DNA of 36,233 nucleotides, taken from the IMG/VR virus record IMGVR_UViG_3300025393_000055; one strand, 5' to 3'. The DNA comes from a virus. Numbering within the stretch: position 1 is the first letter of the stretch; the number at the start of each line of letters is the position of its first letter. Of the stretch, positions 1 to 36,233 are shown in pieces. The translations under genes were made by a program, and so were the position numbers. The notes under the pieces are model-generated. The model was given only the letters and a program-made list of their open reading frames with translations, had not been told where the DNA came from and searched no databases.

Positions 1-30
1 GGTCGTCTGGGCCAAAGGGGGTACCCGGCG

Positions 31-342
31 ATGAAGTGCATCAAGTGGTTCGATGGCAAGCCCTACACCTATGTCGGCACCTACTGGGACCGCGAGGTGG
101 TCCGGCTCTGCCTCCGCACGGGACGCAAGGCGGGCTACCTGATGCGGCAGGCAAAGGTCGCGGGGGGGCCCGCCCTCCCCCTGGGCCGGGACGGCTACGA
201 CATCTTCGCCCGGAAGACCCCGAAGGCGACCGGCCCGCTCCCGGTGCCGGTCGTGGTGCGGGGGACCCCCTTCGGCGGGGAGCAGTTCGATCAGGTATCG
301 GTTCCGGGGCTGGTGCTCGCGTGGACCGAGGTGCAGGTTTGA
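31..342 (+). CDS. Small basic protein, FDGK-family paralog
   Basis: KWFDGKPYTYVG...RKAGYLMRQAKV...YDIFARK matches the motif repeated across this window. Confidence 0.7.
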   Translation: MKCIKWFDGKPYTYVGTYWDREVVRLCLRTGRKAGYLMRQAKVAGGPALPLGRDGYDIFARKTPKATGPLPVPVVVRGTPFGGEQFDQVSVPGLVLAWTEVQV

Positions 343-361
343 GAACTCAGAGGCAAAAACC

Positions 362-808
362 ATGAAACAGAAGACTGGAAACAAGAAACGCCCCGCAGAC
401 CACAACCTGTGGGGGGACCGTACCGGCAAAAAAGGGGCCCTTCCGCGCAAAGAACGCTGGCCCAAAGAGTGGCCAGCCAAGCGGAAGTTCGAGGGGAAGT
501 GGTATACCCTCGAGTACGCGGAGCGGTACCGCGAGGACGCGGAAGCGGTCGCTCAGGCATCGCGGGAAGGGGTCTTCAACTCCCAAACGGGGTGGGCGAC
601 CTACTACGCCCGGGTCGTTCCCGCCCCGGTCGTGGATGCGAGGGACTTCCCGGCGTACCTCGTCTACCTGCGGCCCAAACCGCTGCCCCCCGACACGAGG
701 GCCTACAACCGGAAGTACCAGCAGGCCCCGGGCCAGTCAACCTGGTGGGACCGCGTGGATCGCATGTACCCCTCGGCTCTCCCCAAACGGCTCAGGAGGG
801 ATCGCTGA
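362..808 (+). CDS. Basic protein containing FDGK-family domain
   Basis: RKFEGKWYTL...REDAEAVAQ...YYARVV...YLVYLRPK; stop overlaps next ATG (TGATG). Confidence 0.7.
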   Translation: MKQKTGNKKRPADHNLWGDRTGKKGALPRKERWPKEWPAKRKFEGKWYTLEYAERYREDAEAVAQASREGVFNSQTGWATYYARVVPAPVVDARDFPAYLVYLRPKPLPPDTRAYNRKYQQAPGQSTWWDRVDRMYPSALPKRLRRDR

Positions 809-1017
809 TGCCTCCGGCCAGACTGCAGGCCCCCGCTCCCCCCCGGGAGCGGGTCTTCAACGGCGAGGTCTTCGAGCTCTGGACCGGCGAGTACGGCCCG
901 GAGGCGGGCGGCCACACCAAGGCGAGGGCGCAGCAGTACGCTGGCGATCTCCGGCGGCTCGGGAACTATGCCCGGGTCGTGCAGTACGGGCGGAAGTACT
1001 TCGTCTACTTCCGCTGA
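808..1017 (+). CDS. Small basic FDGK-family protein (copy A of duplicated gene)
   Basis: RVFNGEVFEL...TKARAQQYAGDLRRLGNYARVVQYGRKYFVYFR; ATG at 808; near-identical to 4240..4452. Confidence 0.8.
   Translation: MPPARLQAPAPPRERVFNGEVFELWTGEYGPEAGGHTKARAQQYAGDLRRLGNYARVVQYGRKYFVYFR
832..1017 (+). repeat. Direct repeat copy 1 (partner approx. 4267..4452)
   Basis: About 185 bp align with mostly third-position differences. Confidence 0.85.
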
Positions 1018-1024
1018 ACAGAGT

Positions 1025-1054
1025 TGCATGTGCAGAAAAATGAGGTGTAAAATG
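1025..1054 (+). promoter_or_regulatory. TGCA-TG-TGCAG palindrome followed by double-AAAATG leader/RBS
   Basis: TGCATGTGCAG-AAAAATGAGGTGTAAAATG directly before ATG 1052. Confidence 0.7.
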
Positions 1055-1537
1055 GCAAAGGTCATCAATGTCAACGGATTCACCATGGAGCCCGGTCTGC
1101 TGACTTACAACGGGAAGCGGTACCAGTTCATGACAGTCGGGCAGGACAAGAAAACGGTCCAAGACTACGTGAAGACACTCCCCCCTGACAAACAGAAGAG
1201 CATCGTGATCGCCAACGAGGACCTGACTCACTACTCGGTCTATGGGCGGAAGAATCCCAAAGTACCCCGTCTGAACATGATCGAGGTGAAGACTCCGGTC
1301 AAGCTCGCCCGATTAAATCCCTTCAGATTCAGGTACGGGGGGCACGAGTACAAGAAGACCTATGGGGACGGGCTGACCAGCTTCGCCCGATCCCCTGCGG
1401 AGGCGAAGGGGAATATCATGCACTACTACGGCGACCTCCTGCCGAAAGACCGGCACGGGCGCTTGGAGCCATACAATGAGTTCCTGATCGTCAAAGTGCT
1501 CGACAACCAGTTCTCGGTGTTCTGTCCCCTAAAATGA
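1052..1537 (+). CDS. Basic protein with two FDGK-like repeats
   Basis: Start placed at the leader motif; TYNGKRYQF...YSVYGRK and RYGGHEYKK...FSVFCP; stop TGA is supplied by the next leader (AAAATGA). Confidence 0.75.
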   Translation: MAKVINVNGFTMEPGLLTYNGKRYQFMTVGQDKKTVQDYVKTLPPDKQKSIVIANEDLTHYSVYGRKNPKVPRLNMIEVKTPVKLARLNPFRFRYGGHEYKKTYGDGLTSFARSPAEAKGNIMHYYGDLLPKDRHGRLEPYNEFLIVKVLDNQFSVFCPLK

Positions 1538-1547
1538 GGTAAAAATG
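1531..1547 (+). promoter_or_regulatory. Conserved leader AAAATGAGGTAAAAATG (type copy of about 27)
   Basis: Other copies or variants end at ATGs 1052, 3365, 4487, 4816, 9422, 12163, 13403, 19601(-), 22323, 24271, 24750, 25032, 25184, 25429, 26436, 26708, 27172, 27732, 28022, 28880, 29199, 29465, 29661, 29895, 31160, 34630, 34942. Confidence 0.9.
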
Positions 1548-1817
1548 GGAAACAGTCGTAGAAAAGATGGCCTTCGCTTTGCCCCGTATCGGACATTCGG
1601 TGACCGCCAGTATTACCTTCTCGGTTCGTCCTTTGACAAACGGGAAGCAGAGAGAACAAAGGAACGGGCAAAGATCCAAGGATCTCTGGTCCGGGTTGTA
1701 CAAGCCTCCGTTGAGGGAAGGCCCGCGTATCTGACATATGTGTTCCGCCGGGTGAAAAACCCCGCGGCAAACCCTGCGGGCCAGCAGAAGGCAGACCGGC
1801 TGAACCGGGGGCGGTGA
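1545..1817 (+). CDS. Small basic FDGK-family protein
   Basis: RTFGDRQYY...DKREAERTKERAKIQGSLVRVV...YLTYVFRR; leader motif upstream. Confidence 0.75.
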   Translation: MGNSRRKDGLRFAPYRTFGDRQYYLLGSSFDKREAERTKERAKIQGSLVRVVQASVEGRPAYLTYVFRRVKNPAANPAGQQKADRLNRGR

Positions 1818-2037
1818 TCCCCCGATGATGCCCCCCAAAACTCCCCTCAAGTTCGCGCTGATGGCTTCAGGTCTCACCAAAGCGGAGGCCGAAGCCCTCC
1901 GAAAGCGATACAAGAGGCATGGTGCCCGGTACACCCAGGTCAAGAAGAGTCCCTACGGCGGCTACGACCTCCGGGTGGGGGTTCGCCCCCTCGGCCCCGG
2001 GGGGCAGGGCGGCCTGCAGATCATCCTGACGGAGAAC

Positions 2038-2271
2038 GTCAACTACCCCCGGTTAAAACCGGGGGCCTGCAAACGGCTACGCGGGACCAAACAGTAGACT
2101 AGGAGGCAAGAAATTGCAGCAGCGTTACGGGCTACAAGAACGGCAGAGTGTTTCCCTAGCTCTGCCCTCTTCCGGGCACGCCGAACCCGACGTACCTCTC
2201 TGGGTACTAAGCCTGTCTCGCACCTCCGAAGGGAAATGCAACCCCGGCTCGACCGGGAGAAAGGGAATACC
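2038..2271 (+). ncRNA. omegaRNA scaffold of IsrB
   Basis: About 230 nt non-coding interval between element end and PLMP start, with the GTCAACTACCCC 5' end typical of IscB/IsrB loci; exact ends inferred. Confidence 0.7.
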
Positions 2272-3344
2272 ATGAGAGTTCCGGTTCTGGATTCTCACAG
2301 GACGCCGTTGATGCCAGCTACGCCAGCACGAGCTCGCCTGCTCCTCAAGCAGGGGCGGGCAAAGCCGTACTGGAACAAGATCGGTATCTTCTGCATCATC
2401 CTGACCTACGAAGTACAGCCTGACAACCAGGATCTGGTTGTCGGGATCGACCCCGGCAGTTCCTTTGAGGGCTGGTCCGTGGTCGGCACCAAAGAAACCG
2501 TCTTGAACGGTATGTCGGAGACCCCTAAACATATCAAGAAAGCCGTAGAAACCCGAAGAACGATGCGAAGAGCCCGGCGGGGCCGGAAATGCTGGCGCCG
2601 CCCGGCCCGGTTCAACAACCGGCTGAGAAACAAGACCTCCCTCCCCCCGAGCACATTTGCTCGGTGGAACGCCAAAGTACGGATCCTCGACCAGTTGCGG
2701 AAGGTTCTCCCGATCACCGCCGTGGTCGTAGAGGATGTCGCGGCGGTGACGAAGAAGCACTGCAAACGGTGGAACACGAACTTCTCGCCCCTTGAGGTCG
2801 GGAAGCAGTGGTTCTACCGGACGATCCGGGGTCTGGGGCTCACCCTGCACCTGCGTACCGGGTACGAGACCAAAGCCCTCCGGGACCGGTTCAGCTTGAA
2901 GAAGACAAGCCAGAAGAGCAAGCCGGTCTTTGCCGCTCACGCGGTCGATGCCTGGGTGATGGCCGCTGACGTATCGGGTGCGGAGCGCCCGACCGAACGG
3001 GGGTTGTATTACTGGACGCCGATCCGGTTCTTCCGGCGGCAGTTGCACCGGCTCCAGCCGGAGACCGGCGGGATCCGGAAGCCCTATGGGGGAACCCGGT
3101 CTCTGGGGCTCACCCGGGGAACGCTGGTCCGGCATATCAAGCACGGGCTGACATACATCGGAGGCACGTTGAAAGGAAAGGTGTCGTTGCACAGTGCGGT
3201 CACCGGGAAGCGGGTGACTCAGAGCGCAAAGGGGGAGGACTGTACCCCCTTAACCCGTATCGCCTGGAGAACAACAAGGTATGCCGGGATAGGCAGACGG
3301 CATTCCTCCCCCGGTTTAAACCGGGGGTCTCCTGCCTGTTCCTT
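2038..3344 (+). mobile_element. Non-autonomous IS200/IS605-superfamily IsrB element
   Basis: Begins GTCAACTACCCC; matching end hairpins CCCCCGG-TTAAAA-CCGGGGG (2046-2065) and CCCCCGG-TTTAAA-CCGGGGG (3308-3327); no tnpA. Confidence 0.8.
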
Positions 3345-3348
3345 ATGA
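2272..3348 (+). CDS. isrB: IsrB RNA-guided nickase (IscB family lacking HNH), 358 aa
   Basis: PLMP N-terminus, RuvC-I GIDPG, Arg-rich bridge helix RRTMRRARRGR, RuvC-II VVEDV, RuvC-III HAVDA; no HNH between RuvC-II and III. Confidence 0.85.
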   Translation: MRVPVLDSHRTPLMPATPARARLLLKQGRAKPYWNKIGIFCIILTYEVQPDNQDLVVGIDPGSSFEGWSVVGTKETVLNGMSETPKHIKKAVETRRTMRRARRGRKCWRRPARFNNRLRNKTSLPPSTFARWNAKVRILDQLRKVLPITAVVVEDVAAVTKKHCKRWNTNFSPLEVGKQWFYRTIRGLGLTLHLRTGYETKALRDRFSLKKTSQKSKPVFAAHAVDAWVMAADVSGAERPTERGLYYWTPIRFFRRQLHRLQPETGGIRKPYGGTRSLGLTRGTLVRHIKHGLTYIGGTLKGKVSLHSAVTGKRVTQSAKGEDCTPLTRIAWRTTRYAGIGRRHSSPGLNRGSPACSL

Positions 3349-3364
3349 AAATGGAGATGGAGAA

Positions 3365-3757
3365 ATGGTGAGGGAGAAGACCTATTATTGTAGGTTCATC
3401 ATCCCCGAAGGCACTCGGAAACTCCCTTGGATTCCCGTTGCCGCGGCAAGCCCCGAAGCGGCAATCAGAAAGGTGCGTTCGGGGACCGATGCCCCAGTTG
3501 AGGTGAGGTCTTCCTCCCCCTCCGGGGGTGGAGTCCTCAAGACCCGGGCTTGGATTGAGCCCGAACCGAGTGATGTACGGGTGTTTGACGGCAAGCGGTA
3601 TCAGTACTATGCCGGTGACGCTGGAGATCCCGCCCGAGTAGCCAGGATTGCCCGCGAGTTGCGGGAGAGCGGGCACCTCGCCCGCGTCGTGAAGGCAAAG
3701 GGCGGGGTATCGCACATTTACTGGTGCCCGAGATTTGGGCGGCAGGGAGGGAGATAA
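3365..3757 (+). CDS. Basic protein with C-terminal FDGK-family domain
   Basis: RVFDGKRYQYY...RELRESGHLARVVKAKGGVSHIYW. Confidence 0.75.
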   Translation: MVREKTYYCRFIIPEGTRKLPWIPVAAASPEAAIRKVRSGTDAPVEVRSSSPSGGGVLKTRAWIEPEPSDVRVFDGKRYQYYAGDAGDPARVARIARELRESGHLARVVKAKGGVSHIYWCPRFGRQGGR

Positions 3758-3759
3758 CG

Positions 3760-4236
3760 ATGTCCCCGGCCAAACGGATGCCCCTCGGCCTGCAGGCCCG
3801 GCTGATCCGCACCGACCTCGTCGCCGCGGGCTACGAACCCGAACTGAGCGACATCCGCTCGTTCATGGACAGCACCCTCTCCCTCCCGGAGAACCGGATC
3901 CTCGTCGCGAACGCCTTCGGCTACCGGCCGGGCGCCCGGCGGGGTCTCCCCCCGCGGAACCTGGCCGACCTCACGACGCAGGCCCGGCTCTGGAACCGGC
4001 AACAGGCCGACCGCCGCCGCCGGGCCGCCCCGGCCCCCGCGAAGAAGCAGGCCCGGCGCAAGCGGAAACTGACGACCCCCGCCCGCTGGCAAGTCGACCC
4101 GTGGCCGCGGCCCGGGGATGTGATCGATGAGGGCCGGAAGGCGAAGCTCCCCGGCCGCCGGGTCGCGGAGAAGAGCGGGAAGGTCTATTACGAGCGCCGG
4201 CGGAACCGGAGCGACATGCCCTGGAAGAAGGTGTAA
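3760..4236 (+). CDS. Arg-rich protein with PGxR...YYERRRNRSD C-terminal motif
   Basis: GGAGGGAG RBS before ATG 3760; C-terminus similar to 23445..23738. Confidence 0.7.
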   Translation: MSPAKRMPLGLQARLIRTDLVAAGYEPELSDIRSFMDSTLSLPENRILVANAFGYRPGARRGLPPRNLADLTTQARLWNRQQADRRRRAAPAPAKKQARRKRKLTTPARWQVDPWPRPGDVIDEGRKAKLPGRRVAEKSGKVYYERRRNRSDMPWKKV

Positions 4237-4239
4237 ACA

Positions 4240-4452
4240 ATGGCACAGAACGCAGCAAACAGGATGCCCGCCCCTCCCCGGGAGCGGGTCTTCGGCGGTG
4301 AGGTCTTCGAGCTCTGGACCGGCGAGTACGGCCCGGATCCCGGTGGCCACACCAAGGCACAGGCCCAGAAGTACGCCGGAGACCTCCGGCGGCTCGGGAG
4401 TTACGCCCGGGTTGTGCAGTATGGCAGGAAGTATTTCGTGTACTTCCGGTGA
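4240..4452 (+). CDS. Small basic FDGK-family protein (copy B of duplicated gene)
   Basis: Near-identical to 808..1017. Confidence 0.8.
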   Translation: MAQNAANRMPAPPRERVFGGEVFELWTGEYGPDPGGHTKAQAQKYAGDLRRLGSYARVVQYGRKYFVYFR

Positions 4453-4486
4453 GAAAAAGTGCAAGTGTAGGAAAATGAGGTGAAAA

Positions 4487-4753
4487 ATGGCAACGTATCT
4501 ATCATCAAAAGACGCGAAATGGGTCAAAAAACTCACAGAGGATGAGATTGAAAACCTTGTACGTATTGGGTTCGGTCAACCCAAATTCTACCGGCCAGAG
4601 GTCTGGAGGAAGGCAAAACGGGTAATGATCATTGCCTGTTCTTTGGGTCTTGCTGAACCTTTTGATTTCGGGCGGGGGAAAGGAAAGTACCTCACCGATC
4701 TGAGTTACTCGGATGTGGTTTCAGGCATTCTCAAAGCACGAACCCGTCTTTGA
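4487..4753 (+). CDS. Hypothetical protein
   Basis: Leader AAAATGAGGTGAAAAATG; 88 aa ORF. Confidence 0.7.
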   Translation: MATYLSSKDAKWVKKLTEDEIENLVRIGFGQPKFYRPEVWRKAKRVMIIACSLGLAEPFDFGRGKGKYLTDLSYSDVVSGILKARTRL

Positions 4754-4845
4754 GGGGCCGCGAGTAGGTATATTGGAGTATCCTTGGCCAAAAAGAGCCT
4801 AAAATGAGATGAAAAATGACCGTAAAAGAGATCGCAAGATTCTAC

Positions 4846-6158
4846 CTCTGCGGGGTTGAAGGGGCAGAGCGGGAGGGCTCCCTCCGCAAGGGGGGAGGTG
4901 AGAGCGGGCCCCCTTCTTCACTTTCACCCCGCACGGATATTGTTTATGCTGGAGGGGGGCCAATATGATCCTATCGTATGCTGCGAAGGTACCAGTACCG
5001 GCTGTATCCGACGAAGGATCAGGAGACCCTGATCGCCAAGCACCTTGGATGTTGCCGGTTCGTGTACAACTGGGCTCTCGCCCGCAAGAACACGGCGTAC
5101 CACGGCGAGGGGCTCAGCCTGTCCCGGTACGACCTCACGAACCAGCTTCCGGCCCTCAAAGAGGAGTTACCGTGGCTGAAAGAGGTCAACGCCCAGTCTC
5201 TGCAGCAGTCGATCATCCATCTCTCCCGTGCGTTCACGAACTTCTTCGAGGGCCGGGCCGAAGAACCGACCTTCAAGAAGAAGCACGATCCCGAACAGGC
5301 GTTCACGGTTCCGCAATCCTACACCGTGGACTTCGGGCGGGGTACCGTGAAACTCCCGAAGATCGGGGCGGTCAAGGTCAAGTACCACCGCACCTTCGTG
5401 GGTACGACGAAGTCTGCAACCGTCATCCGCAAGTCCACGGGTCGGTACCTGATCAGCATTGTGGTCGAAGACGGCCGGACGCCGCCGAAGCCCGCCGATC
5501 CGATCCTGGATCAGACGGTCGGGATCGACCTGGGTCTCTCGCACTATGCCGTCCTCTCGACCGGGGAAAAGGTGGCGAATCCGAAGTATCTCAGGAACGC
5601 CCAGGTGCGGCTGGCCGTGCTCCAGCGCCGGCTCGCCCGCAAGCAGAAGGGGTCGAAGAACCGGAACAAGGCTCGACTCAAGGTGGCCCGGTGTCACCAG
5701 AAAATTGCCGATCAACGCAAGGACTTCCAGCACCAGCTCTCTTCTCGACTGGTCCGCGAAAACCAAGCCCTGGCTGTGGAGTCCCTGAACGTGGACGGCA
5801 TGGTGAAGAACCCCAAGCTGGCAAAGGCGATCAGCGATGCTGGATGGGGTACGTTCCTCGGAATGCTGGCGTACAAGTGCCGGGAGGCGGGGAAGACCCT
5901 GCTGAAGATCGGGGTCTTCGAGCCGTCTTCCAAGACCTGCTCGGTCTGCGGCTACCGGAAGGCCGACCTGACGCTGAAGGACCGGGAATGGACATGCCCG
6001 GACTGCGGGACGACCCACGACCGGGACCTGAACGCCGCGATCAATATCAAACACTTCGCACTAGCAGGCGCGGAACGCGCCGAAGAGCCTGTGGACCCGC
6101 TCCCGATGGGGAGGGGGATGAAGCAGGAAGCCCCCTGCGTAAGCGGGGGGTAGTTCAC
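4846..6158 (+). mobile_element. IS605/IS1341-type tnpB-only element
   Basis: Left end follows TCTAC; right-end hairpin CCCCCTGC-GTAA-GCGGGGGG then TAGTTCAC; left end also present at 33769; clean in-frame empty site. Confidence 0.88.
4978..6153 (+). CDS. tnpB: TnpB RNA-guided endonuclease
   Basis: YRLYPT N-terminus, GCCRFVYN, RuvC-I GIDLG, RuvC-II VESL, Zn finger CSVC/CPDC, RuvC-III HDRDLNAAINI. Confidence 0.95.
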   Translation: MLRRYQYRLYPTKDQETLIAKHLGCCRFVYNWALARKNTAYHGEGLSLSRYDLTNQLPALKEELPWLKEVNAQSLQQSIIHLSRAFTNFFEGRAEEPTFKKKHDPEQAFTVPQSYTVDFGRGTVKLPKIGAVKVKYHRTFVGTTKSATVIRKSTGRYLISIVVEDGRTPPKPADPILDQTVGIDLGLSHYAVLSTGEKVANPKYLRNAQVRLAVLQRRLARKQKGSKNRNKARLKVARCHQKIADQRKDFQHQLSSRLVRENQALAVESLNVDGMVKNPKLAKAISDAGWGTFLGMLAYKCREAGKTLLKIGVFEPSSKTCSVCGYRKADLTLKDREWTCPDCGTTHDRDLNAAINIKHFALAGAERAEEPVDPLPMGRGMKQEAPCVSGG

Positions 6159-6176
6159 CAAGGGCCGTATATCTTC
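6000..6176 (+). ncRNA. Predicted TnpB right-end omega/reRNA with guide from 3' flank (6159 onward)
   Basis: Established TnpB architecture (scaffold overlaps tnpB 3' end and right end); 5' boundary is approximate. Confidence 0.55.
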
Positions 6177-6376
6177 GTGAACGGAGTGGGGGCCAAGGTC
6201 TGGCATCATGAAGTGGGTGGGCGCTGGCTCGTCGAGATGGGCCGGAGAGGCAACAACGGGTTCTCAGGCCCGCTCACCTCGAGAGGGGTGGTTCAACTGA
6301 TCAAACAGCTTGCAGGTCGGCCCGCAATCAAGGCAAAGAGTTCGCAGAAGAGGCCCTCTTCAAAGAGGCGTTGAGT

Positions 6377-6553
6377 GTGGCTCGCGGGAACTGGCGGAAC
6401 TGGAGCAACCGGGGCGGGGCAGAGTCCGACCGCTGGAAGGTCACCTGGCGAACCTGCCCGGCGTGCGGGTACTCCTGGCGGTCGAAGGCCGAGCACCCGA
6501 CGTGCCCGAAGTGCAGAACCGCGATCCCCGTTTCCGGCCCACAGTGGAGGTAA
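6377..6553 (+). CDS. Small zinc-ribbon protein
   Basis: CPACG...CPKC; GTG start assumed (TTG at 6371 alternative). Confidence 0.6.
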   Translation: MARGNWRNWSNRGGAESDRWKVTWRTCPACGYSWRSKAEHPTCPKCRTAIPVSGPQWR

Positions 6554-6559
6554 TCACCC

Positions 6560-7144
6560 ATGACTGCACAGAAAACCAAGGTCTACCGCAGCCTCCGGGG
6601 CCCCCACGGGGTCGGGAAGGTGCTCGGCCGGAACAAATGGGTCCACGCCTCGGCCCTCCACGCCCTCTCAGCCCAGGAGCGGGCGCTCGTGGGGAAGGCC
6701 CTGACAGCCATCCAGCGGGAGAAGGGGATCGAGATCGACTTCAGGAAGGATGTCGTCATCAAGATCAACCCGGTCGAGAACGGAGGTGCTGTAACATTCT
6801 GTTACAGCCCGGACTGGAAGACCGCCACCGAGCCCGAGTGCGGCCCCATGGTCGGGGTCTCCGGCCTCGCCGCTGGCCCCCTGAAGTTCCGGGTCACCAA
6901 GCCCCCTGCCGACCCCTACATCTACCATCACAAGTGGATGTTTGTCGATGACGACTACCGCGGCTTCAATGTCGCCCAGGCAAAACGGTGGTCCGAGACC
7001 TGGGAGAACTCCCCGGTCGTCCGGGCGCTCTGCGCCGACAAGGACGAGCACTTCCGGCTCAGGATCGGGAAGCAGCACTACTGGCAGAGCAAGGTGCTCG
7101 GCCCCCTCGGCAGAGGGCGGGGGTCGCGGGGGTCGAAAGAGTGA
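6560..7144 (+). CDS. Stand-alone domain resembling the repeat of DNA phosphorothioation-associated putative methyltransferases
   Basis: GVGKxxG...WVHxSAL, vtF..SPDW...EP, PYIYHHKWMFVDDDY, RIG...YW; GGAGG RBS; family recalled, not searched. Confidence 0.5.
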   Translation: MTAQKTKVYRSLRGPHGVGKVLGRNKWVHASALHALSAQERALVGKALTAIQREKGIEIDFRKDVVIKINPVENGGAVTFCYSPDWKTATEPECGPMVGVSGLAAGPLKFRVTKPPADPYIYHHKWMFVDDDYRGFNVAQAKRWSETWENSPVVRALCADKDEHFRLRIGKQHYWQSKVLGPLGRGRGSRGSKE

Positions 7145-7290
7145 AGACGCAGGGAGTCCCACAGAGGATCATGGGATCGGGGCGAAGCCCGGTCTGCATC
7201 CCTCTTGCTCCTGAGAAAATCCGTTAGGAATGGCCCCGAAGGGGGCAGGAGCACCGTTTGCAGAACACAACCCAGAAGGAGGTGATATAC

Positions 7291-7518
7291 ATGGGACAGA
7301 GAGAGTATGATCCCGGCCTTTGCAGCGGCTACCCAGTCCGCCGGGCGTTCGATGGGGTGTGGTTCAAGCTGGGCACGATGGACTCTTTAGACGGCCAGTT
7401 TGGCACGAAAAAAGAGGCCGAACGGACTGCGAAGGCGTATCGTGCGAAAGGGTACTATGCTCGCATGGTCAAGGTTCTTCCAGGCTATCTGGTCTATATC
7501 CGCAAAAAGACCCGGTAG
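7291..7518 (+). CDS. Small basic FDGK-family protein
   Basis: GGAGGTGA RBS; RAFDGVWFKL...TKKEAERTAKAYRAKGYYARMVKVLPGYLVYIRKK. Confidence 0.8.
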   Translation: MGQREYDPGLCSGYPVRRAFDGVWFKLGTMDSLDGQFGTKKEAERTAKAYRAKGYYARMVKVLPGYLVYIRKKTR

Positions 7519-7534
7519 CCCCCCTTCTTTTTTA
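7519..7534 (+). terminator. Pyrimidine/T-rich archaeal-type terminator
   Basis: CCCCCTTCTTTTTT immediately after stop. Confidence 0.5.
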
Positions 7535-7586
7535 CCTGCCCCCGCCCCTCTATCCCCGGTCTGCCATCTTAATACGATAACAATAA

Positions 7587-7629
7587 ATAGAATGACAGAT
7601 AACCCTCTGTCAGAAACCTGCACATGCAG
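7587..7629 (+). promoter_or_regulatory. Putative operator block upstream of AAA ATPase
   Basis: Inverted repeat TGACAGA-N6-TCTGTCA plus CTGCACATGCAG (7618-7629); similar block at 9359..9401. Confidence 0.55.
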
Positions 7630-7648
7630 AAAAACCGGAGCGTTCCCC

Positions 7649-9331
7649 ATGACCGAGAAAATGCCTCTCAAAAATGCACTAGAAATGCACATCCGGGCGA
7701 AATACCCCCTGATCTGCATCGAAACGCACGAGGAGCCTCGTGTGGTTCAGATCCTCGCGGAGACCGCGGGCCCGGCTGGCCTGAACCGGAGCCTCCTGTA
7801 CTGGTCCGTGACCCGGGGCCTCCTCGACCTGACCCAGAACCTTCAGGAGATCGCCTCTGGCGAGATGAAGGTCCTTGAAGGGCGGGGGGTCCTCGTCCAG
7901 AAGACCCCGGAAGGCCTCTACGAGATCATCAGGGGCGAGCCCACACCGGGTCCTGCTGACCCCTACCAGATCCTTGAGGACATCGGCCGGTACCCAGAGC
8001 CCGGGATCTTCGTCCTCGCGGACTACCACCAGTATCTCCGGGAGCAGAACCCGGACCCGATCACCGTCAGGAAGGTGCGGGACCTGTTTGCGGATCTCAA
8101 GGACACCCGGAAGACCATCATCATGATCTGCCCCCGGCTCAGCCTCCCCGGCGACCTCGAGAAGGAGATCACCTACCTCGACCTCCCGCTCCCGAGCCGG
8201 GACGAGCTCGGCGCGATGCTGGATCAGGCCGTCGCGGAGATCCGGGAGATCGCGGAGGAAGGGAACGAGCGGACCCGGGAAGCCCTGGCGGTCATCGAGC
8301 CCCAGCTTGCTGACCGGGACAAGATCGTGGAGGCCGGGGCGGGCCTCACCCGGGCCGAGTGGGAGAACGTCATCGCGAAGTGTTTCGTCTCCCGCCGGCT
8401 GGAGACCAGCCTCATAAATCAGGAGAAGCGCCAGATCATCAAGAAAGGCGGCCTCTTAGAGTTCTTCGAGACCCCCGAAAGCATGGCCAGCGTCGGCGGG
8501 CTCGCGAACCTGAAAGCCTGGCTCACGAAGGCCAAGCTTCGGTTCACCCCGAAGGCCAAGGCGTTCGGCCTCACCCCGCCCCGGGGGATCCTGCTCGTCG
8601 GGCCGCCGGGCACCGGGAAGTCCCTCGTTGCGAAGGTCGCGAGCCACGAGCTCCAAATCCCCGCCCTCCGGCTCGACATGAGCATGATCGCGAGCAAGTA
8701 CTACGGGGAGACCTCCAATAATATCAGAAAAGCCCTCGATATGGCCGACGCGGTCGCTCCGGTCGAGTTCTGGCTGGACGAGGTGGAAAAGATGTTCGCC
8801 TCGGGCCAGGGGGGTACCGGCGGGCATGAGGAGACCATGCGGTCCCTCGGCGCAGTCCTCACGCACTTTGAGGAATCGACCCAGCCGGTCTTCCGGATCG
8901 CGACCTGCAACCAGATCCAGAACCTGCCGCCGGAGTTCATGGCGCGGTTCGAGAAGGTCTTCTTCGTGGACCTCCCGAACCATGCCGAGCGGCAGGAGAT
9001 CTTCGCGATCCACCTCCGGCAGGTGGGCCGGGACCCGGCGGGGTTCGACCTCGCCGCCCTCGCGGCCGCGACCGAGCGGTTCGTCGGCCGGGAGATCCGG
9101 AACCTCGTCCAGGAGGCCCTGCAGACCGCCTTCTACGAAGGGGTCGAGGTCACCACCGACCACCTGATCGTGGAGTCAGCGAAAGTTACGCCGATCTTCT
9201 CGCAGAAAGAGGACGAGATCAATGCCCTCCGCGAGTGGGCGGCAAAGAACGCGGAACCTGCCTCGGCGGTCGTCGCGGCCGAGCCCGCGAAGGCGAACAA
9301 GGGCAAGGGGCGGCGGGGGGTCGAGTTCTAA
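7649..9331 (+). CDS. Ycf46-like AAA+ ATPase
   Basis: IRAKYPLICIETHEEPR N-domain; VGGLANLKAWL; Walker A GPPGTGKS; Walker B WLDEVEK; PPEFMARFEKVFFVDLP; start inferred at 7649. Confidence 0.9.
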   Translation: MTEKMPLKNALEMHIRAKYPLICIETHEEPRVVQILAETAGPAGLNRSLLYWSVTRGLLDLTQNLQEIASGEMKVLEGRGVLVQKTPEGLYEIIRGEPTPGPADPYQILEDIGRYPEPGIFVLADYHQYLREQNPDPITVRKVRDLFADLKDTRKTIIMICPRLSLPGDLEKEITYLDLPLPSRDELGAMLDQAVAEIREIAEEGNERTREALAVIEPQLADRDKIVEAGAGLTRAEWENVIAKCFVSRRLETSLINQEKRQIIKKGGLLEFFETPESMASVGGLANLKAWLTKAKLRFTPKAKAFGLTPPRGILLVGPPGTGKSLVAKVASHELQIPALRLDMSMIASKYYGETSNNIRKALDMADAVAPVEFWLDEVEKMFASGQGGTGGHEETMRSLGAVLTHFEESTQPVFRIATCNQIQNLPPEFMARFEKVFFVDLPNHAERQEIFAIHLRQVGRDPAGFDLAALAAATERFVGREIRNLVQEALQTAFYEGVEVTTDHLIVESAKVTPIFSQKEDEINALREWAAKNAEPASAVVAAEPAKANKGKGRRGVEF

Positions 9332-9358
9332 CCCCCCTGCCTCTTTCGGAAAGGGTAA

Positions 9359-9424
9359 ATAGGATGACCGATAATATTCTGTTACTGACCTGCATGTGCA
9401 GGTTAAAATGGGTGATTTAAAATG
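9359..9424 (+). promoter_or_regulatory. Second operator block plus double-AAAATG leader
   Basis: ATAGGATGACCGATAATATTCTGTTACTGACCTGCATGTGCAG-GTT-AAAATGGGTGATTTAAAATG. Confidence 0.55.
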
Positions 9425-9811
9425 AGCCACATAACCACCATCAAGACCAAAGTCGTCCTGAAGGACGAGTCCCTCCTCCGGGAGGTCCTGGCCGGGATGC
9501 AGCGGACCCTGCCGGGGTTCACCATCGAGCAGTCCACGAACAAGCAGGGCGACCGGCAGATCCTCGTCCGCTACGCCCCCATCGAGACGTTCCAGAAGAA
9601 CGGCAACCTCCGGTTCGTCCTGAAGGACGGGGCCTGGCAGATGCAGGGCGACGACTACAAGTGCTGGAATGAGTTCAAGGCCGTCACCGACCAGGTCCTC
9701 GTCGGCTACCAGCAGGCCGCCCTCCAGCGGGTGCTGATCCGGAACCGCTACTCGACCACGGCGCAGGCGTTCTCCCCATCCTGCGTCACGATGCACGCGA
9801 GGAGGTTCTGA
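9422..9811 (+). CDS. DUF1257 (Ycf35-like) protein
   Basis: MSHITTIKTK...LLREVL N-terminus and position after Ycf46-like AAA. Confidence 0.75.
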   Translation: MSHITTIKTKVVLKDESLLREVLAGMQRTLPGFTIEQSTNKQGDRQILVRYAPIETFQKNGNLRFVLKDGAWQMQGDDYKCWNEFKAVTDQVLVGYQQAALQRVLIRNRYSTTAQAFSPSCVTMHARRF

Positions 9812-9813
9812 CC

Positions 9814-10029
9814 ATGGCCGAAGAGTACGAGATCGAGATCACCCCGCAGGGCATCAGGCTCGACGCCAGGGGGTTCCAGAACAAGGCCTGCCTGAAAGAA
9901 CTCGCGGAGATCGAGCGGATGCTCAAGGACCTCGGCATCGAGACCACACTTGGAGACCAGAAGCTCAAGCGCGAGGCGATGCTCGCGGACAACACCCCGC
10001 AGACTACTCGGCGGGAGGTGCGGCGATGA
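9814..10029 (+). CDS. DUF2997-like protein
   Basis: IEITPQGIRLDARGFQNKAC...IERML; canonical neighbour of DUF1257. Confidence 0.7.
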   Translation: MAEEYEIEITPQGIRLDARGFQNKACLKELAEIERMLKDLGIETTLGDQKLKREAMLADNTPQTTRREVRR

Positions 10030-10229
10030 TCCCGATCATCTCCACCCCGCCGGAGGAGGCCGCCCGCTACCTCGGCACCGGTCTCCCGACCGAGCTGAAC
10101 GCTCAGGTCGGCCCGGACGCCCTCACCCTCTGGGCCGACTACCCCTACGACGAGCCGGCCCTCCTCGCGGAACTCGCGGCCCTCGGCATCGAGGTGGCGC
10201 AGCCGCCCCAGTTCTCCCCCTGCGGGTGA
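10026..10229 (+). CDS. Hypothetical protein
   Basis: Overlap-coupled ORF ending FSPCG. Confidence 0.6.
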   Translation: MIPIISTPPEEAARYLGTGLPTELNAQVGPDALTLWADYPYDEPALLAELAALGIEVAQPPQFSPCG

Positions 10230-10891
10230 TGGCGATGGAGAAGATCTACATCGTGCAGGTCCGGATGTCCAGCCAGAACCACACCGAGAAGGCGTCCGAA
10301 GAGGTCTCCTCGAAGGTCTCGATGATCTTCTACACCTTCCCGAAAGAGACCCGGCAGAAGATCTCGGCCTGCCGGCAGCGGTTCAAAGGCCCGATCTACA
10401 AGGAGACCATCGCCTACCCGCCGAAGACGAGCGACTCGACCGGGTTCTCGCGGCTCTACCTGTGCAACGAGACCCAGCAGAAGACCATTGAGGCCCGGAT
10501 CGCGGAGGCCGATGTGGCGATGAAGGAGATCCACCCGGACCTCCGGGCGGCGGTGGACTTTCTCCCTCTGGACGCGGCCGAGATCGGGCGGGGGGCGCTC
10601 TACGAGCAGATCGCGGACTCGATCAAGTACAAGGTCTTGAACCAGGCGTTTGAGAAACTGGCTCATGTCGTCCTGGACGAGAACTCCGTCCTGACCCCCA
10701 GGACCAAGGCCCGGCTCAGGAAGATGGTCGATCAGCTCGACGCCCTGAACATCCTAGAGGACGAGGATGTCACGGCCAAGATCGCCTCCATCCGGCAGAA
10801 GATCGAGGACGAGGCGATCATGCCCCTCAAGGGCGAGCTCGCGGACGACCTCAAGGTGCTGAAGGGGCGGTTTCATGCGCTCGAGTTCTGA
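10229..10891 (+). CDS. Helical hypothetical protein (possibly DUF3150-like) with RFxxLEF tail
   Basis: TGATG coupling; ends KGRFHALEF; DUF3150 guess is from context only. Confidence 0.7.
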   Translation: MAMEKIYIVQVRMSSQNHTEKASEEVSSKVSMIFYTFPKETRQKISACRQRFKGPIYKETIAYPPKTSDSTGFSRLYLCNETQQKTIEARIAEADVAMKEIHPDLRAAVDFLPLDAAEIGRGALYEQIADSIKYKVLNQAFEKLAHVVLDENSVLTPRTKARLRKMVDQLDALNILEDEDVTAKIASIRQKIEDEAIMPLKGELADDLKVLKGRFHALEF

Positions 10892-10927
10892 GGGGCGGGG
10901 CTACCCCCCGCTCGCCTGGGGGGCCCG

Positions 10928-11182
10928 ATGACGATTTGTGGTTGCTGGGAGCATTATCCCCCTCCCCCACAGGTCTATGATCCCGCGACGGATCTCCAGA
11001 TGATCCGGCACGAGGTCGAGGAGATCCTGCGAACCCAGCAGGCCATCAGTTCCCGACTGGACCGGCTCGCCGCGGTAACCCCCGGGGTACGAGAACTCCG
11101 GGCCGGGGTGCAGCCCTCGGTCCCCCGCACTCACGAGGGCCGGTTCAGGACGCTGGAGTTCCCGGCGCAGGAGGAACCATGA
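10928..11182 (+). CDS. Hypothetical protein with RFxxLEF motif
   Basis: EGRFRTLEF near C-terminus. Confidence 0.6.
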   Translation: MTICGCWEHYPPPPQVYDPATDLQMIRHEVEEILRTQQAISSRLDRLAAVTPGVRELRAGVQPSVPRTHEGRFRTLEFPAQEEP

Positions 11183-11517
11183 GCCCCCGCGATGAGCCGC
11201 CGAAAGACCTCGCCAGCCAGCGGTACCGGGAGTTCTTTGAGGCCTTCGCCAGGTCTGGGCGACCCACGTACCAGATCTCCGGGCGCGACGAGTATGCGTT
11301 CCTGTGGCGTCAGCGGCACCGGGACCGGGTGGCGGAGCGTAATGCCTCGAAGGCCTGGTTCGATGAGCTCATGCCCGGGCCTCCCGCCCGGGTTACCCCG
11401 CCAGAGCCAGAACCCCGCGAAGAGGTTCCCGAGCCGGAGCCGCGGGAGGTCGCCCCGGTGGAGACTCCTCCGGCCCCCCCGAAGCGGAAGGGCCGGTTCC
11501 AGACGCTGGAGCTGTGA
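11179..11517 (+). CDS. Hypothetical protein, Pro/Glu-rich linker, RFxxLEL tail
   Basis: ATGA coupling; ends KGRFQTLEL. Confidence 0.7.
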   Translation: MSPRDEPPKDLASQRYREFFEAFARSGRPTYQISGRDEYAFLWRQRHRDRVAERNASKAWFDELMPGPPARVTPPEPEPREEVPEPEPREVAPVETPPAPPKRKGRFQTLEL

Positions 11518-12128
11518 CGATGCCTCCGAGGAATCCCGCCCGATATGACGCCCCCATCCACACCTTCGTGGGGGGGGCCCTAGGGGCAGGCAAGACCCGG
11601 GCCGCGATGGAGGTCATCCCGCACGCCCCAGACATCTGGCATACCCTCTGGCCGGAAGACCCGGCGCCGGGGGGAGAGTGGTCGGGCGGGAGGTGGAATC
11701 CCCAGACCCCCGCGAGCCCGCAGGAGTTCAGCAGGTTCTCCCAAGGAGATCTGTCCCTCCTGGCCCGGGGAAGAGGGGTCTCCTCGACTGTGGAGATCGG
11801 GGGGGAGCCGCACCGTGTCGCGGCCCTGATCTCCTCAAAGGAGGGACACGTCTGGATCTGCCCGACCATTAAAGAGGTTGCCGCGAAGGCGCACGCGATT
11901 CAGGGGGAGTGCTGGCAAGCCCTCGCGGCACCCCCGGGGCAGTTCATCCCGCCTCAGACCGCCAGCATCGCCAAGGGGCCGATCCGCGTGATCAAGGTCC
12001 CCCGGAACCCCCGGCAGGGGCCGGGCTGGTACGTCTATCTCTGCGTGCCCCTCGGGGCCGAAAGCCCGCCCCCGGAGCCCGAACCGAAGAAGAGATCGCA
12101 GAGCCGATTCAAAAACCTCGAACTCTAA
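11514..12128 (+). CDS. Hypothetical protein with RFxxLEL tail
   Basis: Ends QSRFKNLEL; start GTG 11514 or ATG 11520. Confidence 0.65.
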   Translation: MTMPPRNPARYDAPIHTFVGGALGAGKTRAAMEVIPHAPDIWHTLWPEDPAPGGEWSGGRWNPQTPASPQEFSRFSQGDLSLLARGRGVSSTVEIGGEPHRVAALISSKEGHVWICPTIKEVAAKAHAIQGECWQALAAPPGQFIPPQTASIAKGPIRVIKVPRNPRQGPGWYVYLCVPLGAESPPPEPEPKKRSQSRFKNLEL

Positions 12129-12162
12129 CCCATTACAAAACCTGAAAAATGGAGTGACTAAA

Positions 12163-12486
12163 ATGCGTACCCTCTACTATCCCGCACAGCAGGGCCGGCA
12201 GGCAGACCTCTGCCGCACCCTCGCCGCCAGCATCCTGAACCTCATCCGGGCCCCGGAGGCCGCCGAGCAGTACAAGCTCGGCTTCACCGCCGCGAACCTC
12301 CGCGCCGAAGGCGTCGAGATCCCCGCCGGGGCCATGAACCTCCTGGAGGTCCGGGGCTGGATCGCCCGGTCCCCGGAATGGACGAAAACAAAGCCCCGGG
12401 CCGGGATCTGGCTCCTCACCCCGGAAGCCGTCCGGTTCCTGGACGACAACGGGCTCGCTACCTCTTCCGGGGGTGCGACGGCATGA
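12163..12486 (+). CDS. Hypothetical protein, possible winged helix
   Basis: Leader AAAAATGGAGTGACTAAAATG; LEVRGWI...WLLTPEA pattern. Confidence 0.65.
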   Translation: MRTLYYPAQQGRQADLCRTLAASILNLIRAPEAAEQYKLGFTAANLRAEGVEIPAGAMNLLEVRGWIARSPEWTKTKPRAGIWLLTPEAVRFLDDNGLATSSGGATA

Positions 12487-12725
12487 GCGGCCTGAGCGTC
12501 ATCACCGACAAAACCGCGGATGCCGTGCTCGACGCCCTCGAGAAGAAAGGCTACGAGCAGACGGGCCTCACAAAGCCCCGGCCGGAGGAGGCCGTGATCA
12601 CCCTCCACTACCGGCAGTATCGGATCCGGTTCACCGTCCGGGTCGCGGACGAGGCCGACCCCGAACCGGAGGAGGAGCACCGCTGCACCTGCCCGACCTG
12701 CACCTGCCAGCACGGGGGGGCCTGA
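12483..12725 (+). CDS. Hypothetical protein with Cys-rich tail
   Basis: ATGA coupling; HRCTCPTCTC. Confidence 0.65.
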   Translation: MSGLSVITDKTADAVLDALEKKGYEQTGLTKPRPEEAVITLHYRQYRIRFTVRVADEADPEPEEEHRCTCPTCTCQHGGA

Positions 12726-12726
12726 G

Positions 12727-13107
12727 ATGCCGCCGACCGTCGAAGAGGCCTGGTCCGCGGTAGTCAAGACCCTGCCGGGAGAACCCCGGCCCCGGGTTGT
12801 CACCGTCAGCAAGGACGCCGGGAGCCTCCAGCAGTATGTCACCGACCTCGCCGCCGCCAACCCCCGGGCCACCTACCGGATCGTCCCGGTCCTGGTCGTC
12901 GGGATGGACGGGGTCCAGGTGGGGGACGAGGTCCGGGTCGTGACCTCGCAGGGGAAGCAGGCCTCGACCAGCTACGTCACGGAGATCCGGGACGGCCTCG
13001 CGAAGGTCCGGTATGGGGCTGGCGGCGGCACCAGCGAGGTTCCGGTCGAGCGCCTGGAAGTGGTGTCGCGCTGGGTGCGGTTCCCCCGGGCCGGGGAGGC
13101 GAGATAG
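12727..13107 (+). CDS. Hypothetical protein with SH3/KOW-like C-terminal part
   Basis: VQVGDEVRV...VTEIRDGLAKVRY...VPVERLEVV. Confidence 0.6.
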   Translation: MPPTVEEAWSAVVKTLPGEPRPRVVTVSKDAGSLQQYVTDLAAANPRATYRIVPVLVVGMDGVQVGDEVRVVTSQGKQASTSYVTEIRDGLAKVRYGAGGGTSEVPVERLEVVSRWVRFPRAGEAR

Positions 13108-13111
13108 CCCC

Positions 13112-13293
13112 ATGCCCCCCTGCCCGAAAAGGAGTTCTGCATCCTGTGTGGGAAGGACGTATCCCGGTCCTCGTAATCGACATGCCGGGGCGAGAAAAAG
13201 TACCTCCCGTACTGCAAGAAATGTGCCGTGGCGATGTTCCCGAGCTTTGCAGAGGTCTTCCCAATAGCATTTTGGTCTAAGAGAAAACCCTGA
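13112..13293 (+). pseudogene. Degraded zinc-finger gene
   Basis: CILCG and CKKC halves lie across frameshifts/an in-frame TAA after ATG-CCCCCC. Confidence 0.4.
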
Positions 13294-13327
13294 GTACTCC
13301 CCCAGCACCCTAACTTTTTCTCCCCAT

Positions 13328-13360
13328 ACATTTATAATCCCTCACGAAACAAATATAAAT
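13328..13360 (+). promoter_or_regulatory. AT-rich archaeal TATA-like promoter
   Basis: TTTATAAT and AAATATAAAT upstream of leader and ATG 13403. Confidence 0.5.
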
Positions 13361-13402
13361 TGCTATTGATGTCAGGGGGATACTGTAAAATGTGGTGGAA
13401 CA

Positions 13403-13684
13403 ATGCGATTAGTACCAGCAGCGATCTGTCGGGCTGACGGCGAGACGATGGCCCGGTGCTACAACGGGCGGCTCTACGTCGCTCAAGGAGCCTATTCTGA
13501 GAAGGAGGAGGCGGAAGCGTATGCCAGCACCTGCCGGGGCGAGGGCGGTCTCGCCCGGGTGACCCAGGAGCGGAAACCCCGCCGGATGCGGACCTCCAAG
13601 CAGTACATGTGGGTGGTCTGGGCGTGCCCGGCCGAGACCGTCGCGGACAATCTGGAGGGTGAGGAGGTGGCCGCATGTCCGTAG
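13403..13684 (+). CDS. FDGK-family protein
   Basis: RCYNGRLY...YSEKEEAEAYA...GGLARVTQ...YMWVVW. Confidence 0.7.
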   Translation: MRLVPAAICRADGETMARCYNGRLYVAQGAYSEKEEAEAYASTCRGEGGLARVTQERKPRRMRTSKQYMWVVWACPAETVADNLEGEEVAACP

Positions 13685-13932
13685 CCCGGCAGGTGACGAT
13701 CCATGTCGCCCTGAACCCCGACCAGAACCGGAAGCTGATCCGGGGCAAGGTCTTCGAGCGGTATGGAACCTATCCGTCTCTGGACGATGCGATCCAGGTC
13801 GCGGGCTGGCTCCGCTCCAAGGAGGGCCGGATCCACCCCGACCACTGGACGATCTCCGAGGTTGTGGACTGCGGGGCCCGGCCCGGCCGGGACCGCTACG
13901 CGGTCTTCGTGCGGAAAGGCCGGGTCCTCTGA
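13675..13932 (+). CDS. FDGK-family-like protein
   Basis: IRGKVFERYGTYPSLDDAIQVAGWLR...YAVFVRKGR; GAGGAGGTG RBS. Confidence 0.65.
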   Translation: MSVARQVTIHVALNPDQNRKLIRGKVFERYGTYPSLDDAIQVAGWLRSKEGRIHPDHWTISEVVDCGARPGRDRYAVFVRKGRVL

Positions 13933-14355
13933 GCCCGGATCTCCTGCCGCAGGCGCCCTCTCCCGGGGGGCATCTCCCCTCTCTTCTCCGGCACAATTCT
14001 CTCCCGGCACCCCCCGCTCAAAACGCGATAGCGTGGCTCTGGTGCGATCCTGCGATCCGAGGATGTGCGGCATGGCCCGCCGGGAGCCTCGCCCAAACCT
14101 AAGCCTCGTTCCGCTCAAACGAAGGGCGGATCGGGCTTCGTTGCCCGTATAGCAACATATGGTTTATGGGCGAAACCGTGGCCGCCTGGGTGCAGGATCG
14201 CCCGGATCTCACTGGACGGCAGGGGGTTCGGGAACCCGCCCATGATCTTCTGTTTCCTGCCGATTTTCTGCACATGCAACTTTCTCGTTGCCCGGTTGGA
14301 AACCTTCATGTGGGATCGTCACCCATCCCCTCCGTACCCACACGGAGTGTTTAAA

Positions 14356-14847
14356 ATGCGCTGGACAAATGAGCAGCAAGCCCTGATCGTAAAATATCGT
14401 GGAACGAACGCCCCTTCTCCCACACTCTTGACGCGGATCCCCGAAGGGGATCGAAGATATAAATGCCCGGTCTGCCACCTCGTCCTCTCTTCTGCCGACC
14501 TCATCGAGGGCCGGTGCCCCGTCTGCGGCGAGGCCGAGGCCCTGCGGATCATGTGCCCCCTCGACCACACCCACTGCCCTCATGCCGTCGTTGAGTCGCT
14601 GGCCTACTGCCCCCTCTGCGGCGAGCCGGTCTGCCCGGAGTGCGGGAGCCATGATGTCTCCCAAATGAGCCGGATTACGGGTTACATCGGGGATTTAAGC
14701 GGCTGGAACGCCGGGAAACAGCAGGAACTGAAGGATAGAACCCGCTACGACCCCTTCGACCTCGCGGCCGTCCCGGCCCCAGCTCCGGCGAAGGTGCCGC
14801 CGCCGCCCGCCCACGCCCTCCCGGCCCCGATCGAGGTCGCGGATTAG
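14356..14847 (+). CDS. Stand-alone NrdD C-terminal-like protein (Zn ribbons + glycyl-radical loop)
   Basis: Multiple CxxC, CPECGSHDV, SRITGY glycyl motif, WNAGKQQELKDR; resembles small methanogen NrdD-related proteins. Confidence 0.8.
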   Translation: MRWTNEQQALIVKYRGTNAPSPTLLTRIPEGDRRYKCPVCHLVLSSADLIEGRCPVCGEAEALRIMCPLDHTHCPHAVVESLAYCPLCGEPVCPECGSHDVSQMSRITGYIGDLSGWNAGKQQELKDRTRYDPFDLAAVPAPAPAKVPPPPAHALPAPIEVAD

Positions 14848-14986
14848 CGAAGATTGGGGAAACGATCTCCCCGCCCGACAATTCTTTTCCCTCTTCTCGC
14901 CCTCGCAGGGGGGCTTCCAGGTTCTGGATTAGATAAGTATTGGAGAACGGCAACCTCTTTCCCGACAACGCCCCAATACCTGTACC

Positions 14987-15262
14987 ATGACCCCCTACGA
15001 GTACGCCGTCCTCCTCCACCCCGCCGCCGAAGGCGGGTTCTGGGCCGAGGTGCCGGCGCTCCCCGGCTGCCTCGCGCAGGGGGGGACCGTCGAAGAGATG
15101 CTGGCGAACGTGCAGGAGGCCGCCGGGGCGCACCTGCGGGCGCTGCGGGAGGACGGAAAAATGGTGCCGGAAGAAAAGGGGATGCTGGTCGCCCGGGTCA
15201 GGGTCGGTCGCGAGGCTTCCGCACCTGGGATCGCCGGTAGATCGGGTACCGGGACCCCGTGA
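14987..15262 (+). CDS. hicB: HicB-like antitoxin (no HicA partner seen)
   Basis: EGGFWAEVPALPGCLAQGGTVEEMLANVQEA. Confidence 0.85.
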   Translation: MTPYEYAVLLHPAAEGGFWAEVPALPGCLAQGGTVEEMLANVQEAAGAHLRALREDGKMVPEEKGMLVARVRVGREASAPGIAGRSGTGTP

Positions 15263-15410
15263 CCGGGTTGAGGATCTCCCCTACTTTGAGGTGGTAGAAC
15301 CCCTTCTCCGCATTCTCCCGGATCCGGGCGACGTGGAGGAAAAGGTTGGTGTCGTGGGCCACCAGGGCCTCGAGGGCGAGGAGGTCCTTAACGAGGGTTG
15401 CTTGGTCCAT
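15198..15410 (-). CDS. Hypothetical protein
   Basis: Follows 15414 gene in the minus-strand block; 3' end overlaps hicB. Confidence 0.45.
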   Translation of the reverse strand: MDQATLVKDLLALEALVAHDTNLFLHVARIRENAEKGFYHLKVGEILNPVTGSRYPIYRRSQVRKPRDRP

Positions 15411-15413
15411 GGC

Positions 15414-15638
15414 TCACCCCTCCCCCCTCTGCCGGTGGCACGGGTGCAGCTCGGCCCCGGTCGGGACCCGGTCAATGGTGTCCGCAAGCTGCCACGGCCC
15501 CATATTGACCCGGTACAAGACCCCCGGGGAGAACTTAGGATACTCCCCCGCATATCTCCTAAAAAACCCTTCAATCCCACGCCAGGCGACCGGCACATCG
15601 GGGGCCAGAGGGGCTTTAGCGGGCGTCATCTGATCCAT
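15414..15638 (-). CDS. Hypothetical protein
   Basis: Tightly packed in minus-strand operon. Confidence 0.5.
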   Translation of the reverse strand: MDQMTPAKAPLAPDVPVAWRGIEGFFRRYAGEYPKFSPGVLYRVNMGPWQLADTIDRVPTGAELHPCHRQRGEG

Positions 15639-15888
15639 GGCCCCCCTCCTGAAGCAGGCATCTCACCTCAGCCCGGACAGCGGGATCCTTGAGCAGTTCC
15701 AGGAGTTGAGACGCCCCGCCGGGAACGGTTCCCCCTCGCCGTCCGAGGTCTGCCGCGATGAGGGTTGCGAGGTATTCGCTGATGCTCTCGAACGGCGGGT
15801 TCTCCCCCTCGGTCAGCGCCCTCACTTTTTGGTAGGTCTCCCGGCTGACCCGGCAGGCGATCTGGTTTTTCTTTGATTCTGAGCCCAT
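15616..15888 (-). CDS. Ribbon-helix-helix DNA-binding protein
   Basis: QIACRVSRETYQKVRALT...SISEYLATLI. Confidence 0.65.
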   Translation of the reverse strand: MGSESKKNQIACRVSRETYQKVRALTEGENPPFESISEYLATLIAADLGRRGGTVPGGASQLLELLKDPAVRAEVRCLLQEGGHGSDDAR

Positions 15889-15894
15889 CTCCCC

Positions 15895-16197
15895 TCAGTC
15901 CTCCTCCCCCTGTGTTGCACCCGGCGGGGAGATAATGCTTCCCCAGATCTGCTTTGCAAGGGTATCAGCAACCCGGATCACGGCATTTACATCTGCCGAG
16001 CTGGCAACCGTCAACTGGTAGGTTTTGGCATCTCCTTCGGGGGCCCCGGGGTCGATACAGACCGCGTCCAGGCAATAGCACCCCGCGTCGGGGTCGTACA
16101 GCACGACAAACCCCACTACGGCTTCGACCGGGATGTAGTGCAGGATCACATCCGTTCCGCCGGTTCCATCAAGTTTCAATACAGGCATTTCCTCCAT
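15895..16197 (-). CDS. Hypothetical acidic protein
   Basis: 100 aa ORF in operon. Confidence 0.6.
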   Translation of the reverse strand: MEEMPVLKLDGTGGTDVILHYIPVEAVVGFVVLYDPDAGCYCLDAVCIDPGAPEGDAKTYQLTVASSADVNAVIRVADTLAKQIWGSIISPPGATQGEED

Positions 16198-17113
16198 CTC
16201 CTAGACGAAAACGGCTTTTCGGGCCGGGGGCCCGGTTCTTCGATCTGTCTAACTGATCGACATCGCACATCCAGAATACCTGCGGGCGGTTCGCCCACCA
16301 CGCAACCTTCCGGGTCCACTCGGTTCTCTTTCCGTACTGCATCACAAACGGCGTTGCTCCAAGTTCCTTGAGCAACCGGCACCGATACTTATCCTCTTCG
16401 GGGGTCGTGTCGAACCCGACGAGGACATACACGGACACCTCGTGTCGGGTGCGGATCCCGGCATCCTGCAACAGTTGAATGCCTCGCCGGATCGCGGCCT
16501 CGTCCTGAATCCGGTCGAAAGCGAAGTGTAATTGTCCGGACCATTCCAGGTCTGCGAGCCTGCCCGCGATATCCTCATCAAGGATCCGAATATCCATCCC
16601 CTGAACCGCATTGAACCGGAGCCCCTGCTCGAGAATGTAGTCTGTGTTCTCGAAGAACCACGCTTTGTCTGCGTAAACATTGTTATCGAGGCACACCACT
16701 GCATCAAACCGCTCGTCATGCCATTCGTGGATGTGCTGCCACCTCTGGATCTTCCCCTCCTTCTCCGGGACCACACAGAACGGGCAGCGTCGGATACAGC
16801 CGCGGGTCGTGAACCCGAGTGAGTACGTAGAAGGGTACAGATCATAATCCGGCTTGCAGAACTCGATCTCGTTTGGCAGGCGCTTTGCGAGGTCTACGCC
16901 CGTGCCCCCGATATCAACTTCGGCGTTCGGGAACATCTGGCGCTGGGCGGTTGCCTTCCAGGCATTCTTGGTAAAGGTCACGGAAACAAAGACCCGATCC
17001 GGGTCTGGCTCATCAAAGCTCACTGAATGCCCCATATTCTTGTAGTATGCCGACAGTTTCATCAGGGCAAGGTTCGGGATTTTACTGTCGATATCGATCA
17101 GTCTGACCTTCAT
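16169..17113 (-). CDS. Radical SAM protein of the virus-associated IDSKIPNLALMK type
   Basis: TTRGCIRRCPFCVVPEKEG (CxxxCxxC); GGAGGAGGA RBS before ATG 17113. Confidence 0.85.
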   Translation of the reverse strand: MKVRLIDIDSKIPNLALMKLSAYYKNMGHSVSFDEPDPDRVFVSVTFTKNAWKATAQRQMFPNAEVDIGGTGVDLAKRLPNEIEFCKPDYDLYPSTYSLGFTTRGCIRRCPFCVVPEKEGKIQRWQHIHEWHDERFDAVVCLDNNVYADKAWFFENTDYILEQGLRFNAVQGMDIRILDEDIAGRLADLEWSGQLHFAFDRIQDEAAIRRGIQLLQDAGIRTRHEVSVYVLVGFDTTPEEDKYRCRLLKELGATPFVMQYGKRTEWTRKVAWWANRPQVFWMCDVDQLDRSKNRAPGPKSRFRLGDGGNACIET

Positions 17114-17736
17114 TCCTCCTCCCCGTTCTTCCGGCGGAGCTGCCGCTCGCACTCCTCCTGGAGCATCGGGTACTCGGCCGCGATCCGCTCGTAGATCTTC
17201 GCGTTCAGGATCCGATACGCCTCCTGCTTCCCGACCCGGCCGAAGAGGGCGTCCAGCCGGGCCTCGTAGTTTGAGAGGTTGTGCCGGAGGTGGTTGACCG
17301 CGATCCGCTGCAGGAACTCCGGGGAACTGTCCCGCGACGCGGGCTCGTATTTGTGCCCCCGTTCCTGGTAGAGGTCCTCGTGGAACCGGTTGTAGGCCCG
17401 GATCGCGGCATCCACCACGACCTCGTAGGGCTTCGGCCGGAGGACGATCTGCCAGGTGGCGAGCTCCTGCAGGAGCCGGTCCCGCTTCGTCGCGACGGCC
17501 TTCCGGGCCCCACCCCGCCGGCCCGCGTTCCCGGCCACGAACGCCTGATATGCCGCACTCTGCTCGGCCGCCTCGACCCGGCTCGTCCGGTACAGCTTCG
17601 CCGGGGCCGCCGACCGGAAGACCGGGTTCTTGGCCTCTCGGTCGCAGGGGCCGAGGAAGGCGACGATGGCCTTCTCCGTCCAGCCCCGGGCCTTCAGGCC
17701 CGCCTTGGTGAGGTATTCTTCCTGATCGCCGGTCAT
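17110..17736 (-). CDS. Hypothetical virus-type protein
   Basis: LKARGWT...NP......LY...RVE pattern; overlap coupling on both sides. Confidence 0.7.
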   Translation of the reverse strand: MTGDQEEYLTKAGLKARGWTEKAIVAFLGPCDREAKNPVFRSAAPAKLYRTSRVEAAEQSAAYQAFVAGNAGRRGGARKAVATKRDRLLQELATWQIVLRPKPYEVVVDAAIRAYNRFHEDLYQERGHKYEPASRDSSPEFLQRIAVNHLRHNLSNYEARLDALFGRVGKQEAYRILNAKIYERIAAEYPMLQEECERQLRRKNGEEE

Positions 17737-17999
17737 TCTGACTCAGCCCCTGCCCACCAAAAGACGATTGACCCCCCCAGCACCGCCAAAAGGATCAGGC
17801 AATACCCCTGCAGGGTGTCACCAAACAGGACCCAGATCACACCGAGCATGATGGCGGTCATGACGGCCACGCTCGCCATACCGAGGAGGAACCATTCCCT
17901 GACCCCCGCATAGAACTCCTGCTGGATCCGCTTGGCGGTTTCGAGGTCTATGCCGTGCTTCTTTGCGAGTTCTCTGGCCCGATAGTCTTCGGGGTACAT
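17733..17999 (-). CDS. Two-TM membrane protein
   Basis: Two hydrophobic segments; start inferred at MYPED. Confidence 0.6.
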   Translation of the reverse strand: MYPEDYRARELAKKHGIDLETAKRIQQEFYAGVREWFLLGMASVAVMTAIMLGVIWVLFGDTLQGYCLILLAVLGGSIVFWWAGAESE

Positions 18000-18009
18000 G
18001 GATCCCATC

Positions 18010-18636
18010 TCACCGGCCCTCCCTGCGATAGTGGGCGAACCTGCGATATCTGGAGGGAACGATCCCCCGGGAGAGGTACTTGATCGCACAGGCTCCCGCC
18101 ACGGCCCCCAACCCGACCGCGAGCCCGGTAAGCGGATCTGCCTCGGCCGGGGGGCTACCGGTTGCCGCCCAGTCCGCCTCCATCGCCACCAGGTGCTCCT
18201 GATACAACTCCCCCGGGGTGCGGAACAACGCTGTATCTCCCCGGATCACCACCCGGGCGATGCCGGCGTTGAGCAGGAGCTTCGTGCAGAGCATACATGG
18301 CCCCCGGACGATCCCGGCCCCCGTCGCCACATCCTGGCTCGCGAGGTACATCGTCATCCCGGCCACGCTCTCCCGGACCTGGAGGAGGGCGTTCATCTCC
18401 GCATGGACGCTCCGGCAGGCCTCGTAGTTCTTCCCGGCCGGGACCCGGTGCTCTTCCCGGTAGCAACCGAGGCTAGCGCAGTGGGGCATCCCCACCGGGG
18501 TCCCGGTGTAGCCGGTCGAAACGATCCGGGTTCCGTCCACGATCACGGCCCCGCTGTTCCGCCGGATGCAGGTGCCCTGCTGGGCGCAGCGGAGGGCCAG
18601 GTCGAGGAAATAGGTCGGGCGGTCGGTGCGGGTCAT
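18010..18636 (-). CDS. dCMP deaminase family protein
   Basis: GAVIV, STGYTG, HAEMNA and PCMLC zinc-binding motifs. Confidence 0.9.
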   Translation of the reverse strand: MTRTDRPTYFLDLALRCAQQGTCIRRNSGAVIVDGTRIVSTGYTGTPVGMPHCASLGCYREEHRVPAGKNYEACRSVHAEMNALLQVRESVAGMTMYLASQDVATGAGIVRGPCMLCTKLLLNAGIARVVIRGDTALFRTPGELYQEHLVAMEADWAATGSPPAEADPLTGLAVGLGAVAGACAIKYLSRGIVPSRYRRFAHYRREGR

Positions 18637-19352
18637 GGATGTCCCCCGCGAACGGTGGCAAGGGCCTCCCGGTACCACCGCTCAAGATGCGCTTCCGCCT
18701 TCGTCTGGCACCGGGAGAGCAACTCCGGCGGGGGGTGCGGGGTGACGCCCCCATGCACTTTCCGGCCCGCGATCACGGGGAACTTCATTGCCCAGTTCCC
18801 CCCGGGTTCAGCGGCCGCCTCGTTCTCGTACCACGCAAAGCCGAGAGCATCATCCGGGGAGATCAGGTACTCCCGCTGGAGGTATTCGTAGCCGACCTCG
18901 TCGAAGACAATGATCGCGGAGTCCCGGCCGTCCCGGAGCGGCTTGACCAGATACGACTCCGCATGAACGGGGGACACGACGATCAGCCCGACCCCGTGCC
19001 GCCGGGTAGCCCCGATCAGCAGTCGCACCGGGGAGGGGACCGCCCGGGAGAACTGCGGCAACCCCGCAGCGGCCTGGACGATGTCTTCGAGGTAGTACAC
19101 CTCCCCCCTCCGGCTCCGCCCCAGGGCGGCGAAGAGCGGGTCGGGATCGAAGAAGATCCGGTCGGCCGAGAAGGCCGGATCGAGCCGCGTCGCGAGCGAA
19201 AGCCCGACCCTCCGGGGGTCCTGCCGGTGCGGGGAAGTGGGGTTGATCGGCCGTCCGGTCACAGTGCCGATCCAGGACCCCCGCTCGGCAAAGTGCCGCC
19301 GGGGGATGGCGAGGATCGAGTCTGATTCTTCAGAAGGGATTGAGAGTTCCAT
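18633..19352 (-). CDS. Degenerate P-loop ATPase-like protein
   Basis: LATRLDPAFSADRIFF...YYLED...TRRHGVGLIVVSP resembles archaeal viral ATPases, but no GKS/T Walker A. Confidence 0.4.
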   Translation of the reverse strand: MELSIPSEESDSILAIPRRHFAERGSWIGTVTGRPINPTSPHRQDPRRVGLSLATRLDPAFSADRIFFDPDPLFAALGRSRRGEVYYLEDIVQAAAGLPQFSRAVPSPVRLLIGATRRHGVGLIVVSPVHAESYLVKPLRDGRDSAIIVFDEVGYEYLQREYLISPDDALGFAWYENEAAAEPGGNWAMKFPVIAGRKVHGGVTPHPPPELLSRCQTKAEAHLERWYREALATVRGGHP

Positions 19353-19601
19353 CTACACCCCCCCTTGCCCCCCGGCAGATGAGAGCAACCCGTACTTCCG
19401 GCATATCTCCTTAGATACGGAATATGCCGCCGAATCGCGGATCATATCAATGTCCGGGGGATCGAACCTCCCACGAGCCCTGCACGCTTCTTGGACCCTG
19501 CTTGAAAACGCTCTAATGTATTCCTTCTCATACCCCTGTTCCACCAGCAGATGGATCTGCTGGAGTGCTTTTAGATTCATGTTAGAATGACACTCTTCCA
19601 T
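19353..19601 (-). CDS. Hypothetical protein
   Basis: Minus-strand leader AAAAATGGGGTGTAAAATG. Confidence 0.6.
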   Translation of the reverse strand: MEECHSNMNLKALQQIHLLVEQGYEKEYIRAFSSRVQEACRARGRFDPPDIDMIRDSAAYSVSKEICRKYGLLSSAGGQGGV

Positions 19602-19602
19602 T

Positions 19603-19899
19603 TTACACCCCATTTTTCCAGGTGGTCAACAATTCAAGCAGGAAGTCCGGCGAAGGCCCGGGCACCCGCTCGCCGGTCAGCAACGCGGCCCCCCGGCACC
19701 CGGCCGGGGAGAGGTAGAGGATCTCCTCGCCCCGGAGGACCGCGACGACGAGGTCTTCGGGCTGCTCCGGGGCCGTGTCGAGGACGACCTGGAGCCCGTG
19801 GAGGTCGTAGATCTCCTTGATGCCGCCGGGGGAGGGGTAGGTGGCGGTCCTGCGGCCGTGCTGCCGGACGTAAGCCGTGAACTCGGTGTAGGGGGTCAT
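19603..19899 (-). CDS. Hypothetical protein
   Basis: GAGGA RBS; 98 aa. Confidence 0.6.
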   Translation of the reverse strand: MTPYTEFTAYVRQHGRRTATYPSPGGIKEIYDLHGLQVVLDTAPEQPEDLVVAVLRGEEILYLSPAGCRGAALLTGERVPGPSPDFLLELLTTWKNGV

Positions 19900-19914
19900 T
19901 CCTCGCCATCCATG

Positions 19915-20556
19915 TTACTCTTCCTGCCCGGCTGTCCGCACTTCTTTGTTCAGGTCCTCTTCTGCCCACTCTTTCAGTCTGAGGTACAGGGTGTTCCTGG
20001 CGATCTTAAGTTTCCTGGCAACCTCTGCCTTCGAGACCCCAAGGGCAAGCAGTCGCTCAACCTTTGCACGATCAACCTCCTTCACTTTTGGACCAAACTT
20101 GACTCCCTTCTCCTTCGCCGCCTCCTGACCGAGTTTCACCCGCTCAATGATCAGAGCCCGTTCATACTCTGCAAATGCCCCCGAAATGTGGAAAAATAGC
20201 CTCCCGGTTGAGGTTGTGGTGTCGATACTCTCTTCCGTGCTGACCAGGTCGATTTGGTGCGCTTTGAACCACTCCGCGATTCGAATTAGGTCCGAGAGTG
20301 ACCGGCCGAGCCGATCCAGTTCATGGACGATGACCACATCGGCCATATGGGCCCGGAGTTCCAGATCCCGGAGCATCTTCTGGAACCCCTGGCGATCCGT
20401 GTCTTTCCCACTGGCCTTATCCGTGTAAACCCCCATCAGTTCTATGCCCCGGTAAGTACAGAACTTCTGGATCTTCTCGATCTGAGCATCAAGGTCCTGG
20501 CTTGGAGTGCTCACCCGGGCATACCCATAGGCCCGCTTCACCTTGCGTTCGCTCAT
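19915..20556 (-). CDS. Serine resolvase/invertase with C-terminal HTH
   Basis: YARVSTPSQ catalytic Ser, DKASGK, LDRLGRS, GRLFFHISGAFAEYER, HTH. Confidence 0.93.
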   Translation of the reverse strand: MSERKVKRAYGYARVSTPSQDLDAQIEKIQKFCTYRGIELMGVYTDKASGKDTDRQGFQKMLRDLELRAHMADVVIVHELDRLGRSLSDLIRIAEWFKAHQIDLVSTEESIDTTTSTGRLFFHISGAFAEYERALIIERVKLGQEAAKEKGVKFGPKVKEVDRAKVERLLALGVSKAEVARKLKIARNTLYLRLKEWAEEDLNKEVRTAGQEE

Positions 20557-21167
20557 TCTAATCCCCCCTCCGTTCCTCGGTTCTCATTCTCCTGCCTCTC
20601 CTTTTTTCTCCGATAAAACGTGGTGAGCGGGTAGCCGCATACCTTCGCCGCCGCCCGTTCGGACAGTTTCTTCTTCTTCCAGAACTCGATCTTCTCCCAA
20701 TCAACCTCTATCCTGGGGCGTCCGATCTGCTTCCCCTGCGCCTTGGCTCTCGCGAGGCCTGCTTTCGTATCCTCGCGAATCTTCTTCCGCTGGAGATCCG
20801 CACCAAGCGTCACGGCTGAGGTCAGCAGGGGCTGGAGTTCCGGCTGGGCGTTCAAAACAAACTCATCCAACTGGTTCAGCGAGACCACCTTGATCCCAGC
20901 GTCCTGAAGCCGCCAGATCTCCTGCAGGGTCCCCTTCGCGTCACGGCCGAGGCGGGAGAGGTCCGTCACATAGAGCTCCTTCACCTCTCCAGTATTGAGG
21001 AGGGCGGCCATCTGCTTGTAACCCGGGCGCTGTTCGGGGTCCTTTGCCCCGCTCACACCCTGGTCGCGGTAGATATGCTGCTCGGGGATCCCAGCCTCGG
21101 TGAGCTGCTTGATCTGCCGGGTCATGTCCTGGGAGTCTTGAGAGGTCCGTGCGTATGCAATTCTCAT
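20553..21167 (-). CDS. Second, divergent serine resolvase with C-terminal HTH
   Basis: YARTSQDSQ, DQGVSG, LSRLGRD, IGRPR, HTH-like end; ATGA-coupled to next resolvase. Confidence 0.9.
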   Translation of the reverse strand: MRIAYARTSQDSQDMTRQIKQLTEAGIPEQHIYRDQGVSGAKDPEQRPGYKQMAALLNTGEVKELYVTDLSRLGRDAKGTLQEIWRLQDAGIKVVSLNQLDEFVLNAQPELQPLLTSAVTLGADLQRKKIREDTKAGLARAKAQGKQIGRPRIEVDWEKIEFWKKKKLSERAAAKVCGYPLTTFYRRKKERQENENRGTEGGLE

Positions 21168-21405
21168 GATGATACCAGATGTTACCTTTAAGGGTATATA
21201 TGTGTATCCTATGTGACGGGCGTTTTGGTGTCACGCAAACGAGCGGTTGTGGGGGCATTATGTTTGTAATAACACGAACAAAAAGATCACTTAGCAAATA
21301 AAATTTCAGTAGAGTAAATAAGTTTTAGTTTTTTTAGTAACACAAACTGGTAAAAAAGTGTTACGAAAACCGTAGCACGTTTTTAAACAAACGTAACACT
21401 TCCCC
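21168..21405. other. AT-rich res-like site / divergent promoter region
   Basis: Half-sites TGTTAC 21180, TGTGAC 21212, GTGTCAC 21228, GTAACAC 21337, GTGTTAC 21358, GTAACAC 21393 in inverted arrangements. Confidence 0.55.
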
Positions 21406-21537
21406 GTCTTGAGATCGATCAGGATCATGGCGACCGACAGGATCCGATCCGGGGAGGATCCCGGGAGGGCGTCTCCCCCGCACTACCCATATCTTTTAGC
21501 CGACCCAGCCTCCAACCTACTCCCAAGAGACAGCACC

Positions 21538-21720
21538 ATGCCCGATCCCCCAGATATCATCTGCCCCTACTGCGGCTGCAGGGGGCACAAGACCCCGCAC
21601 CGAAAACTCTCCTGGATCCACAGCAGAGAAGAGGCCGAGCAGTTCGGGTGGAACGACTTGGCCTGCGGATCCTGCGGCCGGGCGTTCCGGGGCTACCCGT
21701 GGCCGCCGCGGAGCTCCTGA
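21538..21720 (+). CDS. Small zinc-ribbon protein
   Basis: CPYCG...CGSCG. Confidence 0.6.
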   Translation: MPDPPDIICPYCGCRGHKTPHRKLSWIHSREEAEQFGWNDLACGSCGRAFRGYPWPPRSS

Positions 21721-21773
21721 TGCCCCCAAACGTATATGCCCCTGAAGAAGCACACTACCATAGAGAAGAGGAC

Positions 21774-21950
21774 ATGATCCCGATGCAGACGATCATCACC
21801 GAACCCCCTCCCGCCGGCACCTTCTCCGCCTACGCCCCGGAGGTCCCGGGGTGCGTGGCGACCGGGGCGACCCGGGAGGGGGCCCGGGCCCGGCTGCTGG
21901 AGGCCCTGGCGTTCCACCGGGCCGGGCTCGCGGAGGACGAGGGGGCATGA
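21774..21950 (+). CDS. hicB: Solo HicB-like antitoxin domain
   Basis: FSAYAPEVPGCVATGATREGARARLLEAL. Confidence 0.75.
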   Translation: MIPMQTIITEPPPAGTFSAYAPEVPGCVATGATREGARARLLEALAFHRAGLAEDEGA

Positions 21951-22285
21951 CCGCCTCCCCCGCCCTCCTCCGGCTCGCCGGGCTGGAGCGGTTCACGATC
22001 CCGGACAAGCGGTATCCTACCCCCCTCCCGCCGGCACTCGAGGCGAACTACTGCTACACGGTGGACGGGGGCCACTCGATCCTCGTGGTGCTCGCAAACG
22101 AGTACCGGGCGGGCGAGCCGGTCGCGGACTACCTGACCCCCGCCGCCGTCCGCACCGTGCTCCGCCGGGGCTACACGGTGAAAGAGGGGGCCCTTGACGG
22201 CGAGGTCCACCCCTTCGTCTGGTGCCGGATCCCCTACTCCTCGGAGATCGGGCTGCTCGAAGAGGACGACGATATCGAATACTGA
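21947..22285 (+). CDS. Hypothetical protein
   Basis: ATGA coupling; 112 aa. Confidence 0.65.
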   Translation: MTASPALLRLAGLERFTIPDKRYPTPLPPALEANYCYTVDGGHSILVVLANEYRAGEPVADYLTPAAVRTVLRRGYTVKEGALDGEVHPFVWCRIPYSSEIGLLEEDDDIEY

Positions 22286-22300
22286 CCCCGAAGGGGTCAG
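22282..22300. terminator. Perfect hairpin CTGACCCC-GAA-GGGGTCAG
   Basis: 8-bp stem overlapping the stop codon; terminator or processing role is inference. Confidence 0.4.
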
Positions 22301-22322
22301 GACCCTTAAAAATGAGGTAAAA

Positions 22323-22361
22323 ATGAGCAAAATTCCCGTAACCAAGAGGGGATCGGCGTGA
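22323..22361 (+). CDS. 12-aa leader-headed micro-ORF MSKIPVTKRGSA
   Basis: Perfect leader AAAAATGAGGTAAAAATG; stop overlaps GTG of next gene (GTGA). Confidence 0.4.
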   Translation: MSKIPVTKRGSA

Positions 22362-23002
22362 CCGATGCTCCCGAGTTCCCCCAGGCCGACCCGGCGGTCC
22401 AGTACATCGTCCGGCAGGTCGCGAAGATCGAGGACGCCCAGGCCTGCACCGCGGGCTACTACAAGGGGCAGGCGGCCCTGCTGCGCCGGCTGGAGAGGAC
22501 CGACGAAGAACTGACCCGGATCCGGGGTTTGCTTGATGGGCTCGACCCGCAGGCCACCGCCCGGTACTTCCGGGAGGGCATGGACCACGCGATCAGCGAG
22601 GTCGAGGGCGAAGTCCGCCGGGAGATCCAGAAGGGGGCCGCCGACGCCGTTGCCCGGCTGGCCGCCGCCTCCCGCAACCTCGAGCTGACCGCGGCCGATG
22701 TCGAGCGGCAGATGGAGAGGGTGCAGAAGAACATGGCCGGGTCCGAGGGCCTGCTCCGCTCCGCCGTCCGGCAGGCCGCCGGGGAGTATGCCGATGCCGT
22801 CAAGGGGTCGGAGGCATCCCTGCAGGCGACCGCCCGGGCCGTCACCGAAGAGTTCCAGGGGATCGCGGCATCCCAGACCGATCTGCAGGCCCGGTTCGCG
22901 GCCCTGGTCGAGAAGTGCCTCTACCGGGTGCCGCTGGCGTATCTGGCCGGGCTGGTGGGGCTGGCCTTCGCCCTCGGCTTCGTGGTCCGGGGGGTGGTAT
23001 GA
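22358..23002 (+). CDS. Coiled-coil protein with C-terminal TM anchor
   Basis: Ala/Glu heptad pattern and terminal hydrophobic helix. Confidence 0.7.
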   Translation: MTDAPEFPQADPAVQYIVRQVAKIEDAQACTAGYYKGQAALLRRLERTDEELTRIRGLLDGLDPQATARYFREGMDHAISEVEGEVRREIQKGAADAVARLAAASRNLELTAADVERQMERVQKNMAGSEGLLRSAVRQAAGEYADAVKGSEASLQATARAVTEEFQGIAASQTDLQARFAALVEKCLYRVPLAYLAGLVGLAFALGFVVRGVV

Positions 23003-23265
23003 TCCCCCTGGACCGCGACACCCTCACGAGCCTGGCCGGGCTGGAGGTCCTGGCCCTCGCCGGGATCCTGCTCCCCCTCTTCGTCGGGCACTTCCTGCAC
23101 CCGGCCGCCGGGCTGGTCCTGGCCCTGGTGTGGTGGGCGACCCCGGGGTGCCCGGTCCAGATCCTGCACGACTTCCGGCGGGGCTGGTACCCCTTCCTCG
23201 CGGCCTACCCCTGGTGCCTATATCTCTTCTTCGAGGACCTGCTCGCAGGCGACCCCCTCGCCTGA
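22999..23265 (+). CDS. Small membrane protein
   Basis: ATGA coupling; 2-3 hydrophobic segments. Confidence 0.65.
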   Translation: MIPLDRDTLTSLAGLEVLALAGILLPLFVGHFLHPAAGLVLALVWWATPGCPVQILHDFRRGWYPFLAAYPWCLYLFFEDLLAGDPLA

Positions 23266-23285
23266 CCGTTCCCTGTCCGTTTTTT

Positions 23286-23297
23286 CTGCACATGCAG
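23286..23297. promoter_or_regulatory. CTGCA-N2-TGCAG palindrome
   Basis: CTGCACATGCAG, intergenic. Confidence 0.6.
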
Positions 23298-23444
23298 GCC
23301 GCTCGGGCAACCTTTAGAGAATCCCGAAGAGTTGCCCCCCAACTCTCCGGTAATCCCGGATAGTTCCTCCCGCACCAGCGCATCCCGTAGCACCACCATA
23401 GGCAACCTATATCCCCCCCGCCCTGCTATTGTGATCGAAGCACC

Positions 23445-23738
23445 ATGGCACCCTCGAAAGCACATCCCGAACGGGGCTGCAAGCTCACCCCGAAGCAGGC
23501 CGAAACCCTCCGGAGGGAGGGGTTCGTGGATATCGTCCGCGGCGGGAAGAAGATCCGGCTGAACCGCGGGTACACCCCCGGCGTGGTCCGGGCCAGCACC
23601 CGGCAGACCGGCCGATCGATCCCGCAGTACGACGGTCGGATGAAGGCAATGGCTCCCGGCAAACGGATCTCGGCCCGGGGCCGGATCTATTTTGAGTACC
23701 GGCGGAACCGGACGGATGTCCGGGGGTCGCGGGTCTAA
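23445..23738 (+). CDS. Basic protein with PGKR...YFEYRRNRTD motif
   Basis: C-terminus like 3760..4236; N-terminus like 30224..30736. Confidence 0.75.
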   Translation: MAPSKAHPERGCKLTPKQAETLRREGFVDIVRGGKKIRLNRGYTPGVVRASTRQTGRSIPQYDGRMKAMAPGKRISARGRIYFEYRRNRTDVRGSRV

Positions 23739-23975
23739 GGGGGGAGACCCCCCGCACCCCTCATCAGGTGGCCCCCCGGATCCTCTTCTCGCTCCTGCGC
23801 CGCCCAGAGCCCCGATTCTCTGATCCGTCCCGTATCATCACCTCCCAAAACCCGATCCTATCCTCGCAACCCGAAGCAACGCCATAGACAACCTTTATCT
23901 CTCATCGCCCCCACTTCCCCTGTAGAGCAACCCCCGACGAGGAGGTGGATCTGCCGAGATCCGGCAGGAACGAGC

Positions 23976-24242
23976 ATGAAAGTCAATGCAAAAGGGAGGC
24001 GGTGCGCCCCCACGGTGACGGCAAAGCGGCTGGAGCAGTTCCCCGGCAAGGGAACCGCTTACATCCGCGAGAACACCCCGAACCCCCGGCTGACCCGGCC
24101 GGAGGATCACGGGTGGACCGAGATCTCGGACGCCGAGATCGCGAAGTTCGCCCGGCTCGGCTACGATGTCTGGTACAAGACCGCCAGCATGGGCGGGGCG
24201 CACCGGGTGTACCGGTCGCTGAAGAAGGCCGGGCAGAAGTGA
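23976..24242 (+). CDS. Small basic hypothetical protein
   Basis: First gene of the dense array. Confidence 0.65.
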   Translation: MKVNAKGRRCAPTVTAKRLEQFPGKGTAYIRENTPNPRLTRPEDHGWTEISDAEIAKFARLGYDVWYKTASMGGAHRVYRSLKKAGQK

Positions 24243-24270
24243 GTGACTGAACAGTAAAATGAGGTAAAAA

Positions 24271-24546
24271 ATGGGAAAACTGAGGAAAGAGCGCCCCGAA
24301 CGCCGGACGTTCAACGGGAAGAGGTTCCAGATCGTGGGCTGTTACAAAGAGGCCGGCGAAGCCCGGAAGACGCAGCGCCGTCTCCTGGCGCAGAACCGGC
24401 TCGCCAGAGTTGTGCCGTCCACGGCCCCGCTCCTGAAACTCGAACAACTGCAGAAGGCCTCGGGGCAACCGATTGGAAAGCCCCGGCCCGGGGAGACCTA
24501 CTACATCCTCTACGCCCGCAGGCAGGAGTCGGAGAACTGGCGATGA
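24271..24546 (+). CDS. FDGK-family protein
   Basis: RTFNGKRFQI...EARKTQRRLLAQNRLARVV...YYILYARR; leader. Confidence 0.8.
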   Translation: MGKLRKERPERRTFNGKRFQIVGCYKEAGEARKTQRRLLAQNRLARVVPSTAPLLKLEQLQKASGQPIGKPRPGETYYILYARRQESENWR

Positions 24547-24734
24547 AAGCCTACTGTATCAAGGTCGGGACCCAGTACGTCTCCGGGACCTGTGCCTTCG
24601 GCGGCTGCGTCCCGAAACTGGTCTCGAACAAGAACTTCGCCTACGTCTACGACACGCGGGCCGAGGCCGAGGCCGCGGTGCGCTACCTTGCCGTCGCCCA
24701 GATCACCTGGGATGCGCAGATTGAAAAACTGTAA
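24543..24734 (+). CDS. Small hypothetical protein
   Basis: ATGA coupling; YDTRAEAEAA motif. Confidence 0.65.
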   Translation: MKAYCIKVGTQYVSGTCAFGGCVPKLVSNKNFAYVYDTRAEAEAAVRYLAVAQITWDAQIEKL

Positions 24735-24749
24735 AATGAGGTACGAAAA

Positions 24750-25019
24750 ATGGTGAAACGCTACAACTACAAGAACCCCAAACCCGCCCAATGGCATGAG
24801 GGGCCCCGCTACGACATCTCGGTCGCTAACAACCTGCTCTACACGAACAGCGACTGGACCCGGGGGAAGGTCACGGTCTTCATCAAGGACAAGTGGGACG
24901 GCAACAAGATCCACCAGCGCACCGGCGATGCCCAGATGATCGGGAACTTCAGCCCGATCTGGGTGAACTGGAAGGGCAAGAAGATTATGATCGAGAAACT
25001 GCTCGACAGCACGCAGTAA
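24750..25019 (+). CDS. Small basic hypothetical protein
   Basis: Leader motif. Confidence 0.7.
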   Translation: MVKRYNYKNPKPAQWHEGPRYDISVANNLLYTNSDWTRGKVTVFIKDKWDGNKIHQRTGDAQMIGNFSPIWVNWKGKKIMIEKLLDSTQ

Positions 25020-25031
25020 AATGAGGTAAAA

Positions 25032-25154
25032 ATGGAACAGTTATCATCCGCTCTCCGAAAAAAGGGCAAACTGGTGAAGATCGTCAATCTCACCTACCGG
25101 TCCCTCGAGGATGCAAAGAAGGGCATGGACTTCTGGGTCAACAAATCAGAATAA
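25032..25154 (+). CDS. 40-aa protein MEQLSSALRKK... (below ORF-track cutoff)
   Basis: Perfect leader; 5' end shared with 27172 gene. Confidence 0.6.
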   Translation: MEQLSSALRKKGKLVKIVNLTYRSLEDAKKGMDFWVNKSE

Positions 25155-25183
25155 AGGCTTGATCTGAAAAAATGAGGTGAAAA

Positions 25184-25414
25184 ATGACATCCAAAAAAGG
25201 GTCTACAAAAAAGCAAATTCCCCACAGGGGGTACATTGGCTTCCTCCAGGTGAAAGATGCAAGAGAAGCCAAGGCGTGGGTGAAGAAAAAGTATGATGTT
25301 CCCCCCGGGTCCGTGATTCTCGCAACAAGAGTCCCCGTGAAAAGCTGTGGGAAGAACCCACTGCCGTACCCCTACATCTACGAAATTGAGGTCTATGTCC
25401 CATCTCGGGACTAA
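25184..25414 (+). CDS. Small Lys-rich protein
   Basis: Leader motif. Confidence 0.7.
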   Translation: MTSKKGSTKKQIPHRGYIGFLQVKDAREAKAWVKKKYDVPPGSVILATRVPVKSCGKNPLPYPYIYEIEVYVPSRD

Positions 25415-25428
25415 AATGAGGTGTAAAA

Positions 25429-25833
25429 ATGACAAGACCTACTGAACGACTGGGTCGGGATTACGGCCCGTTCGAGGGTGTCCGCATACTCACCATGAAC
25501 GGTGTCCGGCTGTACATCGTGAACAAGCAGGCCGCGACGGAAGCAAACCTTAAGGACCACGATCTGATCCCGCTCGGCGGCGGGAAGTATGCCCACACCC
25601 TGGGGCTCACCCGCGACAAGCTCTACCGGGCGGCCGGCTACGATGTCAACAAGATCGACTTCGCGGTCCCGCAACCCTGGTATGACCTGCCCGAGAACCA
25701 TGCCCGCCGGAAGAAGGGGGACCGGGCCGTCTGGTCCTACGCGGGGCGCAGGAACACCTTCGGGAAACCGATCTGGGACTCCGAGGCGCGGAAGCGGCTC
25801 AAGACCCGGATCAACCAGCGGCTGAGGCGGTGA
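25429..25833 (+). CDS. Basic hypothetical protein
   Basis: Leader motif. Confidence 0.7.
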   Translation: MTRPTERLGRDYGPFEGVRILTMNGVRLYIVNKQAATEANLKDHDLIPLGGGKYAHTLGLTRDKLYRAAGYDVNKIDFAVPQPWYDLPENHARRKKGDRAVWSYAGRRNTFGKPIWDSEARKRLKTRINQRLRR

Positions 25834-26420
25834 TCCCGGTGGGCTACAGTTGCACTGCCGCGGCCAACCGGACGCTGGACGCGATCAGCGAGGCCTGTTA
25901 CCAGCAGACCAAAGCCGCGAACGTCTACCGGCACAACGGGAAGGACTACTTCTGGGAAGTGGGGCGGGAGAATGCGGACGGCGCGATCACCGGCACGATC
26001 TACCGGTACTCCGGCCCCCGCACGAACCCCAAGACCACGGTCACAAAGGCGGGGTCGTTCCGGATCAACCCGAACGGCACCATCGCCCGGGGAGTCGGGC
26101 TCAAGGGACTCTATGAAAGCCGCACCCAGAACCCCAAAGCGCCGGTCAAGACCGCCACGCTGCTCCCCTACACCTACACGAAGTATGGGAGGGGCATGGG
26201 GATCGTGTATGTGGACAAGGAGAACCCCTCCCCGGACCCCTTCAAGAAGATGATCTGGGGGTTGACCAAGGACCTCCAGACGGTCAGCGACTTTAAGGGG
26301 TTCTTCACCCGGGCCGGGAAACCGATCCCGGTCGAGTATGAGGTTCCTCCCCGGAGCACCGCCGCCGGAGAGAAGGCCGTCCGGGCCAAAGCAATCACGG
26401 CGGCGATCAAGGCCCTGTAA
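25830..26420 (+). CDS. Hypothetical virus-type protein
   Basis: GTGA coupling; YFWEVGRENADGAITG...GSFRINPNG. Confidence 0.7.
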   Translation: MIPVGYSCTAAANRTLDAISEACYQQTKAANVYRHNGKDYFWEVGRENADGAITGTIYRYSGPRTNPKTTVTKAGSFRINPNGTIARGVGLKGLYESRTQNPKAPVKTATLLPYTYTKYGRGMGIVYVDKENPSPDPFKKMIWGLTKDLQTVSDFKGFFTRAGKPIPVEYEVPPRSTAAGEKAVRAKAITAAIKAL

Positions 26421-26435
26421 CAATGGAGGAGTAAA

Positions 26436-26681
26436 ATGGCAACCAAACCACAGGAGATAGGCGGGTACCTCGCTGATGGCGGGGTGCTCACGGATTGGAA
26501 CGGGAAGAAGATCGGCACCTACCGGCTCATCGCCTCCTGGAAACTGCCGAACATGTACATATCGGATCGGATGTTCCAGGTCGAGGCCATCGTCAACGGC
26601 GTAACCTACACCGGCCGGAGTGCCGGGGTCGGGATGGCGTACCGAGGAAAGCGAAAGAAAACCCCACCCCGGGGACGGTGA
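26436..26681 (+). CDS. Small hypothetical protein
   Basis: Leader variant CAATGGAGGAGTAAAATG. Confidence 0.7.
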   Translation: MATKPQEIGGYLADGGVLTDWNGKKIGTYRLIASWKLPNMYISDRMFQVEAIVNGVTYTGRSAGVGMAYRGKRKKTPPRGR

Positions 26682-26707
26682 CCCCGGCAGTAAAAATGAG
26701 GTAAAAA

Positions 26708-27142
26708 ATGCAACGCAAACCAAGCAGCAAGGCAACCCCCCCGAAGGCGAGGTCCTCGATCCCGGTCATCCCGGCCATGCGAGGATTCTCGTTTCTCACC
26801 GGGGACGTAAACTGGAAAGAGTACGGCGGAACCTTCTACCGGAGCTTTGGGGACGGAACCTACGCCCTCATTGAGTTCATCAACCTCGAAGATGCTGTCA
26901 GGTATGGGGGGATCCGGGGGAACAGGTATGCGGCCGTAGGACGAACCGTGGACCTCTCGCCGGGAGGGTTCTCGCTGAGAAACCTCGATTCAGCCCTCCG
27001 CACCATCGGGGCCTCTCCCGCGACCCGGAACCCCAAGGTTCTCCTCGATGCGGTGAACGCCTACGGGTCATTTGATGTTGACTTCGAGATCTTCGGCAAC
27101 AATGCCGACAAGCTCCTGGCCGCGGCGAAACGCCGGTACTGA
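26708..27142 (+). CDS. Hypothetical protein with basic N-terminal tail
   Basis: Leader motif. Confidence 0.7.
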   Translation: MQRKPSSKATPPKARSSIPVIPAMRGFSFLTGDVNWKEYGGTFYRSFGDGTYALIEFINLEDAVRYGGIRGNRYAAVGRTVDLSPGGFSLRNLDSALRTIGASPATRNPKVLLDAVNAYGSFDVDFEIFGNNADKLLAAAKRRY

Positions 27143-27143
27143 C

Positions 27144-27174
27144 CTGCATATGCAGTAAAATGAGGTAAAAAATG
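27144..27174 (+). promoter_or_regulatory. Perfect palindrome CTGCATATGCAG fused to leader
   Basis: CTGCATATGCAG-T-AAAATGAGGTAAAAAATG fills the whole intergenic gap. Confidence 0.7.
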
Positions 27175-27717
27175 GATCAGTCATCATCCGCTCTCAGGAT
27201 CCTTGAGAAGAGCAAGCGAGAGAAGGAGTTCCGGGTTTCGCGAGACCACCTCTACTACTTTGCGGGGGAGTACTACTACAAGCGCGATGCCGAAGACACC
27301 AAGAACGCCCTGAAAAAGGCAGGGTATTCGGTACTGATGCGGAAAGGCCCTCGCCAGTCTGACGGGTACCAACTCCATGCTCGGAAGGTCAAAGCGACTT
27401 CTGAAGACAAAGCGAACCCCCTGTATAGGGGAAACCGGGTGGTAGAGGTCACGCTTGAATCCGCTCGGCCCCCCATCTGGACCGTCACGCTCATGCACAC
27501 CGCAAAGAATGGCGAGTACCGGAGAGATTACTCTAAATCCGCTGGTGAGTACACCCGATACCATGACGGCCCCTCTATCACCCCTGCGGTCACAGAGGCA
27601 AAGCGTCTGGCGAAGAAATGCGGGAAAGGAACCTACGTTGTCATCTACGGTGCGACCTCAGCAGAGACGTTGCAGTGGGATGGAACGCGGTTCGTGAACC
27701 TGAAACGGGCCCCGTAG
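27172..27717 (+). CDS. Protein with FDGK-family-like N-domain plus second domain
   Basis: YYKRDAEDTKNALKKAGYSV...YQLHARK; leader. Confidence 0.75.
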   Translation: MDQSSSALRILEKSKREKEFRVSRDHLYYFAGEYYYKRDAEDTKNALKKAGYSVLMRKGPRQSDGYQLHARKVKATSEDKANPLYRGNRVVEVTLESARPPIWTVTLMHTAKNGEYRRDYSKSAGEYTRYHDGPSITPAVTEAKRLAKKCGKGTYVVIYGATSAETLQWDGTRFVNLKRAP

Positions 27718-27731
27718 AATGAGGTGAAAAA

Positions 27732-27992
27732 ATGCCCTGGAACAAAGATGGCACGTATGTGCCGGTACCCGATGACCGGACCTTCGACGGCAAGCGGTTC
27801 TCCCTCCTGTGGGTGACCGGGTTCAGCTCGAAGCGCCGGGCAGAACAGACAAAGAACGCCCTCAAAGAGGGGGGGAGCAAGCCCTACAATGTGCGGATCG
27901 TTCCCTATGATGGAGGCTACTACCTCTACACCGCTCCGCGGGTGACCCGGGAAGACTCCCAGTGGTTGATCCAGCGGATCGGGGGGCTCTGA
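27732..27992 (+). CDS. FDGK-family protein
   Basis: RTFDGKRFSL...SKRRAEQTKNALKEGG...VRIVPYDGGYYLY. Confidence 0.8.
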   Translation: MPWNKDGTYVPVPDDRTFDGKRFSLLWVTGFSSKRRAEQTKNALKEGGSKPYNVRIVPYDGGYYLYTAPRVTREDSQWLIQRIGGL

Positions 27993-28021
27993 AGGGGCCC
28001 CCCAGAAAAATGAGGTGAAAA

Positions 28022-28336
28022 ATGGAGTTCAAATCACTCGAACAATTATTCGAGGAGAACAACGGCCGGACGGTCGTCATGGACCGCCGGAAGTACTGGG
28101 TTCGGTACATGCGGTACCGGGGCGGCGAGGACATCTGGCTGGAACCCGTCAACAAGGACGCCCCGTGGTACCGCAAGATGCGGGACTACCTGGGCGATGA
28201 CTGGGTCACGGACGCGAAGCACCTTGAGGGCAAGGCCTTTAGCGAGGTCTACCGGCAGCTCGCCTGGAAACAGCCCTCGACACCCAGCCGCAAGGCGACG
28301 ACCTCGCGGAAGAAGGCCCCGGCCCGGAGGCGCTGA
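28022..28336 (+). CDS. Hypothetical protein with basic C-terminal tail
   Basis: Leader; ends SRKATTSRKKAPARRR. Confidence 0.7.
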   Translation: MEFKSLEQLFEENNGRTVVMDRRKYWVRYMRYRGGEDIWLEPVNKDAPWYRKMRDYLGDDWVTDAKHLEGKAFSEVYRQLAWKQPSTPSRKATTSRKKAPARRR

Positions 28337-28337
28337 C

Positions 28338-28646
28338 ATGCCCGCCGCCCCCCGCAAGCCCGTTCGCCGGGCCAAGCCCCCGGCCCCCCGCACCCCCGCG
28401 ACCAAGCCCGGCCTGACCCGCCGCTCCCCCGGCTGGAAGACCTTCGTCGCCCTGCTGGAGCAGAAGGTCAACTTCCGCACGATGCGGAACGGAAACACGA
28501 CCTGGACCTGCGACGGGAAGCTCACCTTCACGCGGCAGATCCTCCGGTCGAAGTTCCCGGGGGTCAGCATTGAGAAGACCATCAAGTACCTGCAGGACCG
28601 CGGCGGCTACTGCGACTGCGAGGTCCTGCTGAACGTGGATCTGTGA
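28338..28646 (+). CDS. DUF2695-like protein with basic N-terminal tail
   Basis: CDGKLTFT...GGYCDCEVLLNV. Confidence 0.7.
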   Translation: MPAAPRKPVRRAKPPAPRTPATKPGLTRRSPGWKTFVALLEQKVNFRTMRNGNTTWTCDGKLTFTRQILRSKFPGVSIEKTIKYLQDRGGYCDCEVLLNVDL

Positions 28647-28817
28647 TGATCATGCGCCAGGAGATCCGCAAACGGTTCGCCGGCCCGGCCCGCCCGGCCC
28701 ACGGCCACCATCGACCCGAACCTGGTGCTCTACTCGCCCGACGATGACGCCTTCTACCGGTTCGACCGGTTCACGGCACAGTATGCCGTGTTCCGGTTCT
28801 TCCGGCGGAACGGCTGA
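28646..28817 (+). pseudogene. Apparently frameshifted small gene
   Basis: MIMRQEIRKRF start frame differs from IDPNLVLYSPDDDAFYRF...* frame; the shift lies in a GGCCC repeat run. Confidence 0.35.
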
Positions 28818-28879
28818 GATCGGGCAGGTATCGACTGAAGAACACCGTAAAAATGTGAGTAAAAAGGAAGTCCGTAAAA

Positions 28880-29149
28880 ATGGCAAAGAGTCCGTTCACC
28901 ACAGCAACCCTCACCTATATGGTGAAGGGCAAGGTACAGTCCAAGAAAATCCCGATCCCGGCCCAGCGTCATGCCCTCGGGATCCTGAAACAGCGAGAAG
29001 GGTATGTTGAGATCTGCTGGTTCAAGGTGCCTCCCGCGGTAGGGGGGTACCAGGAGGACAACTTCAAGACCAAGGTCGTGCGGGTTCCCATGGATGCCGG
29101 GCTCGCCAGCCTGAAGGTCGGCGGCCGCGTGATCTCCAAGGCCACCTGA
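28880..29149 (+). CDS. Small basic hypothetical protein
   Basis: Extended leader variant. Confidence 0.7.
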   Translation: MAKSPFTTATLTYMVKGKVQSKKIPIPAQRHALGILKQREGYVEICWFKVPPAVGGYQEDNFKTKVVRVPMDAGLASLKVGGRVISKAT

Positions 29150-29198
29150 ACCGCGTGCAGAACATCGTTAAAATGTGATCAAAAGGAGGACCAGAAAA

Positions 29199-29411
29199 AT
29201 GGCAAACATCAAGTACGACCGGTCGCGGAGCAAAATCTTCAACGGCACGCCGTATTTCTTTTACAAGCAGGCTGACGGCCGGGTCAACGGCCGGAACATC
29301 GTGAACCGGCTCCGGGGCATGGGCTTCTCGGCCCGGATGACCGTGAACCAGGGGAAGAACACCGGCGGCTGGCCGGTCAAGGTCTACAACATCTGGCTCA
29401 GGGAGCGGTGA
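29199..29411 (+). CDS. FDGK-family protein
   Basis: KIFNGTPYFF...RLRGMGFSARM...VYNIWLRER; GGAGG RBS. Confidence 0.75.
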   Translation: MANIKYDRSRSKIFNGTPYFFYKQADGRVNGRNIVNRLRGMGFSARMTVNQGKNTGGWPVKVYNIWLRER

Positions 29412-29436
29412 GGGCGGCTCGGCCCCCCGCCCCCGG

Positions 29437-29467
29437 CTGCATGTGCAGAAAAATGGAGGTTAAAATG
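29437..29467 (+). promoter_or_regulatory. CTGCATGTGCAG palindrome + leader
   Basis: CTGCATGTGCAG-AAAAATGGAGGTTAAAATG. Confidence 0.7.
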
Positions 29468-29623
29468 TCTCGAATCTTTGATGGAAAGACCTTCCGAGAG
29501 GCGACCGCGGCCCCGACCCGGGCCTCGGCAGAGATCGTTGCCGCCGAGTGGCGCAACAATGGATGGAACGCCCGCGTGGTGAAGAAGAAGCACTCCTACA
29601 CGATCTACGTGCGGAGGAAGTAA
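29465..29623 (+). CDS. Minimal (52 aa) FDGK-family protein
   Basis: MSRIFDGKTF...TRASAEIVAAEWRNNGWNARVVKKKHSYTIYVRRK. Confidence 0.8.
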   Translation: MSRIFDGKTFREATAAPTRASAEIVAAEWRNNGWNARVVKKKHSYTIYVRRK

Positions 29624-29660
29624 GGGCCGGTTGCCCTGACGTTAAAATGGAGTCCGAAAA

Positions 29661-29870
29661 ATGATGCTCAAATACTCAACCCTCTACGAGGTCCCGCCCT
29701 ACCGGGCGTGGCGGATCGCGTTCTACAACTCCCAGTACACCTACCTGTTCTTCGGAACCAAGGAGGACGCGAAGGCCGCAGGCCAGAAGCTTGCAGACCA
29801 GCTCGCAAAGAAGGGTAAGCTCGTCTCGAATATGTCGATCAAAGAGGTCTCCAAGTACCTGGGGAAGTGA
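29661..29870 (+). CDS. Small basic protein
   Basis: Leader; FGTKEDAKAA motif. Confidence 0.7.
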   Translation: MMLKYSTLYEVPPYRAWRIAFYNSQYTYLFFGTKEDAKAAGQKLADQLAKKGKLVSNMSIKEVSKYLGK

Positions 29871-29894
29871 CCCCCCCAAAAATGAGTGAGTAAA

Positions 29895-30173
29895 ATGGCA
29901 CGAGTTACCAAAGCCCTGCTGGAGGGCATGACCAAAACCGTGGGGCGGCTCTACGGCTATCCTACTGTGGGTGAACCTGCCCCCCAAGGCTCAAAGAACC
30001 GTTATAAGAAGGCCTTCCTGATGCTGTCCGCAGATCAGTACTACAATCTGATGGTCGTCCAGAAGGACGGCAGCTGGACCGAGTTCGGCGGCTCCCGGCA
30101 GTACACCGCCTCAGAGATGGAGGTCTACCTCAAAGGACTGATCGACGGCAAGACCCACCAGAAGCGGCGGTGA
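29895..30173 (+). CDS. Small hypothetical protein
   Basis: Leader AAAAATGAGTGAGTAAAATG. Confidence 0.7.
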   Translation: MARVTKALLEGMTKTVGRLYGYPTVGEPAPQGSKNRYKKAFLMLSADQYYNLMVVQKDGSWTEFGGSRQYTASEMEVYLKGLIDGKTHQKRR

Positions 30174-30223
30174 GGGGTAGGAAGATCATACCCCTCTGTA
30201 TCAGTATGGAGGCAAGTACCAGC

Positions 30224-30736
30224 ATGGAAAAATACACGCTTACTCAGAATCAAAAGGCTGAGCTACAGAAAACCGGCTACGTGAACATCACCCGAAACGG
30301 CAAGCAGGTCCGGGTAACAACCTCAATGGTGAAGGAAACTCTTGCAAGGCCGTCCGTATCGCTCTTCAAGATGGATCATCTGGCGAACCCCGATGAGAAA
30401 GACCTCAAAATCGCCACTGACCGGATAAAGGCCTACAACAAGCGGAGAGGTCCGCGGGTCGGGGACTTCATCATCATGCCGGACGGCTCTTACCAGCGAT
30501 TCTCGTACAAATGGCCGGAAGGGTTGCAGACTTCAAACGGGGGGAGTTACTTCCTCGGGTCCTCCGGCTACGCTTCAATGTCTGGAAGTCTGAACCGGAC
30601 GGTTCCGAACAAACAGATCAAACCGACCCCCGAACGAAAGGAAGGTCCGTTCTGGTTCTTCCACCATGACATGGCGACGGCTCACAACGCCGTTGGGGTC
30701 AGGGCGTTGTGTCGGGTGTACCGGCATACGGGATGA
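30224..30736 (+). CDS. Hypothetical protein, C-domain possibly DUF4121-like
   Basis: GDFIIMPDG...QTSNGGSYFLG...SMSGSL...FWFFHHD; family recalled, not searched; GGAGG RBS. Confidence 0.6.
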   Translation: MEKYTLTQNQKAELQKTGYVNITRNGKQVRVTTSMVKETLARPSVSLFKMDHLANPDEKDLKIATDRIKAYNKRRGPRVGDFIIMPDGSYQRFSYKWPEGLQTSNGGSYFLGSSGYASMSGSLNRTVPNKQIKPTPERKEGPFWFFHHDMATAHNAVGVRALCRVYRHTG

Positions 30737-30746
30737 GGTGGCCGGT

Positions 30747-30971
30747 ATGGTACAACTCTATCGTATGTTTGACGGCAAGCGGTACACCTGGGCGGGCTAT
30801 GCCCGGACCAAGACCGAAGCCGAAAGACGGAAAGCCAAAATGAAAGAAGAGGGGTTCAAGGTCCGGCTCGTCAAGATGCTCGGAACCTCGATCCGAGCCC
30901 CGCCAGAACGCGGGAAACACGCCGAGAAAGTGTGGGTCCTCTACGAGCGGGATAACCTCTTAGATAGGTGA
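30747..30971 (+). CDS. FDGK-family protein
   Basis: RMFDGKRYTW...TKTEAERRKAKMKEEGFKVRLVK...VWVLYER. Confidence 0.8.
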   Translation: MVQLYRMFDGKRYTWAGYARTKTEAERRKAKMKEEGFKVRLVKMLGTSIRAPPERGKHAEKVWVLYERDNLLDR

Positions 30972-31159
30972 TGCGCAAGGCCCGCCGGGCCTGAGCCCCC
31001 AACCTCCTCTTTTCTCCTCCTCCCGGGTGCAAACCAGAACCTATATATTGGATAACCGACCAATCTCTGTTTCGAGGCCTCCCGGAGAGCCCCGGGCGGC
31101 CGGAATACCGCCGGGAAACCCTGCGTTCCCCGGCACCAAGTGAAAAATGGAGCGTTAAA

Positions 31160-31537
31160 ATGAGTGGAATACCAATAGCAGGGGAGACCTGCTGTGCAAA
31201 CTGCGTCTCTGACGCCACCTGTTCGCACCGGTCGGATCTCCCCGGAATCGCACTGATCTGCGACCAATTCTTGAATCGAACCTTCCCTCCAGAAGTGCAG
31301 GACGAGATCCGGGCCGGGGACCGCTGTCACATCTGCGGAGCCCCCGCGATCATCGGCGGCGGGGGGCGGCTGACCTGCGGAACCTGTCTCATCGCCCAGG
31401 CCGCGGCGAAGGTCAGGATCGGGAACAAGGCGATCCGGGAGTGGCTGGGAACCGTCGCGATCGTCCCGGTTCCCACGGGCGACGCCGGGGCCGACCCCGA
31501 CGACATTCCCGAAGAGGACGAAGAGGAGGCCCTCTGA
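31160..31537 (+). CDS. Cys-rich zinc-finger protein with acidic tail
   Basis: CCANC...C, CHICG...CGTC; leader. Confidence 0.65.
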   Translation: MSGIPIAGETCCANCVSDATCSHRSDLPGIALICDQFLNRTFPPEVQDEIRAGDRCHICGAPAIIGGGGRLTCGTCLIAQAAAKVRIGNKAIREWLGTVAIVPVPTGDAGADPDDIPEEDEEEAL

Positions 31538-32046
31538 TGGCGCTCCAGATCTACACGGACGGCGGGTTCCGGGCGACGGCCGGCGGGGTCGGCGGCTGGG
31601 CGTATCTGTTTGTGGACGACCGGCAGGGCCAGATCGGGTCCGACGCCGGGGTCCTGGTCACCGATACCCCGGCCGGAGGCGAGTACCTCGCGATCATCAA
31701 GGCCCTCCGGGCGGCCCGGGATGCCGGGCACCGGGAGGTCGCGGTCTACAACGACTGCACGGGCGTGGTCAACCAGCTCGCCGGCCGGGCAGGGGTCGCC
31801 TCCCCCCGGATCCTCCCGCACTACCAGCGGGCGGCCGAGCTCCTCGCGGACTTCGATGTCGCGACCGTCGCCTACGTCTCCCGCGACCACCCTCACATCC
31901 AGGCCGCCGACGCCCTCGGCTGCGAGGCGGTCGCCCGGCGCACCGGGGCCGGGTTCCCGGTGCGGTGGTGGCACAAGAGCAACGCCGGGGCCCCGCAGGG
32001 CTGGCGGGCGGCCCGGGCGGTGCCCGCGGCAGAGGGGTGGGGATGA
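31537..32046 (+). CDS. Ribonuclease HI family protein
   Basis: IYTDGG, GEYLAIIKAL, VYNDC, VVNQL, VSRDH..AADAL: D-E-D-D tetrad. Confidence 0.85.
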   Translation: MALQIYTDGGFRATAGGVGGWAYLFVDDRQGQIGSDAGVLVTDTPAGGEYLAIIKALRAARDAGHREVAVYNDCTGVVNQLAGRAGVASPRILPHYQRAAELLADFDVATVAYVSRDHPHIQAADALGCEAVARRTGAGFPVRWWHKSNAGAPQGWRAARAVPAAEGWG

Positions 32047-32381
32047 TGGTTGACCTCACCCCGGCCGAGGCCGGGATCTGTCTCCTCGCGATCGTCAAGG
32101 CCGAGTTCGCTGCCGGGTGGGATGGTACCCCCCGCCCGTGGGGCGCCGCCTCCCGCGGGATGATCACCCGGCTCCTCGCGAAGCTCGGCATCCCCGACAC
32201 CGAGGTCCTCACGCTCGCCTGCCCGGTCTGCGGGAGGGTCCAACGGGTGGACCGGACGGCCTATCTCGACAACATCGCGATCGGCGGCCACCCCTACACC
32301 TGCGGGGGAGCGGCCTGCCCGGGCCATACCGTCATGCGGGTTGTTCCCAGAGAGGAGATCCTGCGGGAGGAGGCCGAATGA
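32043..32381 (+). CDS. Zinc-ribbon hypothetical protein
   Basis: CPVCG...TCGGAAC. Confidence 0.6.
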   Translation: MMVDLTPAEAGICLLAIVKAEFAAGWDGTPRPWGAASRGMITRLLAKLGIPDTEVLTLACPVCGRVQRVDRTAYLDNIAIGGHPYTCGGAACPGHTVMRVVPREEILREEAE

Positions 32382-32575
32382 CCTCCTGGTGGCCGCGGCT
32401 CTGGCACTGCGGCCTCAAACTCTGGTGGAACCGGCTCTGGGTCCGGGCCGACGAGTTCCACCCATCGCTCGACCTCGATCTGGCCGCCATGGAGGCGATG
32501 ACCGCCCCGGAGCGGGCCGCATACCTCCGCGACCTCTTCCGCCGGCGCGAGATCGCCCACCGGAGGTCGTTATGA
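32378..32575 (+). CDS. Small Trp-rich protein
   Basis: ATGA coupling both ends; LWVRADEFHPSLDLD. Confidence 0.65.
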   Translation: MTSWWPRLWHCGLKLWWNRLWVRADEFHPSLDLDLAAMEAMTAPERAAYLRDLFRRREIAHRRSL

Positions 32576-32958
32576 GCAACGTCCCGGAGGCCCTCGCGGC
32601 CCTCGAGCACGAGCAGTGGATAGCCTGGTCGAAGAGCCTTGCCGCAGCAGAACCCCTCTCCGCGGAGCGGGTCGAGCGGTGGCGGGGGCTCTGGGTGCCC
32701 TACGCGGACCTCTCCGAGCAGGAGAAGGATGCCGACCGGGTCTGGGCCGAGAAAGCCCTCGCCATCGTGGCCGACCCCCTGGCATCCGCCCTCACCCTCG
32801 AGTACCGGGAGTGCTGCCGCCGCCTCGCGGACCCGGCCCTCCAGAACCCGCTCTGGTGGCTCGGCTACCGGTGCGGGATCGAGGACCTCGTCGCCCGGCT
32901 CGCGGAGAAGGGGATCGCGGTCACGCTCCCCTCCCCGGCCACGAGGAGGGATCGGTGA
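32572..32958 (+). CDS. RyR-domain-like protein
   Basis: LAALEHEQW...LWVPYADLSEQEKDADR. Confidence 0.6.
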   Translation: MSNVPEALAALEHEQWIAWSKSLAAAEPLSAERVERWRGLWVPYADLSEQEKDADRVWAEKALAIVADPLASALTLEYRECCRRLADPALQNPLWWLGYRCGIEDLVARLAEKGIAVTLPSPATRRDR

Positions 32959-33143
32959 TGGTGACCTGGAAGCAGGTGATCGAGCGGCACGGGGCAGACC
33001 TGGCCGAGAAGATGGTCGCGACCGGGCTCCTGGACGGGATCACCTGTGTCCTCCTCCCCTCCGGGGAGGCCGACATCCCGCAGTGCGACATCGACCGGGC
33101 ACTCCGGGCGGTGCGGGGGTTGCCGGTCCACGACTGGGACTAA
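32958..33143 (+). CDS. Small hypothetical protein
   Basis: GAGGAGG RBS, TGATG coupling. Confidence 0.6.
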   Translation: MVTWKQVIERHGADLAEKMVATGLLDGITCVLLPSGEADIPQCDIDRALRAVRGLPVHDWD

Positions 33144-33148
33144 AAAAC

Positions 33149-33160
33149 CTGCATGTGCAG
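33149..33160. promoter_or_regulatory. CTGCATGTGCAG palindrome
   Basis: Intergenic, followed by AAAA. Confidence 0.6.
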
Positions 33161-33181
33161 AAAACAAAGGAAACTACAGAA

Positions 33182-33508
33182 ATGTCCCTGTATAATGCCA
33201 TCAACGGGCGGCACCCGAAGAGCAAAGAGATCCTCGCCCTCCTCGACCTGACCGAGGAGGAGATCGAGCGGTACCGCGACTGCCGGGTCTTTCCCAAGAC
33301 GAGGACCATCGAGATCCTCGCCCGGACGGGCGGGGGGAACCGCGAAGACTATCCGAACACGGCGCTCACCGCCCATCCCGGCTACGTCAGCGACCGGGAC
33401 GCGAACTTTGACGGAACGTATACGGTCTACACCATCCGAGTTCCCGATGCGGTCCCGGCGACGGCCCTCCAATCTCTGGACAAAGGAACCCGCTGGGGGG
33501 AGGGGTAG
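33182..33508 (+). CDS. Hypothetical virus-type protein
   Basis: RYRDC...ARTGGGNREDY...HPGYVSDRDANFDGTY. Confidence 0.7.
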   Translation: MSLYNAINGRHPKSKEILALLDLTEEEIERYRDCRVFPKTRTIEILARTGGGNREDYPNTALTAHPGYVSDRDANFDGTYTVYTIRVPDAVPATALQSLDKGTRWGEG

Positions 33509-33510
33509 CC

Positions 33511-33980
33511 ATGTGCCGGAACGCGATCCTCCATCACCGCGACGGGTCCGAGACCGTCTGCCGGTGCCAGGCTGACCTCCAGCAGGCGATGCCCCGGGGG
33601 ATCTGGTTCTTCCCCCCGGCCGGTGAGCCCGACCTCGAGAGAGGCGGCTTCGAGCCGGGGGTCTGCCTCTGCCCGGTCGATCTCGAGCGCACGGCCCGGG
33701 CGAACGGCTACCGCCTCTCGCGGCAGGGGCCGGACGGGGTCGAGGACGTCTTCGACGACCACCTCTACCTCTGCGGGGTTGAAGGGGCAGAGCGGGAGGG
33801 CTCCCTCCGCAAGGAGGGAGGTGAAAGCGGAGCCCCTTCTTCACTTTCACCCCGCACGGCCCACCTTAATGCCATAGGAGGACCAATATGATCGTATCGT
33901 ATCGACCACGGGCGGACGGGATCGGTGAGGTCCCGGCCGAGAACGGGCTGGAAGTCCGGGTCGCCGGAGGCCAGCCATGA
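33511..33980 (+). pseudogene. Cys-containing gene interrupted by tnpB-element left end (33511..33768 + 33903..33980)
   Basis: Removing 33769..33902 gives ...DDHLY-RPRADGIGEVPAENGLEVRVAGGQP*, whose stop overlaps the next ATG. Confidence 0.6.
33769..33902 (+). mobile_element. Orphan left-end remnant of the tnpB element
   Basis: First 91 nt match 4846..4936 with 4 substitutions; also preceded by TCTAC; similarity ends at the tnpB start codon. Confidence 0.85.
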
Positions 33981-34237
33981 GCCGCCGGGATCTCATCGGG
34001 ATGCTCGCCGGCGGGGCGATCCTCGCCTTCAGCGTCTGGGGCCTCCTCGGCGGGTTCTCCACGCCGGAGGCGAAGGCCTTCCTGCTCCTCGACGGCCTGA
34101 TCGGGCTCTACATCGTCGCGAAGGCGACGGAACGCCTGCTGGCCACCCGGTTCCCCCCGCCGCCGCCCTTCGTGGACGAGAACGCCGATCCGTGGGAGGA
34201 CGAGCCCGCGGACGAGGACGAGGAGGTGTCCCCGTGA
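33977..34237 (+). CDS. Two-TM membrane protein, acidic tail
   Basis: Hydrophobic segments; ATGA coupling. Confidence 0.65.
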   Translation: MSRRDLIGMLAGGAILAFSVWGLLGGFSTPEAKAFLLLDGLIGLYIVAKATERLLATRFPPPPPFVDENADPWEDEPADEDEEVSP

Positions 34238-34476
34238 ACCGCCTGCTCCATGGTCTGATCCTGGCGGTATCTCTGGGCTATTTCCTCATCTCTGATGGTG
34301 AGAACCTCCTCCTGAGCCTCCTCTTCGCCGTCGCTCTCCTCAACAGCCTCCTCACACTCTTCGTTCTCATCTGGATCAAACCCGGGTCCGGGCAGGAAAC
34401 CCTGCACCAGACCCTCCTCCGCGAAGAGGAGGAGTGGTGGCAGGCCCGTCTGGCCGCCAGGAGGGGTCAGCCGTGA
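34234..34476 (+). CDS. Two-TM membrane protein
   Basis: GGAGGTG RBS, GTGA coupling. Confidence 0.6.
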   Translation: MNRLLHGLILAVSLGYFLISDGENLLLSLLFAVALLNSLLTLFVLIWIKPGSGQETLHQTLLREEEEWWQARLAARRGQP

Positions 34477-34619
34477 CTCTGCCTCCCCGGTGCCGCCGGG
34501 TGATCGCGAGGGTCCTGGCCCGTCCCGCCGCCCCGGACCCCGAATGTGCCGCAGAACAGTATGTCGAACGGGTCCGCCGAACCCTGGAATACGGCGAAAC
34601 GCTTCTATCGAAAAAATGA
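34473..34619 (+). CDS. Small hypothetical protein
   Basis: GTGA coupling; stop inside the next leader. Confidence 0.45.
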   Translation: MTLPPRCRRVIARVLARPAAPDPECAAEQYVERVRRTLEYGETLLSKK

Positions 34620-34629
34620 GGGATGCAAA

Positions 34630-34911
34630 ATGCAGTACTACCAGATCCACCCTGACCTGATGCGCCTTGTTGCCGACTATGTCATCGCCGCCGGGCTCCC
34701 CGTCCGGTGCCGGCCGCTCTGGATCGCCCGCGACCTCGAGGAGACCCACGGGGCCGAGACCCTCGAACGGCTCCGGAGCACCCAGACCCTCAAGACCTCG
34801 GTCCAGCTCTGTCTCAAGGCGCTCGGCTATGTCAGCGAAGGCGTCGCTGGCGACCGGGTCTGGATCCGGGAAGACCGGCTCCAGCAGAACGCGGCCCTGG
34901 TCGCGGCGTAA
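34630..34911 (+). CDS. Hypothetical protein, possible winged helix
   Basis: Leader variant; helical N-part then LKALGY...VW. Confidence 0.6.
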   Translation: MQYYQIHPDLMRLVADYVIAAGLPVRCRPLWIARDLEETHGAETLERLRSTQTLKTSVQLCLKALGYVSEGVAGDRVWIREDRLQQNAALVAA

Positions 34912-34941
34912 CCCCTACTGACCTCTAAAATGTGGTGTAAA

Positions 34942-35232
34942 ATGGAAGAAGTTCTAATCTACGGATTTTCCAGCGACCTCCTGGTCCTGGACGGGGCGGT
35001 ACGGGAGGAGATCCCGGTCGCCTGTGGTGAGCAGATCGATCTCGCATTCACGGACGGCACCGTCCTCCGGGCGGGCTACGGGCTTCAGGGCCCTGAATGC
35101 TGGCAGATCGACCGGGTCGCGGCCGGGTCGGCGCAGTACGAGCGCCGGGCGGCCACCGACCCGAAGACCGACTACTCCGATGTCATAATCCTGACCGGAG
35201 AGCACCTCGCCCTGCAGGGGGTCCCGGCATGA
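34942..35232 (+). CDS. Hypothetical protein
   Basis: Leader AAAATGTGGTGTAAAATG. Confidence 0.7.
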   Translation: MEEVLIYGFSSDLLVLDGAVREEIPVACGEQIDLAFTDGTVLRAGYGLQGPECWQIDRVAAGSAQYERRAATDPKTDYSDVIILTGEHLALQGVPA

Positions 35233-36233
35233 GCAACGGCAAGCCCGTCTGCCCCGCCTGCGGCAGCACCTCGACCTATGTCCGGCAGCGGGACGGTGCG
35301 GTCTGCTGCAAGGTCTGCGGCCACGGGGTCAAGCGCCGGGGGGCGGTCCAGCATGAGTGCCCGCTCTGCCGGAGCAAGCAGGTCTACTACCGGTCGAAGA
35401 CCGGGGCGTATGCCTGCCGCCGGTGCGGGCTCGGCCAGGACAACGGGATCAAGGGCGAGTACCTGGACGAGATGGCGGAGCGGGCCCGGATCGAGTACCG
35501 GGAGGCCGGGGACGTAACCGCATGTCCGGTCTGCGGGGGGCCTGTGATCGAGAAGCTGTTGGACGGCCAGTTCACCTGTACGCAGTGCGGGTTCTCCCCG
35601 GAGAGGCGCATTCTGAGCCCGGCATTCCTCAAAAAACTCCCGCCCTTCCGGGAGATCCGGCGGGACCGGCCGGATGCCGACACCCCGACCCCGCCGCCGG
35701 GCATGAGAGCCAATCCTCCGGGCTTCCTCTCTGTCCCGCCGAACCCGACGATGTCTCTCCCCTTCAGGAGATCTCCGGTCCCGCAGGCCCCTCCCGTCTG
35801 CTCTCCGGCCCCCATCAGACCCGAAAGCCTATCCGGCCCGACCCTCGCGATCAACGGCCACCCCCTCGCCCTCAAGCAGGAGGCCGGGACGGTCTGGCTT
35901 GTCGTGGAAGCCCCGGACGGCGGGTTCCCCTTCGCCGGCACCTCGCCCTGCCAGATCCCGGTCTACGAGGCCGAGTTCCTGATCGACCTCGACCTCACCG
36001 ACCCCGCGACCGTCGCGGAGGCGTGGAAGACCGTCCTGACCCGGGCCAAGATCGGGCGGGACGACTTCCTGAAGGAGTTCCCCGCGAAGCTCGACGGGCT
36101 GACCCCGGCCCAGGTCACCGACCTGCAGGCGAAGGGGCTCCTCTCGCAGCGGGCCCTGGACCGGGTGGTGCTCGCGTTCCTGAACGAGAAACTGCCCGGC
36201 ACCACGCCGAGCATCGGCTACGCCGCGATGTTC
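35229..36233 (+). CDS. Triple zinc-ribbon protein, 3'-truncated by window end (absent from ORF track)
   Basis: Open frame of 335 codons to the end; CPAC/CKVC, CPLC/CRRC, CPVC/CTQC, Pro-rich linker, then a globular domain. Confidence 0.75.
   Translation, partial: MSNGKPVCPACGSTSTYVRQRDGAVCCKVCGHGVKRRGAVQHECPLCRSKQVYYRSKTGAYACRRCGLGQDNGIKGEYLDEMAERARIEYREAGDVTACPVCGGPVIEKLLDGQFTCTQCGFSPERRILSPAFLKKLPPFREIRRDRPDADTPTPPPGMRANPPGFLSVPPNPTMSLPFRRSPVPQAPPVCSPAPIRPESLSGPTLAINGHPLALKQEAGTVWLVVEAPDGGFPFAGTSPCQIPVYEAEFLIDLDLTDPATVAEAWKTVLTRAKIGRDDFLKEFPAKLDGLTPAQVTDLQAKGLLSQRALDRVVLAFLNEKLPGTTPSIGYAAMF

Follow-up and report, generated by a model that had tools for sequence, protein, structure and literature searches.

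A domain of about 50 residues recurs in 14 to 17 genes of a single 36-kb stretch of DNA (the window: 36,233 nt, IMG/VR record IMGVR_UViG_3300025393_000055), and is best explained as a distinct, unnamed family distantly derived from a single SPOR repeat. The domain has thousands of clusters and is nameless in Pfam, PHROGs, and NCBIfam. It has been multiplied in an archaeal element and in unrelated marine viruses alike, and the expansion is thus not unique to the element described here.

The gene family in the window

The initial annotation named 17 genes, and all are real: each is a plus-strand open reading frame (ORF) with an ATG start, preceded in most cases by a GAGGT-type ribosome-binding site at a distance of 4-8 nt. 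They occupy 14% of the window length and make up about one-sixth of the element's genes. Comparison of one gene (1545; genes are named by their first nucleotide) with variant contig L001 gave a dN/dS of 0.08, a sign of purifying selection and hence of real genes. The members and one possible fragment are listed below with their E-values against the external profile.

31..342, + strand: family member, 103 aa, N-terminal domain and 40-aa tail; E 1.2e-9, leave-one-out E 5e-5
362..808, + strand: family member, 148 aa, with a basic arm at the N-terminus, a long-looped domain at about residues 37-112, and a C-terminal tail; E 4e-9, leave-one-out E 1e-8; 62% identity to P0025 of another element
808..1017, + strand: family member, 69 aa, recent duplicate of 4240 (90% identity over 61 aa); E 3e-15
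1052..1537, + strand: probable member, 161 aa, single domain at residues 18-72; E 5.5e-3; hhalign 68%, N-terminal half alone 82%, C-terminal half 0.2%
1545..1817, + strand: family member, 90 aa; E 1.5e-13; dN/dS as above
1825..2097, + strand: probable member, 90 aa, without the first (RxFDGK) hairpin, strand-helix-strand-strand only, 3' end entering the IsrB insertion; E 2.5e-3; hhalign 60%
3365..3757, + strand: family member, 130 aa, domain preceded by 62 unrelated N-terminal residues; E 2.7e-13, leave-one-out E 4e-14
4240..4452, + strand: family member, 70 aa, duplicate of 808; E 8e-16
7291..7518, + strand: family member, 75 aa, directly upstream of an AAA ATPase gene; E 5e-18, leave-one-out E 5e-16
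13403..13684, + strand: family member, 93 aa, sole near-neutral copy (pI 6.3); E 2.4e-13
13675..13932, + strand: probable member, 85 aa, overlapping the end of 13403; E 1e-3; hhalign 59%
24271..24546, + strand: family member, 91 aa, 25-aa insert between the last two strands (from the alignment); E 8e-12
25032..25154, + strand: possible fragment of 40 aa, limited to helix and strand and left out of the member count; E 0.014; hhalign 32%
27172..27717, + strand: family member, 181 aa, with the domain in residues 15-75 and an unrelated C-terminal part of 105 aa (0.5%); E 1.8e-8
27732..27992, + strand: family member, 86 aa, the only copy in the window to match Pfam SPOR directly, though weakly (E 0.0026, 18.5 bits, cut-off 21); E 1.3e-14
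29199..29411, + strand: family member, 70 aa; E 7e-11
29465..29623, + strand: bare domain, 52 aa, basis of the structure model (AlphaFold2 pLDDT 96.4); E 2e-20
30747..30971, + strand: family member, 74 aa, loop insert; E 6.5e-18

The proposal that these genes share one domain is confirmed for most of them. The external profile (A2), built from 60 metagenomic proteins outside the window and from no window sequences, matched 14 ORFs of the window with E-values from 2e-8 to 2e-20, every one on the plus strand (31, 362, 808, 1545, 3365, 4240, 7291, 13403, 24271, 27172, 27732, 29199, 29465, and 30747), while no minus-strand or wrong-frame ORF of the window fell below E 0.3. Leave-one-out profiles of 13 seed genes, searched against 676 six-frame ORFs (Z = 676), recovered every omitted gene at E 5e-5 to 5e-16. 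The count of 17 stands for these 14 genes; 1052, 1825, and 13675 are probable members on borderline E-values and hhalign. Profile-profile alignment had been named in advance as the comparison in which a merely compositional likeness would fail, and there the borderline genes reached 59-82%, against at most 0.3% for seven unrelated small window genes. The product of 29465 is the bare domain, as described. The same alignments gave 0.2% for residues 81-161 of 1052, proposed as its second repeat, 4% for each of the looser matches 24543 and 29661, and 0.1% for 25184, and none of these is supported as a copy of the domain; the looser match at 25032 keeps a weak signal.

A similarity of composition only, among short Lys/Arg-rich ORFs of GC-rich DNA, is ruled out by the leave-one-out searches, the external profile, and the control genes. 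The sequences are indeed short and basic and there is some circularity in the profile searches, but the matches are confined to one frame and one strand, the controls were themselves small basic genes of the window, members come from DNA of 36-65% GC, and the predicted fold is confident.

Fold and relationship to SPOR domains

The AlphaFold2 model of 29465 has the order strand-strand-helix-strand-strand (strands at residues 2-5, 8-16, 34-40, and 45-51; helix at 19-31). The same unit is predicted twice in a tandem two-domain protein, P0009 (pLDDT 88), in which both domains are confident and the linker is disordered, with a pTM of 0.50, so that no packing of one domain on the other can be read from the model. 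A homodimer prediction for the 52-residue domain scored 0.00 and is counted neither for nor against.

SPOR (PF05036, with structures such as that of FtsN, 1uta) as the nearest named family is supported by sequence profile, fold, and profile-profile comparison. The SPOR domain of CwlC (1x60) is the best natural match in the PDB both by sequence profile (E 0.012, nothing in the PDB being better) and by fold (Foldseek TM 0.68; VIA Z 5.1), and that of RlpA (6i0n) matches at Z 4.6. With hhalign, the family profile aligned to ten bacterial SPOR domains at 89.5% (E 2e-6, 38 columns), while the controls, family against MC1 and SPOR against MC1, each gave 2%. Ten of the 60 outside members match Pfam SPOR at E≤0.01 (best 2.8e-5); of ten window proteins only 27732 does so, below the gathering cut-off. 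Beyond such weak SPOR matches, Pfam, PHROGs, and NCBIfam held no family for the window members or the 60 outside members, and no paper describing the domain family was found in the literature. The suggested AlphaFold and Foldseek comparison returned SPOR as the best natural match, with E≤0.001 reached nowhere in the PDB or among viral models. The fold is small and common, and designed mini-proteins score level with SPOR in the fold search.

The resemblance had been described as to half a SPOR repeat; the relationship stands, while the alignment covers the second SPOR repeat together with one additional strand. Over the 38 aligned columns, the domain shares that repeat's hairpin, helix, and next strand, and also an aromatic residue at the position where the SPOR strand has one. 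SPOR domains, however, have about 70 residues and are built of two repeats, their four-stranded sheet carrying two helices, whereas the domain has about 50 residues, one helix, and a predicted extra C-terminal strand. It is also far more basic, with a mean net charge of +7.1 in the window, +11.3 in outside members, and +10 to +12 in the marine viruses, although ordinary SPOR domains are also positive (+4). Six positions (F, G, K, A, G, and R) are nearly invariant across thousands of clusters.

Host link, spread, and evolution

The window is best explained as part of an uncultured Methanoculleus mobile element from digester and bioreactor metagenomes. The tie to Methanoculleus comes from the IsrB element, whose protein is 85-89% identical to Methanoculleus copies, and from a 140-nt repeat (33763-33902) present in multiple copies in 38 of 48 Methanoculleus genomes. 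This genus, a key producer of methane in digesters, has an S-layer but neither murein nor pseudomurein; to our knowledge, its mobile elements are almost undescribed. Exact 42-mer searches of IMG/VR and JGI contigs did not recover the element. The element is probably a large virus, a plasmid being the alternative. PHROGs and Pfam searches of the larger ORFs, in the window and a 3.7-kb extension, found no gene for a capsid protein, portal, terminase, or prohead protease. The window has no tRNA genes and no Rfam matches. The domain is absent from a viral contig of 127 kb whose ATPase is 34% identical.

Outside the window, profile matches at E≤1e-3 form 2,726 clusters (50% identity) of metagenomic proteins, mostly of 50-90 aa. 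At BLAST sensitivity, tblastn found no match to two members in 50,697 phage records or to one member in 72,556 plasmid records. Copy number per replicon, a comparison recommended by the initial annotation, showed expansion in the window and in two complete marine viral genomes of 63 and 65 kb, unrelated to the element, with 13-19 copies each, against 0-2 per genome in 151 Methanomicrobiales genomes. A single conserved chromosomal copy occurs in eight Methanomicrobiales genomes. Related elements have 1-5 copies per 4-7 kb. The marine-virus copies are N- or C-terminal tags on 13-17 different large proteins in one same-strand block, about one-quarter of the large proteins of these genomes. One carrier is a SNF2/ResIII helicase (phrog_62, E 1e-22) with the domain at its N-terminus; it is a single example, most fusion partners being without known function. 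A search for longer fused forms yielded only orthologues of 27172, and Pfam gave no informative partner domain for ten longer matches.

A recent local burst of paralogues is not borne out, the copies being old and scattered among relatives from outside the window. The one recently duplicated pair in the window is 808 and 4240; all other paralogues share at most 41% identity, and each copy has a nearer relative elsewhere than within the window. In a weakly resolved tree of 62 columns, the 14 window copies required 13 label changes (shuffled mean 13.4), while the marine-virus copies cluster (5 against 16.9). The window genes lie in variable regions rich in small unannotated genes, and close relatives of the element have different paralogue sets, in another order and with types absent here.

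Possible roles and comparison with known systems

It is about an even call that the family is a cytoplasmic nucleic-acid-binding module. The strongly positive proteins would remain in the cytoplasm, and we infer both the ligand and the face that binds it: the helix-free face of the sheet would carry the near-invariant Arg of the A-R-V-V strand together with a conserved Tyr and Arg from the last strand, a placement taken from strand alternation, and its ligand would be a polyanion, with DNA or RNA the most likely. In SPOR and RRM domains, the corresponding sheet face serves for glycan or RNA. The free-standing paralogues would then be diversified small nucleic-acid-binding proteins with regulatory, architectural, or genome-associated roles, while in other viruses the same module would serve as a tether fused to the ends of large proteins. 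The net charge of +7 to +12 and the N-terminal fusion to a SNF2 helicase are suggestive of this role. Against it are the positive charge of ordinary SPOR domains, the near-neutral 13403, and a total of 17 diverged copies, which exceeds the need of a general DNA-coating role; the helicase is also one partner among many of unassigned function, and so small a fold is matched equally well by designed mini-proteins. More tentatively, the domain may represent a new class of SPOR-derived viral tethering module, expanded to 13-19 copies per genome on separate occasions in archaeal and marine viruses that are unrelated, which would attach a large share of the proteome (small free proteins here, large enzymes there) to the viral genome or particle.

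The terminal position of the domain on so many different large proteins in both complete marine viral genomes, the varying gene content of the element's close relatives, and the small size and basic charge of the proteins would also fit a capsid-targeting or packaged-cargo tag, by which proteins would be directed into the virion or onto the packaged genome and reach the next cell with the DNA, in analogy to the variable internal proteins of T4-type phages. This explanation, which overlaps with DNA binding, appears rather unlikely: particle formation by the element is itself hypothetical, as no capsid, portal, terminase, or protease gene was seen in the window or its extension, and the domain is also a conserved single chromosomal gene in eight Methanomicrobiales genomes. 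An unlikely alternative is a fast-turnover arsenal for counter-defence or host takeover, each paralogue blocking a different host protein. The variable gene neighborhoods, the exchange of paralogue types among relatives, and the low identity of the paralogues are in keeping with it, but the uniform charge and near-invariant positions point to one ligand class instead of many protein targets, and the one orthologue pair compared is under purifying, not diversifying, selection.

True SPOR-type binding of glycans on the cell envelope is very improbable even with SPOR as the closest named family. Typical SPOR domains are exported or anchored in the membrane and bind denuded murein glycan strands. 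None of the 17 proteins has a 15-residue window above Kyte-Doolittle 1.4, as for a signal peptide or membrane anchor, the model has one helix and another strand order, and the window proteins fall below the Pfam SPOR cut-off. The absence of a hydrophobic leader and the link to a murein-free archaeon lend indirect support to the initial view that the proteins do not act at a cell wall. Identification of the ligand would assign a function to a sizeable part of viral dark matter in one step and would show a bacterial cell-wall-binding fold re-used in cells without such a wall.

Among other small basic proteins, MC1 (PF05854), a chromosomal protein of Methanosarcina and haloarchaea, is of similar size and has the same strand/helix order, for which kinship was considered; it was rejected on an hhalign value of 2% against 14 MC1 sequences. 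MC1 had no Pfam match among window or outside members, was absent from the top 50 fold matches, and was not found in three Methanoculleus genomes. RRM/RNP-type and LAGLIDADG domains likewise have a small antiparallel sheet backed by a helix, with an open face that could carry a ligand. Their scores are modest and within the chance range for so small a fold (I-Tsp061I Z 5.5; Hera RRM TM 0.49), and the domain lacks RNP1/RNP2 and LAGLIDADG motifs. The internal proteins of T4-type phages are small and basic, with a shared targeting signal and a variable locus, and the family may be analogous in having a shared module on differing proteins and turnover between relatives; the T4 signal, in contrast, is a short cleaved peptide and not a folded domain, and the element shows neither particle genes nor a protease. 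The small-paralogue arrays of large phages also hold many diverged copies of one small domain in variable regions of one viral or mobile genome. Unlike those arrays, the present family is not private to one virus, with its thousands of clusters, and its copies in the window are no closer to each other than to members outside.

Membership of the family and its relation to SPOR

The 17 genes that the initial annotation had placed in one paralogous family, named here by their start coordinates, are all ATG-started plus-strand open reading frames (ORFs), most of them with a GAGGT-type ribosome-binding site upstream. A MAFFT alignment gives the common pattern R-x-F-[DNG]-G-K-x-[YF], followed by a helix with K-x-x-A, then G-x-x-A-R-V-V and Y-x-[VI]-Y-x-R. 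Leave-one-out profiles regained every one of the 13 seed genes among 676 six-frame window ORFs (E 5e-5 to 5e-16). A profile built from 60 proteins of other metagenomes is the stronger test; in a six-frame search it matched 14 window ORFs (E 2e-8 to 2e-20), with no match below E 0.3 on the minus strand or in the other frames. Genes 13675, 1825 and 1052 are borderline by this profile (E 1e-3 to 5.5e-3), and score 59-82% when aligned with the profile by hhalign, against at most 0.3% for seven unrelated small window genes used as a control. By these sequence comparisons the proposed family of 17 stands for 14 certain members (E ≤2e-8) and three probable ones, which together occupy 14% of the window. 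The second repeat once assigned to 1052 is unsupported by hhalign, as are the looser matches 24543, 25184 and 29661; a fourth, 25032, gives a weak partial match. The 3' end of 1825 runs into an insertion encoding an RRXRR/IsrB-type protein.

The product of 29465 had been described as the bare domain, and this is borne out: its 52 residues are modelled by AlphaFold2 from a 14-row alignment with a pLDDT of 96.4, as strands at 2-5, 8-16, 34-40 and 45-51 and a helix at 19-31. The predicted fold of a tandem two-domain relative has two such units joined by a disordered linker. When 1.84 billion cluster representatives were searched exhaustively with the profile, 2,726 of the clusters matched at E≤1e-3; almost all are proteins of 50-90 residues, some with tandem repeats. 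Pfam, PHROGs and NCBIfam have no model for the domain and a literature search found no paper describing it; the family is undescribed, and the initial annotation likewise could name no described family for it.

The sole named relative is SPOR. The likeness to SPOR suggested earlier holds in that SPOR is nearest by sequence, by fold and by profile alignment, but the domain falls outside SPOR by its length, number of helices, lack of export and Pfam score. One window protein scores against Pfam SPOR but stays under the cut-off; of the 60 outside members, 10 match it at E≤0.01. The SPOR domain of CwlC is the best natural match both in the PDB by sequence profile (E 0.012) and in Foldseek (TM 0.68); VIA-align ranks it (Z 5.1) narrowly behind a LAGLIDADG half-domain (Z 5.5) and ahead of RlpA SPOR (Z 4.6). 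A search of the ESM Atlas gives first clusters without a name that share the fold, from Uroviricota, Planctomycetota and Aminicenantota (TM 0.92-0.95), and after them SPOR clusters (TM 0.72). Designed mini-proteins match the fold equally well, so that fold alone proves little. Against ten bacterial SPOR domains the family profile reaches 89.5% in hhalign (E 2e-6), the second SPOR repeat aligning with the first hairpin, helix and A-R-V-V strand of the domain. MC1, which has the same order of structural elements and was for that reason taken as both rival and control, was rejected as kin at 2% in hhalign. Given these SPOR matches and the value for MC1, the domain is best described as a separate family that has a common ancestry with a SPOR repeat.

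The element and its host

The window has a G+C content of 62%, no tRNA genes or Rfam matches, and no match to cultured phages. No particle genes were found in it by PHROGs and Pfam searches, and the element is either a virus or a plasmid. Its recognizable genes are the following:

2236-3348, RRXRR/IsrB-type protein (Pfam E 3e-44)
7400-9331, AAA ATPase, sharing 28% identity with those of Corndog-like mycobacteriophages
14065-14847, NrdD-like protein, with only the last 55 NrdD positions (the glycyl-radical end) and a zinc ribbon
16169-17152, minus strand, weak radical-SAM match near the NrdD-like gene
19915-21167, minus strand, two adjacent serine resolvases overlapping at their junction (Pfam Resolvase E 1e-45 and 1e-29)
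a further window gene, RNase H
a further window gene, zinc-ribbon protein

By its sequence the NrdD-like product may be a spare-part glycyl-radical protein. Rfam gives no guide RNA beside the RRXRR/IsrB gene, and the 469-residue ORF at 4965-6374 matches no Pfam family at E≤0.01, which lends no support to naming it TnpB. On a longer contig, genes for an MT-A70 methylase and an RNA ligase are also present. Of the element's markers, the AAA ATPase is the best conserved.

The link to Methanoculleus is drawn from three observations: the IsrB protein is 76-89% identical to Methanoculleus copies and at most 50% identical to those elsewhere, in bacteria; 38 out of 48 Methanoculleus genomes each hold many copies, up to 89% identical, of the 140-nt stretch at 33763-33902; and at the DNA level the NrdD-like piece shares about 75% identity with host genes. 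Of all window features the 140-nt repeat marks the host best, and it resembles a miniature mobile element or an insertion-sequence end. The same element (99.7-100% identity) is present in many digester and bioreactor metagenomes, as are relatives whose ATPase is 81-98% identical.

Distribution and history of the copies

Relatives of the AAA ATPase occur on 31 metagenome loci (29-98% identity), and among these several domain copies are found only where the ATPase is about 80% identical or more. In relatives of the element, stretches of 4-7 kb contain between one and five copies; the order of the copies differs, and some are of paralogue types absent from the window. A recent burst of copies was considered and rejected, as the window paralogues are at most 41% identical to one another, save 808 and 4240 (90%), and nearly every one has a nearer relative in another element; 29465, for example, is 63% identical to a protein on contigs of 36% G+C, where three copies lie within 6.6 kb. 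On a weakly resolved tree, whose outside rows were chosen by a window-derived profile and so favour mixing, window copies show no more grouping than shuffled labels do (13 label changes, shuffled mean 13.4); marine copies group together (5 changes, shuffled mean 16.9). One orthologue pair gives a dN/dS of 0.08. The picture is of an old, diversified family whose members have been gained, lost and moved.

Three Methanoculleus genomes searched have no copies, and one or two occur in each of 9 genomes among 151 from Methanomicrobiales. Most of these latter copies are one and the same conserved chromosomal gene, single in its genome and about 68 residues long, seen in eight genomes (at 1465-1674 on locus L102 and in the same place on L099, L101 and L103-L107) with constant flanks of one DUF5661, two KTSC-domain and two GNAT (Acetyltransf_3) genes. 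DUF5658 (PF18902) genes lie within a few kb of family members on three metagenomic contigs that are unrelated to one another and also hold RecT, Dam and resolvase genes.

Two complete marine IMG/VR genomes, of 63.4 and 65.4 kb and 43% G+C, both bounded by terminal repeats, have 15 and 19 domain matches by the search tool's count, and 13 and 17 by the family profile at E<0.01. Here the domain is mostly N-terminal, sometimes C-terminal, on large ORFs of 250-950 residues that form one same-strand block:

G178 (L135-L138), 28645-48426, same-strand block of domain-bearing ORFs
G177 (L139-L142), 65-32143, same-strand block of domain-bearing ORFs

Each block is about half of its genome, with the domain at one end of almost every ORF. 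One carrier is a SNF2/ResIII DNA helicase and one has TusA; the others have no match. Cultured phages gave no match to the large ORFs, and Pfam and PHROGs almost none.

Possible function and comparison with known systems

The family proteins are cytoplasmic, and none of the 17 has a hydrophobic segment fit for a leader or anchor; Methanoculleus, to which the element is linked, is not known to have murein, and it is very improbable that the domain binds cell wall. The pI is 9.7-11.3 in 16 of the 17, with one exception, and the net charge is +7 to +12 per approximately 64 residues in every lineage, irrespective of G+C content. The F, G, K, A, G and R positions are nearly invariant among outside members, and the domain may form a protein by itself, be repeated in tandem, or tag one end of large proteins, a DNA helicase included. 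The metagenomic protein P0001 (697 residues; L084, 123-2216) strings at least three copies with other modules, each preceded by a recurring G-A-V-L-S-N-P linker that resembles a repeated processing or linker site.

Location, murein-free host, uniform charge, invariant positions and the range of forms favour a nucleic-acid-binding module, a reading that we judge to have an even chance of being right. Judging from the alternation of side chains along a strand, the invariant A-R-V-V arginine, together with the last-strand Tyr and Arg, would lie on the helix-free face of the sheet, the face with which SPOR and RRM domains bind their polymers. A tag for capsid cargo, which overlaps with nucleic-acid binding and agrees with the marine architecture, is possible but unlikely. 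That the genes are a counter-defence arsenal agrees with the turnover of paralogues, but is at odds with the uniform charge and conserved positions, and is doubtful.

The components are already of known kinds, since the fold is SPOR-like and paralogue expansions are familiar from large viruses; what is undescribed is the domain family itself, its occurrence in an element tied to an archaeon, the scale of its multiplication and the tagging of many large proteins.

Follow-up and report, generated by a model that had tools for sequence, protein, structure and literature searches.

The cluster K mycobacteriophages carry start-associated sequences (SAS), G+C-rich repeats of 13 bp whose function was still unproven in 2025 (PMC3203893; PMC12699233). 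T4-type phages carry promoter-early stem-loops (PeSLs), mobile regulatory cassettes that are conserved over about 100 bp and combine a sigma-70 promoter with a terminator hairpin; the existence of PeSL mini-circles has been shown (Arbiol et al. 2010, PMC2839356; PMC4122927). In the halovirus HF2, intergenic repeats of 29 and 58 bp have proven promoter activity (Russ et al. 2021, PMC8707807), and coupling of termination to reinitiation has been described in archaea (Huber et al., PMC6728339, PMC10666635).

Here we analysed IMGVR_UViG_3300025393_000055, a stretch of 36,233 nt (the window) from an element of the methanogen Methanoculleus that resembles a virus or a plasmid. The same A-rich ribosome-landing sequence of 18-20 bases, termed the leader, heads approximately one quarter of the element's genes and, judged by the features that it shares with known systems, is best read as an archaeal analogue of the mycobacteriophage SAS and the T4 PeSLs.

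Results

In the leader an AAAATG hexamer is followed by a Shine-Dalgarno (SD) core of the GAGGTG/A type, a run of A and the start ATG, with the seven-base SD core placed between two A-runs, 4-9 bases before the AUG. The leader is a direct repeat of one hexamer, with a hexamer-to-hexamer spacing of 10-15 nt (up to 26 nt in extended forms), and it forms an island of about 30% G+C within a genome of 62% G+C; dyad symmetry is absent from its 18-20 nt. The window contains 23 canonical and four degenerate or extended copies (13387, 26421, 28849, 29170), in agreement with the approximately 27 double-AAAATG leaders reported in the initial annotation, while about none are expected by chance. All 27 are oriented with their gene and end in its start ATG, and among the canonical copies a single one (19599-19617) lies on the minus strand. 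The 18-mer consensus, allowing up to three mismatches, gave 15 matches versus 0.00 expected from shuffles, and the AAAATG hexamer occurs 55 times on the plus strand and three times on the minus strand, against 3.2 predicted from base composition. Matches at 7661/7674 (inside an ATPase gene) and at 14353 (a single gene start) were rejected as leaders. An Rfam search of the whole window detected no curated RNA family at gathering score. The copies are listed below with the frame read from the first ATG.

1036-1054 (+), leader of gene 1052-1537; first ATG in frame; CTGCA-N2-TGCAG-type palindrome directly 5'
1531-1547 (+), leader of gene 1545-1817; Met-Arg-stop; upstream TGA overlaps first ATG as ATGA; homology with related contig L003 stops here
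4472-4489 (+), leader of gene 4487-4753; Met-Arg-stop; degenerate palindrome 5'
4801-4818 (+), leader with AGA replacing AGG, Met-Arg-stop kept; gene start 4816, gene broken by a TnpB element from 4846
9405-9424 (+), variant leader with GGTGA-type SD; gene 9422-9811; first frame of 5 codons; palindrome directly 5'
12145-12165 (+), variant leader with GGAG-type SD; gene 12163-12486; M-E-stop
13387-13405 (+), degenerate leader, second A-run broken; gene 13403-13684
19599-19617 (-), sole minus-strand leader; gene 19601-19353; first ATG in frame
22308-22325 (+), leader of a 12-codon frame, 22323-22361, the TGA of which shares bases with the GTG (22358) that starts the real 214-aa gene; Met-Arg-stop
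24256-24273 (+), canonical leader; gene 24271-24546; Met-Arg-stop; homology breakpoint and joint in related contigs
24733-24752 (+), leader of gene 24750-25019; upstream TAA merges into A-run; breakpoint in five relatives
25018-25034 (+), leader of gene 25032-25154; Met-Arg-stop; a different gene follows in related contigs
25167-25186 (+), canonical leader; gene 25184-25414, with four different upstream partners; Met-Arg-stop
25413-25431 (+), leader with extra T; gene 25429-25833; first frame of 9 codons, out of frame
26421-26438 (+), degenerate leader, short first A-run, GGAGGAG SD; gene 26436-26681; three codons then stop; breakpoint in several relatives
26692-26710 (+), canonical leader; gene 26708-27142; Met-Arg-stop
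27157-27174 (+), canonical leader; gene 27172-27717; Met-Arg-stop; perfect 12-bp palindrome directly 5'
27716-27734 (+), leader of gene 27732-27992; Met-Arg-stop; first A-run broken by the G of the upstream gene's TAG
28006-28024 (+), canonical leader; gene 28022-28336; Met-Arg-stop
28849-28882 (+), extended form, AAAATG box (M-stop), then separate SD and A-run; gene 28880-29149
29170-29201 (+), extended form; gene 29199-29411; M-stop
29449-29467 (+), leader with GGAGG SD; gene 29465-29623; in frame; palindrome directly 5'; upstream flank joined to three different genes
29644-29663 (+), variant leader; gene 29661-29870
29878-29897 (+), variant leader; ATG at 29895; M-S-E-stop
31143-31162 (+), variant leader; gene 31160-31537; M-E-R-stop
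34611-34632 (+), variant leader; gene 34630-34911; upstream TGA overlaps first ATG
34927-34944 (+), variant leader with TGGTG; gene 34942-35232; in frame

Like SAS, the leader is a short asymmetric repeat in one orientation, present in many copies a few bases before start codons (mostly ATG), in which an SD core is accompanied by strongly conserved positions (unable to pair with 16S rRNA in SAS, and probably also in the leader) and which sometimes contains the upstream gene's stop codon. Both repeats stand before genes from different families, mainly within the genome's non-structural part, both are essentially absent from the host (for the leader, from an 83.5-kb host sample), and a subset of both has an inverted repeat just upstream, although the palindrome of the leader differs from that of ESAS in sequence and size. 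This 12-bp palindrome lies 0-4 nt 5' of leaders 1036, 9405, 27157 and 29449; leader 4472 has a degenerate version. Because the SAS consensus GGGATAGGAGCCC is unrelated to that of the leader (13 bp and G+C-rich versus 18-20 bp and A-rich), the leader is an analogue rather than a homologue. Unlike SAS, it belongs to an archaeal host, contains a second copy of the start-codon context and is the joint of cassette re-assortment, which is not described for SAS in PMC3203893 or PMC12699233.

As with PeSLs, a repeated expression signal stands before ORFans in hyperplastic or variable regions, related genomes differ by inserted, deleted or replaced segments located at the repeat, and the shared regulatory sequence is proposed to give both expression and a safe site for recombination. 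In contrast to PeSLs, the 18-20 bp of the leader hold neither promoter nor hairpin (there is no room for a promoter, and the RNA is predicted to be unstructured), which argues for a translational signal. The HF2 repeats resemble the leader in being AT-rich, intergenic, repeated in a G+C-rich archaeal virus and conserved among relatives, but the leader directly adjoins the start codon, too close for a TATA box to fit at the proper distance.

Comparison with the host was made using 83.5 kb of Methanoculleus chromosomal DNA, a part of the genome, and 44 called host genes. The leader was found neither in this sample nor before any of the 44 genes, and the equal frequency before host genes that the initial annotation had named as counter-evidence was not seen in the 83.5 kb. 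The density of AAAATG was 0.14 per kb in the host DNA versus 1.60 per kb in the window. The host's highly expressed thermosome gene has an SD context partly similar to the leader. More distant relatives of the element, with 50% and about 43% G+C, use ordinary SDs, and across IMG/VR the exact 18-mer is present on 99 contigs, never more than once on each.

Within the window the leader behaves as a unit. AAAAT or AGAAT stands before all 13 sites at which GAGGTR is followed by an A-run and ATG, whereas none of six starts with a GC-type SD has an upstream AAAATG, and no intermediates were found between the two types; the core operons use GC-type overlapping starts. Local G+C is 0.31 at leader starts versus 0.60 at other starts, and folding predictions give leader starts far less structure, with a mean unpaired probability from -18 to +5 of 0.62 versus 0.43 (p = 1.2e-7). 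The genes behind the leader matched no significant Pfam family (two weak matches fell below the curated cut-off). They are mostly unrelated ORFans, mostly without paralogues, and the leader has therefore not been inherited with one gene family.

The short frames that begin at the first ATG (Met-Arg-stop, including the AGA form before 4816, M-stop, M-E-stop and three codons then stop), as well as the first ATGs in frame with their gene, had all been read correctly in the initial annotation, as had the lack of strict frame conservation. A frame of at most three codons is present in 31 of 46 distinct leaders; of the other 15, seven have a first ATG that shares the gene's frame and eight a first frame that runs on out of frame. 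The start, frame and stop of this micro-ORF are not conserved, and Met-Arg-stop looks like a by-product, since the SD core GGTGA/GGTAA carries an in-frame stop at the commonest spacing. The first ATG is missing from three natural variants of leader-headed genes, and ACG, AGG and box-less forms occur; in contig L119, the orthologue of gene 28022-28336 starts behind a canonical AGGAGG SD without a first ATG. Of 72 variants, 69 retain the T and G of the first ATG, the spacer from SD to start being more variable, and the AAAATG box is kept in 67 of 72, despite flanks and coding sequences that have diverged to 88-92% identity or beyond recognition. The constancy of the T and G is explained neither by SD pairing nor by a need for unstructured RNA. 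That the upstream AAAATG lies outside SD pairing had been proposed before and appears to hold: the GAGGTG/A core is accompanied by an invariant upstream AAAAT that, judged from the general archaeal anti-SD, probably does not pair. The best reading is that the first ATG belongs to a conserved block and probably has no role as a working start.

Differences between related genomes map to the leader. Across 20 related metagenome contigs, the small ORFan genes appear in changed order and in duplicate, with one intact leader forming the joint every time, and the 191 leader instances fall into 70 junction types. Multiple partners were found for 12 upstream and 12 downstream flank types, with six for one gene start. 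Polymorphisms indicate that the crossover point inside the leader varies, being sometimes 5' and sometimes 3' of the SD. In RNA-library contigs of related strains the match to the window stops exactly at leaders, with other genes beyond, and BLAST blocks shared with relatives begin and end at leaders. Of 36 distinct breakpoints, 16 fall no more than 12 nt from a leader; such positions make up 2.9% of the window. Among the roles offered in the initial annotation, a nucleic-acid-level one as recombination anchor is plausible, and it alone now has direct comparative support from these cassette joints.

Discussion

On balance, we lean towards a model in which the leader is a portable translation-initiation junction that doubles as a homology patch for cassette shuffling. 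At the RNA level it would act as a translation-initiation region, letting ribosomes begin at internal sites of long polycistronic mRNAs that carry small accessory genes and probably raising their translation; at nearly half of the junctions the stop codons within it also terminate the upstream gene. At the DNA level it would be the sole sequence common to otherwise unrelated cassettes, such that recombination between copies could swap, duplicate and re-order cassettes and, in turn, keep the copies alike; concerted evolution of this kind may explain the constancy of the first AAAATG. The homology would then cause the exchanges rather than merely survive them, although cause and consequence are inseparable here because selection alone predicts breakpoints at gene borders and nearly every border in the array bears a leader. 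As a counterpoint to the homology role, a stretch of 18-20 bp offers homologous recombination little length to work on.

Conservation of the first AAAATG greatly exceeds the needs of SD pairing, which could also reflect an operator, in which AAAAUG/AAAATG half-sites flanking the SD are bound by an RNA- or DNA-binding protein of the element (perhaps one of its many small basic proteins) and the accessory-gene regulon is switched together. In phage T4, early mRNAs are repressed by RegA, whose A-rich target sites include the AUG. The direct repetition of the hexamer, the discreteness of the leader, its absence from the sampled host DNA and the palindrome 5' of some copies, as in ESAS, are consistent with such an operator, but the variable hexamer spacing and the three natural variants without a first ATG make it improbable, if the least so of the alternatives.

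We consider it quite unlikely that the leader is a ribosome relay, as the initial annotation suggested, in which ribosomes leaving the upstream gene restart at the first AUG, translate Met-Arg, stop within the SD and restart 3-5 nt further on. Engineered bicistronic designs resemble this arrangement, in that a short frame containing the SD ends a few bases before the real start. The upstream stop often lies inside the leader, as noted in the initial annotation (26 of 61 junctions in the window and its relatives), and in 21 of 61 no more than 3 nt separate it from the first ATG or the two overlap as ATGA, an ATGA or TAA-N-ATG arrangement also seen in archaeal reinitiation, which requires very short distances and in Haloferax is abolished at 22-23 nt (PMC10666635). 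However, the distance from the upstream stop to the first ATG is 8-53 nt in most junctions, leaving about one third close enough for reinitiation, and because this stop is more than 20 nt from the gene start in 28 of 61, independent initiation is needed. Moreover, no SD lies upstream of the first ATG, 15 of 46 leaders lack the short frame, variants with ACG, AGG or no box occur, and some leaders stand behind putative promoter palindromes, with no ribosome coming from upstream. Met-Arg-stop relay as a general feature is thus not borne out.

Equally doubtful is an ordinary ribosome-binding site copied with duplicated genes, the first AAAATG being a neutral passenger. The first ATG can be lost and distant relatives use plain SDs, as this would predict, but leader-headed genes are mostly unrelated, the box persists beside diverged sequence, and leader and GC-type starts are not connected by intermediates.

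Finally, the two serine recombinases encoded at 19915-21125 are divergent and lie about 1-3 kb from the start of the main array of one-directional, promoter-less small cassettes, which re-assort cleanly at a repeated boundary sequence like integron cassettes at attC; that the leader is the crossover site of such an integron-like system is nevertheless very improbable, since it lacks the dyad symmetry normally present in serine recombinase sites and, unlike attC, has neither an imperfect palindrome that folds into a hairpin nor a tyrosine integrase (serine resolvases are the only recombinases in or near the window) nor a fixed crossover point, and leaders also lie far from the array, at 1-12 kb and 31-35 kb.

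A discrete leader marks one class of gene starts

The leader is an A-rich repeat of 18-20 nt that runs from AAAATG through a GAGGTG/A-type Shine-Dalgarno (SD) core and an A-run to the start ATG. It occurs in a window (36.2 kb, 62% G+C) whose coding strand shows a strong excess of A over T. The + strand carries 55 copies of the hexamer AAAATG and the - strand 3, against ~3 predicted from base composition, and the consensus of AAAATG, AGGTG or AGGTA, and an A-run to the start ATG gave 15 matches in the window with up to three mismatches (expected 0.00). The window holds 23 canonical leaders, one of which lies on the - strand and heads a - strand gene, and four degenerate or extended ones; since a self-trained gene call returned about 100 genes, roughly a quarter are headed by a leader. 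The initial annotation had assigned individual fates to the frame opened at the first ATG of the double-AAAATG copies, and each of these details proved right when the double copies were listed. Pattern matches at 7661/7674, inside the ATPase gene, and at 14353, a single start, were discarded.

All + strand GAGGTG/GAGGTA sites were then taken irrespective of the remaining motif. AAAAT (once AGAAT) precedes 13 of the 13 sites that have an A-run and ATG behind them, while the six sites serving G+C-rich starts have G-rich sequence in front; no intermediates were detected among the + strand sites of the window. The leader is a discrete unit and not one end of a gradient. Across 46 distinct leader-headed gene starts from the window and its relatives, A occupies each of the three bases ahead of the first ATG in 43-46 cases. 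The first of the five positions after this ATG is mostly A (33/46), G, G and T come next in 37-43, and the two ATGs are separated by 10-15 nt, most commonly 12.

Structure prediction makes leader starts far more accessible than the window's other starts, with a mean unpaired probability from -18 to +5 of 0.62 versus 0.43 (p = 1.2e-7) and a local G+C content of 0.31 versus 0.60. The conserved core operons at 9814-13107 and 31537-34619 are almost devoid of leaders: their starts overlap or abut the preceding gene (-4, -1, +2 nt) and their G+C-rich SDs lie within it, indicating that two distinct styles of translation start coexist in one element. In the stretch 22308-22361 the leader heads only a 12-codon frame, whose TGA overlaps the GTG start of a 214-aa gene at 22358 (GTGA), an arrangement classic for reinitiation coupling.

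Several properties were considered and set aside. A promoter role was rejected because the leader directly abuts the start codon, which leaves no space for a correctly placed TATA box. The length of the A-run is not a hypervariable tuner, as it varies in only two of 21 repeatedly seen junction types, and paralogy is not the source of the leader, which is carried by only two of seven BLAST-detectable FDGK-family paralogues.

Identity and distribution of the element

Metagenome contigs, including one labelled Methanoculleus, encode relatives of the AAA ATPase at 7649-9331 with 80-98% identity, and more distant relatives of the ATPase module adjoin genes for family B DNA polymerase, ribonucleotide reductase and dUTPase. 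A link to Methanoculleus bourgensis comes from the TnpB at 4978-6153, which shares 91% identity with a TnpB in the chromosome of that species. On this evidence we regard the element as virus- or plasmid-like and as belonging to Methanoculleus. The TnpB element (4846-6158) interrupts a leader-headed gene starting at 4816; an uninterrupted 89-aa version lies at 8118-8387 of a related contig (L003), whose homology to the window ends at 4845.

The family was found in metagenomes from anaerobic digesters, bioreactors, wastewater and activated sludge (13 studies). A megablast search with 25 kb of the window gave no match in a phage collection, the element family is absent from IMG/VR, where the exact leader 18-mer occurs only as single, chance-like copies on 99 contigs, and Rfam returned no family match in the window. 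The sole match in a scan of genome contigs was a 2.6-kb contig (L001), 82% identical to window 8167-10816; it was binned in a MAG labelled Patescibacteria and is probably a mis-binned fragment of the family. In more distant relatives, with G+C contents of 50% and about 43%, most starts have ordinary SD sites, which makes the full leader a feature of the high-G+C lineage.

The leader is not found in sampled host DNA

For comparison with the host we used 83.5 kb of non-redundant chromosomal DNA, a sample of the genome consisting of loci around shared TnpB genes. No leader was present on either strand of this sample and none stood upstream of its 44 called genes, so that the enrichment over ordinary host genes anticipated in the initial annotation held within these 83.5 kb. 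The density of AAAATG was 0.14 per kb in host DNA versus 1.60 per kb in the window, and the host genes for ribosomal proteins, aIF2/5B and TFB have ordinary upstream regions. The SD context of the host thermosome gene (4077 region of the host locus L109) shares ATGAGGTGA with the leader and lacks both A-runs and the double hexamer; the core of the leader may copy a strong native SD. The thermosome gene is a highly expressed host gene.

The first ATG is constant without a conserved short frame

The frame opened at the first ATG spans two codons in 28 of the 46 distinct leaders and three codons in 3; in 7 it is in frame with the gene and in 8 it runs on out of frame. Met-Arg is closed by a TGA or TAA that belongs to the SD core, and no separate SD serves the first ATG. 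The 46 starts have 72 distinct upstream variants: the AAAATG box is kept in 67 and the ATG stands behind a broken A-run in two; three have lost the first ATG (ACG; a canonical AGGAGG SD in its place; no box whatever). With 15 of 46 leaders lacking a short frame and these three variants lacking the first ATG, the short frame is neither conserved nor indispensable, and the reading of the leader as a Met-Arg-stop micro-ORF is not supported.

The stop of the upstream gene falls within the leader in 26 of 61 junctions and uses all three frames (TAA running into the A-run, 11; TGA over the first ATG, 6; the stop of the SD, 9). Stops occur in every frame in 22 of 65 leaders, which is too few for a defining property though far above composition-matched shuffles (2.9%). 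In 28 of the 61 junctions the upstream stop lies more than 20 nt before the gene start. Reinitiation in Haloferax decreases by 60% at 13 nt and is abolished at 22-23 nt (PMC10666635); if these limits apply across genera, most leader-headed genes would be initiated independently. Independent initiation would fit a strong, open SD site.

The first ATG hardly varies in its T and G, and the spacer between SD and start is more variable. This constancy could possibly result from frequent exchange between copies (concerted evolution), from use of the TGA as the stop of the upstream gene, or from recognition by a factor.

Cassettes are re-assorted at leaders

Nine metagenome contigs found through an array protein are dense with leaders (one carries AAAATG 29 times on the + strand and 0 times on the - strand), and their alignment blocks with the window are bounded by leaders and differ in order. 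The BLAST alignments yield 36 distinct breakpoints: 16 are no more than 12 nt from a canonical leader (this zone makes up 2.9% of the window), and 4 more lie at degenerate leaders. Several gene orders were seen among ten further contigs that share an identical 134-aa array protein, with cassettes duplicated within one contig. Related contigs (L115/L125, 7.1 kb; L127; L119) have two copies of the same small cassettes in a span of a few kb, in orders unlike that of the window, indicating that the array grows by duplication besides exchange.

The same joints were seen in RNA. Contigs from four metatranscriptome libraries cease to match the window precisely at leaders and continue with leader-like sequence and a different gene; in one case, found in three runs, the leader end at 25035 is linked back to 24270. 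These libraries were read as assembled contigs, which carry no transcript ends, strand or level and make uncovered parts of the window uninformative.

Re-assortment was analysed at the level of genes and of flanks, because families ran together when whole cassettes were grouped by coarse single linkage. The 191 leader instances form 70 junction types from 54 upstream and 50 downstream flank types, with one intact leader at every junction. At least two partners were found for 12 of the upstream and 12 of the downstream flank types, and a single gene start stands behind six different upstream flanks. Polymorphisms inside the leader are co-inherited now with the downstream gene and now with the upstream flank, so the crossover point is not fixed. 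On this pattern, homology-guided exchange would fit better than a site-specific recombinase. These results support the earlier suggestion that the leader could act as a recombination anchor.

Selection for intact genes predicts the same breakpoints: nearly every gene border in the array bears a leader, and such selection alone would leave the surviving breakpoints there. A test of whether adjacencies break only at leaders was not clean; most of the apparently leaderless variable junctions carry degenerate leaders. Assembly chimeras are an unlikely source of the junctions, as the repeat of at most 22 nt is shorter than the assembly k-mers, which from the contig names and the usual Logan settings we take to be k 31, k119-k141 or those of SPAdes, and the same alternative junctions were recovered from independent samples, with different assemblers and in RNA libraries.

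Comparison with known systems

The closest described system is the start-associated sequence (SAS) of cluster K mycobacteriophages, a 13-bp element present in 11-19 copies 3-7 bp ahead of starts. It consists of an SD core with conserved non-pairing bases, is absent from the host, is accompanied by an upstream inverted repeat in about half of the cases, and has a function that was still an open question in 2025 (PMC3203893; PMC12699233). Next is the promoter-early stem-loop (PeSL) of T4-type phages, at which ORFans are inserted, deleted and replaced (PMC2839356; PMC4122927). The leader has its logic in common with both and the sequence of neither; unlike the PeSL, it has no promoter and no hairpin, and its host is an archaeon. 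The intergenic repeats of halovirus HF2 are promoters and differ from the leader in position and size (PMC8707807). The leader is best classed with start-associated or mobile regulatory leader sequences, as a new archaeal form.

It offers an unusually clean natural case of one short sequence coupling gene expression with gene exchange, a coupling proposed for T4 PeSLs and unsettled for mycobacteriophage SAS (PMC2839356; PMC4122927; PMC3203893; PMC12699233). It is also a testable case of what keeps non-pairing bases beside an SD constant. A further reading, which we regard as rather improbable, would make the leader a bipartite operator read by a factor of the element, with two AAAAUG half-sites clamping the SD, or a relay of bicistronic design, in either case serving as an exchange standard. 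With a relay, any incoming cassette would be expressed independently of its context, and both versions would amount to a dedicated plug-and-play standard for the expression and exchange of ORFan genes traded by an archaeal mobile element; no description of such a standard in archaea was found in the searchable literature. Little is known of the viruses and plasmids that methanogens harbour, and work on their translation signals is scarce. The leader could serve methanogen genetics as a ready-made strong initiation signal, and it provides a simple metagenome marker for the accessory-gene arrays of this family.

A palindrome before some leaders, and T-runs opposite all of them

A 12-bp palindrome, CTGCA-N2-TGCAG, occurs nine times in the window.

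Copies of the palindrome in the window
1025, palindrome
4460, degenerate palindrome
7619, palindrome, about 20 nt before the operon-starting gene 7649
9391, palindrome
14269, palindrome
23287, palindrome
27145, palindrome
29438, palindrome
33150, palindrome, about 20 nt before the operon-starting gene 33182

If one mismatch is tolerated, there are 26 strand matches to the pattern versus 3.8 expected. At five sites the palindrome lies 0-4 nt upstream of a leader, and AT-rich, TATA-like sequence is found ~20 nt upstream of some copies, which suggests a possible role as a promoter operator.

On the opposite strand, each leader reads as two T-runs of 4-9 bases. Because oligo-T tracts terminate archaeal transcription, leaders could act as terminators for antisense transcripts without hindering transcription in the sense direction.

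Follow-up and report, generated by a model that had tools for sequence, protein, structure and literature searches.

A recurrent C-terminal tail on a viral Ycf46-type ATPase and on unrelated neighbouring proteins: a possible docking tag

The ATPase gene module

The DNA considered here is a stretch of 36,233 nucleotides (IMG/VR record IMGVR_UViG_3300025393_000055, hereafter "the window") that derives from an uncultured mobile element. Between positions 7649 and 12128 it carries a module of genes, all on the plus strand, the first of which (7649..9331) encodes an AAA ATPase of 560 residues. This protein is a Ycf46-like (phrog_8638) member of the classical clade of AAA proteins, with one active module behind a degenerate tier. 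It matches Pfam AAA (E 9.5e-27) together with AAA_lid_3, has a single Walker A motif at residue 318 and aligns with the phrog_8638 profile over its full length (residues 7-546, E 5.1e-112). In the PDB, phmmer matches it to the D2 domain of Cdc48/p97 (E 3e-53). The AlphaFold2 model has a mean pLDDT of 92.6, and in Foldseek comparisons the entire protein, both tiers, aligns to D1-D2 of p97/Cdc48, with the N-terminal half corresponding to the degenerate AAA tier. Confidence is low for residues 541-560, where the terminal sequence GRRGVEF (9308..9328) is borne on a long disordered linker that exits from the D2 side. Relatives at E <= 1e-30 number 3,584; they occur in phages and mobile elements and, to judge from what the family is called, in cyanobacteria and plastids as well.

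Two small genes follow, for a protein of 129 residues that starts with MSH (9422..9811) and a protein of 71 residues (9814..10029), which had been labelled DUF1257 and DUF2997 in the original prediction. Language-model look-alikes and iterated HMMs speak for these labels, and Pfam evidence is weak or absent. For the first protein and two of its orthologs there was no match to PF06868 even at E 10; its look-alikes in the Atlas score 0.93, with DUF1257 clusters accounting for 30 of 30 hits, iterated HMM searches and alignments link it to phage homologs, and it resembles Ycf35 in its MSH start, its size and its position by DUF2997 and the ATPase. The second protein has a conserved G..G..C core, as seen by iterated HMM and alignment, and the only Pfam match in this family is a weak one of the ortholog at locus L004 to PF11211 (E 0.013, 15.8 bits, below the cut-off of 24.1).

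The next gene (10026..10229) specifies a tail-less partner of 67 residues that ends in QFSPCG; it occupies the same position in the homologous loci L002-L010, where the [FY]SPCG end is kept. Downstream lies a core partner of 220 residues (10229..10891), which is probably a divergent DUF3150-like protein: hhalign gives a probability of 75% and an E of 2.6e-5 over only 43 columns, and hmmscan found no match to PF11348. The module is completed by putative clients of the ATPase, namely an ORF of 84 residues (10928..11182), for which position 11000 is the likely true start (giving 60 residues), and proteins of 112 residues (11179..11517) and 204 residues (11514..12128). Three of the four genes with tails overlap or abut the start codon of the next gene.

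A tail motif on unrelated proteins

In the original prediction, five proteins of this module were said to have a C-terminal tail in common. All of the endings that it quoted are present: KGRFHALEF* on the 220-residue protein (tail GRFHALEF, 10865-10888), KGRFQTLEL* on the 112-residue protein (GRFQTLEL, 11491-11514), QSRFKNLEL* on the 204-residue protein (SRFKNLEL, 12102-12125), EGRFRTLEF followed by the six residues PAQEEP* on the 84-residue ORF (GRFRTLEF, 11138-11161) and KGRRGVEF* on the ATPase. Four of these are copies of one tail, and the fifth, that of the ATPase, is a relative that is one residue shorter and lacks the Phe. Over the six reading frames of the whole 36 kb there are exactly four matches to the pattern [GS]RF..LE[LF], as compared to a mean of 0.01 in 200 shuffles. 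Each match lies at the C-terminus of its gene product or close to it, and the four genes are consecutive. BLASTP comparisons between the bodies of the tailed proteins detected no relationship, the weak matches being confined to linker and tail segments, which agrees with the earlier description of these bodies as unrelated; the Pro/Glu-rich linkers that it described before several tails are seen in the 112- and 204-residue proteins.

The tail is invariant among homologs while the adjoining linker varies. In 12 homologs of the 220-residue protein, with identities down to 54%, G-R-F-x-A-L-E is unchanged, as is S-R-F-x-x-L-E-L in 8 homologs of the 204-residue protein, where the linker just before the tail is variable. 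Orthologs of the 112-residue protein end in KSRFQTLEL (locus L009) and RSRFQVLEL (locus L004), and the L009 ortholog of the 84-residue protein (60 residues) ends in SRFRALEFPAEEDG, so that the six-residue extension after the tail is also conserved. AlphaFold models show the ATPase tail and a client tail as free, disordered ends, with a pLDDT of about 29 for the tail residues of the 220-residue protein. These observations support the view of the original prediction that we are dealing with a short linear motif; its behaviour is that of a peptide on a flexible end that is kept by purifying selection.

It is conceivable that such a tail has no function of its own and is a leftover of diverged paralogs, a repeat at the DNA level or a by-product of translational coupling. 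The gene overlaps noted above are compatible with this explanation, as is the GGAG in ...CTGGAGCTGTGA, a possible ribosome-binding site. The four copies, however, differ at synonymous sites (CGG/CGA, TTT/TTC, CTC/CTG and GAG/GAA), which means that the common element is the peptide rather than a DNA repeat or a by-product of a ribosome-binding site. The Arg-Phe part lies outside any such site, there is no GGAG in the tail of the 204-residue protein, CTCGAACTCTAA, after which comes a spacer of 25 nucleotides, and AT-rich phages encode the same peptide with entirely different codons. We strongly disfavour this explanation and consider it very improbable.

Some established C-terminal motifs were also compared with the tails. 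All tails have Glu or Asp as the penultimate residue and do not fit the HbYX motif, in which a hydrophobic residue, Tyr and any residue form the extreme C-terminus. The window tails have neither the Gln nor the aromatic pair of the PIP box (Q-x-x-[LIM]-x-x-[FY]-[FY]), and they have Arg-Phe and no Gln with respect to the bacterial beta-clamp-binding motif (an initial Gln, then L-x-L-[F/L] or x-x-L-x-[L/F]), which some tails of a family described below (QRALEL, QPALEF) do fit.

Tails in other virus lineages

An ending of the type hydrophobic-[E/D]-hydrophobic is a trait of the ATPase family. It forms the exact end of 32 of 72 viral ATPases (about 0.7 expected), usually with Arg before it, and homologs of the window protein end in RRGVEF, RRRVEL, RRLEF or RRIEL. 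Among 150 representative ATPases, about 30 have this exact end, about 25 more have it within three residues of the end and two carry the full client form.

Unrelated proteins with such tails recur with the ATPase family in independent virus lineages, as anticipated for homologous loci if the motif was genuine. A phage genome of 548 kb encodes about 28 small, mostly unrelated proteins that end in RF[E/D]ILD[L/I]; 31 matches were counted on the coding strand, versus 1 and 0 for the reversed-pattern control. The 28 proteins fall into 24 unrelated body clusters. One five-member paralog family is among them, as might be expected if the tails were inherited leftovers, but the other 23 of the 24 clusters are single-member. 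Two related giant phages have at least 10 client-type tail genes each, and across all viral contigs the client-tail matches are concentrated in three giant records, every one of which encodes the ATPase. In mycobacteriophage Corndog, tails are found on gp92, gp116, gp11 and gp95, besides the ATPase gp96. Five other large ATPase-bearing viral genomes showed no excess of client-type tails, which indicates that the tagging of multiple clients is lineage-restricted. Within one genome the acidic position tends to be uniform, with D throughout in the 548-kb phage and E throughout in the window lineage.

We surveyed the neighbours of 80 viral ATPase genes (flanks of 8 kb on either side, greedy ORF calls and BLAST-level clustering, by which a small, fast-evolving receptor could be missed). 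The strict client form occurs at the terminus of 7 neighbours (0.29 expected), and the neighbours that end in hydrophobic-[E/D]-hydrophobic are all on the strand of the ATPase (27/27). In one family, encoded immediately after tail-positive ATPases, 13 of the 20 members bear the tail; a second (about 113 residues, MPCDT...HSHDGGxTWH) is found only beside tail-positive ATPases (15 loci vs 0).

The tail might, alternatively, be a C-terminal degron that times the unfolding or destruction of a set of viral proteins and is recognised either in the pore of the viral unfoldase or by a protease of the host. Tags of the ssrA type are read at the C-terminus by ClpX, and the tails resemble them in their extreme position and in their hydrophobic and acidic character by the free carboxylate; the partner is a Cdc48-like unfoldase, and many of the proteins that bear the tail in the 548-kb phage are small, as we would expect of early genes. 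Under this explanation, though, the ATPase would tag itself, and the module encodes no protease. Moreover, the family of the 84-residue protein and several other proteins have the motif at a conserved position 1-12 residues short of the C-terminus, or as two internal copies, a misfit to a strictly terminal, pore-read tag. A degron appears improbable to us on balance.

Where the tails might dock

The prediction that the tail is a docking motif is well supported by these results, from which we infer binding; the identity of the receptor is a guess, and our best candidate is the ATPase ring. Tentatively, then, and with some reserve, we favour a model in which the tail is a docking tag that would bring unrelated proteins to a common site of the Ycf46-type ATPase module, preferably the ring itself. 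The core of the tag would consist of one or more basic residues ahead of hydrophobic-[E/D]-hydrophobic, the latter at the free carboxyl terminus or adjacent to it. Client tags would have, in addition, an Arg-aromatic pair placed four residues upstream, so that they read R-[F/W]-x-x-L-[E/D]-[L/F/I]. Such a tag might recruit a variable, lineage-specific set of proteins, either substrates or adaptors, to one site of the Cdc48-like module. If this site were on the ring, the ring's own six tails, being weaker, might fill such sites in trans as long as clients are absent, and give way to the stronger tags once clients bind.

No component other than the ATPase was found in all tail-bearing loci. The original prediction had also named DUF1257 and DUF2997 as a possible hub; they occur in 19 and 12, respectively, of the 80 ATPase loci, mostly beside tail-less ATPases, and in none of the five tail-rich viral records, so that a universal role as hub is disfavoured for them. 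In the ATPase alignment there was no column conserved specifically in the tail-bearing members.

A strong rival is that the ATPase ring and the tagged proteins might all use the tail to dock on another protein, for which either the element or its host would have the gene; we regard this as a real though somewhat doubtful possibility. It would parallel the way in which HbYX or GQYL tails bring proteasomal ATPases and unrelated activators to the 20S core. The ATPase tail sits on its linker off the D2 side much as in known ring-docking systems and is not docked on its own body in the AF2 monomer. To our knowledge, in textbook cases of an AAA ring that bears a common tail (HbYX, GQYL) the receptor is always a third party and never the ring. 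The second neighbour family, being confined to tail-positive ATPases, could be a lineage-specific receptor of this kind. Against such a hub, no non-ATPase family was found that is common to the window lineage, the giant-phage lineage and Corndog, and a host-encoded target, if the host of the window is archaeal, would need to be conserved across archaea as well as bacteria.

A sliding clamp may be one concrete candidate for the hub, given the similarity of tails like QRALEL, QPALEF and RxLDL to the Q-x-x-L-x-[L/F] class of C-terminal peptides that bind clamps. Clamp-binding motifs (bacterial QL[SD]LF or QxxLxL, the archaeal PIP box and the gp45-binding tails of T4) are likewise hydrophobic or acidic C-terminal peptides by which many unrelated DNA-transaction proteins converge on one hub, and the genomic context of the tagged genes is one of replication: the ATPase gene of the 548-kb phage lies between SF2 helicase and DnaB/DnaG-type genes, and Corndog has a clamp (gp84) and Ku and ParB homologs nearby, its tagged gp11 being endonuclease VII. 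In the client motif, by contrast, Arg-Phe stands in place of the Gln of clamp-binding motifs, and the aromatic pair of the PIP box is missing; no clamp was found among the larger ORFs of the window, and the beta-clamp domain PF00712 is absent from the five tail-rich viral records, four of which are at least 90% complete.

Relation to known systems and significance

The tails have partial parallels in other systems. The HbYX tails of PAN, Rpt and Cdc48 and the GQYL tails of Mpa and Bpa dock on the 20S core of the proteasome. There, as here, an AAA ring and unrelated proteins bear a common motif at the extreme C-terminus of a flexible tail (for one receptor in those systems), and the ATPase modelled here is likewise two-tiered and Cdc48-like, with its tail off the D2 side. 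The tails described here differ in their penultimate Glu or Asp, which replaces Tyr, and in the Arg upstream; the element was not found to encode a ring partner, whether proteasome-like or of another kind, and the tagged proteins, up to about 28, are far more numerous. The XB tail of SspB, which binds the N-domain of ClpX, and the MIM of ESCRT-III, which binds the MIT of Vps4, are also short C-terminal peptides after a flexible linker, which tether adaptors or substrates to an AAA+ unfoldase. In those cases the ATPase lacks the motif and has a dedicated N-terminal receptor domain, whereas here a degenerate AAA tier makes up the N-terminal half and the ATPase itself ends in the motif core. The gene set (ATPase, DUF1257-like, DUF2997-like, small partner and DUF3150-like) resembles that of cyanobacterial and plastid Ycf46 (AAA), Ycf35 (DUF1257) and DUF2997, to which the window copy adds three lineage-specific tagged clients.

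The literature that we searched on Ycf46, DUF1257 and DUF2997 offers gene-cluster and expression data only, with no mechanism, and no description of the tail tag was found in it. Its recurrence alongside this family of ATPases, in phages that differ widely, gives the tail the look of an address tag that is so far undescribed. That it constitutes a virus-encoded protein address code, directing a Cdc48-like unfoldase and a large, fast-turning-over set of proteins to one receptor, seems to us rather unlikely, yet if true it would amount to a form of sorting, akin to that by proteasome activators or peroxisomal signals, that is undescribed for phages or archaeal elements, and, with about 28 tagged proteins in the 548-kb phage, such a system of sorting or recruitment would be unusually large for a virus. 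A tag common to a motor and a definable list of proteins predicts interactors, provides a bait for pull-downs and nominates candidate clients for each genome; for tests in culture there is Corndog, which can be grown on Mycobacterium smegmatis. Ycf46-type ATPases with DUF1257, DUF2997 and DUF3150 partners are widespread, and the tag could make their function experimentally approachable. The address code, if real, would be the first mechanistic handle on the orphan Ycf46, Ycf35 and DUF2997 genes of cyanobacteria and plastids.

A C-terminal tail shared by unrelated proteins

A single string of co-oriented, densely packed genes on the + strand of the window begins with the gene for a AAA ATPase (7649-9331) and continues with genes encoding proteins of 129 aa (9422-9811), 71 aa (9814-10029), 67 aa (10026-10229), 220 aa (10229-10891), 84 aa (10928-11182), 112 aa (11179-11517) and 204 aa (11514-12128). 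The last four of these proteins, referred to here as clients, carry the tail [GS]RFxxLE[LF]: the 220-aa, 112-aa and 204-aa proteins end in GRFHALEF*, GRFQTLEL* and SRFKNLEL*, respectively, and the 84-aa ORF has GRFRTLEF followed by six residues. With all six frames of the window considered, a strict pattern for the tail has 4 matches, one at each client site and none elsewhere (0.01 expected from shuffles). According to the original prediction, five proteins with unrelated bodies share one tail; BLASTP detected no relationship among the bodies of the four clients, which do carry it, but the ATPase ends in a shorter relative that lacks the Phe (GRRGVEF*). The four copies differ in their synonymous codons, and GGAG is missing from one; what they share is therefore a peptide, and origins as a DNA repeat, a ribosome-binding site or a Shine-Dalgarno by-product were rejected on these grounds.

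The true start of the 84-aa ORF is probably the ATG at 11000, which would give a protein of 60 aa; an ortholog in a close relative, L009, was called from the Met matching 11000 and shows 93% identity over the sequence that follows it. The 67-aa gene, which encodes a small partner and was not listed in the original prediction, is conserved in position in all relatives. The encoded proteins always end in [FY]-S-P-C-G, and this conserved Cys-Gly end suggests that the C-terminus is modified or reactive. In the lineage of the window the 129-aa and 71-aa proteins, which resemble DUF1257 and DUF2997, end in A-R-R-x and R-R-E-[VI]-R-R, respectively; these ends are Arg-rich and unlike the client tail.

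Identities of the module proteins

The ATPase matches phrog_8638 across its whole length (E 5e-112), and the nearest counterpart of its AAA module is the D2 ring of Cdc48/p97/VAT. Its AlphaFold2 model (129 sequences, mean pLDDT 92.6) was aligned by Foldseek with the D1-D2 tandem of p97/Cdc48 over 570-610 columns; with its single Walker A, at residue 318, the protein is a two-tier ring ATPase in which the first tier is dead. The stretch 541-560 is disordered in this model, with pLDDT below 50 at the final six residues, and the ATPase tail is a free end, undocked in cis. Apart from a generic AAA likeness to IetA and TRIP13, the module fitted no defence-system model.

Language-model look-alikes (0.93, 30/30) and iterated HMMs identified the 129-aa protein as DUF1257-like, with no match in Pfam, and the 71-aa protein is DUF2997-like by a weak Pfam match in an ortholog and by alignment. 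For the 220-aa protein, hhalign matched a stretch of 43 columns to DUF3150 proteins (probability 75%, E 2.6e-5); its AlphaFold2 model was weak (pLDDT 58.7), insufficient for a fold search, and the tail is unstructured in it. From these matches, the window appears to carry a cassette of Ycf46-type ATPase, DUF1257, DUF2997, small-partner and DUF3150-like genes together with three extra tagged genes.

Conservation in close relatives

In 11 homologs of the 220-aa protein, with identities as low as 54%, G-R-F-x-A-L-E does not vary and the sequence closes with F, L or I. S-R-F-x-x-L-E-L is likewise fixed in the 7 homologs of the 204-aa protein, while the Pro/Glu linker directly before it varies in length and sequence, in keeping with the prediction of a short linear motif on a flexible linker. 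Contigs with divergent homologs preserve the order ATPase, 128 aa, 71 aa, 68 aa and 207/209 aa, followed by a variable set; on one such contig the 112-aa gene ends in RSRFQVLEL*, and a relative's ortholog of the 84-aa gene likewise has the motif six residues before its end. The ATPases of the relatives end in RRLEF*, RRIEL*, RRRVEL* or RRGVEF*. The tagged gene set downstream of the core varies among the relatives L002, L004, L009 and L010, and in L009 an IsrB-type (RRXRR) gene (3673-4719) occupies the place of the 204-aa tagged gene.

Elsewhere in the window, the last ORF (35097-36233, +) encodes TFIIB-type and other zinc ribbons, the former giving weak support for an archaeal host of the element. 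A 260-aa ORF (14065-14847, +) corresponds only to the C-terminal glycyl-radical part of NrdD, and a radical-SAM gene (phrog_9298; 16169-17152, -) lies nearby on the opposite strand. Close homologs of genes of the element occur on short contigs (P0004 and L093) binned as Corynebacterium and Patescibacteria, the latter of 2.6 kb and the only match in a scan of genome contigs; these labels probably reflect mis-binning of a mobile element and carry no host information.

Tagged protein sets in giant phages and in Corndog

The search for the tail near this ATPase in other genomes, proposed as a check in the original prediction, found it recurring in other virus lineages. In a phage with a complete 548-kb genome, the ATPase ends in PRDLDL and five nearby proteins end in R[FWL]xxLDL. 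A degenerate DNA pattern gave 33 matches in this record, of which 31 lie on the coding strand; a reversed-pattern control gave 1 and 0. Some of the matches end in TAG and would be protein ends if this codon is a stop in the phage. The matches represent 28 distinct proteins of 51-187 aa ending in [ED]-P-I-x-S-R-F-[ED]-I-L-D-[LI], which form 24 BLASTP clusters once the tail is removed. These body clusters and the unrelated bodies in the window led us to reject paralogy as the source of the common tail.

Tandem arrays of genes for 50-115 aa occur at 136-140 kb and 147-148 kb of the 548-kb genome and in the loci L096, L103 and L108; many of the products have N-terminal CxxC pairs and each ends in RF[ED]ILD[LI], so that the arrays look like a hypervariable block of tagged mini-proteins. 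The ATPase gene of this phage lies in a replication neighbourhood (L077, 4845-12612), between genes for an SF2 helicase and for a DnaB-like helicase and DnaG-type primase.

In five further large viral genomes that encode this ATPase the pattern matched 0-2 times, equal to their own controls. When a stricter pattern was run over all viral contigs, its matches fell mainly in three giant records, with 20, 11 and 10; the two new ones encode the ATPase at 76-77% identity, and two single-match contigs that were tested do not encode it. In mycobacteriophage Corndog the ATPase gp96 ends in VRVLDL, gp92 in HRFSQLEH, gp116 in DRFLMLELTKETV and gp11 (endonuclease VII) in TRFQNLDLQPPEA, and gp95 carries two tail copies; about 0.2 such ends would be expected by chance, as estimated from the background rate in viral loci.

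The tail across the ATPase family and its neighbours

An exhaustive search returned 3,584 ATPase relatives at E <= 1e-30. Of the 150 top representatives, at 35-50% identity, ~30 have hydrophobic-[E/D]-hydrophobic as their exact end, mostly in the form R-x-[ILV]-[ED]-[LFIV], ~25 more have this core at most three residues from the end, and two have the full client form, R-[F/W]-x-x-L-[E/D]-[L/F/I]. We fetched 80 viral loci using the ATPase alignment and scored 72 ATPases for their ends: 32 end in the core (~0.7 expected), and 45 have it no more than two residues from the end. On an ATPase tree of 207 tips built without the last 30 residues, the tail trait needs at least 36 changes versus ~65 with shuffled labels. 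The trait is both widespread and labile.

Among neighbour genes in the 80 loci, where genes were called greedily as the longest ORFs, strict client-form ends numbered 7 versus 0.29 expected, and all 27 neighbours ending in the core share the strand of the ATPase, where 63% of the genes lie. One neighbour family (family 1), encoded by a gene for 264-308 aa immediately downstream of the ATPase gene in 20 loci, accompanies tail-positive ATPases in every case; in 13 of the 20 members the end is a variant of the tail (QRALEL and QPALEF, for example), and another copy often lies ~20 residues upstream. It has no detectable relationship to DUF3150 or to the 220-aa family. A second family (family 2; ~113 aa, starting MPCDT and ending HSHDGGxTWH, with no Pfam match) includes members in L015, L037, L046, L051, L053, L055 and other loci, as well as Corndog gp93; it looks metal-binding, and the ATPase next to it is always tail-positive (15 loci versus 0). 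HMMs of the two families had no match in the window.

Candidate receptors for the tail

DUF1257/DUF2997, one of the hubs first envisaged for the tail, are unlikely to be a general one, because DUF1257-like genes were found in 19 of the 80 loci and DUF2997-like genes in 12, beside tail-less ATPases in 12 of 14 scored loci, and neither in five tail-rich records. The ATPase is the sole protein found in all tail-bearing lineages, which favours the ring itself as the candidate receptor; its own weaker tails would then be competing or bridging ligands at a receptor site on the ring. Against this, the ATPase tail is undocked in the monomer model and no ATPase column tracks tail presence (no sharp signal emerged for columns whose conservation is confined to tail-bearing members, the largest frequency difference being 0.45). 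In known systems where a ring itself bears the common tail, it is a third party that serves as receptor. For these reasons, a third-party hub that binds the tails of both the ring and the clients is a strong rival to the ring. The sliding clamp is a concrete candidate for such a hub, given the motif likeness of some tails and the replication context, but no beta-clamp domain was detected in the five tail-rich viruses or in the window. Family 2, confined as it is to loci with tail-positive ATPases, is a further candidate within the lineages that encode it. It is also possible that the tail is a degron read by the ATPase pore, although this fits poorly with conserved non-terminal copies.

In the literature searched, no paper contained the motif or set out a mechanism for Ycf46 (slr0374), DUF1257, DUF2997 or DUF3150. 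The window supplies a very clean case of four clients in which the tag is held constant as linkers drift. To this the present analysis adds giant phages whose tagged proteins were collected genome-wide, Corndog as an example that can be cultivated, and evidence against DUF1257/DUF2997 as a universal hub.
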